DNA from: Haliotis rufescens
Lineage: Eukaryota
Reading direction: 5' to 3'
Assembly: GCF_023055435.1 (NCBI RefSeq)
Contig: NW_025963868.1
Span: 11,656,001 to 11,720,000, forward strand
DNA: 64,000 bases
In this document: positions 1 through 64,000 of the stretch, piece by piece
How positions within the stretch are numbered: position 1 is the first letter of the stretch
Layout of the letters: the number at the start of each line of letters is the position of its first letter
The notes under the pieces: generated by a model
What the model was told of the DNA's origin: nothing
The model's input: only the letters and a program-made list of their open reading frames with translations
Databases searched by the model: none
Program-made: the position numbers and the translations under genes

Positions 1-2071
1 AGTGTGCACTGGTATTTTATTGAATTATTATGATATTGATTACTTCCTGGCCAAATATTCATACTTCCTGATGACCCACCCATGTTGGTATGTTGTTTAA
101 CACATAGGCTGACACTGCAGCTAAACAGGGCTTCATCAATATTCCCACCAGTTATTCCATATAATGATTATATGCCCTGAATTATAGCTTACATTCGGGA
201 CCTCATATAAAACAAGCAGTTCAACAAGTGTGTTTTTGCAAGGGATTCTTTTTCCAATGTCACAGGATCGTTATATCGCTCTCGTGGAGGTCAGATTTTG
301 AAATACTTGAAATACATGTAATTCAGTAATGAATTCATTTGGTATGATCATATTTTAGAGAGATGCTTGATGCAATGTTATTCAGGGATGTAATGTTATT
401 GTCCATGACAATGTCACGTAAATCTTGTCAAGGTATGTACCATTTATCACGCAAATTTCGCGTGTTGTTATCTTAAGAATGTTTTTAAAATTACCCACAA
501 CAAGCATCAGCTAAGTTGTTGATTCAAGTCTTGTTGAAGTACTGTAAGTCCCCATGGTCCCCAGTAGTGTGGTTTGGCTATTGATGGTGGTGGTCTGCAG
601 CCTAGTATCTTAATACTACACAGTGTATCGTAATACTGATCTAAATTTTGATTTCAATGATTAATGTTAGTATTTCAACCAGTTTGTTGTAAATGTACAA
701 TTTGTGATATCTCGCTTATATTTCCCTGCCAAATGTCACAGGTTATATGTAGGCTGTGTTAGCAAACACCAAGGAACGTTAGACAGAGCTTTCTTCCCAA
801 ACAACTATCCACATCCGGGGCGTATATTCAAACGAATCGTGACATATTGTGAATACGTGGCACTTGTTATGGATACTGAAATTATATCTTTATTCTGTGT
901 CTCGATTTTTCAGGGTCCCTTAATTAGATGATGAATAGTGTCATATACTAACACTTTTTTGTTAAAATGATTGTCGCCACAAGGTTCCCGTGTAGATCCA
1001 GAAGTATGCATGAAAGCGTATGCGCATATTGGTATAATGACGGTTGTACATGTATTGATAAAGCTTCACAATGACTGGTCATGGTGCATTAGTTTAAATG
1101 ATTATGTTTACAGGCCCAAAGCACCATTTAGAATCACCTTAAACTATAAGCTAAAACAGTAGAAAAGAGTCACTAATAACATTAGTGCATTGCACAGTAA
1201 CATTGGATGAGTAGCCTTTTGCGCCTCTGTCTACTTTATTCCTGAGGGCGATTCAAATATTGTACCAATCTGCATCACCAAACCTTGATCTGGTGTGACG
1301 ATCTTACACCTGCACCACTGGGCTCCCACGCCGCCCCATAACAATAACCGGGACATCACGCACGGAACACTTTCACTGATAAGTTCCCGTTGGATCACGA
1401 TTATGTACAGATGCCTATAGAATAAATTAGAATTATTTCAGGTTATAAGTTGACAAACATATCAACACGTATCCTCTAAATTTCTAACTAATCTGTGCCT
1501 GTCCAAACTCGTCAACAGTCTCCACGCGATATCAGGATTATTCATAAGTATTGTGCCCAAATGCACATGTAAAATGTCATTATTTAATTGAATGGATATG
1601 CCTTAATAATTTTATACGAACACGCACACGCACATATTGAGTAGCTTCAATGCATGTAAATAGAATAACCTATTCCTCATTGTGTGATCTTTGCTATTTA
1701 GCTGAAACAATGTATTTGCGCACACATAGAAACTCTCACCTTTGACTGCTATGATGCAGGAATCATTGTGAGCTTTTGATCCAGTAAGGTACATATTTGT
1801 CACATATACCCTCTAGAAGGGAAGAAGGGTTGTCTGTCAAATATAAATCAATTTAATTATTTTATATTTTATGCAGATACATTTTTTTCAAGACGAGAAG
1901 TGTGGTGATGAGGCACATTGTGAAAAGTATTTGAAACATATATCATTGATTTAATTTCCTGTTCAGTATCAATGTATTTGTCTACAATAAGCTTGTTACT
2001 TTTGGACAATTTTATGGAATATCATCCAGTGTTACATTAAGTATTTATCATAGGTGTTTTCACCTTTCCAC

Positions 2072-2160
2072 ACAATGTGTGAAGCCCATTCCTGGTGTCC
2101 CCCGCCGTGATATTGCTGGGATATTGCTAAAGCTGCGTAAAACCATACTCACTCACTCAC
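2072..2160 (+). mobile_element. SINE family 1, 3' fragment
   Basis: acaatgtgtgaagcccatt..ggtgtcccccgccgtgatattgctgg...aaaccatactcactcact, the reverse complement of the longer copies in the window. Confidence 0.8.
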
Positions 2161-2439
2161 CTTTGCACTTGGCGCGACATCAACTGCAAAACAATCAATG
2201 TCAACGCTTACGTGTTTGTATATTTTGTTGTCCCACACTACTTCTGTTATTCTTTTGATTATCAAGTCGAACGTCAATTAAAACAATACCTATCGTATTA
2301 TATCAGTACAGATTTACATGTTCTTGGCATTAATAAATTCTGATATCACTGAACATATGTGTCTGGTATAAGGGGAATCTAATGGAAATAGGCTCTTCTT
2401 ACAATGAGATTTTTCATTTTGTTGCTTTCATCCTTGCAG

Positions 2440-3141
2440 GAACTACATCGACATCTACAGGTACGTGTAATTTGTGCTGAGATTTATGAAAAACAGATTG
2501 CTTTATGATACATGTGTGTGATCCAGTTGTAAGATCCATTCATTTGTAATCAAACATGTTGTACAACATATATTTATTTCAAAACTGACTCCATATATAG
2601 GTGTAAACTATCATCAATAAGCCATTAAAGCAAGGGCAGACCAAATTGGAATGGTCATCAGCAATGGCCATGAAGTCATACTTTGGATTTTGGTTTCTCT
2701 GGGGTTTCGAAGTGTTATATATAAGTGTACGATTAATTGTCCTTTTGTCATCTTTTAGTGAAATCCGCCAACTCCACCATCTCCATTACCTCCTCAACTA
2801 CCTCAACCACGTCACCCACCTCAACCACCACCCTGACTGCCTTCACCACCTTTACCAAGTCAAATACTCCTGCTGTCAGTCAAGCATCTGTCCCCGTTTA
2901 CCTTATCATAGGTCTAGTGGCAGCATTGCTCGTGGTGCTCATCATCATCTTTGTCCTGGTTGTCTGCCGCAACAGAATCGCACGGGTTGCACGGAGGTAC
3001 ATCGTTACAAGGAAGAGGCCGCAGGTTCAAGAGTTGAGGAAAAATGAGAAGGCTAACAAGGGGAGACGTATGTCCGACATCAACCCTAACAAAAAGTCAG
3101 ACTTTGTGAGATCTGTCCTGGGATCAAATGTTGATCCTTGA
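2440..3141 (+). CDS. 3' part of a type I membrane protein gene (Ser/Thr-rich stalk, TM helix, basic cytoplasmic tail); 5' exons not identified, probably upstream of the window
   Basis: Phase-1 micro-exon 2440-2460 (ttgcag|GAACTACATCGACATCTACAG|gtacgt, xTTSTST) and terminal exon 2759-3141 after tcttttag: VKSANSTISITSSTTSTTSPTSTTTLTAF...VPVYLIIGLVAALLVVLIIIFVLVVC-RNRIARVARR...NVDP*. Confidence 0.7.
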
Positions 3142-4665
3142 TTCAAGATAATGGCCATAAAGATAGGCACAGTGGATATTATGCAATAAGAACATTTATT
3201 TTGAAAATTTATCTGCGAGTCTGTGTTGGATTATCTGTTTCTCTCAATGGAAGTTTACAACATACTCGATAGTAAGTGAGTCATGTGTAATGTGATGTTT
3301 ATGCGTTCGTGGGTTACGAGATCACGCACGATTAGCAGGACGACTTTCTGCGTGTCATGGATTATATGGAACGATGTGAGTTATTGAACGAATCCTTCAC
3401 TGTAGAGGTTCTGAAAAACTTTTAGTAGATAAAATAAACCGAGTAGTCAGTGTTGCCTCCATTTTCTCCCAGTATGATATTTTGTACCAGTGTATTACTT
3501 ATAGATACGGAAGCGAGGATGACCCAGTCGTTCATGGCGCCGTGCATAGTTGAGTCAGTCCAAATAATATGAGTTCGAATTCCAAATTCGCACTGTTTTG
3601 TGGTCTTTTGTTTGTCACCTCCAGACCCGTGTTCTAATTAAATAACGCGACAAAACCCTTTCCATATCCAATGGAAATATCTGCATAAAACAGAGTCTAT
3701 TGAACGATTCACGACTATACCATGAGCATGTGCTTATGAATCACTATCAAACAGACAAGCATCACTTTGAGCTTTGCCACCACATGAGGCACGTAATAAC
3801 ATTAATGAACTATTGAATCTCATAACCGACCTCAGCCAGAGAACATTTTGCAGTTATTTTGTCATCTTGAAAATACATAGTTCCACCATGCTACAAATCA
3901 TTAAACATAATGATGAGTAAGTTGCACGGTGAATGGAATTTATGTCAAGGAAACACTTTTTACATTCAAAGACTTTTATTCGAAACATGTTTTGTTCACT
4001 TTTTTATCTTGTTGTATATGTACTTGAACTTTTTGTTATTTAGTCTTCTACTTGAATTTTTATACAACCATGTGTACTTGTACTTAATGTAATCACTTAT
4101 TTTGTTAAGAACTTGCTGATCACTTAAATCAGCTTCTGTTTTTAAGAGTTTTCAGGAAGAAACACTTGACCCGGACTCAATAATGTTTTGCTGTGTATGT
4201 CGATATTGATACCGCCACATGTGTTGTTATCAGTGCGTTAACGCAACACCAATATATCATATGTTCACTGTATATCACCATATCACTGTATCAGCTGTAC
4301 GTTGTCTTGTCTTCACTATAAATAGATCATAGTGCGTCCTGATTGCTGGAGATATATTTGTTGTTGACTTGGATACTTGTTTGTTGGGAGGCATATGTGT
4401 CAGGATTCCAACATGGGTACAATGCTTGATGTATATTTCTGGTGTCCCCTCGCTTTGACATTAACGGGTTATTCCTGAAGTAGACAACACTTGATTGAAA
4501 ACTGTTTGCGTGATGAGACAATATTTCTTTGTTGATGTGGCTGACCATCTCTCACAGGAAGTAAAAACATCATAAGACACAAGGGGGAGGTGAAGGTGAA
4601 GGTCAAAGGTCATACCGTGAGTTATCAAACTAAACCAAGAGATTATCAAACTTTTCAAATAAGTG

Positions 4666-4773
4666 ACACACACGCACATAAACACACAAACACACACAAG
4701 CACAAACACACACACTCAAACACACTCACACAAACACACACAAGCACACACTCACACACACACACACACACAC
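4666..4773. repeat. Imperfect (CA)n microsatellite
   Basis: Directly visible in the sequence. Confidence 0.95.
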
Positions 4774-5664
4774 AGTCAGTGAGTTAATATAATCAGCTCA
4801 TTAATAAGCCAACAGTTACAACATGACTGATGTGGACAAATCAGTTACAAAATGTTCTTAAATGGGAAAATGACATGGTGTATAATTCAACTGTTTGAAT
4901 ACAACTGCAGTGGACACAATCAAGATGATATGTAGACGAGAAAAGAACACGATGTGTAGATTGAAACAGAACGTGACATATAATTGCTTATTGCGTGTAA
5001 GTTCTCTGAAAGGCATTTAGACGTTGGAGTACAAAGTAAGGATAACATATATGGATGAACAACTTCTTTATTACAATTAGGAGCGACGTTTCGGTGTAGG
5101 TTCTAACAACGTTATCAATTAAGCAAGTGATAGTGTACAGTCGGAAACAAAAGATAGTGTGTAGACCGGAACAAGATCTTTATCGACTGGAACAGGACAT
5201 ATAATATAGACCGGAACACCGAGTGAGGTGTATATGTGTACGGTAGTATTCGAAATAAAAGTACAATGACAATAAAGAGATTACTTTCCTTCCGCCATTT
5301 GCCTTCGCTACCATACTGACCTACACCAGAGTACATGCCTACACCATTACACCACTACATGTCTGTGATGTAATCGATAAATCAGTTAGACAAACTTCCT
5401 ACATCACGTGAAATGGTCGAATCACAGACTAGCTGACGCATTGATAGAAAGCACTTGTTGTACACACATTGCTACGCGGAAGCTGTCAAAATAACGTGTT
5501 CCGATGAATGCTATCGCAGTAACTGAATAAGGTCACATGTACATTATCGCTATCTACAAATGTGTATACAAATATACAATGAATTGTGTCTCGGTACTTC
5601 AAGTAGAACTGATTTGGGAAATCAAAGGCAGTTAATTCGTGCTGTTTAATGCACATTCAGTATT

Positions 5665-5943
5665 GGGGGGCACGGGTGGCCCAGTCGTCAAAGGCGCCGC
5701 GATTCGCTGTGCAGAATTGTGGCCCTTGGGCACGCCAGAAACCTATGATTGTGGGTTCGAATCCCGGTTCGAACCGATTATGTTTCTAGGTTTGTCAGCA
5801 ATACCCGTGCTCGTGGGTTTCACCGAAGTGGTAAACGTCTGAGACCTGCATTACTTCGGGCTTTCCTTCTACGTTAAGCTGACACGCCGTGATATAACTG
5901 GAATACTGTTAATAGCGGCCTTAAACCCAACTCACTCACTCAC
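5665..5943 (+). mobile_element. tRNA-derived SINE family 2 (other copies: 44131-44410 +, 61496-61773 +, 55635-55916 -, partial 41302-41500 - and 40978-41070 -)
   Basis: GGGGGCACGGGTGGCCCAGTCG (A box-like) ... GGGTTCGAATCCC (B box), (ACTC)n tail, multiple near-identical dispersed copies; flanked here by a cacattcagtatt direct repeat. Confidence 0.85.
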
Positions 5944-6278
5944 ATTCAGTATTATTCGTGTTTTTTCGCGGCGGCCTCTGAAACGCGTTGAGAGGCTGAT
6001 GTTTTGAGTCCCACGCCATCGGGTACGATGACACGCAATCGGCTGAGTCACGGAGACTGACTACCGGCACCAATCACTTCTTACCACCTATGCATGTCGT
6101 AAGAAGCGACACAATGTATCGGTCGGGGAGGCTCGGTGGCTTGGTTGATTGACACCCTGGAGGTGTGACACGTCGCAAGTAGAATCAATTACTGGATTGT
6201 CTAGTGCTGACACAATTGTTTACAAGCCACAGCGATATAGTTAAAGTATTGCTCACTGAGGCGTGAAGCACCAGATCA

Positions 6279-6435
6279 TGTGAGTAAGTGAATATTGTTT
6301 TACGCCGCTTTTTGCAATATTCCAGCAACATCACGGCGGGGACACGAGCGCTTTACACATTCTTCCCGTGAAGGGAATCGAACCCGTGTTCGGGACGAGC
6401 GAACGCTTTAACCTTTAGGCTACTCCTCCGCCCCT
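6279..6435 (-). mobile_element. tRNA-derived SINE family 1
   Basis: gagtgagt tail, ggttttacgccgcttttagcaatattccagc core and gggaatcgaaccc (B box on the minus strand). Confidence 0.8.
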
Positions 6436-8149
6436 TCCACACCAAGATACATACATACCATCTAGTGATGGCGTAAATGCAGCTCACTCACTCTCTCAAG
6501 AACATCCAGGGGGTGATGTAAGTGTCCATGATACCCATCTGGGTCGTCTTAATGGTGCTGGGGATGTTTTACTGACAGGTTATAAAACAACACGATTCTT
6601 ATCGTCGCCAGCTTAGACCTCATGTGACGTACATGCATACATTTACTGATTCACCGATTGTGTCATTCCTAATGTCCAGGGTAGATCAGAGCCCAACACC
6701 ACAATAAGGGACACCTGTTATGCAGTGCGTTACCTGGTTGAGTGGATCATGGATCATGTTATTAACAACTGATCTGTCGGACTAATATTTGAACGTTGGC
6801 ATTATTGCCTTCTGTATCATGAAACAATCGGTCACATATTGTTTAGTTTGTCTTCTCAGTCACGTTAGCCCGACTATGCTTAATGGATATGCAGTTGATA
6901 CAATCAATACGGTAACAGGAGAGAATCCGTTCGCAAAGAGACAATTGTTTAGGTACATTATATTTTTTTGAATATCCGTTTGTCTCTATGGAACCCTGGG
7001 GCAGCAATGTTATTCATATACATACACGTGATGCAAGTGTTATTCGTTGACACGTAGAACCCAGGAGACGTATAAGTTGAACGATGGACATTTTACATCA
7101 TATACCAAATCATGTCTGTCCGTTTGTTGTTTAACACCACACTCAGCAATATTCCAGCTATATGACGGCGGTCTGTAAATACAAGCCCCACATGTGCAAG
7201 TATTACTGAAAAGTGTTCCCCTATGGTTGCTATGATAGAACAAAAGTATTCCCCTTGCATCCAAGTCCGCCCGTATCACGGAGGAGAATTCAGTATAAAT
7301 TTACTCTTAGAGAAATGGAATTAAAAAATACCAGATACATTAGCTTTTGATTGATGAAGGAAACTGGCAAAAGAGAAGTAAAAGCTTTATTTTGAATAAA
7401 GAAACAGTTACATAAAGTTACATTCAATAGCCCTTACGAAGCTAGAAATAACAGATCAAACACTCATGTCCATTTACCTTCCATGAATTATGTGGCTATC
7501 ATATCGTTATTTGGCTAGTGTAGCTCTATCAGGCGATCATAGCTTTATTTTGCTTGGGCAGTTTCAATAGTTTGTTATAACGAACTTATTGTAGCCTGCG
7601 TCGCATACATATCAAACATATCGGCAGGTTACCCGAGGCTGCTTTGTGAGAACTGCCACTGTCAAGATCCGACAGTAAAACTTAAATTAACAAGTATCAA
7701 TACCACCAAACTTTACGCGCGACTATCTGAACATAGTTTCTGCAAAATTTCATTGCATGTAATTATTTCTTGGCAAACCAAATATATGTTATAATTATAC
7801 GGCAAGTGTACTGTGGCAGGTCAGTTGCATTCTGCTCTTAATAATTTGTGAACACGCCTACTATCAAACTCTGAATAGCGACCCGTTCCATTCTATCCAC
7901 AATAACGGGTAGGTATTCATCGTTATCTAAATAAAAGCGACAAAACTTTTCCATGGTCATAAAAAAACAAAAAAACTTGATTCCTACTCTATCTAAACCA
8001 GGAAATAAAAGTTCCCTTAGAGTGGTTGGTGACTGCACAGCCACGTTGTATGCGGCTCGGTGTAGGGCATGGTGTGTAGTGACTGGTTTTACAGTATTTT
8101 AGCAGCCTTCAAGGGACATTCACGAGAGTGTATTCGATGTGCCGGTAAC

Positions 8150-11100
8150 ATGGGATTTCTCACATACCTGACTACTCTGTTGTGGATAGGACGGATTGTT
8201 GACACACGTAGGTTTCCCTTTGTCATTATACAAAGTATTGAATTATCTATGTACATATATATATTGTGCAATGGTGTATAAAGTGTAAATAGCAATCACA
8301 GTATTTAAAAGTACTCCCTCACCACGTTTCTTTGTGTACGCTGATGGAATTCCAACATGACTGGTGTTGAAGAAAGACAAAGTACGAAAATCTCTACCTG
8401 TTTGCCTGATTTATTCTAATGTATGTTGGAATGTTGCAGGTGGTTTCCCTCTAGAACTCACTCAGTTCCAGTCAGGCGATGATGTCACCTTAGTCTGCAC
8501 CGCAACTAACACCACTATCAAGATTGAGTTTACACAATGGTACATGGATGACGTACGAGTTCTCATGTCAGTGTCTGCAGGGAATGTATGTCTAAAACAC
8601 CCACCTACCAGCACAGGCGATACTTATGCATATCGTTACGACCTATACATATCAACGGATGTCAGTGTAAGCTGTGGTTACCTCCAACACAACATGACAC
8701 TAACTACAACTCAATACCTCCATGCTGGGACTGTGTGGCGGTGTGAGGATCAACGCAAGAGAGTCAGTAACAACCTTACTTCAGGTATGATCTATCTGTT
8801 TCATTTCGTGCGCATATATTCTTTTATTTACATTTACATGTCCTTGTAATCTCACGCATCATGTTGTGACACACTGTACATGTATCAATGCAGATATACC
8901 TCAGTCGGTATGCATGATCAATAACTATATTTACAACACGGACACCCAAAGATACATTAATACTTTTAGAAGTGATGTGAAATGGGATTTAACGTCCCTT
9001 GCATGTTTATTGNNNNNNNNNNNNNNNNNNNNNNNNNNNNNNNNNNNNNNNNNNNNNNNNNNNNNNNNNNNNNNNNNNNNNNNNNNNNNNNNNNNNNNNN
9101 NNNNNNNNNNNNNNNNNNNNNNNNNNNNNNNNNNNNNNNNNNNNNNNNNNNNNNNNNTTGCAAATATACTAGCCCAGACTAATGCAGGTTTCATAGTGCT
9201 AGCCCACAAAGATATCATGCACTACTTTAACATGATTACCCCACTCAGACACATTACGCTCGGAAGCGACAAGTCCTTGTTGTATTCCCTTGACTCAGTG
9301 CACCGGGCAGGGCAACAACAAGTACCATCTTTTCACATTTTTTAGAATTACACGGCCGGAGATCGAACATCCAACCATTAGACCACATTGTTATTGTGTG
9401 TTAGATATTGAGCCAGTAAATGTCATAATTAACTTATATTATTTGTGTCTGCAGACATTCTAGGGACTGCGTATGAGTCAACTCCACCACTGACTGCATC
9501 AGCAACAACGATCGCCACAGACAGAGCTATTCATGGTAGTTGTGCACCAACTAACTAAACTAACGTTTGCATACAGTGTATATCATATTTAGAGAGACTT
9601 TGTATTAACACCAGTTATCATATTTAAACTTATGCCGACATAAGTCATGTACTTGTATACTTATTAAGCTAAAGGTTTGGCAGTACAATGTATATTAGTT
9701 TTAGGAAAAGTCTGGAACATATATAATACAACTATGATTACCCATAGGGTTAGAAAAGACCGAGTTCATGAAAAATGCATGTGTACTAGTGCAAAAGACA
9801 TTGTTTCCGTCCTTCTGATGGCATTGTTGAAGTCATTTAATCCTTTTGATGCTGAAGGTCGGAATAGCGTCACACTGGAAAAGACGCCATAGATGAAGTT
9901 TGTTCAGGCCACTCGACATTTGTGGTTTTCTGAAACTGCGATCCTGCTCAGTGCAGTTTTCTAAACGGGAGATCAAAAGAATTAGGAAGTAATACATCAG
10001 TATGACAACTTTTACAGACACATGATCTAGGACATAATATCAATATGCATTGAGCCTCGTTTATTTGAGTGAGTGAGTGAGTGACTATTGTTTTACGTCG
10101 CTTTTAGCAATGTTGCAGCAATATCACGGTTGGGGACACCAGAAATGGGTTTCACACATTTTATCCAAGTGAGAAATCGAACCCTGTTCTTTGGCGTGAC
10201 GAGCGACCGCTTTAACCACTAAGCTACCCCACCGGCCCAGCATTTATTCAAAGAAACATCATGGTGATATATTTTAGTATGTTATGGCTCTTGATATTGC
10301 AGAATTTATAACAGGTCAACCCTGCTGTATGGAAGTATGTAATATTACACTATACAAGACCTACACAAATATATCACTGCTAAATAATAAATCATGGAAC
10401 AGACACCCATTACTAACGAGTAAGGTGTAAAGCCCATTAGTTTCGCTGCTTATCAATGTGTTTGTTAATATTATATTATTCAATACTTATACTAACAACC
10501 TCTATGCACAGTACAACTCATACATTTGCCAGAGACGGTATATCAGCCCAGTATTTGTTTTCTTATTTTTCTTTTTCAAGTTGTTAATAACGCCATAATC
10601 ATCATTGTTATGGCGGGAGGTGGCGTCGTGATCCTCATCATAAGTGTTCTCTGTGTATGTTTTTTGAGGAGGAGGCGAAAAGAAATTGGAAAAGCTACAC
10701 AAGGTGAACTCATTCTAAAATTGACTCAATATGATTTTTTTATATTTATTTATAGTTACTTCGATTGGCAGTTCCTATTGTTGTCCTTTGCTCGATAATA
10801 ATTTTCTCATGTTTTAATTATAGTGCGTGAGTGAGTTGGGTACAATGCAGCTTTGCACAGTATTCCAGTTGTATTAATGCGAGGCGGTATTCGTAGGTTT
10901 TTTTGCGTCCCATGAGAAGCAACATTGTACAACGAATTGCGGCGCCCTAGATGACAGGACCGCACGTCGAGTTTTACCAAAAAGAAATACCTTTTGTTTC
11001 CAATTCATAAGCCGATATTGCATACAGCCGGAGCTGACTGTAACGCCATTTATACGATCAGTGCTGATTGGATGTGAATTTATTGTTTTATAATCGAGCA

Positions 11101-11503
11101 ACAACGTAGTATTTTGTTCCGCTGCTAACAGTAGTTTCTATTGAGTATATCTAACATATATCTCAATACAAACGAAAAAAAACCGATTGATGTCTTGTGG
11201 CCTTGTATCACAGATCAAATGTATTGATGCAGCTTGCACCCGTGTGTGTAATGTAAAATATGCCTTATGTCACCAATGCTTGATTCTTAAGTTCTAAATT
11301 GTATTTGTGTTTGTGCAGATGTATCACTGGCTGATGTTGACACACCTCAGTACGACACTTTGGCTCACAATGGCAATACAGATCCCTGTTACTCAGAGAT
11401 CAAGAAAGAAACTTCCAGACAGTCCAACATACACACAAACGATGTTTACTACAACACCGTATCCAAAAATGCTGACTACGAAAACCCACCCATGAGAACA
11501 TAG
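8150..11503 (+). CDS. Gene A: single-Ig-domain type I receptor with ITAM-like tail (~263 aa)
   Basis: Exons 8150-8207 (leader MGFLTYLTTLLWIGRIVDT), 8440-8784 (Ig: TLVC..WYMD..VWRC), 9455-9535 (stalk), 10581-10703 (TM), 11319-11503 (tail ...PQYDTLAHNGNTDPCYSEI...VYYNTV..DYENP..*). All introns are GT-AG and phase 1; the total of 792 nt is an open frame. The N gap 9013-9157 lies in intron 2. Confidence 0.85.
9013..9157. other. Assembly gap (N run); second gap at 27173-27328
   Basis: N characters in the sequence. Confidence 1.
10066..10238 (-). mobile_element. tRNA-derived SINE family 1 (gene A intron)
   Basis: Full-length copy: (gagt)n ... gggacaccagaaatggg ... aatcgaaccc ... ctaccccaccg. Confidence 0.85.
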
Positions 11504-13399
11504 TAGTGTCAATCCACAGTGTTTAGACAAGCAAGTTCGTTTGTGGCATTTTCTGCCAGTATATTTGACTACAGGCATAATGACATCACGTCGTTTGTTT
11601 TTTGGGCATGGACACCATTATTTTCGAAAGAAATCTCTTCAATATCGTCGCTAAGCAAAAGTATTTGTGGGTATAACAACAAACAAATGCTTACTTTTTT
11701 TACAGTGTGAGTGACAGGTACTGCTGGTAAAGGCTGGACTTGTATACCTTTTCGCGAACACCCGGAGTTGTCGCTGAATTTCAGTTATCCATCCATACCT
11801 GTGTCATCAGTACTTTTGGGTTTGCACCAAAGGACTTTGTTTCGGCAGATGATCGAGACTGATTATTTGGTGTTGACGTTTTAAAATTTCTCAAAAAACA
11901 TTCTCCTCTCCATTAGTGTCTGCATAGAGCATACACATGTCCTATGCATTTTAACTGGGATTTACTATCACTTGCATTGTATATTACGTGTAAGTATCAC
12001 CTCTAACATATTTGTAAGTTCTCCCTTTGAAATCCTTTGTTACACAAACGTTACCCACGTTATATGTTATGTACATGTGAATGCCTCTTATCAGGAGTGA
12101 ATGACTGAATATCCTGAAAGAGCATTATTTAATAAACGTATCAAGTCTCTGCAATAGGCTTGTGTGCACTGGTTTGGAATTGTTGGAGTTTCTATTCAAT
12201 TCCTAATGTTCTCTTTCGTTGATAATAAAGGCTTACAAAGTTCACAGCTTAATGTCTTTGTTTGCAATTAACTCGTTATTAGAACATTTACTATCAAACA
12301 TTGCAATATAATATAACTAGATAACCATTTTCACCACCACATTATATATACTTACGATCTGGAAAAACACACGGTCAAGTTTTAATTATTCTTTGTTTAT
12401 GTATGGAGTTTAACATCGCTTTCAAGATTACATCCCGGATTTAGCTGACGTGTGTGGCTGTTAGTTCTTGTCAGAACATATGTTGCAGTTATAGTGCCAG
12501 AGCAACCGAGATATCGTGCCACTGTTTTCGGTAACTATACGCCGAGCAGGATCACAACAAGTACACTGTTAGAGCCCAACCCTGACTATAAATAGCCCGC
12601 AAGGTGGCGGTTTTAGTTTCGAACAATGACTGACAAGGTGAACACAACCGAGTGTCGAGATAAGCTTTTTGTAAACCAAACGGTAACAAAATCACCATTG
12701 ACCGTCAAACTTGAATGGCAAACATTGGGTACGACAAATGGCTCCATATCTATATACAAGTCAATACATTTTCTATAGTTTTATCATTAAAAAATCGAAT
12801 CGGTCGTGTTTGGCGTCTGCATCAAGTACAGTGGGCGGAGCTTATCAAGGGTTGTGGTTTAAATAGCAAAGCACATGGTCACATTCGATGCATTTGTGGT
12901 CAAAGTGTCTTATTGTTGTATATATATTTACGGCAGAACAGCAGTTTCTGTTAATGTAACAATAACGATACATAACTACGAAATTCACGTTAGTTACATA
13001 AGTATTAGCGACAAGATTCTTTCAGTTCAGTCCGTTAATTACAGTTACATGTTATAGACAGATCTATACCACACTATAATCATATTATATCTATGAAACT
13101 TAAACTATTACACATATTCTTCAACTAGTTTTAGGAAGAGGCCTAATTTGAAGCACCTGAAGCGGCGCCAATATTTCTCCGCTCGACTACAGTATATGAA
13201 TATGTCACGTGTATCAACATAATGCACATAAGCAACTGATAAATAAGTAACGAAATATACTTGATACTTTGACCTACATTAGGCCTGTCTAGATAACATT
13301 CTACTGACGATAAACCAAAACTCTAATGCATATATTCTAAGACAACTTTAACGATGGATTTCCTTTTCTTTCACAACATTTTCACACACAAAACTTAGT

Positions 13400-14600
13400 T
13401 TGATCATTTGATCCACATATGTCACATGTACTTTTTGTTCGGTGGATTTGGATACATTTCGCGCACAAGTTTTAAATTACAATCTGGAATCACTTCCCAT
13501 TATGTCCACTAATTCATTCATCTGCTGCTACGTTTAATATCCGTTTCTTCAAGTCCGAGTATCTAGGATATATCCAAACACTTAGTCTATTTAGCTCATT
13601 CCGTGTGTATTTGTAGTACTGTTTTCGAATCGACAATTTACTGCAACATGGTGGCCACACCATTCCCTCACTGCGATTGCCCGTGCTGTGTCAAAAGCAA
13701 TGTGAACAGACATATTCGCCTTCATCTGGTTCCACAATGAAATCTGTCTGTGACACTGATTCACTAATCCCAAGACTCGGAACTGAATTTGTCAAAGTTA
13801 CTGTTGCACTTGCAAAGTCACCAATGTCATAATCGAAATGACCAAGGCTCCCCTGATAATCTCGAACAATTCTGCGTCAAATTAAGCGTCACATGTAACT
13901 GTTTTGTTGCTCATATTGAAGACAAGCGAACTTGCAAAGTTCTTGGAAGTTGTAAGCATCAATCCAACTTGTATGCGCTCAGGGGGCGTGGTTGCTTGGA
14001 AATCGCTTGCTCAGAATAGGGCAAACAAAAAGTTTTCGATAGTAATTAGAAGGAATCCGCAGTGCAATCCAAAGAGGCTGTGTACATGGTGTTTTTAAAT
14101 AAAAGTATTCACGAACACATTTTTTATCCTAAAAATGGAAATTAATTTAAAACTTCATCCCGTGGTCATAACTATTATCACGTGGGTGGATATTTCTGCG
14201 GAATCTTGTGATGACGCCGTGTTTATTACATTGTTGAAATCAATTGACCAGGAACATTGTCGAGGCATTGACATTATGACAGATGCTCATCATGGATGGA
14301 GAGAAAAAAATGCATCTCAGAACAACATTGTTGCTTTGAGCTTCGAAACAAAATATGTGTTTATTCCGAAGTAGTTACAAGAGAGGAAGATTCGTGTAGC
14401 CAGCGACCTGAATAATCTTCATGAAAATAATGTTGAAATCCAAGGACACGCAAATGGCAGAATTAGTGTGAACATGTATGTATCTGAACATCGTTTCGAA
14501 GTATGTGATGCTGTCCGAGTTCTTAATCTCGATTCCGACGTGAAATAAAATAAAGGTTTCATGTCTCAATTTATCCTGCGGCTGTGGAAAATGTGCACCG
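13400..14600. mobile_element. Possible decayed DNA-transposon coding remnant
   Basis: Protein-like fragments (GIDIMTDAHHGWREKNASQNNIVAL; IAVREWCGHHVAVNCRF) with many stops and no paralogue among the receptor genes; family not identified. Confidence 0.3.
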
Positions 14601-16346
14601 ATCTAGTTAAATAAATACTACTAGATCTACCATTGAACCGTCATAAAAAAAACTTTATCTTTCTTAAGTTGTTTATTTCAAAATCGCTTCCGAAGCAAAG
14701 CGAATCAATCTACATCATAAAATAATTTATCGACTAGATTCTAGTACCAGTAAGTGTAGCACCAATTAACTTTTTCTAAATGTCATAAAATAACTTACAC
14801 AAATATTGAAAGACATTTTTTTTATAAAAAATATTATTTTTTTTGTCAGCCCGCTCTCTGGTTAGTTGAGGTTTGAGAGGAGAAACTCATACACAACATA
14901 TGGATAGCCTTATGCAAATGACAATTGCGCTGCCAATCAACAGGGAATCTGGGTCACGGGGACCCGCAAAGTTTCACGGATAGAGTGATTTCGCCATGAG
15001 GAGCCCTCGGTCAAGTGTGACTTTGCCAAAACACATTGCTACTGGGCAATGAAAACATGTGATGGAAACGACAAATAACTACTTTCATCACTTGAACATA
15101 TTTTGTACCATTACCAGGGATTTTCCCGATCGTTGCCATCCTGATTCCAGATGAAGCCAAGACGAACACAACGAAAAAAACACTGTTGGAATCACAGATT
15201 ACCGTGTGTATTGTGTGAAATGCTATTCATAAACTGCAAATATGCCGTACACCACAGGATTACATTTGGTGCCGTGATACATAATATGGTGTTTTGTTCA
15301 ACAAAACTACTCTTATTCATCACGACAAACGTATTTCGTTCTCGTCCAGAGAATAGCGCAGGACTAAGTTTTGTGTTGGACTGGAATAAAAACATAAATC
15401 GTGGACATTCCACAGCATCATTTTATGAAGATTTGAAGACGACATAGCAGGTAGGTTTTGAAACCAAACGTTACGCGTTTGTTGAAAAGTGTTGGAATCG
15501 TTTGATGGATATTTATTTCCATTAAAACTTATATCTTGGTTGTGAAACGGCCCACTTGGGTGGGTGTTTACATGACGTTACCCGTTTACTCGTTAACCAA
15601 TGAAGTTTGTATGTTAGCATGACGTCATATTGACCTGTCAGATCACTCATAAAAGTTCCGCCCACTCAGAGTGCGGTAGTTTCTACAGCAAATGCCCGTT
15701 TAACGTCTTTTGGTATCACACGGCCAGGCCCTGTCCATACTTCTTATTCTGAAGCCAATGATTTATTACCATGTTGTGTGTCACAGTACTATTATTACTA
15801 TTAGCTGATTGTTGTCTGTTTATCGCAGATCTCGGCAAACTGCCATGAGGAAATCTGGTTAATTAATCCCGAATGTGTCAGATCTGTTTGCACAATCTGA
15901 ACGTAATTTCAAGCTCAACACAATTATTTTTTTTCTCTCTGTGATGTGACCATATTTCAACAAGTATATTTTATATGATGTTAAGTTTTATCTGAGTGCA
16001 TTATATGCAAGAGCAAATGTACTCATTCCCGAGTCGGATTTAGTTTTTGCAAACACCAACACATCGGAACGTAATTTTGTCCTTGACATCCAAATATGCA
16101 AATATGAGTGGTATGTATTTATCAATGCCTAAATCGAAAAAAACAGCTAAAAGCGAGTGGATGCTGATTGTTGGACTGTTTCCTCCGTTATAAGGATGTA
16201 ATGCACATATAGTGGAGCACTCATGTTTGCTTACGAAGAATGCTTCATGTTGCACAGTGTGTTTAAAATGTGTTGTGACTTACGTCGGGTTATTTCAACA
16301 AAACCTTAAAAAATGTTGATGAGAGGATGTTTGATTTAGGAGAAAC

Positions 16347-19300
16347 ATGGACATCGGGATTCGCCTGATTACTCTGCTGTGCATAGGATGGATTGCGTAC
16401 ACACATAACAGTAGGTTTGAATATTAAATAATGCGAAAGGTTGAACCATTTGGATTTCATTGATGTAATTTAATAGTGATTGTAGCAGTTTATATCCGTT
16501 ATATTTCGTATTTGCATGTTACAGCTGGGTCGGCATTGTAAGTACACGAAGAACGACAAAGAATGTCACTGCATGTTTGTGTTCTGATTGCTTCTCATGC
16601 TGGTTGTATGTTGGAATGTTGCAGGTGGTTTCCCTCTGGAACTCACTCAGTTCAAGTCAGGCGATGATGTCACTTTAGTCTGCACCGATGCTAACACAAC
16701 TTTCAACATAGAGTTTACAAAATGGTACATGGATGACGTACGAGTTCTCACGTCAGTGTTTGCAGGGAATGTCTGTCAAAAACACCCACCCAACAGCCCA
16801 GGCGATACTCATGCATATCGTTACGACCTATACACTTCAACGGATGTCAGTGTAAGCTGTGGTAACACCCAACACAACATGACACTAACGACAACTCACT
16901 ACCTCCACGATGGGACTGTGTGGCGGTGTGAGGATCAACGCAATAGAGTCAGTAACAACCTTACTTCAGGTATGATCTTTTTTTGGCCATGAGCTCACAT
17001 TCCTTTACTTACATCTACGTGTTCTTTTGATCTCACACATCGTGTCAGATAGACGCTCCAACCATCTGACCACAGAGGCGATAAAATAAAATTTATTCTT
17101 CTAGAGCGTCGATATTGAGCTGGTAAATGCCACAATTAATTTATATTATTTATGTATGCAGATATTCAAGGTACTCTAGGTAGTTTTGTATATTACATTT
17201 AGAGAAACAATGAGACCTGTTATGCCATTCACATTAATGCTGGTAAAATCATCTTAACAATCGTAGGTCAGATACAATATCAGATAGTTTTAATAATCCT
17301 CTGTATATTATAGTTTGTACTTTTATATGTAAAATGTTCGAACGTCGTTTCACAATCACACTGAGCATAACTGATGTTGGCTCATCTAAAAGATTTTTCA
17401 AACAATAGTATTGTGTAATTCTATGTCCTCTATGATGGGCTAGCAAATTTCATAATTATTTGTTTTTATTATTTGTGTCGGCAGGCTTTGCAGTGACTAC
17501 CAATAACACAAGATCACAACTGACTGATTCAGCAACAACGTTGGCAAAACTTACAACTATCAAGATAACTACTCCCCTGAGCAACGAAAATCAAGGTAGT
17601 TATGTATTAGTCGTCAAAATTACCTTTGGCTACGATGTGTACGATATTTAGAAACAGTCAGGAATGTATAACACAACCGTATACGGACCCATGATCCAAG
17701 ACATACCCCCTTTTTGCATTGAACGGCATGTATTTGAACAGACGGTATTGTGATAAATTTCGGTGTATCAAAGCTCTTGATATTGCGGTTTTACACGATA
17801 TTTCATGGCTGCAGTTTACTCGAATAGGATACTGTCTTAGCTTAGTTACTGTGAATGAATGAACGATTATGAACAACAAAGTAAAATATAATGTTCTCAC
17901 CTCCAGACAAATAGCATGGAAAAAAACATTGATCATAAACCCATTACTGACGACGTGCTGTTTCACGCCTTCGAGTACTCGGGACAAATTGGATTCACTT
18001 GATTCTAGTGTTATTCGGCCATCATCACAATCAACGGATACGGACATACAGACAACTCCAGAATCTAGTAGTTACATGTAATCTCCGTCTCTGCATACCA
18101 TGCTTAAAACCTAGGTTTTGTACAGTATTGAAACAGAACAGGTAGCTCTAATCTGTAATATACATACATAAAAAATCACAGTCCCTTTTCGAAAAGAAAA
18201 CTTCCCAAATCAACCTAAGTCATTTGTGGTGAAACATTATCAAGTTAAAAACTTCAGGTCATAAATCCTTAACAACCCCAGCATATAGATTGATGTCATC
18301 AAATCCATCTGCGTGTATACAGCATGGTCTCTCCTCTCGCTATTATTGTCTCAGATCATTCAATACTTACACTCATTGCTTATGTACACGGACTCATACC
18401 TGAACCTACATAGACTTATACATGGACCAATTTAACGGCCAGTATATAAGCCCAGTATTTGTTTTCTCCTCAAGATAACACCATATGCATTATATTTTTT
18501 AAAGATCAACATCAACTTCATTGACATCACTAACCATGGCCCAGACACCCAGTATATGTTTTATGTTCAAGATGACACCATGTACATTGCTGCTGGGGCA
18601 GGAGGTGGCATCATGATCCTCATCATAATCGTTATCTGTGTATGTGTTGTTAGAAGGAGAAGAACGGTAAACGTCACGCAAGGTAAACTGCACTTCTGCA
18701 GTCGGAACATATTACTATTATTTGGTATCAGATTCCGATTTGATGTAAAGTGATTTGAAGATCAAACCAGAACATTCAGGACAACGTTAAGCATTTCAGA
18801 TGTAAATATTAAAGTTTCATCAAATATAAAAGCTACAGCTCTCATCTGTCAATTCATTTACTTATCCATCCTTATCATAAAATCGCTTATTTGAGCATAC
18901 ATCAACACATATCGCAAGAGTATTAACAACAGAAATATAATAAATTATGCAGTGAACAATGGTATTGGTCGTCATGTCTGTTCACAGCTATCAGCGATGC
19001 AGACAATGGTGCAGAGCTTTCAGAAAACCCAACTTATGTTAGGTGAGTAGAGTGTCAAGTGCTTCCACTGTATGTCACCTTTGAATTCCGTCACGCAACG
19101 CCCGTATGGGTCGTCTTCAGTATAGAGTTATGTTATTTCAATGTGGTCAACTGTATGTCTTTTCTAGCCTTTGCATTGGATTGTGACGGATACGATCTAA
19201 ACCTTGTGTCATTTTTATTGAGTAAGATTCATAAACACATGCTTTAGATATAGTCAGAACGGAAAATGGACTCTGCTTTCGGCACAGATTTCTTACAATT

Positions 19301-21198
19301 ATGGAAATGGTTTTGTTAGTTTTATTTGCATCTCACAAAACGTACTGTTTACAATGTTAATACTCTTTATATTCAGGAACCATTCACTGTGTAATACAAA
19401 CACCTAACCATGTAATATTGGTTTAACGATTTCCTTTATCATAGGAAAACTTTAATCACAAACGATTTAGTCCAGAAAAGTTTGCGTTATATTCACAATG
19501 AAACACGAAACATTATGGAATACTAGACATGTACTAAACTTTAGTTTGTTGTGAGCTTTCCTGAAGGTTATATTGGCCTACACAATATTGTGTGTGATTC
19601 TGTTCTCTCCAAGCTGTGACAGTGAAACAGCGCCTCAGCTTATGTGTGAACGAGTATCTCTGATTGGAGCTTTTACACAAGTCAATGGGATCAATAGTAT
19701 CATCTCAAATGTGATAAACAAACATTATTCATGAAACTTTTGTATGCCACTTTGCTATGATCACATTTACGTGTAGGTTTCTATGTAGTTATGGTTATTA
19801 TTATTTGCAATAATTTATTCCAGTGTTGAAACGATCAATAATTTAAAACAAAAATCCTTTTCAGAAATCAAGATGAAGCAGCTGACAACAAAGAGCTCTT
19901 AACTAGTAAGTCTTCACAGTTGTGGTGTTCTTCACTTCCTCACATATCTGACTACTGTATTTGAGTGGTGATTATAGTTAGAGTGTTGCCTTCTCGATGA
20001 AGCTGAATAATTTCGGGAAGAATTTAGGGTGATTATTATGTTGTTAGTTGTTGGAATATAAACACCATCATTCCATTTCTAACTGCCGCACCAGGCACGA
20101 CAACCGTACACCAGCCTGCTGTAGTTGGTGCTGTCAACGTTGACGATGTGTATCCTGTACCAGACAAAACACCCAAGCACCAGTCGGCTGTACGTAGTGC
20201 TGTCAACGTTGTCGATCTGTATGCTGTACCAGACAAAACACCCAAGCACCAGTCGGCTGTACGTAGTGCTGTCAACGTTGTCGATCTGTATGCTGTACCA
20301 GACAAAACACCCAAGCACCAGTCGGCTGCACGTGGTGTTGTCAACGATGGTGACATGTATGCCGTCCCGGACAAGAGACCCACACACCAGCCAGCTGTTG
20401 GCGGTGCTGTCAACGTTGATGATCTGTATGCCGTACCGGATATGTCAATGAAAACAAAGAACGGAACATGTAAGTATACACGGAAGTGTGACCGGACTAG
20501 GAGTTATAATGAGTCTCCTTATATGTTTGTCGTAAGAGGCTCTGAAAGGGTTGGATGATTTGGCTCGGTTGATTATTCGACTAACGGCATCGGGTGCTCA
20601 GAATCGGTGGCATGGTTCATGCATTGCATCGTATCCCAATTTCGTAGATCGATGCTTATGATGTCAGTCACTGGGTTGACTGGTCCAACTGGTCCCGGTG
20701 ATTTACAGACATCCGTCACAAAGGTGGAACATTACTGGATGCGCGGTTAATCAACAAACAAACAAAAAAAACTTGGTAGTTAATGTGTCATCGTAGCCGA
20801 ACGACGTGGAACGTTTTTCATAACATTAACCGTTGGTTTGCCTGGTCCAGACTCGACTTTTAAAGGACGATTACTGACTGTGGCGCAAAACAACGTACAT
20901 ACAAAATGTCACATCCTTTTAGGGATTTATGACTGACTGACTGAGTGAGTATGGTTCTAAACCGCTTTTAGCAATATTCCATCAATATCACGGCGGGGGA
21001 CACCATAAATGGGCTTCACACATTGTACCCATGTCGGAAATCGAACCTGGGTCTTCGGCGTGACGAGCGAACGCTTTAACCACTGGGATACCGCCCCCTA
21101 GGGATTTATGACAGCAAGACAATGTTGATGTTTGGACTGAATATATATTGTTGGTTGTTGCAGATAATTCTCGGTCCGAAGCCGACAGTGAAATCTAA
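16347..21198 (+). CDS. Gene B: single-Ig-domain type I receptor with NPxY and 5x YxVP-repeat tail (~384 aa)
   Basis: Exons 16347-16410 (leader MDIGIRLITLLCIGWIAYTHN), 16625-16969 (Ig), 17162-17179 and 17485-17595 (stalk), 18572-18682 (TM), 18988-19042 (ENPTYV), 19865-19905, 20095-20469 (69-bp repeats), 21164-21198 (YNSRSEADSEI*). Splice phases are compatible; 1155 nt open frame. Confidence 0.82.
20095..20445 (+). repeat. Coding 69-bp (23-aa) tandem repeat, 5 units (paralogues 38525-38805 with 4 units and 53588-53800 with 3 units)
   Basis: Unit KTPKHQSAVGGAVNVxDLYAVPD. Exon lengths of 375/306/237 nt differ by exact multiples of 69. Confidence 0.92.
20934..21098 (-). mobile_element. SINE family 1 with 14-bp TSD (last intron of gene B)
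   Basis: TSD tagggatttatgac at 20920-20933 and 21099-21112; empty site in paralogues D (~39290) and E (~54285). Confidence 0.9.
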
Positions 21199-21819
21199 AT
21201 GGAGGAAGTGACGTCAACTTAATCGGTGCAGTCATGGTTCTTGGCGACACAACGCTCACATTTGCCAGACAAACAAATTCAAATGGGGCCCTGCTCCTTT
21301 GGATGTTCTCCTTGTTTGGTATGTCTCAATCCCCCTCCTGTGATTAATCCCGTGTGGAACTTAGACATTATTTCAACGTAAAGAGTGTAACTGTTAAGTT
21401 GATATAAATGTACAGTAAACTGCCTTTATAACAAACACACTTATAAATTACGAACTGACGTAACACATTCACCTTCAACAAATGTGTCGGAATATTTTTT
21501 GCTCAAGTAGGACATTTTGAATTTACATTTTTATGGCTTTATGCTGTTTTAAATTGTTCAAGCTTTATTATAATATATTTAATCTAATAACCTTTTTGAA
21601 TGACACATTTATTATTGTATTATTTTGTTAGCATCTATACTTATTTCAATTGCAACAAATATTTATTTCGTTGTTTCCACTGAACACAGCTGACATGCAT
21701 CAGTGACGCCGGGATTTTCATCTAAAACTAACTTCACTTCAATTAACCTGCCTCAAAATATGTGCAGGCCATTGTGACATGATTAACACGTGATTAACGA
21801 CCAGGTTAACACGTGAATG

Positions 21820-23050
21820 TTCGCGTTATTCAGAAAGTTCTGTGTGAGCCTTGTCGTATGCGGTCTCGCCTTGTCTTGCTGAAGACAATGCCACGTTACT
21901 GTTGCTGAATGAATGATTCCACAACGGGTCTCAAAACTTCATCCCTATATCTCTAAGCATTCAGGTTTCCCTGAATAATAACGAACAAGGACATCACCGC
22001 AGACACCTCCCCAGACCGTGACGCTACCGCTTCTCTTTTCAGCTCACTCTCCCATTTCCATGTGCTAAACTGCCTTCAGCATTAAGCAAAAGGGAATCGA
22101 GGAGTTTAACTCAGTGCTGTAGGTACAGTTTTGCACATGTTCGCGTCCCTCTAACATGAAACTAAGGGCTATGAATGTAGACAACAATGAATTCCTGTAC
22201 ACGTGTTTAATTTCAGAAATTACATAACGTTTAGACGGGAATGCGACACGCTCAGGATTGTCAATGCGAATTCGTGAACAATTGCTTATACATGGTATAC
22301 CAAATAATTCATGTTCTGTAAAAGGTAATATCATGACATATGTAAGTTGGCAATAAAGAGTACTGCAATCATTCTCGTCAGATAACATTTTTTTATGAAA
22401 CGAGTTGACTTTCTATGGTATCTGACCGAGCGGTATTTGTAAATAGCCATGTCACAGACACGTACGTACTTGAGTGATGAAAAGTTCGTTACATGGAACA
22501 CAATTTGGCGCTAAACGTTCAGATACTCGCGATCGTCTGTATACTCGCTGTACAAGGAATATCTGTTCTCATCGGAGAACATGACGCGTCCCCAAGACTC
22601 TTGCTCTGACCTATGTCAATCTGTTACGTTGATGTTGACGTGTTAATATCACTCCGCAGTAGGGTCGACCTGCTCTGATACCACGTTCTCTTAATCTCCA
22701 CACTATCCCTCGACTCACCCTGTGTCCCAGTGCCGTCGCTGCCGTTACCGTCGCTGTAATAAGGCGATTTCGGAGATGATTGGACCGATAATTGGGCGTG
22801 GTCACTCGCTTCTACGACTGTCTGATGTCTGTCCTGTCTGTTGCAAGCGTTGCATTAATCTGTTGAAGGTGGCACGGGTGCACTGAAACGTTCTTGCAAT
22901 GGTGGCGTGGGTGGCTCCATGTTGCTCCCACCAACGGCTCTCTCCCCCTGTATAGATGTTAAACGTTCTGTTTGTTGATGTCGTCATATCATGCCGTATC
23001 CTCAGTTTTATACACCTCTTGTACACGTGCATTTCGCTCTTCATAGCCCA
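21820..23050 (-). mobile_element. Degenerate Tc1-like transposon remnant
   Basis: Fragments HATIARTFQCTRATFNRLMQRLQQTGQTSD (HTH), LRNRLITAT..LRERGIRAGRPYCGVILTRQHQRNRL, a degenerate MFSDE motif near 22575 and an ARPHT-type segment near 21860; many frameshifts. Confidence 0.75.
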
Positions 23051-25030
23051 AAGTCGTTTCGGTAAAATACACGATTTTTACAAATAATGTCATTTTTTCC
23101 ACTTTTTCTCACCGAATACATTGAGTTGTCCTCCGACATATTTAATTCTTAATTTATATTGATTTTGTCAAGTTATCAAAATGGTGAAAACTTTTTAAGT
23201 TGTATACCTTCTTTTGGACACTAGTTCATATCACATATTTGACGAATATTTGTGTTTTTATTTTTTGCACATTGTCCAAACTTTAATATTGTTAAAGCTT
23301 TTTGCAAGGACATGTTATTGTTAGTCTTGGTTGTCATGTTTTTGACATTTATACTTATTTCAGTGCAAAAAATATATATTTTGGATGTTCTCACTCCGGT
23401 CGTATCGCATAGGTCTGATTTTATAACGCCATTGTATATATTTGGCTACATTATGTGTCAGTGTTTTCAGTCGTATCACAAATGTCTAACTAGCGGAAAA
23501 TAGCGATCAGTTAAAATATTTATGAAAACCGAATATGAATATACCAGGAAAGTCGTTACAGAATATTTCAACAAATTTCAATGGGGCAGCTGATTCATTT
23601 ATGGCAGGGAAATACTACAACAGGGATTTGATAGAGTTTCAATGCGGTTTTCCTCCACCGCGTATCTCGGGCAACTCAAATCAATATTATCTTATTCGTG
23701 TATTGTGTAACATTCTGTCGCTTATCAGCAAGTTATATATTTTGAATTAAAAGATTCGTCGCACAAAGTACCTCACCAAAGGCTGATTGTCACTACAACA
23801 GGAACATTCAAATCATGCGAATAGAATATATGTCAGACATAACGGGGTTGAATATAACAAAATGTTGCTTATTATAAAATATATTTGAACTCCATTGGAT
23901 CATGTTAATAACGAACTGATTGTAGTCTCGTATATACATGTACTTAGGTACAAAACAGCATACTCGGAATTCTTTTTGTCGTTTTTACATAAGTATTCTT
24001 GCTGATGATGTTTATGCAAAGTTATAAATGTACTTTATTACTGCATGGTCCCCTGTATCATGTTTACAATGATTTATGTGTGCAGAAATAACACTTATTT
24101 GATTTTCACAATGTATTGTCCTATTGTTCAATCATTTACATTTCCACTCACAGGTTAGTCGCACAGTCGGTTTCATGTTGTCCTACATGTTGGTCAAGTT
24201 TAAGTGTTTTATTTTGACATGTGGATTTTACTTCCTTATCTGCTTTCGGCATGAAAAAAATATGCCTCGCCTGACGAACTGTGTTCTTTTCTCTCTGAAA
24301 CCTAATAATCAATACTTGTGATTATACATACGTGATTTGCCAAACCATCTAAATACGAACGAATTACACATCATAAATATATCAATAAAAGATAGCATTT
24401 GTACGATGAGAACATTAGCTCGAGGAAATATGACTGTACGCTCGGCCTGCAGCAACCCGACAGTACAAACGTTGAATGTTTTGTCTGTTGCATTACACAA
24501 GTCAGAGGGTGGGAAAAGGAAAAGGAAACAGTGCTTGATACCATACTCAAAGTCCCAAGTCACCGGGAACAACACACAACCAGCCAGGTTACGGTCCATC
24601 CGATCTCCTTTTTAATTAGTTTTTATTTATTTTGTGTTTGTTTGTGTGTTGTTTAACGCCGCACTTTATTCCAGCTGTATGATGGCGGTCTGTAAATAAT
24701 TGAGTCTGGACATGACAATCCAGTGATTGACATCATGAGCATCGATTTACGCAATTGGGATACGATGACATACGTTGGAATGACACAGCAAACGTGCAGG
24801 CTCGCTCGCCTGTTTTTTTCCCGCTCGCCTCGGTTCCACAACTTTCATGTCTTCTGGTTTCATTTCTAAACAGCATTTTTCCAAAAGTGTTGAATGTTTG
24901 AATTTGGCGGTAACTGACCATGTCATTTCAAACAGCCGCCTTTTCTCGAACATATTTGTTCCAGTTAGTTACAGTCTGACTGTTGCAGTTCTTGTCGCCT
25001 CTTGCCTTGATTGACAGGTCCGTATTGCAG

Positions 25031-25218
25031 GTGGTCTCCTCCTATCACTCACTCAGTTCCAGTCAGGCGTACATGTCACCTTAGTCTGCAGCACTACTGA
25101 CACCACTATCTACATGGAGTTTACACAAAGGTATATGGATGACGTACGAGTTCTCAACATCACAGGCGATAGTTATGCAAATAGTTACGACCTTTTCACT
25201 TCAACGGATATCAGTGTA
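25031..25218 (+). pseudogene. Truncated Ig-exon remnant of the same receptor family
   Basis: After ttgcag it reads GLLLSLTQFQSGVHVTLVCSTTDTTIYMEFTQRYMDDVRVLNITGDSYANSYDLFTSTDISV then TGA TGA. The core Trp is replaced by Arg, there is an internal deletion, and the F-strand Cys, donor site and leader exon are missing. Confidence 0.85.
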
Positions 25219-25456
25219 TGATGAAATTGCGTTCAAGATTATATCACAGAGTTAGCTGTTGTGTGTGGCTGTTTGTACTGGTCAGGATAAAATAGAATAA
25301 TCCCATCAGAGATACCATGCCACAGTTTTACATGAATACCCCGCATAGGTACATAATAACCCAAGCTCACCAATCCTTGTTCAGCCCCCTTATTACCAAG
25401 CGCCGCGCAGGATCACAACAAGCACAATGTTATATTCTTTTGATATGACGTGTAAT

Positions 25457-25613
25457 CGAGTATGGTTTTACGCCGCTTTTATCAATATCCCAGCAATATC
25501 ACAGCGGGGGACACCAGAAATGGGCTTCACACATTGTACCCATGTCGGGAATCGAATCTGGGTCTTCGGCGTGACGAGCGAACGCTTTAACCACTAGGCT
25601 ACCCGACCGCCCC
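25457..25613 (-). mobile_element. SINE family 1
   Basis: Full-length copy flanked by tgatat(g/a)acgtg. Confidence 0.85.
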
Positions 25614-26271
25614 TGATATAACGTGGACAGGGTTCGAGCCACTGACCTCGGGTTCTCGGGGCAGACGCTCTATCCACGTCCCCACAGAGGCATTTTTTTC
25701 CTGAAAAATAGAAGTTCACGCCCTGACGTTACAACTGGTTATGCAGCGAGCTTATGATTGCCTTCTTAGCATAAATGTCGACAGGTCACCATGAGGAAGG
25801 CTGGTTTGTCACTCCTCGTTGTGTCAAGATCGGATCACGAAACCTGAACGTCATTTCAAGTTCAACCCAAATTGTTTATTTAACCCGGCGATGAGAACTT
25901 ATTTCATCTCGGATATTGTTTATGATATTTAGCTTTATCTGAACAAGAACAAATGCACATTTGCGAGTCAGTGTTGGCGAACACCAACCCTTCAGAACGT
26001 ACGTGTCGAATTTGTCCTTGTTACCCACTTATACAAATATAACAGGTATGTATTCGTGCATACCTAAACCAGGAAAAACAGCTGAATGCTGATTGTAGGA
26101 ATATTTCCTCCTTTATAAGGATATATTTCATATTTGGTGGAGCGCTCGTGTTTGCTGGTGGAGAATGCTGCATGTTGCTCTGTGTGTATGTCATGTGTAG
26201 GGACTTCAGTCGGGTTATTTCAACCAAACCTTCAAGAATGTTGACGAGAGGATGCTTGCTTTAGGAAAAAC

Positions 26272-29200
26272 ATGGACACCTGGATTCATCTGATTACACT
26301 ACTGTGTATAGGATGGATTGTTTACACAAATAACAGTAGGTTTCAATTTCTAATCATGAAGGATAGAACCAATGGGATGTCGTAGGTGTAATTTAATAGT
26401 GATTGTACAACTTTATATCCGATCTGTGTCGTGTGTGCATGTTACAGTTATTTGGGTATTGTAAGTACATGAAGAACGACGAAGAATGTCACTTCATGTT
26501 TGTGTTCTGATTGCTTCTCATGCTGGTTGTATTTTGGAATGTTACAGGTGGTCTCCCTCTAGAACTCACTCAGTTCCAGTCAGGAGGTAATATCACCTTA
26601 GTCTGCAGTTCCATCAACACCACTATCAGCACGTCCTTCAGATATTGGTATATGGATGAGGTGCGAGTTCTCACGTCAGTGTTTGTAGGTCATGATCATG
26701 GTTGTAACAGAAACCCACCCAATAATGATACTGCATATCGTTACGACCTATTCACATCAAATGATGGTAGTGTAAGCTGTGGTGGCAACCAGCACAACAT
26801 GACACTAACTACAACTCAATACATCCAAGCTGGGGCAGTGTGGCGGTGTGATGATCAACGCCATAGAGTCAGTAACAACCTTACGTTGGGTATGATCTTT
26901 TTGTTATGCGCTCATACTCCTTTGTTTACATCAACGTGTCCTTTCTGATCTCATACATCATGCTATGACACATTGTACAAGAACGGATGCAGATGTAACT
27001 GATTCATGAAATATATACCTGGGAACCGTACGTAAATGTTCAAGGACTATGAACACGCCATCTACAAATTAAGAACTTTATAAATCGGTCACCAACAGAT
27101 ACATACGGAATTAGCACTATCGGAGAGTGAGGTGAAATTTGTGACGTCGCGTCCATCATTTCTCCACTTATANNNNNNNNNNNNNNNNNNNNNNNNNNNN
27201 NNNNNNNNNNNNNNNNNNNNNNNNNNNNNNNNNNNNNNNNNNNNNNNNNNNNNNNNNNNNNNNNNNNNNNNNNNNNNNNNNNNNNNNNNNNNNNNNNNNN
27301 NNNNNNNNNNNNNNNNNNNNNNNNNNNNTCAGGACACATGCCTGTTTCAAAGTGATAACTCAGATAGCATGGCGCAGTTTAAATGCATTCCCCATTCAGA
27401 AACAGTAGACTAACTCCGAACAGACAAAACCGTGTATTTCCCCAAGGAGAATACTATGCCTTGTCGTATGACCTGGCCTGGTGTCAAAGCCACTGATCTT
27501 CCCTTCTCAGGATAAACGCTCTAACCGGTTGATCATGGAGGCGGTCAATATAAAATCGCTTGTTCATGTGTATCGATATTAAGCTAGTAAATGTCACAAC
27601 TAATATATATTATTTATGTATGCAGTCATTCCTGGGACTACTGATAAATCAACTACACCACTGACTGATTCAGCAACAACGATCACCACAGACAGCGATA
27701 CTCATGGTAGATTTGTATCAGTTAAACTAACGATGTATTATATATTTAGGGATACATTGTATTGATACCAGTGATGTCATTCACACTAATGCCAGCGAAA
27801 GCCATTTTATCTGTTTTAATAATCCTCTGTATGTCATTAACCTAATATATGTTTCAGCTATCCACAAATTGAGTAACTTTGTATGTAAAATGTTCGAACG
27901 CCCGTTCCTAAACACACTAAAATGAACATAATGTGGCTCGTCTAACGGAATATTCAAACTATAGAAGTGTGTTATTTTATGTCCTCTGTGGTGAGCGAGC
28001 AAATTTCATAATTATCTGTATATATTATTTATGTCGTCAGGCTTTCATGGGACTACTTATAAGAGAAGTTCACAGCTGACAACGTTGGCAAATCTTACAA
28101 CTATCAAGTTAACTTCTGCCCCGAGCAACGATAATCAAGGTAGTTGTGTACTAGTCGTCATACTAACCTTTGTGTACGATATATATGATATTTAGAAACA
28201 TTCATGAATATATAACAATACCTATACTGACCTAGGGCATAGCAAGACATAGCAACAATGTGCACTGAATGTACATTTAAAACAAACAGTACTGTGATAG
28301 CTCTCTAGACATTGCGGTTTTTACATGATATTGTGATACATCAACCCCATTATTTCGGTGCGGCATTTTATTAAACTTCTCATATTGACTTAGCTTTGTC
28401 ATTGTAAACGAATGAAGTATTATAAATAACAGAGTAAGCGATATTGTCGTCAGGCCACGATAAGTGGCACGGAAAAAAACATGGACCATACACCCATTAC
28501 TAACGACGTGCGTATTAACGTCATCGGGTAACCGAAGAAAAGTTGGATCAGCTGAATTCTAATATTAGTTGGCCATGATGGAAATTAAAGGTTACTGATA
28601 TTCAGAAACTTAAGAATGTAGTACTCATATATAATCTCAATCTCTGCTAAGTATGCCTAAAACCTAGTTTTGTACAGTTCTGCGTAAAAGGTTACTCGTA
28701 TCTATCAGGTTACGCGTTACATAACTTCATGTTCGTTATTCAGTTATGGCTTGATGAGACTCATACGTGGTACGAGTTGAAAGCACTAGCCAATTAAAAC
28801 AGTGTTTAATCTTACTCCACTTATTCTAATTTTACTATATTGTGCCTGAGACAAGAACTTTACTGTGCTTTATATGTATCCCATTTCCCTTTCAAAACCG
28901 TCCCAATCAAACTAAATTATATGGTGAAACATTATCAAGTAAATACTAGTAACTTCGTATCATTGCTCCTCATAGACCGAAGTCACCAATTCTATCTGCG
29001 TGTATACAGCATGGACTCTCTTTATGTAAAAGTTATGTTGTCTTAGATTATTCAGTACTTATACTCATTGCTTATATATATACGAACTCATAGATGTACT
29101 TATATAAACTTTTCCATGTGCCAAGTTCAAGGACAGTATACTTACTATCCCAGTATTTGTTTTCTCTTCAAGATGATGCCATGTATATCGCTGCGGGGAC

Positions 29201-31043
29201 AGGTGGAGGAATCTTCATCCTCATTATAATCGTTATCTGTGTATGTGTTGTAAGGACGAGAAGAAAGGGAAACGTCACACAAGGTAAACTACACCTCTTT
29301 GATGACGGTCAGAACAAATTAGAATTATTTGGTATCGGATTCTAATTTGATGTTAAGTGATTTGAAGATGAAACCAGAACATTCATGACAGCGTTATAAA
29401 GCATTCATGCTATATTTCTAGATAATCCGTTTTTCACATTAAAGTTTTCAAAGATCATGGACCAGACGCCCAGTGGCCCAGTATAAGTTTTATGTTCAAG
29501 ATGACACCATGTACATCGCTGCTGGGGCAAGGGTTGGCATCATGATCCTCATCGTAATCGTATCTGTGTAGGTGTTGTGAGGAGACTAAATGTAAACGTC
29601 AAACAAGGTAATCTACACCACTTGTAAGGAGGGTAGCAATATTTTACAATTATATGTATTCAGAAACTGATTTAATATCATGTGATTTGTAGGTCGTACT
29701 TGTACCTTTTGCCGTTACTGATTTAAAAAACGGATTTTAATACATGTGTCATAATATTGTCAATATAAAGTGATTCCACATCTCACCTACATGTCTACCA
29801 TAAATCTTTTTGAAAGCATTATTAGTGCCTTAAATGCTGTGACCCTGATCAATCAGCTTCGAAGCAAGAGCAGTGTGACGATCTTTGAAATCTTGGTAGA
29901 AAGAGCAATATACCTCAAAAGTTGTGAAATGAAGACACCAAGGGCTCTTGCTGATGGAATACTGCTCCACACAAAGTGAACGTTGAGCACTGCAAAGTTG
30001 AAGTCATCCCTATTTTGGGCATTTGCTTCCATGTTTGACAAATTGACCTGAACCTCTGATGATAGATAAGTAACGCTATCTATGGTCACCATCTTTATAA
30101 ACAAGCCTCATGGAACAAGGCATGAAGTTTTCCTTCACGTTTCCCAAATGGTATTGTGGTGTACAAAGTTGAAAAATCAAATGTTTTGACAGAATTGAAG
30201 TTGGTTCTTTTCAGAGTTTGTAAAAAAGTCAAGCAAATCATATATTTTTTTGAGAATCCACATGGTAATAATTCCATTTGTCTCAAATATTTTTTGTTAA
30301 AATATAAAGTTCTTTCTTGATTGTATGAATGATTATGGTTAATCGTAGAGACAGGGATTTTGTGGTACATTTGCTGAACCCAGCAATATATCTCTCTTTG
30401 TACGGATTGTTATAGAGCTTTGGAATCCAGTACAAAAGAGGAATGGATATGTCTTCAGGTTTTACAGTCAAGTCAAAAGTTGATGGTACTGATTCATTGA
30501 TTCAGCAGATTTCATCATCAATTAACATACTGCCCTCACATGTGGCGTTATTTGATATCATTATGTCATTTATACCAAATTCTTTAATCAAACAATTAAT
30601 GTAGTGATGCTTACGCAAAATGGTTATGTTATTTGAGGCCTTGTCAGTGAGAACAATCTAAAACTTTTCAAGAAGGGCAGCCAAACATTGGATGACAGCT
30701 GGTTATGACAGATCATCTCAATACAAATAATAAACAATATTAATGCTGAGGAGCTTTGTATCACAAATAAACTGTTGTGAAGCATCGTGTGTCAGTGTGT
30801 AACGTAAAACATGACTCGTGTCTACAACACTCCTTATTTGTATCTGTGTTTTGTACAGATGTATCACTGGCTGGGGTTGACGCACCTCAATACGACACTT
30901 TGGCTCACAATGGCAATACAGATCCCTGTTACTCCGAGATCAAGAAGGAAGCCTCCAGACACTCCAGCATAAATGCAAACTGTGTTTACTACAACACTGT
31001 GCCCGAGAATGCTGACTACGAAAATCCACAAATGATAACTTAG
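26272..31043 (+). CDS. Gene C: single-Ig-domain type I receptor with D-type ectodomain/TM and A-type ITAM-like tail (~293 aa)
   Basis: Exons 26272-26335 (leader), 26548-26889 (Ig), 27626-27706 and 28041-28139 (stalk), 29173-29283 (TM), 30859-31043 (DVSLAGVDAPQYDTLAHNGNTDPCYSEI...YYNTV..DYENPQMIT*). 882 nt open frame. The N gap 27173-27328 lies in intron 2. Confidence 0.82.
29501..29607 (+). pseudogene. Frameshifted second TM exon (B-type) inside a gene C intron
   Basis: ttatgttcaag|ATGACACCATGTACATCGCTGCTGGGGCAAGGGTTGGCATCATGATCCTC... matches the B TM exon (18572-18682). It is 107 nt with a frameshift and in-frame TAG; the donor caag|gtaatc is retained. Confidence 0.8.
29850..30690 (-). mobile_element. 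Penelope-like retroelement RT remnant in a gene C intron
   Basis: LYWIPKLYNNPYKERYIAG..KCTTKSLS; VKTFDFSTLYTTIP; RDDFNF...SSIPSARALGVFISQLLRY. These resemble Penelope-like RT motifs and are frameshifted. Confidence 0.75.
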
Positions 31044-33190
31044 AAGTGTGAAAACCACTGTTTTAAGTTGTCAGACCAGCAAATATATATACATCCTCCA
31101 GTGTTTGTGGCATTTTCGGCCAATATGTTAAGCTATTATCATAATGACATTACGCCATTGGTATAATAAAAACATTTTGTCACTACTGATGTATCGTCGT
31201 ATAGCAGGATTATTCCTGGGTGTTGCAAAAACAAACACCATGTTTTATGAAAATTGTGCATAGGAGTTACCGCTGTAAAAGGCAAGACATGCTTAACCTG
31301 TTTCGTAACACCTGGTGTCACAACTGATTTTCAGTGATGCATTCATGCGGTTGTCATCATTATTTTGCCTTTCGGCAGTTATTCGACACTAGTTCCATGG
31401 TGTTGACGTTTTAAATTGTATCATAACCTATTTTCATCTAAACATCTGAACAGTTGTTAGGACCTGTATATAGCATACATATGTGATTATTTTAGCTGGG
31501 GTTTACTAGCATCTGTAATGTATATTTCGTGTTTGTGTCACTTCAAAAGTATCTGTACCTTATCCCTTTGGAATCATTAGTTACGCAAACGGTATCCACG
31601 TAATATGTTGTGTAAATATCATGTTCACTGAATCTCTAACAGGAAAGCGTGAATGACTGAAAGTCAATAGTTGAATGTCCTGAATTCACATTATCTATTA
31701 CATTGTGTGACGTACTGGTTCGGCTTTATTTGAGTATCTATTCAATGTTTATTGTCCTCTTCCTGTAGAAATAAAGGCTTGATAGGCTGACAGATTACTG
31801 GCTATGTTTTCAATTAATTCGAGTCTCATGCATGTTCCATCAAGCATTGCAGTATAATACAACTAGATTACTACTTTCACCACAACATGATATATACTAC
31901 GACCTGGAAAAAAACACACATGAAAGTTATATTCAAATTGTGTTTATATAACTCCTACCCACCAGAATGTGTAAGCGAGTATCGACAATTGGACAGTTTT
32001 TTGGTAAGATGCATTTTTGATTACAACACAAGGTACACGGACCTGGAAACTGGGGACATTGATATTGTATGACTATTCTAGATAAGGAAATATGCATATA
32101 TAACTGTGGTTAATAAATTTTAATAAAAAGAAAAGTATTGAATGTTTTTAAATTTAATAATACATCTTACAGTGCATATGCATGGAGACATCCTTGACTT
32201 GAAGGTCGTGATTCACAGTTTGGACGTGCATGTTTAATCCGTGGCAGACAATTTGGATGCTTGCATGCTAGCATGGAATATGATTATCACACACGTGGTT
32301 ATTTCAATGTGAACATCCCAAATGATTGTTTATCTTTCAGGTGCTCAGAAAAAAACACTCTATTCTTATAACAACGCTTATGCAAAGCCTCGGCAAAATG
32401 AAAATTAACATCTACGTGGCCTGGATATGCTGCAAAGAGGAACAGCTTAAAACGAACATTATCTCTTTGAAGAGGTTATCTAGCAGGGCAACACTCATGA
32501 CCTGTCACGGACCAGTCGTACACGTGTGACGTCACGCCGCACAACATCCGGCGTCAAACCATACGCACACTTTTTCACAGCATAAACAAAGACTATAAAA
32601 GGATATGGTATAATTTTCAATTATTTTCCGCAATATTTCTTTCCACAACAGGGTCAAACACTAGGATTAAATTATAAACCTTTCGAAAAGCAGGGATGTG
32701 TGTTAACTTATTGAACATACACGTGACCATCTATTTGTGAATGAGAGCTCGCCCATACGGATCTCAGCGATTTGTATTCATGAATCGGCAGTGTCTAGTA
32801 TGTTCTCATTAACATCACACGAAGAATGGAAACCCCCCACCAACAAAGTGATTACATGATCCAAATACGCCAGGATAGACAATGAAACATTATCCCTTTG
32901 GTATATGTACCGACAACTGCACGCAACCACAAACTGGCAGTAATGCAAGTTGTACATTGTGAAAATATCTAAAGGTATGTATCTATCAATACCTAAACCC
33001 GGAAAAACATCTGCAGGTGAGCGAATGCTGATTGTAGGAATATTTCCTCCTTCATAAGGATGTATTTCACAGATAGCGGAGCTCTAATGTTTGTTCACGA
33101 AGAATGTTGCACGTTGCTCTGTGTGTATTTCACGTGTAGTAACTTATTTCAACCGAATATTGACGAGAGGAAGTTTGATTTAGGAGAAAC

Positions 33191-34182
33191 ATGGACACAA
33201 GGATTCGCCTGATTACTCTGCTGTGTATAGGATGGTTTACGTACACAAATAACAGTAGGTTTGAATTTCTAATCATGCTGTGTATAGGATGGTTTTCGTA
33301 CACAAATAACAGTAGGTTTGAATTTCTAATCACCCGAAGGATGGAAGCATCAGGATGTCGTAGGTGTAATTTAATAGTGATTGTACCACTTTATATCCTA
33401 TCTGTTTCGTGTTTGCATGTTACAGTTATTTGGGTATTGTAAGTACATAAAGAACGACAAAGAATGCCATTGCATGTTTGTGTTCTGATTGCTTCTCATG
33501 CTGGTTGTATCTTGGAATGTTGTAGGTGGTCTCCCTCTAGAACTCACTCAGTTCCAGTCAGGAGGTAATATCACCTTAGTCTGCAGTTCCATCAACACCA
33601 CTATCAACACGTCCTTCAGATATTGGTATATGGATGAGGTGCGAGTTCTCACGTCAGTGTTTGTAGGTCATGATCATGGTTGTAACAGAAACTCACCCAA
33701 TAATGATACTGCATATCGTTACGACCTATTCACATCAAATGATGGTAGTGTAAGCTGTGGTGACAACCAGCACAACATGACACTAACTACAACTCAATAC
33801 ATCCAAGCTGAGACTGTGTGGCGGTGTGAGGATCAACGCAATAGAGTCAGTAACAACCTTACGTTGGGTATGATCTTTTTGTTATGCGCTCATACTCCTT
33901 TGTTTACATCAACGTGTCCTTTCTGATCCCATACATCATGCTATGACACATTGTGCAAGAACGGATGCAGATGTAACTGATTCATGAAATATATACCTGG
34001 GAACCATACGTAAATGTTCAAGGACTATGAACACGCCATCTACAAATTAAGAACTCTATAAATCGGTCACCCAAAGATACATACGGTATTAGCACTATCG
34101 GAGAGTAAGGTGAAATTGTTACGTCGCGTCCATCATTACTCCACTTATATAGCGACGTCCATGTACGTTTGTGTGAGTGTGT

Positions 34183-34233
<51 letters not shown>

Positions 34234-37200
34234 TGTGCGTGTGTTTGTGGTTGCTTGTATTGGTCAGGACACATGCCTGTTTCAAAGTGATACCTCAGAC
34301 AGCGAGCCGCAGTTTTAATGCATTCCCCATTCAGAAACAGTAGACTAACTCCGAACAGACAAAACCGTGTTTTTCCCCAAGGAGAATACTATGCCTCGTC
34401 GTATGTCCTGGCCTGGTGTCAAAGCCACCGATTTCCCCCTCTCAGGACAAACGCTCTAACCGGTTGACCATGGAGGCGGTCAATATAAAATCGCTTGTTC
34501 ATGTGTATCGATATTAAGCTAGTAAATGTCACAAATAATATATATTATTTATGTATGCAGTCATTCCTGGGACTACTGATAAATCAACTACACCACTGAC
34601 TGATTCAGCAACAACGATCACCACAGACAGCGATACTCATGGTAGATTTGTATCAGTTAAACTAATGATGTATTATATATTTAGAGATACATTGTATTGA
34701 TACCAGTTATGTCATTCACACTAATGCCAGCGAAAGCCATTTTATCTGTTTTAATAATCCTCTGTATGCCATTAACCTAATATATGTTTCAGCTATCCAC
34801 AAATTTAGTAACTTTGTAAGTCAAATGTTCGAACGCCCGTTCCTAAACACACTAAATTGAACATGATGTGGCTCGTCTATCGGAATATTCAAACTATAGA
34901 AGTGTGTTATTTTATGTCCCCTGTGGTGAGCGAGCAAATTTCATATTTATCTGTATATATTATTTATGTCGTCAGGCTTTCACAAAACTACTTATAAGAG
35001 AAGTTCACAGCTGACGACGTTGGCAAATCTTACAACTATCAAGATAACTCCTGCCCCGCGCAACGATAATCAAGGTAGGTGTGTACTAGTTGTCATACTA
35101 ACCCTTGGGTAACCCGTGATATTTAGAAACATTCACGAATATATTACAAAACCATATACTGACCCAGGACATAGCAAGACATAGCAACAATGTGCACTGA
35201 ATGTACATTTAAAACAAACAGTACTGTGATAGCTCTCTAGACATTGCGGTTTTTACATGATATTGTGATACATCAACCCCATTATTTCGGTGCGGCATTT
35301 TATTAAACTTCTCATATTGACTTAGCTTTGTCATTGTAAACGAATGAAGTATTATAAATAACAGAGTAAGCGATATTGTCGTCAGGCCACGATAAGTGGC
35401 ACGGAAAAAAACATGGACCATACACCCATTACTAACGACGTGCGTATTAACGTCATCGGGTAACCGAAGAAAAGTTGGATCCACTGAATCCTAATGTTAG
35501 TCGGCCATGATGGCAATTATAGGCTACGGATATAAAGAAACTTTAGAATGTAGTAGTCATATGTGATCTCCATCTCTGCTAAGTATGCCTAAAACCTAGT
35601 TTTGTACAGTTCTACATAAAAGGTTACTCGTATCTATCGGGTTACGCGTTACACACCTTTATGTTCGTTATTCAGTTATGGCCTGATCGATGAGACTCAT
35701 CTTTGTACGAGCTGAAAGCGCTAGCCAATTAAAAGTGTGTTTAATCTTAATCCACTTATTCCAATTTTACTATATTGTGCCTCAGAGTTAGAACTTTACT
35801 GTGCTTTATATATACATTTCCCTTTCGAAAACTTCCCAATCAAACTAAATTGGTGAAATATTATCAACTAAATACCAGTAACTTCGTATCATTGCTTCTC
35901 ATAGACCGACGTCACCAACTTTATCTGCGTGTAAACAGCATGGACTCTCTTCATGTAAAAGTTATGTTGTCTTAGATTTTTCAGTACTTATACTCATTGC
36001 TTATATATGCGAACTCATAAATGTACTTATATAGACTTATCCATGTGCCAAGATCAAGGACAGTATACTTACTTGCCTAGTATTTGTTTTCTCTTCCAGA
36101 TGACACAATGTATATCGCTGCTGGGACAGGTGGAGGAATCGTCATCCTCATTATAATCGTTATCTGTGTATGTGTTGTAAGGACGAGAAGAAAGGGAAAC
36201 GTCACAGAAGGTAAACACTACACCACTTTGATGACGGTCAGAACAAATTACTATTATTTGATATCAGATTATAATTTGATGTTAAGTGATTTGAAGATGA
36301 AACCAGAACATTCATGACAGCGTTATAAAGCATTTCAGATGTAAAGATTAAATGTCAGTTTCATAAAACATAATAATATACAGCTCTCATCTGTCAAATC
36401 ATTTCCTTATCCCTCCTTGTAATAAAATAGCTTTTTTGAATATACATCAACACATATCACAAGAGTAATAAGAACAGAAAAATGATAAATGAACAAAGTT
36501 ATTGGTTGTCATGTCTGTTCACAGCTTTCAGCGATGCAGACAATGATGCAGAGGTCTCAGAAAACCCACTTTATGTTACGTGAGTAGAGTGCCAAGTATT
36601 TCCACTGTATACCACCTTTGAATTTCATCATCACGCAATGCCCGGGACCGCCTCCGTGGTCTAGTGGTAGAGCGTCGCTATGTAAGTGCAATAATCTTGG
36701 ACGCGACGTTAAACCCACTTTCACCTCACCTCACCTCACCTCACCTCACTTCACCTCACCTCACCTCACCTCACATCACATCACATCACCTCACCTCACC
36801 TCACCTCACCTCACCTCACCTCACCTCACATCACCTCACCTCACCTCACCTCACCTCACCTCACCTCACCTCACCTCACCTCACCACAATGCCCGTATGA
36901 GTCGTCATAGGTATATTGTTGTTAAAGGTATCGGAAATTGTTCAATAACCACCAAATAGACAGTTCCCTTCCACTGATTTACCCACCTGAACTAGAAATA
37001 AAGAAGACAAATGGAACCACTTCGTCTGTTTCATATGTAGAACTATGCACAAAGATTCAGAGGGATAAAGCACTAGACTGCATGACAAGTGGAATGACTT
37101 CACCTTTCCAACAGTCAACTTTCCCTTTATGTCAAACAGTATTCCAGTAGGTACAGCTAATGGTGTCTACATTTCACAACTTTTGAAGAACATTCGAGCA

Positions 37201-39412
37201 TGCACTTTCAATCAAGATTTCGAAAAGAGCGCAATACATTCCTTGCTAAGAAGCTGTTTGGTCAAGGTTACAACATTAGAGGAAACATTCCTGGCCTCAG
37301 AAAAGCTTTAAAAAGGTTAACTGTAGACACGTGGGGAACATTGAGGCTTCAGTCCCTATTCAGACTTGTACCACATGTTCCCGTGGGTTTTTTTCATGTG
37401 ATTATTTGACTTGTGTTTGCATGTGTTTTTGACGGGTGCCGCTGATGGGGCGAACACCTGGCATAACCACTATTTAATAGTGATTCATAAACACATGCTC
37501 ATGATATAGTCCGAATCAAACAATCGACTCTGTTTTTCGCGAAGATATGGAAAGGGTTTTGTCGCATTTATGCAGTACATAGTACGTAAATTATTTGTTT
37601 TCATCATAAAACTCTCGAAGATGTGGGTGACCTTGTCGCCTTCATTTAAATGTATTCATTAATATAATTAACACACACAACAACCGTCGCATCATCAACC
37701 CTTATCACGGGTAATTCATCGTTCAAATATTTTCTTCATAATTGTTCTTTTATAATGATAATGCAAGTGTTTGTTTTTTTTAAAAAACGCACATTTTTGT
37801 ATCTGCAGGTAGTTCTAAAATATTATCAAATTTGTATTGTATTAATATGCGTGATAGTTGTTTGTATGTTGTTGGAGGACAATGGACTATAAATAGACAC
37901 ATTAGATCTTGATGCTGCGTAAAGGCGACCACGCTTGTCGTAAGAGGCGACTAACGGGATCGGGTGGTCAGGCTCGCTCATCGAACCCAATTGATCGGAT
38001 CGATGCCGATGATATTAAGAACTGGATTGCCTGGTCCATACTGGATTATTTACAGACTGCCGTCATATAGCTGGGATATTGCTGAGTGTGGCGTTAAACA
38101 ACACACCAACCAACCAGTGACACTGCTGGTAACGCCAATCACCTTTAGGGATACGATGACACAAGTCGACAGATCATTGGTATCGCCTCAAATGTGAAAT
38201 TTTTTTATTATTCATGAAAATGTTGAAACTCATTCCTGCAATTTTTTCCCAGTGTTGAAACGAGCAATAACTTAAAAACAATATGATATTTTTTTTCAGA
38301 TACCAAGTTGAACCTGTTGACAACAAAGTACACTTCAATGGTAAGTCTTTTCTATTGTGGTTTTCTTCACTTCATCTGACTATTGTATTCAAATTGTGAT
38401 TATAGTTTGAGTGTTGCCTTCTACATTAAGCTTAAAAATTTCAGGAAGAATATCTAGGGAGAATAATATGATGTTACTTGTTAAAATATGAACACCATAA
38501 TTATATATTCAACTGCCGTACCAGACAATGCACCCGAACACATACTTGCTCTTGGCGGCGCTGTCGACGTTGGTGATCTGAATGACGTACGAGACAAAAC
38601 ACCCAAGCACCAGTCGGCTGTAGGTGGTGCTATCAACGTTGATGATCTGTATGCCGTCCCGGACAAGACACCCAAACACCAGCTAGCTGTGGGCGGTGCT
38701 GTCAACGATGGTGACAAGTACGCCGTCCCGGACAAGACACCCAAACACCAGCCAGCTGAAGGCGGTGCTGTGAACATTGGTGATCTGTATGCCGTACCGG
38801 ATATGCCAATGAAAACAAAGAACGGAACGTGTAAGTATACACGGAAGTGTGATTGACCGGACAACGGGTTAGAATATGTCTCCTTATCCATGTTTGTCGT
38901 AAGTGGCTCTAAATGGGCCGGGTGCTCTGGCTCGGTGACGTGGTTGATTAATCAACGAACGGCATCGGGTGGTTAGAATCGGCGACTTGGTCCATGCATG
39001 TCATTGGATCCGAATGTTTTAGATGCTCATGAAATCAGTCACTGTGTTGTCTGGTCCATAATCGATGATTTACAGACCCCATCAAAAAGCTGTAATATTC
39101 GCGGTTAAACAGCAAACAGCAAACAAACAAACTTGGTACATAGTGTGTCATCTTTGCCCAACGACGTAGAACATTTACCATAACAGTAACCGTCAGTTTG
39201 TCTAGTCCAGACTCGACTATTTAAAAGATGTCATCGGGAATATTTAACTGAAGCGTAAAACAACTTACCTACAAAATGTAACATCCCTTGAGGGATTTAT
39301 GACAGAAAGAAAATGTTGATGTTTGGATGGAATATGTGTGGATGACATAAACACATTGGTTGTTGCAGATAGTACTTGGTCCGAAGCTGACAATGAGTAC
39401 AGTGAAATCTAA
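33191..39412 (+). CDS. Gene D: single-Ig-domain type I receptor with NPxY, 4 repeat units and NEYSEI tail (~380 aa)
   Basis: Exons 33191-33254 (alternative donor after 33311), 33526-33867 (Ig), 34561-34641, 34976-35074 (stalk), 36100-36210 (TM), 36525-36579 (ENPLYV), 38300-38340, 38525-38830 (repeats), 39369-39412 (YSTWSEADNEYSEI*). 1143 nt open frame. Confidence 0.85.
34170..34225. repeat. (TG)n microsatellite in gene D intron 2
   Basis: Directly visible; the paralogous position in gene C is the N gap. Confidence 0.95.
36645..36886 (+). mobile_element. Short, internally deleted tRNA-head SINE with (CACCT)n tail (paralogue ~51789-51940)
   Basis: ggaccgcctccgtggtctagtggtagagcg head, long (CACCT)n, TSD caatgcccg; empty site in gene B (~19095). 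Confidence 0.7.
36950..37330 (+). mobile_element. Penelope-like RT C-terminal remnant (duplicate ~51995-52380)
   Basis: IYPPELEIKKT..SVSYVEL; DFTFPTVNFPFMSNSIPVGTANGVYISQLLKNIRAC. Confidence 0.7.
37920..38115 (+). mobile_element. SINE-like repeat family 3 (other copies ~6085-6270, 7115-7185 -, 20520-20770, 24630-24775 -, 38890-39130, 47182-47352, 52960-53172, 53880-54126)
   Basis: gtcgtaagaggcgactaacgggatcgggtggtcaggctcgct ... actggattgtctggtccagactcg ... atagctggaatattgctgagtgcggcgttaaacaac(aaac)n recurs many times in the window. Confidence 0.75.
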
Positions 39413-39615
39413 ATAGAGGAAGAGACGTCAGCTAATTCGGTCCTGTCAATGTTCTAGGCGACACAACGCTTACGTTTGTTCGACAAACAAATTCAAATGG
39501 GACCCTGCTCCTCTGGGTGTTCTCCTTGTTGTGTACAGCTCTCGCTACTGTGTCTAGGTCTGCGTTGAACTTAAACATTATTTCAATGTAAATAGGGTAA
39601 GTTGATATAAATGTA

Positions 39616-39782
39616 CAGTAAACTACCTTTCTAACGAAAACGTTTTTAAATAACGAACTAACGGATATAACTTATTCTTTTTGGACCCCAGCCAGTTGCT
39701 GCATATATTCTTATAACGAAATATGGTTATAACGAACTACAATTAGAGGTCCTTTTGAGTTCGTCACAACCGTAGTGTACTG
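39616..39782. mobile_element. Small TA-flanked MITE (CAGT..ACTG termini; duplicate ~54612-54778)
   Basis: tacagtaaaactacc ... gtagtgtactgta with internal tataacgaa repeats; Tc1/mariner-pogo-like MITE layout. Confidence 0.6.
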
Positions 39783-41074
39783 TACGTCATACCTTTTGGA
39801 GTAAGCTGATCAACAATGTAATCCAGATGTACTATCGATTGTCATGACCTCCAAGACTGATGGCGGTTAGGAGAATACTGAAAACGCTCAGTTTTGATTT
39901 TGTCACAGCCGTCTCCTGAAGATGATATTTTAAACGATGGAATACAATAATGTACATGGCCGTCGACTTATTTCAATTGTTATGCCAACACAATGACAAT
40001 ACGCAAATGTAAGCAATCCATGCCTGAAATATGGTCAATACAAGAACCTATTTGAGCAGTTTGAAAAAACAACATTATCATGTTGTTATTGTGGAATTGC
40101 CCATTTATATTTCAATATCATTGCTACTGTTTAATGTCAAATTAAAGAAGATAACAGCTTTGTCAGTAAGGAGTTCAAAGTAATCGCTCTTGTGTTAGTT
40201 TACATCGTGAGCTGTTCAAAACCTTTATGTTTATGTCGTGTATCTGTTTTATATTTGTCATATATATGAGAAAATCATGAGATGCCTTTTTTTCATAATT
40301 AAGGTTGCTTCTTAAAGTGCAGTAGCAGAGAAAACAACACTATCCCGTATGTGTTAAGTAGTTTAACACTGTGGGTTCATTCTGACACATATATGTCTTA
40401 GGTTATTATCACATTATTCTGTTAGCATCGTGAGCTGTCTAAAACCGTTATGTTTATACTGTCGTGTAACTGTTTTATATTTGTCATACATATGACAAAA
40501 TCATGAGATGCCTTTTTTCATATGTAAGGTTGCTTCTTAAACTGAGAAAACAACACTATCCTCTGTATGTTTTAAGTAGTTTAACACTGTGGTTTTATGT
40601 GGTTTTAAATTGTTCAAACTTTAATATTTGTTTTGATTGACACATCTATATGTTTGAAGTTATTATCCCATTACTCTGTTAGCATCTATACTTATTTCAA
40701 ATGCAACATATATTTATGTCATTGTTCCCACTAAACATATATGACATGCATCAGTAAAGCTGGGATTTTCATCCAGAACTAACATCACTTCAATGCACCT
40801 GTCTCAAAATCTTTGAAGACCATTGCTATGATGTCACAATCAAATGACATCACTAATAAATTTTATCTGATGTATATGCATCTCTCGATGTTTCCGACAT
40901 TAATCTGCCGGTGTTGATATATTTGATATCAACACAAACTGTTTATAACAGGATGTAATACTATTATAGAATTAATTAGTGAGTGAGTGAGTTGGGTTTT
41001 AGGCCGCTTTAAATAGAATTCCAGTTATATCACGACGTGTCAGCTTAATGTGAGAGGAAAGCTCGAAGTTCGAG

Positions 41075-41300
41075 TTCTTGACGGTTGACAGTTGCTGCAT
41101 GTGATCTTCTGATCTGGTCAGGGTGATCCCATAAATGTTCGACGGAGTTGATATCAGGAGAATTTCCCGGCCAGGGTAAAACGTGGATGTTCGCGTTGTT
41201 CAGAAAGTTCTGTGTGAGCCTTACCGTATGCGGTCTCGCATTGTCTGAAGACAATGCCACGTGTCTGTTGCTGAATGAATGGTTCCACAACGTGTCTCAT
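41075..41300 (-). mobile_element. Tc1-like transposase remnant (duplicate ~56390-56660)
   Basis: DNARPHTVRLTQNFLNNANIHVLPWPGNSPDINSVEHLWD matches the Tc1 DDE C-terminal motifs (DNAxxH; WPxxSPDLNPIExLW). Confidence 0.85.
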
Positions 41301-44300
41301 AGTGAGTGAGAGAGTTAGTGAGTTGGGTTTAACGCCGCTTTTAACATTATTTCAGTTATATCGCGGCGTGTCAGCTTAATATGTAGGAGGAAAGCCCGAT
41401 GTGATGCAGGTCTTTGACGTTTACCACTTCGGTGAAACCCACAAGCACGGGTATGGTGCTGACAAACCTAGAAACAAAATCGGGGCGAACCGGGATTCGA
41501 ACGTGTCTCAAAGCTTCATCCCAATATCTCTGAGCATTCAAGATACTGCTGGTATAGTTCGTTTTGGATATTATGACATGTTCAATACATATCTGTGCGT
41601 TATTTTTAACATTGTTCAAACTTTAGTATTGTGAAAGCGTTCTTCTGGGACGTTTTTCTGTTATTTTATTGGTCTTATTGGTTGTCATTTGTTTTTACAT
41701 TTATACTTATTAAATGCAACACATGTTTATTTTGTATATTTCCACTCACGTCGTATCGCATGGGCCTGTTTGAATAACGACATTGCACATATCTATTTAC
41801 GGTAAGTGTCGTGGTTTTCAATCGTATCACGAATGTCAAACTTAGGGAAAATAGCGATCAGTAGAAATATTTCTCAAACCCGAATATGAATATACCAGGA
41901 AAATAGCGATAGAATATTTCAACAAATGTTAATGAAGCAGTTGATTCACGTATGGCAGGAAAATACTACAGCAGGAATATGAAAGTGTTTCAATGCGGTT
42001 TTCCTCCACTGCGTATCTCGGGGAACACAGACCCAACATTATGGTATTCATGTATTGTGTAACAATGTATCGCTTATCAGCAACATAGTTTGCAGTTAAG
42101 GCTTCCTCGCACAAAGTGCCTCAACAAAGGATGATTGTCACTGCTGCATGAACATTAAGTTCAAGCGAATATATACCAGATATAACCGGGTTGAATATCA
42201 CAAAATGTCGATAATATTGAAATGACTCCATTGGATAATGCTCCTATCGATCTAATTGTTGACTCGTGTATACTAGGTACTTAGGTTATACACGTAGCAT
42301 ACTGGGATTTTTGTGTAGTTTATATATCCTGATTCCAGCTGATGATGCAAACAGTTATAAATGTACTTAATTTCTGCATGGCCCCCTGTATCATGTTTAC
42401 AATGATTTATGTGTGCAGAAATTACACTTATTTTATTTTCACAATGTATTGTCCTTGTGTTAAATCATTTACATTTTCAATTATTTTTGTCGTTTTTACA
42501 TTAGGATTCTTGCTGATGATGATGATGCAAAGTTATGAATGTACTTTATTTCTGCATTGCCCCCTGTATCATGTTTGCAATGATTTCCGCATGCAGAAAT
42601 TACACTTATTTTATTTTCAATGTACAATGTATTTTCCTATTGCTCAATTTACATTTGCACACATACTGTATTTGCACAGTCGTTGTTATGTTGTCCTGCC
42701 TATTGATCAAGTTTAAGTGTTGGCTTTCCGCATCGAATAAAATATGCCTTAACTGAACATCTGTATTCTTTTCACTCGCAAACCTAATATTTAATACTCT
42801 TAAAAACAGTCTAAACTTCACATGCGTAACTTCCATATTTCCACCTACATTGAACTGAAATGCCACAAAGTAACTGAATTCCCAAACTAGTTCATCGTGC
42901 TAAGAAACCAAGGTGCCTAATCCGTCTTAGCAGACACAGTAGATCCTGGTAACATTTATGTTAATTTATAAGGCGTTCTCACACTCCGGCACCAGTGGTG
43001 ACTCCACTGCCACAGGCTAATTAGCATATCACGTGACAGGAATTTTTCTCTTGTCTGAAAACAAACGCGCTTTTTCAGAAATCAGTATAAAACGGACTAA
43101 TGCAAGTATTTGAGGGTGCTTTACAAATTGTTTTGCACAATTATATAGATATGCTACTACAACTGCGACAGTGAGTTGTATGACAATATATATTTATACA
43201 TCAAAGTGACCGAATCGCTAGCTCTCCGTTGGACTTCAATGTCAGCACGTTGAGCCGTAGAACCAATGTAAACAAAGGACAACTACGCCAAAACAAGTAG
43301 ATTTTCACGTTTTAGGATACTTTCATAATGAACCGTAACCATTCTTTGACATTTGTTGATGAAAATGTGTAGACTTGTCAAACATGAAACGGACGAAAAG
43401 CATATGCAATATTTTGAATGGACTGTGTAAGATGTGACGAATCGTCACATGGCGCTGGCCTGTGGCAGAGGTACTATGCTGGCATGCTACCGCCCGCTTG
43501 GAACTCTGGGTAGGAGAGTGAAGCGTTCTATTCATCACAACTATTTAAGATATATGATTTGCCCAACCGTCTAAACACTTACGAACTTTACATTATGTAC
43601 ACAGAAGCTAGGGTGAATATAACTGATTAACGCTCGGCAGCAACCAAACAGTACAAGCGCTGAATGTTTTTATCTATTGCCTTACACCAGTCAGTGGGTG
43701 GGAGAGAATCGGGTTGTCAGGCTCGGTGGATTGGTTGTTTGTGTGTTGCACACTGATAGTGTGTGTTATCGTAATCACTTGATTATCTGGCTCAGCCGCG
43801 ATTATTTACAGGCCATCTTCATACAGCCATTGTATGTAGCTGAGGGAGGTGTTCAGCGACAAACAAATCAACATGTCAGTATTACTCAGTGTTACCCACT
43901 ATTCATCAATATTGTTCAGTGATGTTCGGTATAATTCAGTATTGCTCTGAGACTGTAGAAGTAGAATTTTTTATTTGTATGTAAACTTCTTGCCTGTAAT
44001 ACAAAAGAATGCATGACATATTTCAAACGTGCTTTTGCAACAAATACAAAAAAAACAAATAAATGCAGATATGTATTTTAAGGGGTTGCTTGAAACAAAA
44101 ATGTCATCTACATGACGCTATTATTCTCTCTGGGGGCACGGGTGGCCCAGTCGTCGAAGGCGCCAATCGCTGTGCAGAGTTGCGTCCCTTAGGCACGCCA
44201 GAAACCTATGATTGTGGGTTCGAACCCCGGTTCGCCCCGATTATGTTTCTAGGTTTGTCAGCACCATACCCGCGCTTGTGGGTTTCACCGAAGTGATAAA

Positions 44301-47105
44301 CGTCTGAGACCTGCACCTCTTCGGGCTTTCCCCCCACATTAAGCTGACACGCCGTGATGTAACTAGAATACTTTTAAAAACGGCGTTAAACCCAACTATC
44401 CCACTCACTATTATTTTCGCAAGCCAGTAAATGCTTCAAGAGAATAATGTCATCCACATCAGAAAGGTTACAGAACTGACATTCTTGTAATCTCATTCTG
44501 CTTTCCATTTTCGACCATCTGCTTGCACTACTCTGCAGTCATAACGCGAGTGGGTGAATCAGAATAGTTTAACGCCGCGTTTAGCAATATTCAAGCAATA
44601 AAACAGCGGGGAAAATCAGAATGAGATAAGCTTTATTGTCACGACGGCAGTATTTCAGCCATATTGTGACTGGAAAATGTAATATAAATTTTTTATTAAT
44701 AATAATATAGTAAACCCTCTTAGCGATAGACAGTACAATAGCTAGCAATGTATCATATATTTACATGAAAAGCCAATTTGGGAACATTTAAAAGAGGATT
44801 CTCTTGACAACAGGAGATAAAAATGGTCTCTAGGTCGCCAGCAACCAAAGTTAGGCTAGTATTAAAGGAAACGAGTTTTGATAAAAAAAAGCAGCTTCTT
44901 TATTCAAACTTTTTTTAGTTGTAAAAGGCTTATGAGAGAGGGTAGACTCAAGGAACTGACAGCGTCATAAAGCCTCACATGTGAGCATTACCACATCTCA
45001 CGCAGGGGTGGTACATTGTTTCTTCCATTGAACACAGATGAAGTGCTTCAGAAATATAGAAGCTCCAAGCAATAACCTTTGCTGACGAGGTCCCTTTCGA
45101 AACTAAATAGTCAACATGAACTGCAAACACGAAAATGTCGCTTTTTCCGTATATGCTCATTAGACGGAAAAACGACGGTTTTTTTTGGACGCTTTCACGA
45201 CGCCCGTGAGTGAGTGAGTGAGTATGGTTTTACGCCGCTTTTAGCAATATTCCAGCAATATCACGGCAGGGGGCACCAGAAATGGGCTTCACACATTGTA
45301 CCCATGCCGGGAATCGAACGCGGGTCTTCGGCGTGACCCTAAAATGAGACCATGTCAGCATGGATCGATGGATATGTGGTATTCTTCAGATCGCAGTGAC
45401 AAATTAATACATAATACATAACATAACGGCCATGAGTGATGTCATCCGGCTTACTGCTGACCACTCACACTTAGTGTGACACTCCAAAAATCGTTTCAGC
45501 AAATATCTGTGGATTATCAAAGCGATGATGAAAATGCAAACCTGATGTGACAAAACAAATAAAATTATTAAAAATCCTTAAAAAAAAATTCTTAACCATA
45601 GCGGAATTCGACAGAAAAACGAGAAAATGTGAATGAATTGCAATCAAGTGGACCTTCAAAATCTGACCTTTAGGTCATCACCGTGAAGAAGCCTATCACG
45701 GACCTGGAATTCGATCTCACACACACGTTTGATACCAGTTGTAAGAAATGTTACTCACTCTCGTGTTATTGTACCTTTGCTAATACAGCGCTGACTACAG
45801 TGTAGACCGCCACCCCTACCTCCGTCCCCGCTACCTCTCAGAGGAGCATTCATTCATTATAACGATCGTACCAATGTGTATCGATCGATATTTATATTAT
45901 TCTTCCTAAAGGTTTGTAAAAAAGAATATTCATTGTCCAAAAAACTCTTTAGAACCGAAGGCTGAGAAGGAATGAAACAGCAAACGTGCAGGCTCGCTCG
46001 CCTGTTTTTTTTCCGGTTCGCCTCGGTTCCACAACTTTCATGTCTTCTGGTTTCATTTCTAATTAATCAGCATTTTTCCAAAAGTATCTTCCCTTCTCAG
46101 GGAAATAATGTTTGAATCTGGCGGTAACTGACCATGTCATTTGAAACAGCCGCCATCTCCCGAACATATTTGTTCCAGTTCGTTACAGTCTGAGTGTTGC
46201 ACTTCTTCTCGCCTCTTGCCTTGATTGACAGGTCCTAAGACTTTTGTTTTTATCATACTCTCAGTTGATTGGCTACTGACTTTGTAGGCGTGTCAAATTA
46301 TGTGCGTAATTAAACAGTCAGCAGATTCATGTCACGCCACAGTATGTATTCCTACACCCGGAATGTTTATCAATCTCGTCATTTTTGCCCGCTTTGATAT
46401 ATACAACTGTTTTTGGTTAAACTATTGTAGATAAAACATGTTTTTGTTATTGAATTTAATTACAAGCATTGACTGTGTATTTTTTCGGTTCATTGAGGTT
46501 TGAATCGAAAAGCCGATGTGCAAACTTTTGTAAGAATCTGCTAAGTTATATTTGGCTAGGGCAGTTTTAATAGGTTGTGATAACGAACCTATTGTAGCCT
46601 GCCTCGCACACATATCATACATCGGCAGGTTACCCGGGGCTGCTTTGTGAAAACTGCCACTGTGTCACGATCCGACAGTCAAACTTAAATTAACAAGTAT
46701 CAATACCACCAAAAAGACTCAACGCGCGACTATCTGAACATATTTTTTTTCTGTGAAAGTATATTTCAAGTTATTATTTCTTTGCAAACCAAATGTATTT
46801 TAAATGGCAAATGTACTGTCTCCGGTCAGTTGAATTCAATAGCGACTCGTCCCATTTTATCCACACTAACGGGTATGTATTCATCATTATCTAAATAGAG
46901 CAACGAAAACCTTTTCATATTCATAAAAAATCTTGATTCCGACTCTATCTCAACCAGGAAATAACAGTTCCATTAGAGTGGTTGTTGACTGCACAGCCAC
47001 ACTTTATGCGGCTCGGTGTAGGGCATGGTGTGAAGTGACTAATTTTACAGTATTTAAGAAACGTTCAAGGGGCATTCACGAGAGTGTATTCGATGTGTTG
47101 GCAGC

Positions 47106-47163
47106 ATGGGCTTTCTCGTATACCTGACTACTCTGTTGTTGATAGGACGGATTACGGACACAC
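47106..47163 (+). other. Orphan intact A-type signal-peptide exon upstream of gene E
   Basis: ATG GGC TTT CTC GTA TAC CTG... = MGFLVYLTTLLLIGRITDT with a phase-1 donor c|gtaggt, homologous to 8150-8207. Flanks ~46540-47520 match ~7540-8390, then switch to C/E-type upstream sequence. Confidence 0.75.
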
Positions 47164-47897
47164 GTAGGTTTCCCTATGTCCGGATCGGGTGGTCAGGCTC
47201 GCTGACTTGGTTCATGCATGTCATCGATACAAATTGCATGGATCGATGCTCATGATATTAATCACTGGATTGTCTGGTCCAGACTCGATTTTTTACATAT
47301 AGCTGGAATATTGCTGAGTGCGGCGTCAAACAACAAACCAACCAATCAACCAACATTATACAAAGTATTGAAATATCTATATACGTATAGATATGGTGTA
47401 TGTCGTGTAATTGTATCGCGATCGAAGCATTGAAAAGTACTCCTTTACCACTTTTGTTTGTGCACGTCGTGGGAATTCCAACATGACAGGTGTTGAAGAG
47501 TGACAAAGTACGAAAATCACGACTTATTTCATCTGGGATATTGTTTATGATATTAAGCTCTATCTGAACAAGAACAAATGCACATTTGCGAGTCAGTTTT
47601 GGCGAACACCAAACCCTTCAGAACGTACATGTCGAATTTGTCCTTGTTACCCACTTATACAAATATAACAGGTATGTTTTCGTGAATACCTAAACCAGGA
47701 AAAACAGCTGAATGCTGATTGTAGGAATATTTCCTCCTTTATAAGGATGTATTTCATATTTGGTGGAACGCTCGTGTTTGCTCGCGGAGAATGATGCAAG
47801 TTGCTTTGTGGGTATGTCATGTGTAGTAACTTCCGTCGGGTTATTTCAACCAAACCTGAAAGAATGTTGACGAGAGCATGTTTGATTTAGGAGAAAC

Positions 47898-50800
47898 ATG
47901 GACACCAGGATTCATCTGATTACTCTGCTGTGGTTTGGCTGGTTTGCGTACACAAATAACAGTAGGTTTGAGTTTCTAATCAAAAGCGAAAGGTATAACA
48001 ATTAGGATGACGTAGGTGTAATTTAATAGTGATTGTAGCACTTTATATCCGATCTGTTTCGTGTTTGCATGTTACAGTTATTTGGGTATTGTAAGTACAT
48101 GAAGAACGAAAAAGAATGCCACTGCATGTTTGTTTTCTGATTGCTTCTCATGCTGGTTGTATCTTGGAATGTTACAGGTGGTCTTCTTCTACAACTCACT
48201 CAGTTCCAGTCAGGCGATAATGTCACCTTAGTCTGCAGTGCCATCAACACTACTATCAACATGTCCTTCACACATTGGTATTTAGATGAGCAGCGAGTTC
48301 TCACGTCAGTGTTTGCAGGTCATTGTTGTTTCAGATACTCACCCAATGGTACAACCAATAATCTTGCATATCGTTACGACCTATTCCCATCAAATGATGG
48401 CAGTGTAAGCTGTAGTGACTACCAGCACAACATGACACTAACCACAACTCAATACACTCAAGCTGGGACTGTGTGGCGGTGTGAGGATCAACGCTTAAGA
48501 GTCAGTAACAACCTTACGTTGGGTATGATCTTTTTGTCATGCGCTCATACTCCTTTGTTTACATCTACGTGTCCTTTCTGATTTCATACATCATACTATG
48601 ACACATTGTGCAAGAACGAATGCAGATGTAACTGATTAATGAAATATATACCCGGGAGCCATACGTAAATGTTCAAGAACTATGAACACGATATCTACAG
48701 ATGAGGCACTTTATAAAACGGTCACCCAGAGATACATCGGGTGTAAACACTATCGGAAGTGAGTTGAAATGTTTTTCGTCGCGTCCATGATTACTCGCCT
48801 TATATAGCTACGTACATGCACGTGTCTGTGTGTGTATGTGTGTAGTGAGTGAGTGTGTGTTTGTGTGTGGTTGCTTGTATTATTCCGTATACAATTCCCG
48901 TTTCATAGTGTTTGCCCACTCAGATACCGTGGCGCAGTTTAACATGCATGCCCCATTCAGACACAGTACACTACCTCCGAACAGACAACATCGCGTTTTT
49001 TCCCCTTGATACCGGACAGGGAAAACTACGACTTTCCGTATGACCTGGCCTGGTGTCAAACCCACCGATCTTACCCTCTTAGGACAAACGTTCTAACCGG
49101 TTGACCATGGAGGCGGTCAATATAAAATCGCTTGTTCATGTGTATCGATATTAAGCTAGTAAATGTCACAACTAATATATATTATTTATGTATGCAGCCA
49201 TTCCAGGGACTACTGATAAGTCAACTACACCACTGACTGATTCGGCAACAACGATCACCACAGACAGCGATACTCATGGTAGATTTGTATCAGGTAAACT
49301 GACGATGTATTATATATTTAGAGAAATATTGTATTGATACCAGTGATGTCATTTACACTAATGCCGGCGAAAGCCGTTTTATCTGTTTTAATAATCCTCT
49401 GTATTTTATTAACCTACTATATGTATCAGCTATCCACACATTTAGTAACTTTGTATGTAAAATGTTCGAACGTGCGTTCCTAAAAACACTAAACATCAAT
49501 TGAACATGATGTGGCTCGTCTATCGGATTATTCAAACTATAGAAGCGTGTTATTTTATGTCCTCTGTGGTGAGTAAGCAAATTTCATAATTATTTGTATG
49601 TATTATTTATGTCGTCAGGGACTACTTATAAGACAAGTTCACAGCTGACAACGTTGGCAAATCTTACAACTATCAAGATAACTTCTGCCCCGAGCAACGA
49701 TAATCAAGGTAGTTGTGTACTAGTCGTCATACTAACCTTTGTGTACGATATATAGGATATTTAGAAACATTCATGAATATATAACAAAACCATATACTTA
49801 CCCAGGATCCAAGACATACCAACAATGTGCACTGAATGTGATACAGACAGTACTGTGATAGCTCTCTAGACACTGCGGTTTTCACATGATATTCTGATAG
49901 ATCAACCCCATTATTTCGGTGCGGCATTTTATGAAAATTCGTATATTGACTTATCTTTGTCATTGTAAATGAATGAACGTATATGAATAACAGAGTAAGC
50001 AATATTGTCGTCATGGAAAGTGGCATGGAAAAAACGTGGACCATAAACCCATTACTAACGACGTGCTTATTAACGTCAACGGGTAACCGAAGAAAATTTG
50101 GATCCACTGAATTCTAATGTTAGTTGGCAATGATGGCAATTACGGGTTACTGATATACAGAAACTTAGGAATGTAGTACACATATATAATCTCAATCTCT
50201 GCTTAGTATGCCTAGTTTTGTACAGCTCTGCATAAAAGGTGACTCGTATCTATCAGGTTACACGTTACATAGCTTCATGTTCGTTATTCAGGGCCTGATA
50301 CGTGGTACCAGTTGAAAACCCTAGCCAAATAACTAAATTTTATGGTGAAACGTTATCAAGTAAATACTAGTAACTTCGTGTGATTGCTCCTCATAGACTG
50401 ACGTCACCAACTCCATCTGCGTGTATACAGCATGGACTCTCTTCATGTAAAAGTTATCTTGTCTTAGATTATTCAGTACTTATACTCATTGCTTATATAT
50501 ACGAACTCATAAATGTACTTATATAGACTTATCCATGTGCCAAGTTCAAGGACAGTATACTTACTAGCCCAATATTTGTTTTCTCTTCCAGATGACACCA
50601 TGTACATCGCTGCTGGGACAGGAGGAGGAATCTTCATCCTCATTATAATCGTTATCTGTGTGTGTGTTGTAAGGACGAGAAGAAAGGGAAACGTCACGCA
50701 AGGTAAACTACACCTCTTTGATGACGGTCAGAACATATTACTATTATTTGGTATCAGATTCTAATTTGATGTTAAAGGGGAAGTGTACACGCAAAAATCA

Positions 50801-53800
50801 CTTTCTTTCTTTTTCTAAACAAAACGCAATTTTAGAATTAGTTAATATCTGTGATTGAAAATGTAAACTCATTTTTTTCACAGTGAAAGTAGGAAGCTCA
50901 CAATAGTGTGAAAATGATATGCCGTTATGAGGCCTTCGTTTTTCGAGCTAATCAGGCCTGAGTTATCCCCCTTAGATTATGACGTAATTGGTGCCAATTC
51001 AACTGGATCCCTGTCTATTCTCAACGCAAAAGATATCAAGTACCAGTTTTCGGTAAAACAACATGGCCTACGACACACTCCGGCGCAGTGGTGACTCAGT
51101 ATAACACTATGCTGGCTGGCATCTGAGACGCTAGAATCACACAGCTGTACCTACACCACGTGAAGCGGCTCTAACATAGCATGATGACGTCATAATGTTT
51201 ATCAATTGGCACCAATGACGTCATATTGCAAGGGGCATAAGCCATGGTGTTTTTGTTATGAAAATAGAACACTTGGTAAATGTGAAAAATATAAATCGTT
51301 TTAATGCAAAACATATGTTAATTAATTGTGATATTTTTATATTTTTGTCTATGACACTACTAGGTTAACACTTTTAATGTGGAAAAAGTACAAGAAAAAT
51401 AGGTTCATTTCCGTGTGAACTTGCCCTTTAAGTGATTTGAAGATGAAAATGGAACATTGGTGAAAGTGTCATAAAGCATTTCAGATGTAAAGATTAAATG
51501 TCAGTTTCATGAAAAGTAATAACATACAGCTCTCATCTGTCAAATCATTTCCTTATCCCTCCTTGTAATAAAATAGCTTATTTGAATATACATCAACCCA
51601 TTTCACAAGAGTAATAATTAAAGAAATATCATAAATGAACAAAGGTGTTGGTCGTCATGTCTGTTCACAGCTATCAGCGATGCAGACAATGGTGCAGAGG
51701 TCTCAGAAAACCCACTTTATGTTACGTGAGTAGAGTGCCAAGTATTTCCACTGTATACCACCATTGAATTTCATCACTCAATCCCCGGGACCGCCTCCGT
51801 GGTCTAGTGGTAGAGCGTCGCTATATAAGTGCAATAATCTTGGACGCGACGTTAAACCCGATTTTACCTCACCTCACCTCACCTCACCTCACCTCACCTC
51901 ACCTCATCTCATCTCACCTCACCTCACCTCACCTCACCTCAATGCCCGTCATAGGTATATTGTTGTCATAGGTATCGGAAATCGTTCAATAACCACCAAA
52001 TAGACAGTTCCCTTCCACTGATTTACCCACCTGAACTAGAAAAAAAGAAGACAAATGAAACCACTTCGCCTGTTTCTTATGTAGAACTATGCACAAAGAT
52101 TCAGAGGGATAAAGCACTAGACTGCATGACAAGTGGAATGACTTCAACTTTCCAACAGTCAACTTTCCCTTTATGTCAAGCAGTATTCCAGTAGGTACAG
52201 CTATTGGTGTCTACATTTCACAACTTTTGAAGAACATTCGAGCATGCACTTTCAATCAAGATTTCAAAAAGAGCGTAATTTTAATACATTCCTTGCTAAA
52301 AAGCTATTTGATCAAGGTTACAACATTCGAGGAAACATTCCTGGCCTCAGAAAAGCTTTAATAAGGTTAACTGTAGACACGTGGGGAACATTGAAGCTTC
52401 AGTCCCTATTCATACTTGTACCACATGTTCCCGTGGGGTTTTTTCATGTGATTATTTGACTTGTGTTTGCATGTGACGGGTGCCGCTGATGGGGCGAACA
52501 CCTGGTATAACCACTATTTAATAGTGATTCATAAACGCATGCTCGTGATATAGTCCGAATCGAACAATCGACTGTGTTTTTCTCGGAGATATGGAAAGGG
52601 TTTTGTCGCATTTGTGCAGTACATAATACGTTAATTATGTGTTTTCATCATAAAACTCTCCATAGGGGTAGGTGACTTTGTCGCCTTCATTTAAATGTAT
52701 TCATTAATATAATCAACACACACAACAACGGTCGCATCATCAACCCTGATCACGGGTAATTCATCGTTCAAATATTTTCTTCATAATTGTTCTTTTATAA
52801 TGATGATGCAACTGATTTTTACAAAAACCCGCACATTTTTGTATCCGCATGTAGTTCTAAAATATTTTCATTTTTTTTATTGTAAAGCGTGGTCGTTGAT
52901 TGTATGTTGTTGGAGGACAAGGGACTACAAATAGACACATTCGATCTTGTTGTTGCGTAAAGGCGGCCATGCTTGTCGTAAGAGGCGAGTAACGGGATCG
53001 GGTCGTCAGGCTCGCTGACTTGGTTGATGCATGTCATCGATCCCAACTGATCGGATCGCTGCTCATGATATTAAACACTGGATTGTCTGGTCCATACTGG
53101 ATTATTTACAGACCGCCGTCTTACAGCTGGGATATTGCTGAGTGTGGCGTTAAACAACACACCAACCAACCAATGATACTGCGGGTAACGCCCATCACCT
53201 TTAGGGATACGATGATCAATGTCTACAGATCAATGGTATCGCCTCAAATGTGAAAAAAATTTATTATTTATGAAAATGTTGAAACTTATTCCTGCAAATT
53301 GTTCCCAGTGTTGAAACGAGCAACAACTTAAAAACAATATGATATTTCTTTTCAGATACCAAGTTGAACCTGTTGACAACAAAGTGCACTTCACTTGTAA
53401 GTCTTTTCTATTGTGGTTTTCTTCACTTCATCACATATCTGACTATTGTATTCAAATTGTGATTATAGTTTGAGTGTTGCCTTCTAAATTAAGCTTAATA
53501 ATTTCAGGAAGAATATCTAGGGAGAATAATATGTTGTTACTTGTTGAAATATGAACACCATAATTCTATATTCAACTGCCGTACCAGACAATACACCCGA
53601 ACACATACCTGCTCTTGGCGGCGCTGTCGACGTTGGTGATCTGTATGCCGTACCAGACAAGACACCCAAACACCAGTCAGTTGTAGGCGGTGCTGTCAAT
53701 GATGGTGACAACTACGCCGTCCCGGACAAGACACCCAAACACCAGTCAGCTGTAGGCGGTGCTGTGAACATTGGTGATCTGTATGCCGTACCGGACATGT

Positions 53801-54406
53801 CCATGAAAACAAAGAACGGAACGTGTAAGTATACACGGAAGTGCGATTGACCGGACAACGGGTTAGAATGCGTCTCCTTATCCATGTCTGTCGTAAGAGG
53901 CTCTAAATGGGTCGGGTGGTCTGGCTCGGTGACTTGGATGATTAGTCAACTAACGTCATCGGGTGGTTAGAATCGGCGACTTGGTCCATGCATGTCATTG
54001 GATCCGAATGTTTTAGATGCTCATGATATCAGTCACTGTGTTGTCTGGTCCATAATCGATGATTTACAGACCCCATCACAAAGCCGGAATATTCGCGGTT
54101 AAACAGCAAACAGCAAACAAACAAACTTGGTGCATAGTGTGTCATCTTTGCCCAACGATGTGGAACATTTACTATAACAGTAACCGTCGGTTTGTCTACT
54201 CCAGACTCGACTATTTAAAGGATGTCATCAGGAATATTTAACTGAGGCGTAAAACAACTTACCTACAAAATGTAACATCCCTTGCGGGATTTATGACAGA
54301 AAGACAACGTTGATGTTTGGATGGAATATGTGTGGATGACATAAACACATTGGTTGTTGCAGATAGTACTTGGTCCGAAGCCGACAATGAGTATAGTGAA
54401 GTCTAA
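47898..54406 (+). CDS. Gene E: single-Ig-domain type I receptor with NPxY, 3x YAVP repeat and NEYSEV tail (~355 aa)
   Basis: Exons 47898-47961, 48178-48522 (Ig), 49198-49278, 49619-49708, 50592-50702 (TM), 51671-51725 (ENPLYV), 53356-53396, 53588-53824 (repeats), 54363-54406 (YSTWSEADNEYSEV*). 1068 nt open frame. Confidence 0.85.
50776..51427. mobile_element. Non-autonomous DNA transposon (MITE) with TTAA TSD, Kolobok-like termini
   Basis: TTAA at 50772-50775 and 51428-51431; imperfect TIR AGGGGAAGTGTACACGCAAA / TTTCCGTGTGAACTTGCCCT; paralogues C and D have the empty site gatgttaagtgatttg. Confidence 0.85.
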
Positions 54407-57400
54407 ATAGAGGAAGCGACGTCAGCTAATTCGGTGCAGCCGATGTTCTAGGCGACACAACGCTCACGTGTGTTCGACAGACAAATTCAAATGGGGCTCT
54501 GCTCCTCTGGGTGTTCTCATTGTTGTGTACAGCTCTCCCTCTACTATGATTAGTTCTGCGTTGAACTTAGACATTATTTCAATGTAAATAGGGTAAGTTG
54601 ATATAAATGTACAGTAAACTACCTTTATAACGAACATGCTAATTAATAACGAACTAACAGATAAAACTTATTCTTTTTGGACCCCGGCCAGTTGCCGCAT
54701 ATATACTTATAACGAAATATGGTTGTAACGAACTAAAATTAGAGGTCCCTTTGAGTTCGTCATAACCGCAGTGTACTGTACTGGTCAACAATGTAATCCA
54801 GATGTACTGGCCTGTACTGGTTGTCATGGCCTCAAAGACTGATGGCGGTTAGGAATTGCCATGACAAATACAATGACAATATGCAGATGTAAGCAATCCA
54901 TGCCTGAAATATGGTCAATACGTGAACCTGTTTGAACAGTTTGAAAAACAACATTATCATGTAGTTACTTTGGAATTGCCCATCTGTACATATATTTTAG
55001 GACTATTGTTACTGTTAAATGTCAAGTTAAAGAAGAAAATAGCATTATCAGTACTGAGTCCAGAGTAAACGCTCTGGTGTTAGCTCACATCGTGAGCTGT
55101 TCAAAACCGTTATGTTTATACTATCGTGTAACTGTTTTATATGTGTCATACATATGAGAAAGTCATGAGATGCCTTTTTTCATATGTAAGATTGCTTCTT
55201 AAACTGAGAAAACTAACACTCTCCTCTGTATGTGTTAAGTAGTTTACCACTGTGGTTTTATGTTGTTTTAAATTGTTCAAACTTTAATATTTGTTTTGAT
55301 GGACACATATATGTTTTAGGTTATTATCATATAATTCTGTTAGCATCTATACTTATTTCAATTGCAACATATATTTATGTCATTGTTTCCACTAAACATA
55401 TATGACATGCATCAGTAAAGCTGGGATTTTCATCTAAACCTAACATCACACCACAATCAAATGACATCACTGATACATTTTATCTGCCATTGTAGCTAGA
55501 AAGCTGTAATTCTTACACTCAAGACATTGGTTATTACTGAGTGAAAGTTAGGGTTATTATTGTAGATGGTAAATAGAATCTTAGTCTCGTCTCTGTTTAT
55601 ACCAGGATGTAATACTAGTATATAATTAATTAGTGAGTGAGTGTGTGAGTTGGGTTTTACGCCGTTTTTAACAGTATTCCAGTTATATCACGACGTGTCA
55701 GCTTAATGTGGGAGGAAATCTCGAAGTGGGGCATGCCTTAGACGTTTACCACTTTGGTGAAACCCTCGAGCATGGGTATGGTGCTGACAAACCTAGAAAC
55801 ATAATCGGGGCGAACCGGGATTCGAACCCACAATCATAGGTTTCTGGCTCGCCCAAGGGACAAAACTCTGCACAGCGAATTGCGGCGCCATAGACGACTG
55901 GGCCACCCGTGCCCCCACATAATTAATTACACATTGTTGGTAAATATAACTCAATCAATATCAACCACTTTCAGCAGCCGTTATTAAGTATTAAAGGAGA
56001 TGTGTTATTTCAATTAATGCCCAAAAGAAAGTATAACAAGAGTTTGAAAGACTTTGAAATAAAAAAAAAGCATGTAGAAAGTCAATATGTATATAGAGCA
56101 TAGTTTTAACATACTGTGCATAACTGCTCATGTTATTCAAACAATCACTTTACGATCGACTGAGACACAAAGACACATGGTGGTCAACAATGACACGTTT
56201 CACAATAGCACTGTCACAACACTTGTTCAACATGACTTGAACATCTCTGAAAGCACATTCAAAGCCAACTTGATACCGAGTATGTCCACATTGTGTTTTA
56301 ATGGACGCCTGAAAACGACGACGCACGGATGACGTCAAACGTTGGATGACGTTTGGGGTAATCCGCTGCTATTCTTCGAGGAGACATTGTTCCAGTTCTT
56401 GACGGTTTACTGTTACGCATGTAATCTTCTGATCTGCTGTTCAGGGTGATCCCATAAATGTTCGACGGAGTTGATATCAGGAGAACATCCCGACCAGGGT
56501 AAAACGTGAATGTTCGCGTTCTTCATAAAGTTCTGTGTGAGCCTTGCCGTATGCGGTCTCACATTGTCTGAAGACAATGTCACGTGTCTGTTGCTGAATG
56601 AATGGTTCCACAACGTGTCTCAAAGCTTCATCCCAATATCTCTGAGCATTAACGATACTGGTGGTGTACCTTGTTTTGGCCATTAGTTTATATGACATGT
56701 TCAATACATATCTGTGAGTTATTTTTTCACATTGTTCAAACTTTAGTATTGTGAAAGCGTTCTTCTTGGACGTTTTTCTGTTATTTTATTGGTCTTATTG
56801 GTTGTGATTTTTTACATTTATTTTACATTTAATAAATGCAGCACATAATTATTTTGTATGTTTTCACTCACGTCGTACCGCATGGGCCTGTTTGAATAAC
56901 GACATTGTACATATCTGTTTACGGTAAGTGTCGTTGTTTTCAATCGTATCACGAATGTCAAACTTAGGGAAAATAGCGACTAGTAGAAATATTTGTCAAA
57001 ACCGAATATGAATATACCAGGAAAATCGTGACTGAATATTTCAACAAATTTTAATGGAACAGTTGATTCACGTATGGCAGGAAAATACTACAGCAGGCAT
57101 GTGATAGTGTTCCAATGCGGTTTTCCTCCGCTGCGTATCTCTGGGAACACAGACCCAACATTATGGTATTCATGTATTGTGTAACATTGTATCGCTTATC
57201 AGCAACATAGTTTGTAGTTAAGGCTTCCTCGCACAAAGTGCCTCAACAAAGGATGATTGTCACTGCTGCAGGAACATTCAGTTCAAGCGAATATATACCA
57301 GATATAACCGGGATGAATATCACAAAATGTCAAAAATATTGAAATGACTCCATTGGATCATGCTCCTATCGAACTAATTGTTGAATCGTGTATACTAGGT

Positions 57401-57524
57401 ACTTACGTCATACACGTAGCATACTGGGATTTTTGTGTAGTTTTTATATCCTGATTCCAGCTGATGATGCAAACAGTTATAAATGTATTTCATTTCTGTA
57501 TGGCCCCCTTGTATCATGTTTACA

Positions 57525-59706
57525 TATAGAATACTACACGAGCTCCCGTGTAATACCAATTTTATGAAACGAGTGAATAGTTGTGGTATCTGACGAGCGA
57601 AAGCGATTCAGATACCACAACTATTCACTCGTTTCATTAAATTGGTTTTACACGGGAGCGCGTTTAGTATTTTATTTATTACTTGCCATTTATAACGTTT
57701 TTAGAATTATACTGATGAGTATGAATAGGCTGACACCTACACGATCCACGGTATAGTCCAATTGAGTTTAACAGAATAATACTTCAAACACGTCAAAAGT
57801 TGAAACGTATGAATTTAATACCATACAACGGTCCACCTTTAGAATTCAGGCGTCCGTTCCACAAAATTATCGTAGGGCTAATCGCAACTCACATACTTTA
57901 ACTTAGACTAACGACTGTCGTTGCGCTACAATACGATCGCCTTGTGGAACGGGCCTTGCACCTCAAAGTTTACAATCACGTCACAATACCCGATGACGTA
58001 AATTGTGGAATATTGATGCAAGATCCATCGGCGAAACAATGCCATGTGACGTCAGCCTAGCAACAAGGTTGCTGGGGTCATCGAGTGTGCATTAGCTCCT
58101 CTCAGTGATCTATCATCTCCACACGCATATCGTTGAATAAGCCAAGGGATGTTGAGAGCTTTCAATATTTGTTCGTGAAACGTGTTCCGAGAGTACATTA
58201 GCACGCGTTTTGGTATTACACAATGTGTAATACGGTTACAGGCCGGCAAAGCCACATTTCGAAAATAGATAGCCCAAATTGATGTGGCTCTCGCGGCAAT
58301 GGTTATGGTTGCGTGATTGTATAATGTGGCTCTCGCGGCTATGCTGTCAAAACATGCTTTGTGATTCTATCAGGTTACCGTATATAACAAAACAAGTCTT
58401 GTTTTCTCATTTTTTATTCAACAAGGATAACAGTAACATATTCATCAAAACTTTACATTGATGAATATGAATAGCATATGAGTAGCATAATGCTTAATGC
58501 CCGGTGTTAATGATATTTGTTCAAATACAAAATATGTCCATTAATACTACATTGATGCATCCAAACAAAGTACAGTGACGTTGTCTTACACTTTGCAACA
58601 CGTTTGTTCCAGTATTTATATTTTATTATTTTCTTTCTTTCCGCGTCCCAATCAAACCCTCTAATCGAAAACTTAATAAAAAACAATATTAGCCCTAGAA
58701 ACCAAGCCCTAGCCCGGAAACATCCACTACTTACTCCAATTTCCCAAAGAATAACCAATTACCCAGCTCAAAATCAGAAATCAAAAGTGTCACTAAACAA
58801 AAAATCAACAAAAAATGGCAAAATATATATACCAAAACTCAAATAGCCAAATCAGGAAAGTACTCAAAAAAACCTAAATAAACCAAAAATACTACACCCA
58901 TCCAAAAAAATCGACAGAATAATTACTAAACTACAAACAGGCCACACTAAACTAAATAATCACCGTAAAATAGCTAATCTACACACAACAGGAAACTGCT
59001 CGTATTGCAAACAACAAGAAACACCAGAACACGTACTCATTCACTGCACACACTACCAAACACACCGAACTTACCGGGATTTACACTAGAATCAATCCTA
59101 AATCCACAAAATAAATTAGAAAAATTCAAAGCCTAATTAAGACAGGACTAATTAGTCGCATTTAAACCCCAAATAAAATATTAAAACCAAATCTACCTTA
59201 TCTAACAACCTACCAACACACACAGCTCCCTTAGTTCGTCCCCCACCCACTCCTTGCATTCTTTCCAAATTTCAAAATTACTATATAAGCAACCCCTAAA
59301 GCCCCCCTCCTGGGTTGCACAAACTCGCTTTCCCCTTTTCGGAAACACATTAAATGGCCTGGCCGGGCCCGTGTGCGACATACGCTTGCAGTCGGAAAGC
59401 GCACGTTAAATCTCCAATATAAGTAAGTAAGTAAGTAACACCACGCTTAGTAATTTAAATGTGGGACACTCATTAAAAGGTATCTCTAAAGAACACCACG
59501 CTTAGTAATTTAAATGTGGGACACTCATTTAAAGGTATCGGTAATCGGATTAATTAATTACCAGCTAGAATAGGTGAAATGCACTCAGCTGAAAATGTGG
59601 CTCTACCGGCAATAGCCATTTCTGAAATGTGGCTCTCCCGGCTAGACACCTGTAATACAGCTGTATGTTTATTAGACGGGTGATCTCTTCACGGGCAAGT
59701 AATAAA
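57525..59706. mobile_element. ~2.2-kb insertion with terminal ~150-bp palindrome and 13-bp inverted repeats; contains a nested LINE fragment
   Basis: Absent at the paralogous site ~42400 (tcatgtttaca|atgattta). Hairpin ~57526-57675; IR tttattacttgcc (57675-57687) / ggcaagtaataaa (59694-59706). Confidence 0.8.
58640..59438 (+). mobile_element. 3' fragment of a non-LTR retrotransposon (I/Jockey-group-like)
   Basis: ~58919-59068 reads IITKLQTGHTKLNNHRKIANLHTTGNCSYCKQQETPEHVLIHCTHYQTHR (the L.TGH...CxxC...ETxEHxLxxC knuckle of LINE ORF2). The strand is A-rich and ends in an (AGTA)n tail. Confidence 0.8.
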
Positions 59707-62467
59707 ATGATTTACGTGTGCAAAAATTACACTTATTTTATTTTCACAATGTATTGTCCTTGTGTTAAATCATTTACATTTTCAATTATTTTTGTCGTTT
59801 TTACATGAGGATTCTTGCTGATGATGAATATGCAAAGTTATGAATGTACTTTATTTCTGCATGGCCCCTGTAACTTGTTTTCAATGACTTACGTGTGCAG
59901 AAATTACACTTATTTTATTTTCAATGTACTATGTATTTTCCTATTGCTCAATTTACATTTGCACACATACTGTAGTCGCACAGTCGTTGTTATGTTGTCC
60001 TACCTATTGCTCAATTGTAAGTGTTGGCTTTCCGCATCGAATAAAATATGCCTTAACTGAACATTTGTGTTCTTTTCACTCGCAAACCTAATATTTAATA
60101 CTCTTAGAAACTCTTGTTTGAAAACAAACGCGCTTTTTCAGAAATTCGTATAGAACGGACTTATGCAAGTATTTGAGGGCGTTTTACAAATTGTTTTTCA
60201 TAATTATATAGATATGCTACTAAAACTGCGACAGTGACAATATATATTTATACATCAAAGTGACCGTATCACTAGCTCTCCGTTGGACTTCAATGACAGC
60301 ACCTGGAGCCGTAGAACCAATGTAAACAAAGGATAAGTACGCTAAAACAAGTAGATTTTCACGTTTTAGGATACTTTCTTAATGAACCGTAACCATTCTT
60401 TGACATTTGTTTATGAAAATGTGTAGACTTGTCAAACATGAAACGGATGAAAAGCATATTCAATATCTTGAATGAACGGTGTAAGATGTGACGAATCGTC
60501 ACATGGCGCTGGCCTGTGGCAGAGGTACTATGCTGGCTGGCTACGTATACCGCCCGCTTGGAACTCTGGGTAGGAGAGTGCAGCATTCTATTCATCACAA
60601 CTATTTAAGATATATGATTTGCCCAACCGTCTAAACACTTACGAACTATACATTATGAACACAGAAGCTAGAGGGAATATAACTGATTAACGCTCGGCAG
60701 CAACCAAACAGTACAAGCGCTGAATGTTTTTGTCTATTGCCTTACACCAGTCAGTGTGTGGGAGAGAATCGGGTTGTCAGGCTCGGTGGCTTGGTTGTTT
60801 GTGTGTTGTACACTGAACATGATGTTGTGTGTCATCGTAATCACTTGATTATCTGGCTCAGCCGCGATTATTTACAGGCCATCTTTATACAGGTTGTGTC
60901 GGTGTGACAACCTCGATGTGAACTGTGATGTGAACTGTGATATTAACTTTAACTGAACTCTAAGTGGCGAATATGTTAAAACAATGGATTTAAGGGATGG
61001 ATGAATTAAAATGTTGAATGAAATAAAGTAAAAGAGGGTATCAAGCATCTTGAGTCATTTCTTTTGTCTATAATAAGACAAGTCCATTTTCATGATATGG
61101 GTTAATTACCTGATTAACATGTACTACCAGGTATGACACTATTGTTTTAAGGTGTCTCACAACTGGGCTGTCTTACTAATGGGAGGAGACCCATACAGGT
61201 ATTGTATGTAGCTGAGGGCGGTGTTCAGCGACAAACAAATAAACATGTCAGTATTACTCAGTGTTACCCACTATTCATCAATATTGTTCAGTGATGTTCG
61301 GCATAATTCAGTATTGCCCTGAGACTGTAGAAGTAGAATCTTTTATTTGTATGTAAACTTCTTGCCTGTAATACAAAACAATGCATTGACATATTTTTGC
61401 AACAACAACAACAACAAAAACAAATAAATGCAGATATGTACTTTAAGGGGTCCTTGAAACAAAAAATGTCATCTACATGACACTATTATTCTCTCTGGGG
61501 GCACGGGTTGCCCAGTCGTCGAAGGCGCTGCGATTCGCTGTGCAGAGTTGCGTCCCTTTGGCACGCCAGAAACATATGATTGTTGGTTCGAATCCCAGTT
61601 CGCCCCGATTATGTTTCTAGATTTGTCAGCACCATACCCGCACTCGTGGGTTTCACCGAAGTGATAAAGTCTGTGACCTGCACCACTTCGGGCTTTCCCC
61701 CCACATTAAGCTGACACGCCGTGATGTAACTGGAATACTGTTAAAAGCAGCATTAAACCCAACTCACCAACTCAGCCATATTGTGACTGGAAAATGTTAC
61801 ATATAAAACATTTAAAAGAGGATTCTCTTGACAACAGGAGATAAAAATGGTCTCTAGGTCGCCAGCAACCAAAGTTAGGCTAGTATAAAAGGAAACGAGT
61901 TTTGATAAAAAAAGAGCTTCTTCATTTGAACTGTTTTTAGTTGTAAAAGGCTTATGAGAGAGGGTAGACTCAAGGAACTGATAGCGTCATAAAGCCTCAC
62001 ATGTGAGCATTATCACATCTCACGCAGGGGTGGTACATTGTTTCTTCCATTGAACACAGATGAAGGGCTACAGAAATATAGAAGCTCCAAGCAAAAACCT
62101 TTGCTGAAGAGGTCCCTTCCGAAAGTAAATAGTTAACATGCATTGCAAGCACAAAAATGTCGCTTTTTCCGTATATGGTCATTGGACGGAAAAACAACGT
62201 TTTTTGGACGCTTTCACGACGCCCGTCCACATCGACTTTGTCCTGCGCGCACTGCATCCTTTTATACAAATTACTTCTTAAATTAAACATTGCCAGACTA
62301 TGAAAGACAAGTGACGGTTCCGGTAAGATATAGAGGTTACTAGAGAGTGTCTAGCAAATACCATTTATGTATTACAACAATTATTTCGAAACGTTACTGA
62401 CGAGAGAAAGATAAATCTTATTTGACGGGCACGAGTGCAATAATCTGTGTCTTACATTACCCTAAAA

Positions 62468-62602
62468 TGAGTGAGTGAGTGAGTGAGTATGGTTTTACGC
62501 CGCTTTTAGCAATATTCCAGCAAAATCACGGCAGGGGGCACCAGAAATGGGCTTCACACATTGTACCCATGTCGGGAATCGAACCCGGGTCTTCGGCGTG
62601 AC
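62468..62602 (-). mobile_element. SINE family 1, 5'-truncated (duplicate copy 45206-45337)
   Basis: Family 1 core flanked by an accctaaaatgag direct repeat. Confidence 0.85.
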
Positions 62603-64000
62603 CCTAAAATGAGACCATGTCAGCATGGATCGATGGATATGTGGTATTCTTCAGATCGCAGTGACGAATTAATACATAATACATAACATAACGACCATGA
62701 GTGATGTCATCCGGCTTACTGCTGACCACTCACACTTAGTGTTACACTCCAAATATCGTTTCAGCAAATATCTGTGCATTATCAAAGCGATGCTGAAAAT
62801 GCAAACCTGATGTGACAAAACAAATAAAATTATTAAAAATCCTTAAAAGAAAATTTCTTAACCATAGCTGAATTCGACAGAAAAACGAGAAAATTTGAAT
62901 GAATTGCAATCAAGTGGTCCTTCAAAATCTGACCTTTAGGTCATCACCGTGAAGAAGCCTATCACGGACCTGGAATTCGATCTCACACACACGTTTGATA
63001 CCAGTTGTAAGAAGTGTTACTCATTCTCGTGTTGTTGTACCTTTGTTAATACAGCGCTGACTACAGTGTAGACCGCCACCCCTACCTTCGTCCCCGCTAC
63101 CTCTCAGAGGAGCATTCATTCATTATAACGATCGTACCAATAAATATCTATCGATATTTATATTATTCTTCCTAAAGGTTTGTAAAAACTTAAGCATATT
63201 CATTGTCCAAACAACTCTTTAGAACCGAAGGTTGAGAAGGAATGAAAAAGCAAACGTGCAGGCTCGCTCGCCTGTTTTTTTCCGGTTCGCCTCGGTTCCA
63301 CAACTTTCATGTCTTCTGGTTTCATTTCTTATTAATCAGCATTTTTCAAAAAGTATCTTCCCTTCTCAGAGAAATAATGTTTGAATCTGGCGGTAACTGA
63401 CCATGTCATTTGAAACAGCCGCCATCTCCCGAGCATATTTGTTCCAGTTCGTTACAGTCTGAGTGTTGCACTTCTTCTCGCTCCTTGCCTTGATTGACAG
63501 GTCCTAAGACTTTTGTTTTAATCATACTCTCAGTTGATTGGCTACTGACTTTGTAGGCGTGTCAAATTATGTGCGTAATTAAACAGTCAGCAGATTCATG
63601 TCACGCCACAGTATGTATTCCTACACCCGGAATGTTTATCAATCTCGTCATTTTTGTCCGCTTTGATATATACAACTGTTTTTGGTTAAACTATTGTAGA
63701 TAAAACATGTTTTTGTTATTGAATTTAATTACAAGCATTGACTGTGAATTTTTTCGGTTCATTGAGGTATGAATCGAAAAGCCGATTGTAAGAATCTGCT
63801 AAGTTATATTTGGCTAGGGCAGTTTTAATAGGTTGTGATAACGAACCTATTGTAGCCTGCCTCGCAAATGTACTGTCTCAGGTCAGCTGAATTCAATAGC
63901 GACTCGTTCCATTTTATCCACACTAACGGGTATCTATTCATCATTATCTAAATAAAAGCAGCGAAAACCTTTTCATATTCATAAAAAAATCTTGATTCCG

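Follow-up and report, generated by a model that had tools for sequence, protein, structure and literature searches.

Matched ectodomains on two tail types in a tandem family of candidate Ig-domain receptors from the red abalone

Among the recognised hallmarks of the innate immune gene complexes of vertebrates are paired receptors whose ectodomains have been homogenised. In CD300A and CD300C, the Ig region has been homogenised by gene conversion whereas the tails stay apart (PMC12447643), and gene-conversion homogenisation has likewise been described for KIR2DS4 (PMC2768862). The Alr complex of the cnidarian Hydractinia is a lineage-specific cluster of type-I membrane proteins of the immunoglobulin superfamily (IgSF), with V-like domains that are missed by standard profiles and very diverse tails, some of which carry ITAMs (Yxx[IL]x6-9Yxx[LI]) or ITIMs (PMC9546547). 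Among molluscs, the oyster protein CgIgIT2, as reviewed in PMC11999971, is a membrane receptor of the IgSF that carries an ITAM in the tail of the protein itself and has been linked to immune signalling in haemocytes, and Draper, as cited in PMC9546547, signals via an ITAM and Shark. In our literature search, IgSF receptors with ITAM/ITIM tails came up for a cnidarian, a tunicate, and an oyster. The search brought up no protostome family in which matched ectodomains are joined to different tails, and no abalone paper on the family analyzed below (the “ITAM” matches in PMC12943528 are to the author name Itami).

Here, we describe a gene cluster in a 64,000-nucleotide stretch of red abalone (Haliotis rufescens) DNA, hereafter the window. 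The cluster is probably a real, transcribed, abalone-only tandem family of type-I receptors in which neighbouring genes swap ectodomains, and which has two types of phosphotyrosine tails that would address two pathways.

Organization and transcription of the cluster

Five intact genes (A to E), all on the plus strand, extend from the ATG of A at position 8150 to the stop codon of E at position 54406, with closed reading frames and AG/GT at every intron (Table 1). All share a plan consisting of a leader, a single V-type Ig domain, an S/T-rich stalk, a transmembrane (TM) helix, and a cytoplasmic tail. The tail is of two unrelated types, which from A to E follow each other as tail 1, tail 2, tail 1, tail 2, tail 2. 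These five closed models confirm the intact Ig genes with two unrelated tails reported in a preliminary description of this DNA, which had also correctly attributed it to a mollusc. All ectodomain and TM exons are of phase 1-1, so that the reading frame can continue from the TM exon into either tail.

Table 1. Positions of genes, exons, relics, repeats, and assembly gaps within the window
Feature	Position	Strand	Details
U2, last exon (mucin stalk, TM, tail 3 without tyrosine motifs)	2737..3141	+	matches RefSeq XP_048254006.1 (P0004)
Gene A, tail 1, 263 aa	8150..11503	+	exons 8150-8207, 8440-8784 (Ig), 9455-9535 (stalk), 10581-10703 (TM), 11319-11503 (tail 1)
Assembly gap (N run), intron 2 of A	9013..9157	.	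flanks colinear with D intron 2
Tail-1 exon with ITAM, VYYNTV, YENP	A 11319..11503; C copy 30859-31043	+	motif scan
Gene B, tail 2, 378 aa	16347..21198	+	exons 16347-16410, 16625-16969 (Ig), 17485-17595 (stalk), 18572-18682 (TM), 18988-19042 (NPxY), 19865-19905, 20095-20469 (repeats), 21164-21198
69-nt (23-aa) repeat array, B tail	20109..20437	+	TRF, 4.8 copies
Relic Ig exon, A/B type, truncated, upstream of C	25025..25218	+	87% identity to A Ig exon vs 77-79% to C-G; tblastn
Gene C, tail 1, 293 aa	26272..31043	+	exons 26272-26335, 26548-26889 (Ig), 27626-27706, 28041-28139, 29173-29283 (TM), 30859-31043 (tail 1)
Assembly gap (N run), intron 2 of C	27173..27328	.	flanks 26035-27172, 27329-29405 colinear with D 32963-34149, 34264-36334
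Relic TM exon, frameshifted, between C TM exon and tail-1 exon	29500..29562	+	own tree branch with matching F relic
Gene D, tail 2, 380 aa	33191..39412	+	exons 33191-33254, 33526-33867 (Ig), 34561-34641, 34976-35074, 36100-36210 (TM), 36525-36579 (NPxY), 38300-38340, 38525-38830 (repeats), 39369-39412
69-nt repeat array, D tail	38514-38801	+	TRF, 4.2 copies
Gene E, tail 2, 355 aa	47898..54406	+	exons 47898-47961, 48178-48522 (Ig), 49198-49278, 49619-49708, 50592-50702 (TM), 51671-51725 (NPxY), 53356-53396, 53588-53824 (repeats), 54363-54406
69-nt repeat array, E tail	53577-53797	+	TRF, 3.2 copies

The cluster is transcribed, and spliced transcript contigs, together with RefSeq models, support the exon joins. 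In gene D, the contigs contain the GT..AG joints 33254>33526, 33866>34560, 36579>38300, and 38339>38524; D-like joints occur in contigs from 4 runs of 2 studies, and one contig links the Ig, stalk 2, and TM exons, with 81 unlisted nucleotides between them that fit stalk 1. These contigs match D at only 93-97%, the differences being mosaic, and therefore come from alleles or other copies. The TM-to-tail-1 join is taken from RefSeq models.

The searches used individual exons, and the full-length models are RefSeq proteins: P0001 (XP_048254008.1, gene C) for tail 1, with exon translations that match C by eye, and P0026 (gene G, outside the window) and P0015 (H. cracherodii) for tail 2. RefSeq truncates or splits at least two genes, A being reduced to leader, Ig, and stalk (XP_048254007.1, P0002) and D divided into P0020 and P0023, and returned no models for B or E, so that expression studies would under-count the family. 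An upstream member is labelled “cell wall integrity and stress response component 4-like” in RefSeq; this label rests on the S/T-rich stalk and was rejected as a function.

The cluster extends beyond the window, with the same pairing, to F/G and to U1/U2, a further matched Ig pair in which the U2 Ig exon lies before the window (G000:C90:11648045-11648410). Likeness among C, D, F, and G amounts to 90-99% over introns and exons, and psi-C-D and psi-F-G are segmental duplicates that are 89-99% alike. The likeness of these two blocks, and the two gaps within the cluster, could point to haplotypes wrongly assembled in tandem, an artefact that we consider highly improbable. The members of A/B and of C/D have different promoters, exon numbers, and tails, and are therefore not alleles of one gene; F/G and C/D are separated by ~8% difference and an 8-kb insertion; and in H. 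cracherodii, RefSeq assigns several proteins of both tail types to a single contig, under accession numbers that run consecutively, which is only a hint of synteny. Both gaps fall where D carries a (TG)n microsatellite (34170-34249), no exons map to the two gap positions in the comparison with the colinear D intron 2, and RefSeq XP_048254008.1 is spliced across the C gap.

The Ig domain and its relatives

The Ig exon encodes a V-type IgSF fold, as confirmed by structure modelling and fold comparison. The AF2 model of the domain (pLDDT 84.7, pTM 0.80) gave 388 Foldseek matches in the PDB at E<=1e-3, the best of them to a VH/nanobody (E ~1e-4), and VIA structure comparison yielded Z up to 10.8, to VH, TCR V-beta, and CD8. 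The B-strand Cys, F-strand Cys, and C-strand Trp, along with a second Cys pair, are kept in 90-100% of 21 sequences. Pfam searches produced nothing above the cut-off for the Ig exons (only Ig_3, E 0.04-0.09, 14-15 bits vs a cut-off of 30), the tails, or the full-length RefSeq proteins, and the sub-threshold rows mCpol, KSHV_K1, gerPA, and TMEM154 were dismissed as noise. A profile search of the PDB returned weak matches only (E ~1e-3), to antibody and TCR V regions, and an ESM Atlas feature search returned only generic V-set receptor look-alikes, at 0.90-0.92, near the chance range. The likeness to TIM, CD300, and PILR proposed in the preliminary description is not borne out: the best fold matches are to the generic V domains named above, none of these three is among the top fold matches listed, and the sequence searches revealed no homology to them.

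A sequence search of 1.84 billion representatives gave 14 matches at E<=1e-3, and the relatives looked up by name are all uncharacterised Haliotis proteins; one weak match, P0012, looks unrelated. With named sequence matches confined to Haliotis and no characterised protein among them, the original proposal of a lineage-specific family that corresponds to no named one stands.

Tail 1 is under purifying selection, with dN/dS (omega) of 0.29 between A and C. The Ig exon has accumulated 48 nonsynonymous and 10 synonymous changes, compared with 18 and 14 in the stalk and TM exons (Fisher p 0.012); its nonsynonymous excess over the neutral expectation is not significant (ratio 1.37, p 0.23), and positive selection on the Ig exon is accordingly not established. 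A fast-evolving Ig exon in a Haliotis-restricted family would also suit the same architecture in a non-immune role, such as cell adhesion, gamete or larval-settlement recognition, or neuronal wiring, and abalone are known for their fast-evolving reproductive recognition proteins. We consider such a role unlikely because, by analogy, ITAM, NPxY, and YxxP tails on clustered small V-domain receptors appear typical of immune or engulfment receptors (PMC9546547, PMC11999971).

Matching and exchange of ectodomains between neighbours

In a MAFFT alignment, the Ig domains of A and B differ at 18/114 residues and those of C and D at 7/113, exactly as in the preliminary counts (~18/114 and 7/113), whereas A or B differs from C or D at 35-37 residues, with 5 additional gap columns. 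A and B form one group of the Ig tree and C, D, E, F, and G the other, and AU tests on this tree rejected a single clade of tail-1 genes (p 2e-48) as well as one of tail-2 genes (p 4e-32).

A and B are 89-95% alike only over positions 8398-8834, that is, the Ig exon with ~45 nt per side, and the flanks of B outside this tract are C/D/E-like. C and D show no relationship in the sequence preceding the leader but are 92-100% alike from the leader to the TM exon, and ~300 bp of the stalk 2-TM intron (35154-35451) are 99-100% identical between them; conversion tracts are thus present also in introns, so that homogenisation extends beyond the Ig exon. The upstream flank of E contains ~300 bp of C/F type. 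In both C and F, the inserted block is flanked by a relic A-type Ig exon and a relic TM exon, and promoters and tails remain distinct between matched partners. As judged from these sequence comparisons, gene C is a tail-1 gene with its ectodomain replaced by a D-type block, and the exchange was two-way: B, a tail-2 gene, received an A-type Ig exon, and the tail-1 genes C and F received a D-type block. The matched ectodomains on unrelated tails that had been noticed at the outset are thereby upheld, and the matching arose by exchange between neighbours.

Such matching could also be an unselected by-product of local gene conversion and unequal crossing-over in a young tandem family, as the likeness of C, D, F, and G in introns, the nearly identical intronic tract of C and D, and the segmental duplication of psi-C-D and psi-F-G would suggest. 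We regard incidental pairing as rather unlikely given the two-way exchange, the restriction of the A/B tract to the Ig exon and its immediate flanks, the distinct promoters and tails, the additional matched pair U1/U2, and a third, E-like Ig type that H. rufescens has on tail 2 and H. cracherodii on tail 1 (P0018), as indicated by shared alignment residues and not by a tree. Under the reading that we favour, in which neighbours of an abalone-only receptor family swap ectodomains, repeated exchange of the Ig exon, or of the entire 5' half, between neighbours with different tails would account for the presence of each Ig type on both tails.

Tail motifs, predicted signalling, and comparison with known systems

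A motif scan of tail 1 (A, C, and F) identified an ITAM consisting of YDTL, a 9-residue spacer, and YSEI, which conforms to the consensus Yxx[LI]-x(6-9)-Yxx[LI], with the acidic residue at -4, not -3. Tail 1 also holds YENP and VYYNTV, the latter being the only canonical ITIM-consensus match in the tails of A-E, and relatives from H. cracherodii and H. rubra show all three matches as well, so that these are kept in three species. With the ITAM and the ITIM consensus both in tail 1, its signalling sign is ambiguous.

Tail 2 spans four exons (an NPxY exon, a 41-nt mini exon, a repeat exon, and a short last exon) and contains NPxY and three to five [LM]YAVP (YxxP) repeats, with YSE[IV] at the terminus. 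The motif scan detected no canonical ITIM in tail 2 of B, D, or E, in which the terminal motif is NEYSE[IV], and the last exon of B has a 9-nt in-frame deletion (NEY) relative to D and E that removes the terminal tyrosine; in the H. cracherodii orthologue, the terminus reads SEYSEI and conforms to the ITIM consensus. In U1 and its H. cracherodii counterpart P0006, NPxY is absent and the repeats have F in place of Y, so that the repeat may have a tyrosine-independent role. The YxxP class is bound by Crk-type SH2 domains, Abl prefers [ILV]YAxP, and in inhibitory adaptors of the Dok type, YxxP can serve as a binding site for RasGAP. By motif, the NPxY and [LM]YAVP repeats of tail 2 would resemble PTB and Crk/Abl-type docking sites.

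The preliminary description had interpreted the two tails as activating and inhibitory, respectively. For strict pairs of this kind, in which tail 1 would activate via its ITAM and tail 2 would inhibit via SHP, SHIP, Csk, or RasGAP-type regulators, the matched ectodomains, the tail-1 ITAM kept in three species, the SEYSEI terminus in H. cracherodii, and the possible binding of RasGAP to YxxP could all be cited. The motifs in the window do not support this interpretation, which we find doubtful: tail 2 has no canonical ITIM, and in B not even the corresponding tyrosine, the sole ITIM-consensus match is in tail 1, none of the five TM segments contains a charged residue, and NPxY with [LM]YAxP repeats is more like a docking or engulfment scaffold.

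If the genes instead constitute the family proposed here, with two phosphotyrosine tails behind exchangeable ectodomains, a ligand would cluster the V domains, and a Src-type kinase would then phosphorylate the tails. Tail 1 (ITAM with the 9-residue spacer, VxYxxV, and YENP) is predicted to dock a Syk/Shark-type tandem-SH2 kinase, and tail 2 (NPxY, 3-5 [LM]YAVP repeats, and terminal YSE[IV]) is predicted to dock PTB and Crk/Nck/Abl-type adaptors; these putative partners are assigned from the published specificities of the motif classes, and Syk occurs in invertebrates (PMC9546547, PMC12065747). A single ligand specificity would, in this scheme, feed two different phosphotyrosine pathways, which does not imply opposing outputs. 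We also put forward, tentatively, the possibility that a protostome has independently evolved matched-specificity pairs, with each V specificity placed on ITAM-type and NPxY/YxxP-type tails via two-way gene conversion; diversifying under pressure from pathogens, these could serve haemocytes as counterbalanced or dual-pathway sensors, with the tyrosine-less U1 and the motif-less U2 acting as decoys.

The cluster keeps a physical record of pair formation in the relic Ig and TM exons around the inserted block and in the exon-sized conversion tract, and the convergent origin of the architecture is therefore directly testable in a farmed animal, one that suffers from serious infectious diseases. 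CgIgIT2 is similarly a molluscan IgSF receptor with an ITAM in its own tail, but it has five Ig domains and is a single gene outside any tail-swapped pair, and it is absent among the sequence matches of the abalone family. The Alr complex is likewise an invertebrate lineage-specific cluster with divergent V-like domains and ITAM-bearing tails, but it combines one to three Ig-like domains with an Fn3-like fold, belongs to a cnidarian histocompatibility complex, and is described without matched ectodomain pairs on alternative tails (PMC9546547); no match in the sequence search links it to the abalone family. Tail 2, with its NPxY and repeated [LM]YAVP, is similar to Draper/CED-1 (NPxY and ITAM) and to the p130Cas substrate domain (repeated YxxP), at the level of motifs only: the proteins are not homologous, their ectodomains are unrelated, and U1 keeps the repeats with F instead of Y. 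The vertebrate pairs (CD300A/CD300C, Siglec-5/14, KIR, and PILR) showed no sequence relationship to the abalone family in our searches and differ in that the abalone partners have neither a charged TM residue nor a short adaptor-dependent tail, tail 2 has no canonical ITIM, and tail 1 has both ITAM- and ITIM-type matches. Nevertheless, the vertebrate and abalone systems have in common adjacent genes that join a near-identical V-type ectodomain to a differing signalling end.

Gene models, transcripts and extent of the cluster

The proteins encoded in the window are deposited in RefSeq under Haliotis rufescens, red abalone (assembly 1.33 Gb; the window is G000:C90:11656001-11720000). Self-comparison of the window revealed a tandem array of related plus-strand units, and six-frame ORFs contained five Ig-like exons. 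Gene models were assembled exon by exon with a phase check, the exons never being concatenated for searches, and all five (genes A–E, table) have AG/GT at every intron and closed frames. The Ig, stalk, and transmembrane (TM) exons are all in phase 1-1, so that the TM exon can be joined in frame to the exon of either cytoplasmic tail. The five intact genes with two unrelated tails proposed in the preliminary description are thus confirmed, and the cluster continues beyond the window. The manual counts of Ig residue differences were exact (18/114 for A and B, 7/113 for C and D); A or B differs from C or D at 35–37 residues plus 5 gap columns.

Two runs of N both lie in intron 2, at the site of the (TG)n microsatellite of D; D is colinear with the sequence on either side of them, and the gap in C is spliced across in RefSeq XP_048254008.1. 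In D, the 3' end of the leader exon and its splice donor are doubled by a 57-bp tandem duplication (98% identity); of the two donors, transcript contigs use the first, at 33254.

With flanks of 20 kb upstream and 40 kb downstream added, the order of the cluster is U1, U2, A (tail 1), B (tail 2), a relic Ig exon, C (tail 1), D (tail 2), E (tail 2), a second relic Ig exon, F (tail 1), and G (tail 2). The blocks running from each relic through D and G, respectively, are colinear duplicates with 89–99% identity. Gene G carries an 8-kb insertion in the intron between stalk 2 and TM that is missing from D and is probably a transposon. A ~290-bp interspersed repeat is present in five copies (87–90% identity). 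The upstream member U2 encodes a long mucin stalk and a third tail without tyrosine motifs; its RefSeq name, 'cell wall integrity and stress response component 4-like', looks like a misnomer derived from S/T richness.

Positions of cluster members and associated features (window coordinates unless stated; values <1 or >64000 are flanking DNA)
Feature	Position	Strand	Description
Gene A	8150-11503	+	5 exons, 263 aa, tail 1
Gene B	16347-21198	+	8 exons, 378 aa, tail 2
Gene C	26272-31043	+	6 exons, 293 aa, tail 1
Gene D	33191-39412	+	9 exons, 380 aa, tail 2
Gene E	47898-54406	+	9 exons, 355 aa, tail 2
U1 (L027/L029)	-19863 to -10753	-	tail-2-like tail
U2	last exon 2737-3141; Ig exon G000:C90:11648045-11648410		upstream member
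Relic Ig exon upstream of C	25025-25218		truncated
Relic TM exon, 3' of C's TM exon	29500-29562		frameshifted
(TG)n microsatellite of D	34170-34249		intron 2
Leader duplication of D	33219-33332		57-bp tandem
(TCACC)n array and high-copy element	36646-36900, 37828-38221		intron of D
Insertion in G (L028/L030)	75390-83421		8 kb
~290-bp repeat	5655-5943, 41312-41502, 44132-44408, 55637-55927, 61497-61774	both	five copies
Distant Ig-exon relatives (L013-L025)	G000:C90 12.89-13.40, 19.76-19.93, 22.05 Mb		genome search

Transcript contigs from four runs of two studies, aligned to D (33100–39000), contain the GT..AG joints 33254>33526, 33866>34560, 36579>38300, and 38339>38524. The Ig exon, stalk 2, and TM exon are joined in one contig, with 81 unlisted nt between them that fit stalk 1; another leads from the NPxY exon to the repeat exon through a 40-nt stretch fitting the mini exon. 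The contigs are 93–97% like D, with differences that match different paralogues at different sites, and therefore derive from alleles or other copies; they are proof of the family's exon structure but not that D itself is expressed. The join of TM to tail 1 is backed by RefSeq models (P0001 for gene C, P0018 and P0025 from H. cracherodii). Complete nine-exon tail-2 proteins are present in RefSeq for gene G (P0026), outside the window, and for H. cracherodii (P0015). In the RefSeq annotation gene A is truncated and gene D split in two, and no models for B or E were returned among the protein matches.

Two RefSeq models, P0023 (H. rufescens) and P0021 (H. cracherodii), skip the TM exon and join the stalk straight to the tail. 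At 111 or 123 nt and phase 1-1, this exon can be skipped with the frame kept, and the models may represent real TM-less isoforms or annotation artefacts. In all four runs, contig depth over the (TCACC)n array and high-copy element in the D intron rises to as much as ~2e5, and loose ends are numerous; a SINE-like repeat, abundant and transcribed at many loci, is the probable cause.

Ectodomain fold and tail motifs

Pfam searches with the Ig exons returned Ig_3 alone, below threshold. An AlphaFold2 model of the D Ig exon (21-sequence alignment; pLDDT 84.7, pTM 0.80) produced 388 Foldseek matches in the PDB at E<=1e-3, with V domains of the VH/nanobody type at the top. In an exhaustive VIA search, VH, TCR V-beta, and CD8-alpha were matched with Z scores reaching 10.8. 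The ectodomain is thus a divergent V-type Ig domain; its Cys-Trp-Cys core is canonical, and there is a second conserved Cys pair.

Tail 1 (61 aa) had been described as ITAM-like, and indeed, with a spacer of 9 residues, fits Yxx[LI]x(6-9)Yxx[LI], the pattern used for Hydractinia (PMC9546547). Two further motifs in this tail are YENP and VYYNTV, the latter matching the ITIM consensus [ILVS]xYxx[ILV]; all three motifs are retained in the H. cracherodii and H. rubra relatives, and dN/dS between the tails of A and C is 0.29. The repeat character of tail 2 likewise holds: 69-nt repeats (4.8 copies in B, 4.2 in D, 3.2 in E) yield 3–5 YxxP sites, mostly [LM]YAVP, accompanied by an NPxY exon and a 41-nt mini exon. 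The last exon ends in NEYSE[IV], with NEY removed by a 9-nt deletion in B. The ITIM consensus is not matched in tail 2 of B, D, or E; the H. cracherodii orthologue, ending in SEYSEI, fits it. No charged residue occurs in the TM segments of the five window genes.

NPxY is a PTB-domain ligand; Abl prefers [ILV]YAxP sites, which also serve as Crk/Nck-type SH2 ligands. By these specificities, tail 2 has the look of a docking scaffold and not of a classical inhibitory tail, and motif evidence does not favour a simple ITAM-versus-ITIM split between the tails. The tail of U1 has at least 10 23-aa repeats of the tail-2 type, carrying F at the Y positions of B, D, and E (DLFAVPDKTPEH...), and APTN takes the place of NPxY, which is absent; its H. 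cracherodii counterpart, P0006, shows the same pattern. Given this substitution, the tail-2 repeat may also be active without tyrosine, and U1 could be a sign of such function or a signalling-dead decoy.

Exchange of ectodomains between tail types

The Ig-exon tree groups the genes as (A,B), (C,D,E,F,G), and (U1,U2), and for this exon single clades of tail-1 genes (p-AU 2e-48) or tail-2 genes (p-AU 4e-32) are rejected. A and B are 89–95% alike across 8398–8834 only, that is, the Ig exon and ~45 nt on each side; their upstream regions are unrelated, and the leader and intron 1 of B are 77–90% like those of C, D, and E, from which it follows that a tail-2 gene acquired an Ig exon of the A type. 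Similarity between C and D starts ~250 bp before the leader, with unrelated sequence further upstream, and runs to the TM exon at 92–100%. The relic TM exon of C is followed by a tail-1 region 68% like that of A, and the relic Ig exon upstream is 87% like that of A and only 77–79% like those of C–G. These relics, together with the A-like tail-1 region, indicate that a D-type leader-to-TM block entered a tail-1 gene whose ectodomain was of the A/B type. Exchange of ectodomains between tail-1 and tail-2 genes has thus gone both ways.

Gene F has the same two relics as C, its block duplicate, and the Ig exon of C is nearer to D and G than to F; a C+F clade is rejected in the Ig exon (p 0.013) and has support of 100/99 in the TM exon and flanks. 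E combines a C/F-type proximal promoter with a tail-2 3' end, and shared residues suggest that its Ig type occurs on tail 1 in H. cracherodii (P0018), a placement that the tree does not settle. U1 and U2 share a 668-bp stretch, including the Ig exon, at 92.5% identity.

Among C–G, the Ig exon has 48 nonsynonymous versus 10 synonymous changes, compared with 18 versus 14 in the stalk and TM (Fisher p 0.012). The Ig ratio, 1.37, is not significantly >1, and either relaxed or diversifying selection on the Ig domain would fit this pattern, neither being proven.

Distribution and comparison with known receptors

A search of 1.84 billion representatives with the D Ig exon returned 14 proteins at E<=1e-3. 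Those whose names were retrieved come from H. rufescens, H. cracherodii, H. rubra, and H. asinina and are uncharacterised. The weak match P0012 (875 aa), repetitive and unrelated in sequence, is probably spurious. Thirteen distant Ig-exon relatives (31–43% identity) lie on the same contig, and related RefSeq proteins have yet other tyrosine-rich tails, such as the repeated YMxL[KT]P of P0013.

The proposed reading as "paired" receptors is supported by the matched ectodomains on two tails and the exchange between genes; the activating/inhibitory and immune roles of the cluster are candidate readings from sequence. IgSF receptors with ITAM or ITIM have been described in Hydractinia (PMC9546547), Botryllus (PMC12065747), and oyster (PMC11999971), and literature searches returned no account of a protostome with matched ectodomains on alternative tails. 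Among vertebrates, the ectodomain of CD300A/CD300C is preserved by gene conversion (PMC12447643), and vertebrate paired receptors share both their architecture and their evolutionary mechanism with the abalone cluster.

What the first reader, a model, noticed from the sequence alone, without database searches (positions are those of the whole stretch)
11319..11503. ITAM-like cytoplasmic exon in genes A and C
Seen: D-x-P-Q-YDTL-AHNGNTDPC-YSEI is identical in A (11319-11503) and C (30859-31043) while flanking residues drift; it is followed by YYNT and YENP. Known: an ITAM is YxxL/I-x(6-12)-YxxL/I with upstream acidic residues and binds Syk/Shark tandem SH2 domains; YxN binds Grb2 SH2. The TM has no charged residue, so the receptor would carry its own ITAM (as FcgRIIA and CEACAM3 do) rather than use a DAP12/FcRg-type adaptor. 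Inference: an activating or phagocytic receptor.
Basis: partly seen in the sequence, partly recalled or inferred. Interest (0 to 1): 0.78.

Follow-up and report, generated by a model that had tools for sequence, protein, structure and literature searches.

The report
Abalone receptor tail with ITAM-like motif
This is the last coding exon of an uncharacterised abalone cell-surface receptor gene; it encodes a cytoplasmic tail with a conserved pair of tyrosine motifs spaced like the activation motifs of vertebrate immune receptors, so it may be an immune or phagocytic receptor.

Summary
Window 11319-11503 (gene A) and 30859-31043 (gene C) are terminal coding exons that encode YDTL-x9-YSEI, then YYNT and YENP.

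- **Splicing:** one transcript-like contig joins A's uncharged transmembrane exon directly to this exon through a GT..AG intron. The public model of gene C, an uncharacterised Haliotis rufescens protein, makes the same join.
- **Ectodomain:** a single domain that Pfam misses, but whose predicted structure matches V-set immunoglobulin domains.
- **Conservation:** the two tyrosines, their 9-residue spacer and YYNT are kept in all 17 related tails examined, from three paralogue clusters and four Haliotis species. Between A and C the core has only silent changes, while the linker drifts.
- **Partners:** the genome has Syk-like SH2 and kinase exons, and also SHP-2, PLC-gamma and p85.

Caveats:
- The spacer is 9 residues, not the canonical 6-8.
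- One clade has YSTM as the first motif.
- The public model of gene A stops before the transmembrane exon.
- Nothing functional was tested.

A self-signalling ITAM receptor is already known in oyster (CgIgR), so I class this as a new member of a known kind. The scan also noted an ITAM-spaced tyrosine pair on another piece of this genome (s1-818268).

The parts
8150..8207 (+). Gene A leader (signal peptide) exon, phase 1 donor GTAGGT
   Evidence: homologous to the leaders of B-E and to the first 22 residues of P0002. The public model P0016 uses the same leader-to-Ig junction.
8440..8784 (+). Gene A ectodomain exon: single V-set Ig-like domain (phase 1-1)
   Evidence: Pfam gives only a weak Ig_3 match, E 0.068. 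The AlphaFold2 model has pLDDT 85.8. Its Foldseek matches are antibody and TCR V domains. A contig begins exactly at 8440 (X1 record 1).
9455..9535 (+). Gene A Ser/Thr-rich stalk exon
   Evidence: tblastn of P0002; also present in P0016.
10581..10703 (+). Gene A transmembrane exon with the RRRRKEIGKATQ stop-transfer stretch; no charged residue in the membrane span
   Evidence: The donor GT is at 10704-10705.
11319..11503 (+). Gene A terminal coding exon (the finding): 61 codons of cytoplasmic tail plus stop TAG
11351..11401 (+). ITAM-like core YDTL-x9-YSEI of gene A
11444..11461 (+). VYYNTV: invariant YYNT. It reads as pYxN (Grb2-type) on the first Tyr and fits the ITIM consensus on the second.
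11477..11488 (+). YENP (pYxN, Grb2-type site)
26272..26335 (+). Gene C leader exon
26548..26889 (+). Gene C V-set Ig-like exon. Limits are approximate, taken from homology with A and the tblastn range.
29170..29282 (+). Gene C transmembrane exon
30859..31043 (+). Gene C terminal coding exon with the same ITAM-like tail (core at 30891-30941)
   Evidence: It is identical to residues 233-293 of P0002.

Best explanation
Window 11319-11503 is the last coding exon of gene A. Gene A belongs to a tandem family of abalone (Haliotis) type I membrane proteins built as signal peptide, one V-set Ig-like domain, a Ser/Thr-rich stalk, an uncharged transmembrane helix and a tail of about 74 residues.

The tail is a tyrosine-phosphorylation signalling module carried by the receptor itself. 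It has a bi-tyrosine ITAM-like unit (YxTL-x9-Yxx[I/L]) followed by YYNT and YENP.

Inferred mechanism:
1. Ligand binding clusters the receptor.
2. A Src-family kinase phosphorylates the tyrosines.
3. The doubly phosphorylated unit docks the tandem SH2 domains of the Syk-family kinase encoded in this genome.
4. The pYxN sites dock a Grb2-type adaptor.
5. The cell, most likely a haemocyte, is activated, for example to phagocytose.

Shown here: the gene structure, the transmembrane-to-tail splice, the V-set fold prediction, the conservation and selection on the motifs, and the presence of Syk-like exons.

Inferred only: phosphorylation, the binding partners, the cell type and the outcome.
For: - **Peptide and exon limits:**
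- **Splice:** contig X2 record 13 (239 nt, 0 mismatches) covers 10556-10703 and then 11319-11409 across a GT..AG gap. The public H. rufescens protein P0002 (XP_048254008.1) equals gene C and joins its transmembrane exon to the tail exon.
- **Ectodomain:** AlphaFold2 pLDDT 85.8, pTM 0.81. Foldseek found 270 PDB matches at E<=0.001, and the top ones are antibody and TCR V domains.
- **Selection:** core pN 0 against pS 0.26; linker pN 0.27 against pS 0.29.
- **Conservation:**
  - Both tyrosines, the spacing and YYNT are invariant in 8 tails from three genomic clusters.
  - The x9 module is present in 17 of 17 tails.
  - Of 60 columns, 24 are invariant in 7 A-type tails from H. rufescens, H. cracherodii and H. 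rubra. These include Y11, T13, L14, Y24 and I27, while the +1 positions vary.
  - Indels occur in the linker but not in the spacer.
- **Same architecture in distant paralogues:** C157 Ig exons lie 3-4.6 kb upstream of C157 tails, with transmembrane exons about 0.4 kb upstream.
- **Kinase:** the N-SH2-like exon at C112:26903584-26903724 has SYK as best PDB hit, 55 bits. The kinase exon at C112:27080619-27080753 scores 77 bits to ZAP-70 and 70.6 to SYK, against 58 for the next family.
- **Precedent:** oyster CgIgR carries YTEL-x8-YEKL and is reported to bind CgSyk (PMC6994640, passages read).
Against: - The spacer of 9 is outside the classical 6-8 (0 of 17 tails).
- Only 8 of 17 tails have L/I at both +3 positions. 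All 9 C157-type tails have YSTM first, which reads as a p85-type YxxM site.
- VYYNTV fits the ITIM consensus in 8 of 17 tails, and an SHP-2 orthologue is present.
- The canonical acidic residue at -3 of the first tyrosine is missing (D is at -4).
- The splice rests on one low-depth contig (3.3) from a run whose RNA nature is only a guess.
  - Contigs of similar depth lie on the introns and cross the acceptor unspliced.
  - That contig starts 25 nt upstream of the predicted transmembrane-exon acceptor.
- The public model of gene A (P0016) ends by read-through after the stalk exon, with no transmembrane or tail exon.
- The H. cracherodii orthologue model (P0014) joins the stalk to the tail without a transmembrane exon.
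- The C-terminal SH2 of the Syk-like gene was not located. Its SH2 and kinase exons lie about 170 kb apart, so they may not belong to one gene.
- Pairwise similarity of A-type to C157 and C268 tails is weak (E 0.09-3.3).
- No expression by tissue and no biochemistry.
Confidence: 0.5

Rival explanations
1. A tail of independent docking sites. Each phosphotyrosine recruits a single-SH2 partner: Grb2-type at YYNT and YENP, and p85 PI3K at YxxM or YxxL. The tandem SH2 domains of Syk do not engage the pair. This would work like DAP10, CD28 or a LAT-type scaffold rather than an ITAM.
For: - YYNT and ADYENP are the most strictly conserved blocks: fully invariant in 7 of 7 A-type tails, and YYNT in 17 of 17 tails.
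- The C157 clade has YSTM (9 of 9), which matches the p85 motif.
- p85-like tandem SH2 exons are present at C112:48.52 Mb (identified by eye).
- The spacing of 9 is non-canonical.
Against: - The exact 9-residue spacing never varies in 17 tails, although the neighbouring linker has indels of 7-11 residues.
- Both +3 positions stay hydrophobic.
- Syk-like exons exist.
Confidence: 0.18
2. An inhibitory or dual receptor. The second tyrosine of VYYNTV acts as an ITIM and recruits SHP-2. The receptor then dampens signalling, or switches between activation and inhibition as some vertebrate FCRL proteins do (that comparison is recalled, not tested).
For: - VYYNT[VLM] fits [ILVS]xYxx[ILV] in 8 of 17 tails and is repeated 2-8 times in the C268 paralogues.
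- An SHP-2 orthologue is present: 123 bits to PTPN11.
- The ITIM definition is as quoted in the Hydractinia preprint.
Against: - The flanking V residues are not kept in the 9 C157-type tails (AYYNTA), while YYNT itself is invariant. Selection therefore acts on YYNT, and the invariant Asn at +2 of the first Tyr suits Grb2.
- The two core tyrosines do not fit the ITIM consensus (P at -2).
Confidence: 0.17
3. The YxxPhi motifs are sorting signals. YDTL, YSEI and YSTM would bind the AP-2 mu subunit and drive endocytosis or lysosomal targeting of the receptor, without phosphotyrosine signalling.
For: All core motifs fit YxxPhi, including YSTM. Such signals are common in type I membrane proteins (general knowledge).
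Against: Sorting signals do not require a fixed distance between two tyrosines. YYNT and YENP are not YxxPhi, yet they are the best conserved blocks. The conserved Thr at +2 and the conserved spacer residues (NT-D) are not explained.
Confidence: 0.1
4. A chance motif in a drifting or non-functional gene copy.
For: The public model of gene A is truncated before the transmembrane exon. The annotation of the locus is fragmentary (P0013, P0019). Evidence for expression is thin.
Against: - Shuffles give the motif in 0.6% of cases.
- The core has pN 0 against pS 0.26.
- The module is conserved in 17 of 17 tails, three clusters and four species.
- All five exons of gene A are open, with consistent phase 1 junctions.
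Confidence: 0.03

Closest known systems
Crassostrea gigas CgIgR (PMC6994640; passages read)
   Same: A mollusc type I IgSF receptor that carries its own ITAM in the tail (YTEL-x8-YEKL). It is reported to dimerise, bind CgSyk and promote ERK signalling and haemocyte phagocytosis.
   Different: - CgIgR has five Ig domains; this family has one V-set-like domain plus a stalk.
- The spacer is 8 there and 9 here.
- No YYNT or YENP sites are described for CgIgR in the passages I read.
- No sequence relative outside Haliotis was found for this family.
- Figure S2 of that paper is a supplement and was not seen.
Vertebrate receptors with a built-in ITAM-like tail: Fc-gamma-RIIA and CEACAM3 (recalled, no call)
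   Same: Single-pass IgSF receptors with no charged transmembrane residue and a non-canonical ITAM in their own tail. They drive phagocytosis through Syk.
   Different: They are unrelated in sequence. The spacers differ: 12 in Fc-gamma-RIIA as I recall, against 9 here. This family adds two pYxN sites and an ITIM-like context.
Drosophila Draper with the Shark kinase (recalled; mentioned through reference 23 in the passages)
   Same: An invertebrate phagocytic receptor whose long-spaced ITAM recruits a Syk-family kinase. The sister tails here (D-type) also carry an NPxY, as Draper does.
   Different: Draper has an EGF-repeat ectodomain, not Ig. Its ITAM and NPxY sit in one tail, whereas here they sit in alternative tails of sister genes.
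Hydractinia Alr family (bioRxiv 10.1101/2022.03.04.482883; passages read)
   Same: A clustered, lineage-restricted invertebrate gene family. Its V-set domains have sequences that profile searches barely recognise, and some members have ITAM or ITIM tails. Syk and SHP homologues are present in that genome.
   Different: Alr is cnidarian, and its proteins have several domains including an Fn3-like fold. Its tails are too diverse to align. Here the tail module is conserved across clusters.
Vertebrate paired-receptor families: KIR, LILR, SIRP, fish NITR (recalled, no call)
   Same: Tandem arrays in which near-identical ectodomains are coupled to different signalling tails. Gene C and gene D are 93-95% identical from 26302 to 29405 and then differ in the tail.
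   Different: In vertebrates the activating partner usually uses a charged transmembrane residue and an adaptor. Here both tail types are built in, and the alternative tail (NPxY plus a YxxP array) is not a classical ITIM tail.

Membership tests
ITAM (Reth motif) | Two YxxL/I motifs in one cytoplasmic stretch | tested here: met
   YDTL and YSEI in A, C and F and in 4 orthologues from other species. Not met in the 9 C157-type tails, where the first motif is YSTM.
ITAM (Reth motif) | Spacer of 6-8 residues between the motifs (classical definition) | tested here: not met
   The spacer is 9 in 17 of 17 tails, and none fits 6-8. It does fit the looser x6-9 and x6-12 definitions used for invertebrates.
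ITAM (Reth motif) | Acidic residue at -3 (D/E-x-x-Y) of the first tyrosine | tested here: not met
   In A the sequence is D-T-P-Q-Y, so D is at -4. The second tyrosine does have D at -3 (T-D-P-C-Y).
ITAM (Reth motif) | Lies in the cytoplasmic tail of a membrane protein | tested here: met
   The transmembrane exon is joined to the tail exon in one contig and in the public model of gene C. The RRRRK stop-transfer stretch follows the membrane span.
ITAM (Reth motif) | Both tyrosines are phosphorylated and are bound by the tandem SH2 domains of Syk, ZAP-70 or Shark | not testable with these tools
   Only the presence of Syk-like N-SH2 and kinase exons in the genome was shown. The C-terminal SH2 was not found.
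Immunoglobulin superfamily, V-set | Match to a curated Ig profile above threshold | tested here: not met
   Pfam Ig_3 scores 14.1 bits, E 0.068, against a cut-off of 30 bits.
Immunoglobulin superfamily, V-set | Ig beta-sandwich with the B-strand Cys, C-strand Trp and F-strand D-x-G-x-[YW]-x-C | tested here: met
   C19, W33, G96, W99 and C101 are invariant or nearly so in 23 paralogues. The model has pLDDT 85.8. Foldseek probability is 1.00 to antibody, VHH and TCR V domains, with TM 0.45-0.61.
ITIM | [ILVS]-x-Y-x-x-[ILV] in the cytoplasmic tail | tested here: inconclusive
   VYYNT[VLM] fits in 8 of 17 tails (A-type and C268-type). AYYNTA in the C157-type does not fit. The core tyrosines do not fit.

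The most novel reading that the evidence does not exclude
Abalones carry a genus-restricted, tandemly expanding family of single-V-domain surface receptors. All of its exons are phase 1, so a nearly identical ectodomain and transmembrane body can be re-coupled to alternative signalling tails. One tail type is ITAM-like with pYxN sites; the other has an NPxY plus a YxxP array.

This would be an invertebrate paired-receptor system that arose independently of KIR, LILR and NITR. The ITAM-like exon would be a mobile module shared by at least three gene clusters.
Probability: 0.3. Interest if true: 0.75.

Novelty: new member of a known kind. Interest (0 to 1): 0.5.

Why it matters
Outside Drosophila Draper and oyster CgIgR, ITAM signalling in invertebrates is known mostly from motif spotting. 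This is an uncharacterised abalone gene family; every public record seen is named 'uncharacterized protein' or 'mucin-22-like'.

In this family the ITAM-like unit is demonstrably under selection, is shared by three gene clusters and four species, and sits next to sister genes with the same ectodomain but other tails.

That gives concrete candidates for haemocyte activating receptors in a farmed and endangered group. It also gives a natural experiment on how receptor tails are exchanged. The claim can be tested directly with peptides and chimeric receptors.

Tried and rejected
- **Pfam on the exons.** The tail, stalk and B-type tail exons gave nothing, and the transmembrane exon gave only sub-threshold noise.
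- **A conserved RNA or DNA element.** Rejected, because the conservation pattern is codon-wise.
- **Hunt for the Syk partner.**
  - The strongest tandem SH2 loci turned out to be Csk, SHP-2, two PLC-gamma genes (by eye), p85 (by eye) and a JAK.
  - The Pfam kinase scan scored only 143 of 882 candidates, so it cannot show absence.
  - Syk-like exons were found only through a short recalled kinase motif and then PDB comparisons.
  - In some searches the top row, 9p9u_A, is titled EGFR but matched in two stretches. I ignored it as probably an engineered construct; this is unverified.
- **Literature.** Four searches found no paper on an ITAM receptor in Haliotis. The one apparent hit, PMC8557453, matched the author name 'Itami'. 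Supplements were closed, so Figure S2 of PMC6994640 and SI Figures S6-S7 of the Hydractinia work were not seen.
- **C268 paralogues.** Their ectodomain is unknown: no transmembrane exon lies within 1.5 kb upstream, and I fetched no more.

Full report
**What is there**

The window is eukaryotic DNA of about 38% G+C from a 1.33-Gb assembly. Public proteins identical to its products are from Haliotis rufescens, the red abalone.

Read from 11321, the stretch 11319-11503 encodes VSLADVDTPQYDTLAHNGNTDPCYSEIKKETSRQSNIHTNDVYYNTVSKNADYENPPMRT and then a stop. The copy at 30859-31043 has an identical PQYDTL...YSEIKKE core and 12 differences elsewhere.

**Gene structure**

Five plus-strand paralogues lie in the window: A 8150-11503, B about 16347-20555, C 26272-31043, D about 33191-39440 and E about 47898-54430. 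There is also an Ig-exon fragment near 25015.

Gene A has five exons:

| Exon | Coordinates |
|---|---|
| Leader | 8150-8207 |
| Ectodomain | 8440-8784 |
| Ser/Thr-rich stalk | 9455-9535 |
| Transmembrane | 10581-10703 |
| Tail | 11319-11503 |

- All junctions are phase 1. The codon across the last junction is G+AT = Asp.
- The membrane span (25 residues) has no charged residue and is followed by RRRRK.
- Gene A lacks the second stalk exon that B-E have.
- I searched gene A exon by exon and did not join its exons.

**Is the tail exon spliced to the transmembrane exon?**

Four runs of the same species (their kind 'RNA?' is only a guess, and they are kept as contigs) were laid on 8200-12400.

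- One contig (X2 record 13, 239 nt, depth 3.3, no mismatches) covers 10556-10703 and continues at 11319-11409. It skips 615 bases bounded by GT..AG.
- Another contig begins exactly at the predicted Ig-exon acceptor, 8440.
- Against this:
  - Contigs of the same low depth lie on introns (10733-11015 and 10992-11244), and one crosses the tail acceptor unspliced (11264-11651).
  - The joining contig starts 25 nt before the predicted transmembrane acceptor.
  - No contig links the stalk to the transmembrane exon.
- The other listed joints sit in a SINE-like repeat at 10058-10238, where depths are in the tens of thousands. I take them to be repeat artefacts.
- Independent support comes from the public model of gene C, P0002 (XP_048254008.1, 293 aa). 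It runs leader, Ig, two stalk exons, transmembrane and tail, and maps at 100% identity to 30858-31040.
- Independent doubt comes from two other models:
  - The public model of gene A, P0016, ends by read-through after the stalk exon.
  - The H. cracherodii orthologue P0014 joins the stalk directly to the tail.

**Ectodomain**

- Pfam sees only a sub-threshold Ig_3 match (14 bits, E 0.068).
- An alignment of 23 paralogous exons keeps the Cys, Trp and D-x-G-x-W-x-C pattern.
- The AlphaFold2 model (pLDDT 85.8, pTM 0.81) matches antibody, nanobody and TCR variable domains. Foldseek gave 270 matches at E<=0.001, with probability 1.00 and TM 0.45-0.61 for the top rows.
- The domain is therefore V-set Ig-like by fold, not by profile.

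**Family and distribution**

- The Ig exon has 33 matches in the genome (86 candidates). They fall mainly in two clusters, C90:11.64-11.73 Mb (which contains this window) and C157:7.12-7.24 Mb.
- The tail exon has 9 matches (14 candidates):
  - A, C and a third copy F, 6.5 kb beyond the window's end.
  - Four on C157 (E 0.09-0.98).
  - Two on C268 (E 1-3.3).
- These pairwise scores are weak, but the context agrees. C157 tails lie 3-4.6 kb downstream of C157 Ig exons and about 0.4 kb downstream of a transmembrane exon.
- A profile of 8 tails searched against 1.84 billion representative proteins found 7 hits. One (P0007) is low-complexity noise. The other six are all Haliotis: rufescens, rubra and asinina.
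- P0002 searched against 5.8 billion proteins found 11 hits, all Haliotis.
- At this sensitivity the family is restricted to the genus.

**Conservation of the motif**

| Comparison | Result |
|---|---|
| 8 tails from three clusters | Invariant: Y11, T13, T20, Y24, S32, Y43, Y44, N45, T46, N55, P56. The linker has indels; the spacer has none. |
| 18 sequences, of which 17 carry this tail type | Y-x-x-[LIM]-x9-Y-x-x-[LI] in 17 of 17 |
| Same 17 | L/I at both +3 positions in 8 of 17 |
| Same 17 | Classical spacing of 6-8 in 0 of 17 |
| Same 17 | YYNT in 17 of 17; YENP in 14 of 17 |
| D-type control, P0008 | No such module |
| 7 A-type tails from three species | 24 of 60 columns invariant. These include both tyrosines, T/L at +2/+3, I at +3, all of VYYNTV and all of ADYENP. 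The +1 positions vary. |
| A versus C, core | 3 silent, 0 replacement changes |
| A versus C, linker | 2 silent, 7 replacement changes |
| 200,000 shuffles of the tail | ITAM pattern appears in 0.6% |

The 17 tails are not all independent: P0002 is gene C, P0009 shares P0006's tail, and P0010 is close to L005. Even so, the motif is real and selected.

VYYNTV fits the ITIM consensus [ILVS]xYxx[ILV] (definition as quoted) in the A-type and C268-type tails. In C268 it is repeated 2-8 times. In the C157 clade the flanks are Ala, so the constraint seems to be on YYNT itself. That suits a Grb2-type pYxN site, a property I recall rather than tested. In the same clade the first core motif is YSTM, a p85-type YxxM (also recalled).

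**Partners in the genome**

| Partner | Place | Evidence |
|---|---|---|
| Csk | C1 | |
| SHP-2 | C212 | 123 bits to PTPN11, |
| Two PLC-gamma genes | C79 | by eye, |
| p85 | C112:48.52 Mb | by eye, |
| JAK | C605 | |
| Syk-like N-SH2 exon | C112:26903584-26903724 | SYK 55 bits, ZAP-70 45, next family 38 |
| Syk/ZAP-70-like kinase exon | C112:27080619-27080753 | ZAP-70 77 bits, SYK 70.6, next family 58 |

The two Syk-like exons lie on the same strand about 170 kb apart. The second SH2 was not located, and I did not show that they form one gene.

**Mechanism**

The best-supported reading is a self-signalling receptor. Clustering leads to tyrosine phosphorylation, the bi-tyrosine unit recruits the Syk-family kinase, and the pYxN sites recruit an adaptor, which activates the cell. 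This is inference from motif logic and from the oyster precedent: CgIgR carries YTEL-x8-YEKL, binds CgSyk and promotes phagocytosis (PMC6994640, passages read). Long-spaced ITAMs that still work (Fc-gamma-RIIA, Draper) are recalled, not tested. The rival readings are independent docking sites, an ITIM or dual function, and endocytic YxxPhi signals. They are scored in the Rival explanations section.

**Comparison and novelty**

ITAM-bearing IgSF receptors are known in oyster and proposed in Hydractinia, so the kind is known. What is new:

- This family itself: it is unnamed in the databases, and four literature searches found nothing on it.
- Its single V domain.
- The fixed 9-residue spacer combined with YYNT and YENP.
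- The arrangement in which gene C shares 93-95% identity with gene D up to 123 bp past the transmembrane exon, and then carries an A-type tail at 85% identity to A. That looks like tail swapping between sister genes.

I class it as a new member of a known kind, with interest 0.5.

Noticed in passing
window 20095-20469, 38485-38853, 53548-53847: Genes B, D and E end in a different tail. It has an array of 23-residue repeats, each with LYAVPDKTPKH (a YxxP motif, Crk/Nck-type as I recall). In the public proteins P0008 and P0019 this array is preceded by ENPLYVTY, an NPxY motif.
   Followed up: partly
window about 39398-39440 and 54392-54434: D and E have a terminal mini-exon encoding ...STWSEADNEYSEI/V and a stop. 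It ends in the same YSEI as the second half of the A-type ITAM-like core. In H. cracherodii P0008 it reads YSTW-x6-YSEI, which looks like a degenerate relative of the module.
   Followed up: partly
window 26302-29405 versus 33278-36334, then 30838-31065 versus 11299-11525: Gene C is 93-95% identical to gene D through the transmembrane exon and 123 bp beyond, then switches to an A-type tail (85% to A). All exons are phase 1, which would allow such swaps.
   Followed up: partly
window 8150-9560 (gene A); public proteins P0016, P0013, P0019, P0014: The public annotation of this cluster is fragmentary. The gene A and gene D models stop by read-through after the first stalk exon. The 3' half of D is a separate model without a transmembrane exon. 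The H. cracherodii A orthologue model skips the transmembrane exon. These may be soluble isoforms or mis-annotation.
   Followed up: no
window 10058-10238: A (GAGT)n run is followed by a tRNA-like SINE. It is covered by contigs at depths of 20,000-65,000 in all four runs and is the source of several spurious joints. Similar elements recur through the window, for example at 5613-5839, 44063-44293, 55749-55922 and 61458-61661.
   Followed up: no
L008 and L009 (G000:C268:1545995-1546129 and 1554532-1554666): Two paralogous tails carry YITL-x9-YTQL followed by 2 and 8 copies of a GGGGHSDIS-G-VYYNTVPT repeat. This is a copy-number-variable array of the YYNT site. Their ectodomains were not identified.
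   Followed up: partly
G000:C112:40.06-40.25 Mb: A tandem cluster of at least six genes, each with an SH2 C-terminal half followed by tyrosine-kinase exons. It looks like an expanded cytoplasmic tyrosine-kinase family and was not identified further.
   Followed up: no
L053 (G000:C112:27060001-27070000), about 6885-7430: A Tc1/mariner-type transposase open frame lies in the region between the Syk-like SH2 exon and kinase exons.
   Followed up: no

Follow-up and report, generated by a model that had tools for sequence, protein, structure and literature searches.

Array-tailed and ITAM-tailed receptor genes at the locus

The window (the whole stretch of DNA analysed, 64,000 nucleotides of a Haliotis rufescens contig designated C90) and its flanks carry, in this order, the genes Z (minus strand), Y, A, B, C, D, E, F and G, which belong to a family with a common plan: a signal peptide, then a single Ig-fold domain of V type, a Thr-rich stalk, a transmembrane (TM) segment and a tail (Table 1). 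Genes with a tandem array in the tail (B, D, E and G) are interspersed with ITAM-tailed genes (A, C and F). The gene C model is letter for letter the RefSeq protein XP_048254008.1 (Haliotis rufescens). The use of the TM exon of gene A is uncertain, as RefSeq P0006 ends before that exon.

Table 1. Coordinates of genes, exons and repeats (numbers without a prefix are window positions; a slash marks a splice site)
Feature	Position	Strand	Remarks
Gene Z (L012, L013)	C90:11636152-11645589	-	Ectodomain of neighbour-Y type, B-type tail; all exons found open
Gene Z array	C90:11636152-11636897	-	11 units, motif Tyr to Phe in all
Gene Y last exon	2757-3141		Same Ig family (RefSeq XP_048254005/6); tail short and basic, one juxtamembrane Tyr
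Gene A	8440-11502	+	Short tail with ITAM pattern; Ig exon shares 91.6% of nt with B
Gene B exon 1, sequence-inferred signal peptide	16347-16410	+	Exon also in RefSeq P0002, P0007, P0023
Gene B Ig-fold domain exon	16625-16969	+	C19, W33, C101 plus extra C50/C78
Gene B Thr/Ser-rich stalk exon	17485-17595	+	Possible preceding 18-nt exon at 17162-17179
Gene B TM exon	18572-18682	+	
Gene B NPTY tail exon	18988-19042	+	NPLY is the D/E/G version; Z has lost the Tyr
Gene B 41-nt tail exon	19865-19905	+	Precedes the array
Gene B array exon	20095-20469	+	375 nt, phase 1-1, bounded by CAG/GC and AT/GTAAGT
Gene B 69-bp tandem array (TRF)	20109-20437		4.8 copies, 86% matches, 0% indels, score 441
SINE-like high-copy element	20930-21092		Further copies elsewhere; heavily covered in all four runs mapped
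Gene B last coding exon	21164-21198	+	Without the 9 nt giving NEYSE(I/V) in D/E/G
Broken Ig-exon copy	25025-25218		With stops; between B and C
Gene C	26272-31042	+	Short tail with ITAM pattern; Ig exon shares 97.7% of nt with D
Degenerate second TM exon	29477-29618		Behind that of gene C; another behind that of F
Gene D, whole model	33191-39412	+	380 aa
57-bp tandem duplication	33219-33332		Donor region of gene D exon 1
Gene D 69-bp array (TRF)	38514-38801		4.2 copies, no indels
Gene D array exon	38525-38830	+	4 units: LNDVRD first, then 3 YAVP
Gene D last coding exon	39369-39412	+	Ends NEYSEI
Gene E, whole model	47898-54406	+	355 aa
Gene E exon ending ACT T/	53356-53396	+	Its final T opens the junction codon TAC (YNTP)
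Gene E 69-bp array (TRF)	53577-53797		3.2 copies, no indels
Gene E array exon	53588-53824	+	3 YAVP units; starts AC
Gene E last coding exon	54363-54406	+	Ends NEYSEV
Broken Ig-exon copy	C90:11720589-11721055		With stops; before F
Second receptor cluster (L014, L015, L017)	C268:1540000-1569000		Related genes R1, R2, R3

According to the gene models, the array exon of gene B is open and continuous in frame with the upstream exons, and it encodes five units of 69 bp (23 aa) in the cytoplasmic tail, the first reading YPVP and the following four YAVP. The units lie head to tail within one exon, their length is a multiple of three and the frame stays open, as expected of a coding repeat; six-frame translation of the window gives 11 YAVP, ten of them inside the array exons of B, D and E. 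An earlier note on this DNA had described a single in-frame exon of 69-bp units with five copies in B, four in D and three in E, and TRF and the gene models confirmed this. Its term YAVP repeats fits units 2-5 of gene B, but not unit 1. The note was also right that one unit of D (the first) had lost its Tyr, and the extra YNTP that it had read at the T/AC junction of E was reproduced as a modelled splice. Within the array exons there are five YxxP sites in B, three in D, three in E and two in G.

The tails of B, D, E and G contain NPxY and the array, and all but B also end in NEYSE(I/V); because the 3' exon of gene B lacks the nine nucleotides in question, the terminal ITIM-like Tyr is missing from B. 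Thus gene B has the most YxxP sites among the four, yet no ITIM-like terminus. The ITAM pattern used, Yxx[IL]x6-9Yxx[IL], was taken from PMC9546547. It is present with a 9-residue spacer in the tails of A, C and F and of R1 and R2 of the second cluster, and the short tails of A, C and F also carry YYNT and YENP.

None of five exons matched a Pfam family above the cut-off; among the Ig families of Pfam none reached the gathering score with the four Ig exons, Ig_3 appearing below threshold in two of them (E 0.03 and 0.07). An AF2 model of the gene B Ig domain, computed from a 20-row alignment, had a pLDDT of 91 and a pTM of 0.86 (single-sequence folding gave a pLDDT of only 39.9). Foldseek returned 68 matches at E<=0.001, the matches listed being V domains, and antibody, TCR and CD8 V domains led both fold searches (best Z 10.8 for VIA, rmsd 2.8, 96 residues aligned). 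Judged from the model, the ectodomain is predicted to be an Ig superfamily V-type fold with a C-W-C core. Atlas matches to the Ig domain were unnamed clusters (scores 0.93-0.94), two of the top three being mostly molluscan, and the atlas search with the tail gave none at >=0.9. About a dozen clear relatives were found in a library of 1.8 billion proteins; ten of 18 library matches were looked up, all of them uncharacterised or automatically named Haliotis proteins, and at least four weak matches were unrelated or matched only as generic Ig.

The Ig exons of the F/G pair are 95.0% identical in nucleotide sequence, and a tree of the ectodomains follows neighbours (A+B, C+D+G+P0023) and not tail type, the tail types being intermixed. 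With small counts and non-independent pairs, the pN/pS of the Ig exon was above 1 in seven of ten pairs among C-G and 0.54-0.84 in 11 pairs involving A or B, and that of the TM exon was 0.05-0.49 across all 15 pairs. The clustering of genes that have nearly the same ectodomain but differ in their tails suggests that this is likely a paired-receptor family. Fourteen further weak matches to the Ig exon of B (C90 at 12.9-13.4, 19.8-19.9 and 22.0-22.1 Mb; C157 at 7.12-7.24 Mb) are likely to represent more clusters of it. A different reading would make this a non-immune family for adhesion or for neural or epithelial recognition, with the array as a membrane-anchored, p130Cas-like substrate domain driving actin remodelling. 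YxxP arrays together with Crk do form adhesion and migration modules (PMC5043372), but in its tandem paired layout, fast Ig exon and ITAM-tailed partners the family resembles clusters involved in immunity and allorecognition (PMC9546547, PMC12582321), and we regard such a role as rather improbable.

Gain, loss and conservation of the repeat units

When the units are sorted into classes, B reads alpha-beta-beta-gamma-omega, D alpha-beta-gamma-omega, E alpha-gamma-omega and G alpha-beta-omega. Relative to D, E thus lacks beta, G lacks gamma, and in B beta is perfectly duplicated: units 2 and 3 are identical in 69 of 69 nucleotides, so that this gain is recent. The simplest account of the length changes that we infer from these sequences is gain and loss of whole units through unequal crossover. 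The expression copy-number-tunable, used in the earlier note, fits only to the extent that paralogs differ by whole units; the length differences seen are those between paralogs and between species.

The units at the array edge are decayed (YPVP in B1, NDVR in D1 and G1), whereas all 11 internal units of B, D, E and G retain D-x-Y-A-V-P-D despite variable third positions. The frame was kept in 44 of the 44 units examined, one 9-nt deletion included. In nine distinct full-length units of the four genes (internal and last units, the four first units being left out), the motif codons had seven synonymous and two nonsynonymous changes (24% synonymous expected, p=0.0009), against eight and 16 in the spacer codons of the same units. 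Adding the first units, in which the motif decays, weakened the signal to 7:10 for the motif (p=0.09) and 18:35 for the whole unit (p=0.12). The pN/pS of the units, likewise from small counts and non-independent pairs, was 0.35 in the coding frame and 1.03 and 1.57 in the remaining sense frames.

These counts bear on the view that the array is a minisatellite drifting neutrally in a disordered tail, in which one terminal YAVP (plus the NPxY and the last-exon Tyr) matters and the extra units are passengers. Decay at the array ends would agree with it, as would the abundance of minisatellites in this genome, many of them open in several frames and some Tyr-bearing (L055, L058, L069), with no evident genes. 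An open repeat frame alone is therefore little proof, and the case for a coding array rests on splice phase, position after the TM exon and the cross-species model described below. In the search, the matches at C24, C79, C445, C46, C583 and C90:16.5 Mb were rejected as unrelated minisatellites with several frames open (8 of 36 loci inspected). The retention of the motif in the internal units and the unbroken frame speak against passenger units, and we give neutral drift a low probability.

Gene Z, which in addition to its motif Tyr has lost the NPxY Tyr and the last exon, also speaks for drift. The units of its array are alpha-derived (85-88% identical to E1), and one TAT-to-TTT change in an alpha-type unit followed by amplification would explain the whole array; selection for Phe need not be invoked. 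This 11-fold expansion of a Phe unit shows that an array can expand without a docking site. The changes in the Z array (7:13, p=0.27) and in the R3 array of the second cluster (3:13, p=0.74) are compatible with neutrality. The H. cracherodii counterpart of Z has five Phe units, and none of its 181 tail residues is Tyr, although the number five could stem from an internal acceptor and not reflect the genomic count. By its sequence, Z is a candidate decoy or signalling-null receptor.

In the second cluster the cysteines of strands B and F are absent from the Ig-like domain, which keeps the extra cysteine pair. The R3 array has 18 units, 17 of them with Tyr, and its consensus is YAKP, the last unit reading YAVP. 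R1 and R2 contain 2 and 9 copies, respectively, of a 60-bp YYNT unit, both in ITAM-pattern tails; with YxxP units amplified in the array tails, it follows that both tail types amplify motifs. Together with the all-Phe paralog, the R3 array and this amplification in an ITAM-type tail lie beyond the window to which the earlier note was confined, and they are stronger elements of the case. Frameshifted 69-bp MYAKL arrays were seen downstream of the R1 and R2 stops. The distant family proteins P0012 and P0014 end in single-copy DLYAKP/DMYAKP, from which it appears that the motif is likely older than the arrays.

Acceptor sites and transcript evidence

The array-exon acceptor of D, E, G and Z falls within a degenerate repeat, its AG being part of the codons for Val-Pro-Asp. 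Candidate in-frame acceptors of the form GTACCAG/AC recur inside the array of B at +69, +138 and +207 and inside that of E at +69, and related in-frame sites were found within the Z array; in the last exon of R3 the candidate acceptors lead straight to a stop. For H. cracherodii Z there are two RefSeq isoforms (P0001 and P0010), which differ in the acceptor within the array, the second being out of frame. The recurring internal acceptors and the Z isoforms make it possible that valency varies by splicing. The frameshifted Phe-array isoform P0010 (XP_071095273.1) translates into a repeat containing PYQT and stretches of hydrophobic residues, and its frame is also open for 108 codons across the B array.

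The cross-species model is the independently modelled H. cracherodii protein XP_071095265.1 (P0023, 380 aa), whose junctions are those of the gene D model and which has four units with the same dead first unit. Since the order of its unit classes differs from that of D and the protein resembles G in places, it is of D/G type and not a proven one-to-one orthologue of D.

Evidence from reads was limited to runs whose RNA nature is presumed. In run X12, guessed to be RNA, contigs cover exon bins far above most intron bins, some running into introns; one contig fits the B array with 13 differences, whereas D, E and G differ by 27-30. Last-exon variants in runs X12 and X15 were of D/E/G type. Among the joints listed for four presumed RNA runs mapped over 15300-21500, none was an exon-exon joint of gene B, these mappings being swamped by the SINE at 20.5-21.1 kb. 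A search of sequencing runs gave no RNA run among those listed, the stretch being present in six of 20 with shares of 0.21-0.32. Homologue searches returned no H. rufescens protein for B, D, E or G, and the same searches also missed the RefSeq protein of gene C.

A graded reading, in line with the coding VNTR acting as a signalling rheostat that the earlier note had inferred, is that unit number, set by genotype and possibly by the in-frame internal acceptors, would be selected to adjust signalling strength. YxxP sites span 0 (Z), 2 (G), 3 (D; E plus the junction YNTP), 5 (B) and 17 (R3), the ITAM-type tail has been amplified as well (2 versus 9 YYNT units), the unit gained in B is recent, the acceptor 7-mer recurs in frame (three times in B, once in E, with related sites in Z), and the acceptor inside the array differs between the two Z isoforms. 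Against this, the sole annotated internal acceptor shifts the frame, gene D and the H. cracherodii D/G-type protein both have four units, and the long arrays (Z, 11 units; R3, 18 units) have no excess of synonymous change and look neutral. Moreover, the affinity of CagA changes less than 3-fold from two to five copies (PMC4623810). Graded selection is unlikely in our judgement. The boldest form of the idea would be that a molluscan paired Ig family sets valency by in-exon motif amplification in both tail types (0-17 YxxP; 1-9 YYNT), including an all-Phe null receptor that two abalone species have retained, and that with an in-frame acceptor in each repeat a single gene might give rise to tails that differ in valency; we consider it doubtful.

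Candidate docking function and comparison with known systems

The array motifs can be ruled out as ITIMs: the pattern [ILVS]xYxx[ILV] had no matches in the four array exons (B, D, E and G), and the motifs deviate from it at two positions, +3 (Pro) and -2. The earlier note, which had denied them canonical ITIM status on the grounds of Asp at -2, was thus correct, and a second position fails too. YxxPxD, the pattern of p120RasGAP/Dok-type sites (Asp at +5), was likewise rejected, with no matches in the same exons. As to the terminal Tyr, H. cracherodii P0023 ends in SEYSEI and fits the ITIM pattern, whereas D, E and G have Asn at -2; A and C each fit the pattern once (VYYNTV).

On balance we favour the interpretation that the array is a minisatellite coding for part of the tail of a single-Ig receptor, that its YxxP units likely form a multivalent phosphotyrosine docking platform, probably for Crk-type SH2 domains, and that the receptors likely constitute a paired family. 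Ligand binding would cluster the receptor, a Src- or Abl-type kinase would phosphorylate the disordered tail, SH2 adaptors would bind the YxxP units, and a PTB protein would bind the NPxY, which we take to be a PTB-protein site. In D, E and G the added terminal ITIM-like site would oppose or modulate the ITAM-tailed A, C and F. The presence of at least two sites would probably outweigh their exact count, giving a switch between none (Z) and several with only a minor difference between three and five, and copy number would most likely drift through unequal crossover inside a tolerated range.

Docking of SH2 domains on repeated YxxP, which the earlier note had invoked, has a true precedent: the Crk SH2 domain binds pYxxP from choanoflagellates to mammals, and repeats of choanoflagellate TM proteins bind it as EM-pYDVP and DM-pYDVP peptides (PMC5043372). 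The YxxP ligands reported as tested there have Asp at +1, and the abalone units have Ala. For the EPIYA-C segment of CagA, KD values of 24,100, 208, 123, 78 and 40 nM are given for 1, 2, 3, 5 and 8 copies, which corresponds to about 100-fold from one to two copies and less than 2-fold per step thereafter (PMC4623810). The analogy with CagA tuning drawn in that note thus speaks against a graded dial in the copy-number range of B, D and E. For single-SH2 adaptors the copy-number curve could differ from that of CagA.

The Ala at +1 also recalls Csk-binding EPIYA segments (PMC3593179). By analogy with CagA EPIYA-A/B or Pragmin, the units may recruit Csk and not Crk, and B, D, E and G would then be inhibitors of Src-family kinases. 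The pairing with ITAM tails would suit an opposing role, and the distant tails P0012, P0013 and P0021 carry YSKV, YAQV and YAEV beside YAKP; position +3 of the array is, however, Pro and not Val, and we think recruitment of Csk quite unlikely.

To our knowledge, there are few descriptions of signalling by molluscan immune receptors; abalones are a farmed group that in some areas is threatened by disease. Related ectodomains with a natural valency series (0, 2, 3, 5 and 17 YxxP sites) and a built-in Tyr-to-Phe control would allow a direct test, in an invertebrate, of switch-like versus dial-like behaviour of SH2 site number; if unit number is neutral, the family is still a clean example of motif gain in receptor tails. 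Judged from titles and abstract starts, no description of the present family was found in the open literature. Invertebrate Ig clusters with tyrosine tails (PMC9546547, PMC12582321) and membrane proteins with YxxP arrays (PMC5043372) are already known, and it is the combination of an Ig ectodomain with an in-exon YxxP array, and the all-Phe paralog, that appear to be new.

Multiple YxxP, as seen in B, D, E and G, are also a feature of p130Cas/BCAR1, which has 6-25 of them; there they dock Crk and several sites are required, but this is a cytosolic adaptor with SH3 and FAT-like domains (PMC5043372), neither of which occurs in the abalone models. Helicobacter CagA EPIYA-C shares the variable tandem Tyr-Ala motif in a disordered tail (PMC4623810, PMC3593179); unlike the abalone proteins, CagA is a bacterial effector that binds the tandem-SH2 protein SHP2, and its effect is mostly a 1-to-2 switch (PMC4623810). 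Closer in architecture are the choanoflagellate YxxP TM proteins such as Salpingoeca PTSG_05573, which are single-pass with many cytosolic YxxP, share the acidic-hydrophobic context (DM-pYDVP versus DMYAVP) and, in common with the abalone models, lack SH3 and FAT domains. They differ in Asp versus Ala at +1, and the account cited describes no Ig ectodomain or ITAM partner for them (PMC5043372), so that this is a likeness without demonstrated homology. The RM2 tail of Monosiga RTKB2, with six disordered Tyr repeats that are phosphorylated and bind SH2 domains, is similar as a set of receptor-tail repeats, but RTKB2 is a receptor kinase phosphorylating its own tail (PMC3584944), and the abalone proteins have no kinase.

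With regard to gene organization, Hydractinia Alr (PMC9546547) and Botryllus FcoR (PMC12582321) are, like the abalone genes, tandem divergent Ig receptors with alternative tyrosine tails. Theirs are of ITIM, ITAM or hemITAM type with a function shown genetically, and the cited accounts do not mention in-exon YxxP amplification (PMC9546547, PMC12582321). The vertebrate paired receptors CD300A/C and CEACAM1/3 likewise have clustered genes and near-identical V-type ectodomains with opposing tails, their inhibitory members carrying canonical ITIM/ITSM, unlike the abalone arrays (PMC12447643, PMC5112662). We regard the likeness to these pairs as convergent, and the abalone family would add a mollusc case to the repeated independent origins of paired Ig receptors.

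Follow-up and report, generated by a model that had tools for sequence, protein, structure and literature searches.

Neighbouring abalone Ig-receptor genes with unlike tails and a probably converted ectodomain: a predicted receptor pair in Haliotis rufescens

Introduction

Siglecs are built from a V-set domain followed by C2-set domains and bear a sialic-acid-binding arginine. Gene C of the Haliotis rufescens locus described here is built otherwise, its single Ig exon being followed by a stalk. SIGLEC5 and SIGLEC14 lie next to each other; partial conversion has homogenised their 5′ parts, their signalling ends are unlike, and a SIGLEC14/5 fusion allele places the coding end of one gene under the promoter of the other (PMC4042635, in the text available). 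The abalone genes C and D have no sequence kinship with that pair; each has one V domain on a mucin-like stalk and no C2 domains, C bears its own tyrosine motifs instead of DAP12, and D is without a canonical ITIM. Gene E resembles the SIGLEC14/5 fusion, but it is an extra tandem unit in the assembly rather than a demonstrated allele, and it keeps a C-type Ig domain.

In Xenopus and mammalian CEACAM pairs the V-type N domain is adjusted by conversion between unlike-tailed genes, and ITAM-like tails also conserve Grb2-type YxN motifs (PMC5112662, in the accessible portions). Gene C is similar in V domain conversion and in carrying an ITAM-like tail with YxN. In those same portions, however, CEACAM conversion is exon-limited and the partner has an ITIM/ITSM, whereas the abalone tract extends over 2.1 kb, the partner carries NPxY and YxxP repeats and, unlike the CEACAM pairs, the genes lie head to tail on one strand. 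The term 'merohomogenization' covers KLRC, KLRI, KLRB, Ly49 and PIR, in which homogenisation is post-speciation and affects mainly ligand-binding parts while unlike tails are conserved (excerpts of PMC3210942). Those excerpts concern mammals, with ligands and signals known; for the abalone pairs a shared ligand and opposite signals are predictions. CD300 and PILR receptors consist of a single IgV domain plus a stalk. Their paired opposing forms, CD300A/CD300C and PILR (parts of PMC12447643 and PMC2211832), are the closest in build to the abalone pair, with one V domain, a stalk and a transmembrane (TM) segment, but as described there they are vertebrate and rely on ITIM and adaptor-based signalling. 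CD200R1 is an inhibitory Ig receptor without an ITIM that signals via NPxY, Dok and RasGAP (PMC7915401, in the passages available). It is a model for how the NPLY tail of D might inhibit, a likeness of one motif only; in those passages CD200R1 has two Ig domains and no YAVP repeats, unlike D.

ITAM- or ITIM-like tails on invertebrate Ig receptors, clustered or single, are also reported for Hydractinia Alr (10.1101/2022.03.04.482883), Botryllus FcoR (PMC12065747) and oyster CgIgR (PMC6994640). In the available parts of these sources the domain builds differ from that of the abalone receptors, and neighbour-wise ectodomain conversion between tail classes is not described; the term 'gene conversion' has no occurrence in the accessible text of the Botryllus review PMC12065747 and one in the Alr paper, its context lying outside the available passages. 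A search of titles and abstract openings, with subscription journals largely outside coverage, found no paper on the abalone V-Ig family.

Results

Seven intact genes, ordered A B C D E F G and all head to tail on one strand, form a cluster that lies mostly inside the window, the whole 64,000-nucleotide stretch of DNA analysed (Table 1). The first-pass annotation had counted five paralogues; to these are added F and its partner G, a second copy of the whole C mosaic just outside the window, such that the pairs C-D and F-G each represent one copy of the same unit. Two unrelated tail classes were distinguished, that of A, C and F and that of B, D, E and G; the D tail is encoded by four exons and is unrelated to the one-exon tail common to C and A. 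Gene A was divergent in promoter, leader and TM, and database models of neither A nor its relative in H. cracherodii include the TM. In gene B a fragment of a first TM exon sits ahead of the live TM exon. An orphan A-like promoter, leader and intron 1 lay upstream of F, as upstream of E. Genome-wide, about 100 Ig-exon matches to this V-Ig family were found in H. rufescens.

Table 1. Positions of the genes, exons and other elements, numbered from the first letter of the window.
Feature	Position	Strand	Remarks
Gene A	8150..11503	+	263 aa (model made here); C tail class; no S2
Gene B	16347..21198	+	384 aa; D tail class; Ig 91.6% to neighbour A
Broken A/B-type Ig fragment upstream of C	24976..25248	+	
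C promoter/upstream	25614..26271	+	F/E-type, B-like; neither D-type nor A-type
C leader exon, phase 1	26272..26335	+	93.8% to F, 84.4% to D
Gene-conversion tract	26540..28700	+	Ig, intron 2, S1, intron 3, S2, first half of intron 4
C Ig exon, V-type fold	26548..26889	+	nucleotide identity 97.7% to D, 93.6% to F
C stalk exon S1, Ser/Thr-rich	27626..27706	+	100% to D, 81.5% to A
C stalk exon S2	28041..28139	+	91.9% to D; counterpart in A not found
C live TM exon	29173..29283	+	94.6% to D, 69.4% to A
Dead second TM exon, B/D lineage	29501..29607	+	107 nt; AG/GT intact; one frameshift
Decayed high-copy retroelement pieces at switch	29742..30700 (most)	-	possibly Penelope-like by motifs
A-type block (intron end, tail exon, 3′ UTR, flank)	30708..31950	+	68% over 1307 BLAST columns
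C tail exon, 61 aa	30859..31043	+	YDTL-x9-YSEI, YYNT, YENP; 86.5% to A
Gene D	33191..39412	+	380 aa; partner of C; NPLY, three YAVP, terminal NEYSEI
Orphan A-like promoter/leader/intron 1 upstream of E	46549..47529	+	88-89% to A
Gene E	47898..54406	+	355 aa; C/F-type promoter and head, D-type tail; collapsed pair

Gene C is intact, and its 293-aa product has a leader, a single V-type Ig domain, a Ser/Thr stalk encoded by two exons, a TM and a tail encoded by one exon. Among sequencing runs, none listed as RNA matched 27400-32000, and one run presumed to be RNA yielded no contig over 26000-27160, a result that speaks neither for nor against expression. The B-strand cysteine, C-strand tryptophan and F-strand cysteine (C19, W33, C100) were invariant or nearly so among 35 Ig sequences. 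The structure model of the C Ig domain (pLDDT 87) found antibody V domains as its best folds, with a TM-score of about 0.6; an earlier model built from 8 sequences (pLDDT 54) was set aside. A Pfam scan of the C Ig domain and C tail returned no match, and over the 35 Ig sequences Pfam matches were weak (Ig_2 in 7, V-set in 4). The membrane span of C has no charged residue; only F has an arginine, at the outer TM edge.

The claim that C joins a D-type front to an A-type tail block was borne out by exon identities and self-BLAST. The latter matched C 27329-29405 to D at 93.3%, C 25897-28797 to E at 88% in two blocks, and C 30715-31917 to A 11160-12372 at 68.2%. With a more sensitive search the D likeness stopped at 29405 and the A likeness ran from 30708 to 31950, its non-coding parts being 75-76% identical to A when ungapped. 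The D-type assignment up to about 29400 stood for the Ig, S1, S2 and TM exons but not for the promoter and leader, the close match to D beginning at the Ig exon. Promoter identity of C was highest to F (94-95%), followed by E (88%), B (78%), D (62%) and A (51%), and all 6 informative leader sites placed C with F. Identity of the C Ig exon was 80.4% to A, and C and D shared 94% of Ig amino acids. The C tail was unalignable with the tails of B and D (local scores 27 and 27; shuffle maxima 38 and 45). A deep homology of the A-type tail or its intron with the B/D tail regions was rejected, scores falling within the shuffle range.

At the switch lay the dead TM exon noted at first pass, though of B/D and not A lineage (identity 80% to B, 74-76% to C, D, E and G, 62% to A). 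Its frameshift is placed differently from that in the F copy, and intron likeness of the TM type extended to 29708. Most of the remaining switch is filled by a high-copy repeat: the segment 29740-30020 gave 1897 candidates and 40 scored matches genome-wide, with depth far above that of unique parts. Penelope-like elements encode a Penelope-type reverse transcriptase and a GIY-YIG endonuclease. We tentatively take the repeat to be Penelope-like from RT-like motifs recognised in its six-frame translation; that name, proposed at first pass, gained no support from Pfam, which on two genomic copies in three frames returned nothing except one unrelated weak match, and no endonuclease was seen in the translations. 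Crossover mediated by the repeat had no support, the repeat lying in another intron and in opposite orientation in D, E and G and being absent from A's intron. A single unequal crossover, with the orphan A head and the C tail as two halves of one gene, was also rejected since their ages disagree (88-89% versus 75-76% to A).

The conversion tract of 2.1 kb has edges that are uncertain within 26493-26651 and 28650-28766. Of its 31 informative sites, 24 grouped neighbours (CD|FG), 6 were CG|DF and 1 was CF|DG, while outside the tract all 39 sites were CF|DG and other patterns numbered 0, counts that omit 41 sites at 25972-26043 where D and G were unalignable and a masked microsatellite region. 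The alignments omit G's 8-kb insertion and a SINE. In a runs test the 64 sites fell into 5 runs, and 0 of 100000 permutations were equally clumped; this test is cited in place of a Fisher test whose edges were picked after seeing the data. A longest-run test (C-D 46 and F-G 33 of 530 sites) was matched in 0 of 10000 shuffles for each pair, but it is inflated by the unalignable promoter stretch and carries no weight here. Trees run along the gene were incongruent, as the first-pass reading had anticipated: promoter to intron 1 gave (C,F) at 84 and (D,G) at 99, the tract gave (C,D) at 93 and, weakly, (F,G) at 57, and the second half of intron 4 to the TM gave (C,F) at 95. The nearest Ig to that of F was G's by a small margin (95.0 versus 94.2 and 93.6). 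Genes A and B share the Ig exon (91.6% of nucleotides) and have unlike promoters, leaders and tails. Both C and D keep private changes within the tract. At the 24 CD|FG sites E joined FG at 11 and CD at 9, with 4 unresolved, which indicates shared derived states in both pairs, and we infer that the two were converted independently. Positive selection on the Ig domain was not significant, with dN/dS above 1 for C-F and D-F (p 0.18 and 0.27).

These data support maintenance of the C-D head match by conversion. The proposal that recombination had generated or maintains C as an activating counterpart of D is supported in its second verb, by the incongruent trees and a tract lying over ectodomain exons, but not in its first, given the H. 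rubra layout described below; its activating role is a prediction.

Gene E is a C-type promoter joined to a D-type tail. Of the CF|DG sites, 11 of the 13 in the promoter and those at 28767-28777 (C coordinates) were C/F-type in E, and 6 of the 7 from 28981 on were D/G-type. It would have arisen by crossover between the homogenised heads of one pair.

Comparison with H. cracherodii and H. rubra drew on database protein models from limited searches, with orthology judged by tail alone. Three H. cracherodii proteins (P0002, P0004, P0006) have a C-like union of head and tail. P0002 carries C's tail (90%, bootstrap 82), with an Ig 73% identical to C and 82% to E, while the Ig of the D-type P0005 was 92% identical to C and 93% to D. 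This comparison makes D the likely donor and C the recipient, in copying that would postdate the separation from H. cracherodii. Two C-type Ig domains of that species were 74% and 78% identical to the one D-type protein found, and one C-type protein had an S2 identical to that of the D-type protein; with S2 shared and Ig unshared, conversion does not fall on the Ig in every case. In H. rubra P0011 this tail is joined to a B/C-like stalk and TM; the tail is 57% identical to C and is an outgroup to A and C (80%), the TM matches C at 21 of 36 positions versus 16 of 36 for A, and the stalk is S2-like. By this layout C need not have been created by recombination, and A rather than C may be the odd gene. 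Contig C157 of H. rufescens holds a distant subfamily in which both tail classes alternate (7 and 5 tail hits). Its Ig1 exons are 77-94% identical whatever the tail class; neighbours there were not each other's closest Ig1, Ig-to-tail assignment being by order only.

The tails of A and C had a dN/dS of 0.29, and the tyrosine motifs of the C tail were all kept in its H. cracherodii and H. rubra relatives. All four persisted at 57% identity (H. rubra P0011); at 36% the first was YSTM, with which C157 tails also begin. The YxxL-x9-YxxI of C, with a spacing of 9, fits the ITAM definition of 6-9 (Huene et al.) and not that of 6-8 (PMC5112662, accessible portions). An ITAM pattern appeared in 0.6-1.0% of 100000 shuffles of the C tail. 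The canonical ITIM, [ILVS]xYxx[ILV], had no match in B, D, E or G; the consensus was matched by C's own tail (VYYNTV) and by the terminus of H. cracherodii P0005 (SEYSEI). The H. rufescens genome gave 47 SH2 matches, of which 3 were identified, Syk and Shark not being among them; the genome holds SH2 domains resembling those of SHP2 and Csk. In another mollusc, the ITAM-bearing oyster Ig receptor CgIgR recruits Syk (PMC6994640, in part).

Discussion

Linked genes C and D have near-identical putative ligand-binding ectodomains and unrelated tails, and the ectodomain is homogenised while the remainder follows descent, with neighbours grouped at 24 of 31 sites inside the tract and 0 of 39 outside. 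We consider it somewhat likely that C and D are a receptor pair with a converted head, predicted to see the same ligand and to signal differently. Under the proposed mechanism C would keep its own ITAM-like tail while its outer-domain exons have been overwritten, probably by repeated gene conversion from D. The phosphorylated C tail would engage a Syk/Shark-type kinase via YDTL-x9-YSEI, an activating outcome, and Grb2 via YYNT and YENP. The D tail is predicted to dampen or redirect signalling via PTB and SH2 adaptors (NPLY, YAVP repeats, terminal YSEI) and to be nearer CD200R than an ITIM receptor. By analogy, an immune role for C and D is suggested.

The pattern could instead be a by-product of the tandem array, in which alignable heads exchange and unrelated tails cannot, with no selection for the C-D match; the shuffling may simply diversify the Ig pool across two tail types. 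We regard this as possible but rather doubtful. Besides the Ig, introns and stalk exons make up most of the tract, which is what neutral conversion would produce, and the shared S2 and unshared Ig of the H. cracherodii C-type protein, the absent Ig1 neighbour pairing on C157 and the CG|DF sites (6 of 31), which mark exchange beyond neighbours, point the same way. However, in all three two-class pairs (A-B, C-D, F-G) the Ig exon leans towards that of the neighbouring gene, the promoter and leader keep their own ancestry though alignable (C-D leader 84%, proximal promoter 87%), and the A-B likeness hardly extends past the Ig exon and some 70 nt beside it. That C was created once, by unequal crossover of a B/D-type head-to-TM with an A-type tail, and merely refreshed by later conversion seems improbable. 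Such an origin agrees with a promoter, S2, both TM exons and intron 4 of B/D type beside an A-type tail block, with similarly distant non-coding parts (C-B 78%, C-A 75-76%), and with an A-C dS of 0.99 in the TM versus 0.36 in the tail. The dead TM exon would mark the older B-type head; its lean to B (13 versus 8 sites, bootstrap 63) is, however, not significant (p 0.38), the outgroup tail of H. rubra P0011 is already accompanied by an S2-like stalk and by a TM nearer to that of C than of A, A is possibly a decayed form since its TM is missing from database models, and the crossover point is unmarked by shared sequence, the repeat being absent from A's intron.

That the junction or the C-D likeness is an artefact of assembly or polishing is scarcely credible. 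Although no single contig of the runs examined spans the whole junction, as expected for short-read contigs across repeats, and the best-matching run may be the source sample, contigs bridge 29308-29746 (X2), 29664-29906 (X6) and 30656-30889 (X8), and one equals C letter for letter over 26580-26693, where D differs at one site and F/G at another. Private changes of C and D within the tract also speak against it. The junction claimed at first pass is upheld by the F copy, which repeats it at 92% over 6058 bp with 6-8% divergence, and by the same head-tail union in H. cracherodii P0002, P0004 and P0006.

If the by-product explanation holds, the locus would still offer a clear, dated example of conversion combined with reshuffled tails, in a family not studied before. 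The receptor-pair reading carries a wider corollary, which we put forward tentatively and think less than probable: that abalones independently evolved vertebrate-style paired immune receptors within a large V-Ig family, with an ITAM-like/Grb2 tail class alternating with an NPxY/YxxP-repeat class devoid of ITIMs, directional conversion from inhibitory to activating genes that keeps the heads matched, and pairs collapsing into SIGLEC14/5-like fusions. Conversion-matched paired receptors are a signature of pathogens exploiting inhibitory receptors, described mainly in vertebrates; if the corollary is true, the same pressure would have acted convergently on innate immunity in invertebrates, where the inhibitory tail is of another kind. 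The pairs C/D and F/G, gene E and the C157 array are candidates when disease resistance is mapped in abalones, farmed or endangered, and the family offers a direct test of receptor inhibition without an ITIM.

Gene models and tail classes

The 1.33 Gb genome carries five tandem single-Ig membrane receptor genes (A-E) within the window, which covers G000:C90:11656001-11720000, all on the + strand. Searches with the tail and Ig exons of C located a third A-type tail and two further Ig exons shortly past the right edge of the window, corresponding to genes F and G. All seven gene models had open frames with AG/GT borders. In each, a leader and a single Ig exon are followed by one or two stalk exons rich in Ser/Thr, which account for 24 of the 60 stalk residues of C, and then by a transmembrane (TM) exon. 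The V-type Ig domain, modelled from 35 sequences (pLDDT 87), matched antibody V domains. The 293-residue model of C was identical letter for letter to database protein P0001, a Haliotis rufescens protein that its source names uncharacterised; the entry is a database annotation and does not prove that C is expressed. Haliotis was the source of 19 of 20 relatives looked up by name, most of them called 'uncharacterized'.

Two mutually unalignable tail classes were found. The A, C and F tail is a single 61-residue exon with YDTL-x9-YSEI, YYNT and YENP; the tail of B, D, E and G has four exons with NPxY and two to five YxxP motifs (mostly YAVP, from a 69-bp repeat), and ends in NEYSEI/V in D, E and G. 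The tyrosine motifs of C were conserved (dN/dS 0.29, A versus C) and were retained down to 36% identity.

Several genes had individual peculiarities. The leader end and donor site of D lie inside a 57-bp tandem duplication (33219-33332), leaving two possible donors. Intron 4 of G, between stalk and TM exon, holds an insertion of ~8 kb with inverted-repeat ends (L015:3390-10000 to L016:1500, outside the window); part of it looks like a transposase, by eye of Tc1/mariner type. The F TM exon (L014:6889-7000) encodes Arg at the outer edge of the TM segment (GTGRG versus GTGGG), a single substitution that may be chance; vertebrate activating receptors often have Arg there. The TM exon of A (10581-10703) is open, has splice sites and is divergent in sequence. 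The database model of A stops before it and an H. cracherodii relative skips it; given these models, a soluble form of A may exist. Orphan head pieces precede each unit of the triplication; they are 88-89% like A and younger than the A-C tail split.

Features of the receptor cluster (window numbering, continued past the right edge)
Feature	Position	Description
Gene E	47898-54406	C-type promoter/head fused to D-type tail
Gene F	65919-70748	gene model
Gene G	72936-87218	gene model
Orphan heads	46549-47529; 63864-64000 running into L014; 24976-25248	promoter/leader resembling A; broken Ig fragments of A/B type

The junction in gene C

The first-pass annotation described C as D-like and then A-like. 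Indeed, likeness to D ended at 29405 and likeness to A spanned 30708-31950, separated by three stretches in this order: a second TM exon at 29501-29607, TM-type intron of ~100 nt and ~1 kb of high-copy repeat. F repeats this arrangement (92.3% over 6058 bp), three H. cracherodii proteins (P0002, P0004 and P0006) join D-type stalks and TM to a C-type tail, and, under each of the run labels organism A, organism B and organism C, contigs bridged part of the switch. Because these sources share it, the junction is real and predates both the split between species and the duplication that gave C and F, which confirms and extends the mosaic first described.

The second TM exon is the dead copy already reported at the switch. 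It was 80% identical to B, 74-76% to the live exons of C, D, E and G and 62% to A, and is not A's; the lean towards B was weak (13 versus 8 sites, p 0.38). The C and F copies have no in-frame stop against the B frame and one frameshift each, at different places, and therefore may have died separately. B presents the mirror state, a first-TM fragment ahead of a live second TM. An extra T at 29560, absent from C, was present in contigs of all four runs and at all depth in run X6; some copies or species may have this exon in frame.

Gene conversion between heads

One unit is present in two copies, C-D and F-G, with tails and flanks 92-96% alike, which permitted a four-gene test. At 26056-26539 and 28701-29410, all 39 informative sites supported the groups C+F and D+G. 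Across 26540-28700, 24 of 31 sites gave C+D/F+G, 6 gave C+G and 1 gave the descent pattern. The 64 sites with the two main patterns fell into five runs, clumping equalled in 0 of 100,000 permutations, and trees along the gene were incongruent, passing from (C,F) at 84 to (C,D) at 93 with (F,G) at 57, and back to (C,F) at 95. Site patterns, runs and switching trees together established conversion and support the proposal that recombination maintains the C-D match. With E as outgroup, the derived state among the 24 sites was that of CD at 11 and that of FG at 9; with derived states on both sides, we infer that both pairs were converted after the duplication. A-B forms a third pair, its Ig exons 91.6% alike versus 50-73% for promoter, leader and TM.

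The Ig of P0002, whose tail groups with C, was 73% identical to that of C and 82% to that of E; the Ig of the D-type H. cracherodii model P0005 was 92-93% like those of C and D. On these identities, the simplest reading is that D retained its own Ig and C acquired it after the species split. Within the locus, E has the Ig closest to that of the C orthologue in H. cracherodii, and E may therefore preserve the pre-conversion state of C. Counting against a simple paired-receptor picture, the tract is largely intron and the Ig domains of the H. cracherodii models are unmatched between classes.

The region upstream of E is a copy of that of F. The promoter of E is C/F-type (88-91%, versus 63% to D/G), leader and intron 1 are mixed, and diagnostic sites turn D/G-type between 28777 and 28981 (C coordinates). 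The best reading of E is as a third unit formed by fusion of a C-type with a D-type gene, comparable to the SIGLEC14/5 fusion in humans (PMC4042635, in part).

A chimeric origin of C itself through recombination is a possible reading, though not the one favoured here. All parts of C upstream of the repeat are B/D-type, and the TM of A is more distant from C than is the tail of A, as would suit a chimera. However, H. rubra P0011 already has an outgroup tail (57%) on a stalk like the second Ser/Thr exon and a C-like TM, and neither the database model of A nor that of its relative in H. cracherodii has a TM. We favour the reading that the layout of C is old and has been overwritten again and again.

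Predicted signalling

Signalling was predicted from established SH2/PTB preferences, general background except where cited. The YxxL/YxxI pair of C would bind a tandem-SH2 kinase; the ITAM of oyster CgIgR binds Syk (PMC6994640, in part). SHP2-like and Csk-like SH2 domains are present in the genome, and Syk was not among the 3 of 47 SH2 matches identified. The YxN sites of C would bind Grb2, as remarked for ITAM-like Xenopus Ceacams (PMC5112662, in part). The NPLY motif of D is predicted to recruit a PTB adaptor; CD200R1, inhibitory without an ITIM, does likewise (PMC7915401, in part). The YAVP repeats of D would provide Crk/Nck/RasGAP-type sites. No canonical ITIM occurs in B, D, E or G, and an ITIM-consensus match sits in the tail of C itself, which counts against a simple activating/inhibitory division. 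Opposite signalling by C and D is a plausible prediction.

The wider family

A profile search returned 38 proteins. In a tree of 53 Ig domains, both tail classes, as assigned by motif patterns, were mixed in each of two separate, well-supported clades. The second clade lies on another contig at 7.10-7.24 Mb (G000:C157:7097900-7242400, L025-L048), where tail hits nearly alternate: seven of the YYNT/YENP class (YSTM..YTEL/YYNT/YENP) and five of the YAKV/YAKP class (DVYAKV/DLYAKP). The latter's DVYAKVNK presumably recalls the EPIYA-A Csk-binding site of CagA. When two C157 proteins were searched against the whole genome, they hit 106 and 99 places, most of which were Ig exons.

Dozens of further, largely unannotated Ig exons form several clusters (G000:C90 7.5-23.4 Mb, C602, C268 and C576). 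An inverted, more distant member with stalks and TM (Ig 41-47% at the amino-acid level) lies ~7-20 kb left of the window (L020/L019), with a second Ig exon in opposite orientation; its tail of about twelve 69-bp repeats has Phe in place of Tyr (LFAVP), a possible non-phosphorylatable decoy.

No literature was found on the abalone family or on comparable conversion in a mollusc, subscription journals being poorly covered. The abalone pairs resemble vertebrate paired receptors in genomic behaviour (PMC3210942, in part) but fail the canonical ITIM test. In the C157 cluster, first Ig exons are 77-94% alike irrespective of tail class, and neighbours are not mutually closest by first Ig exon. Thus strict one-to-one matching of heads is not general in the family; shuffling of heads across tail classes is.
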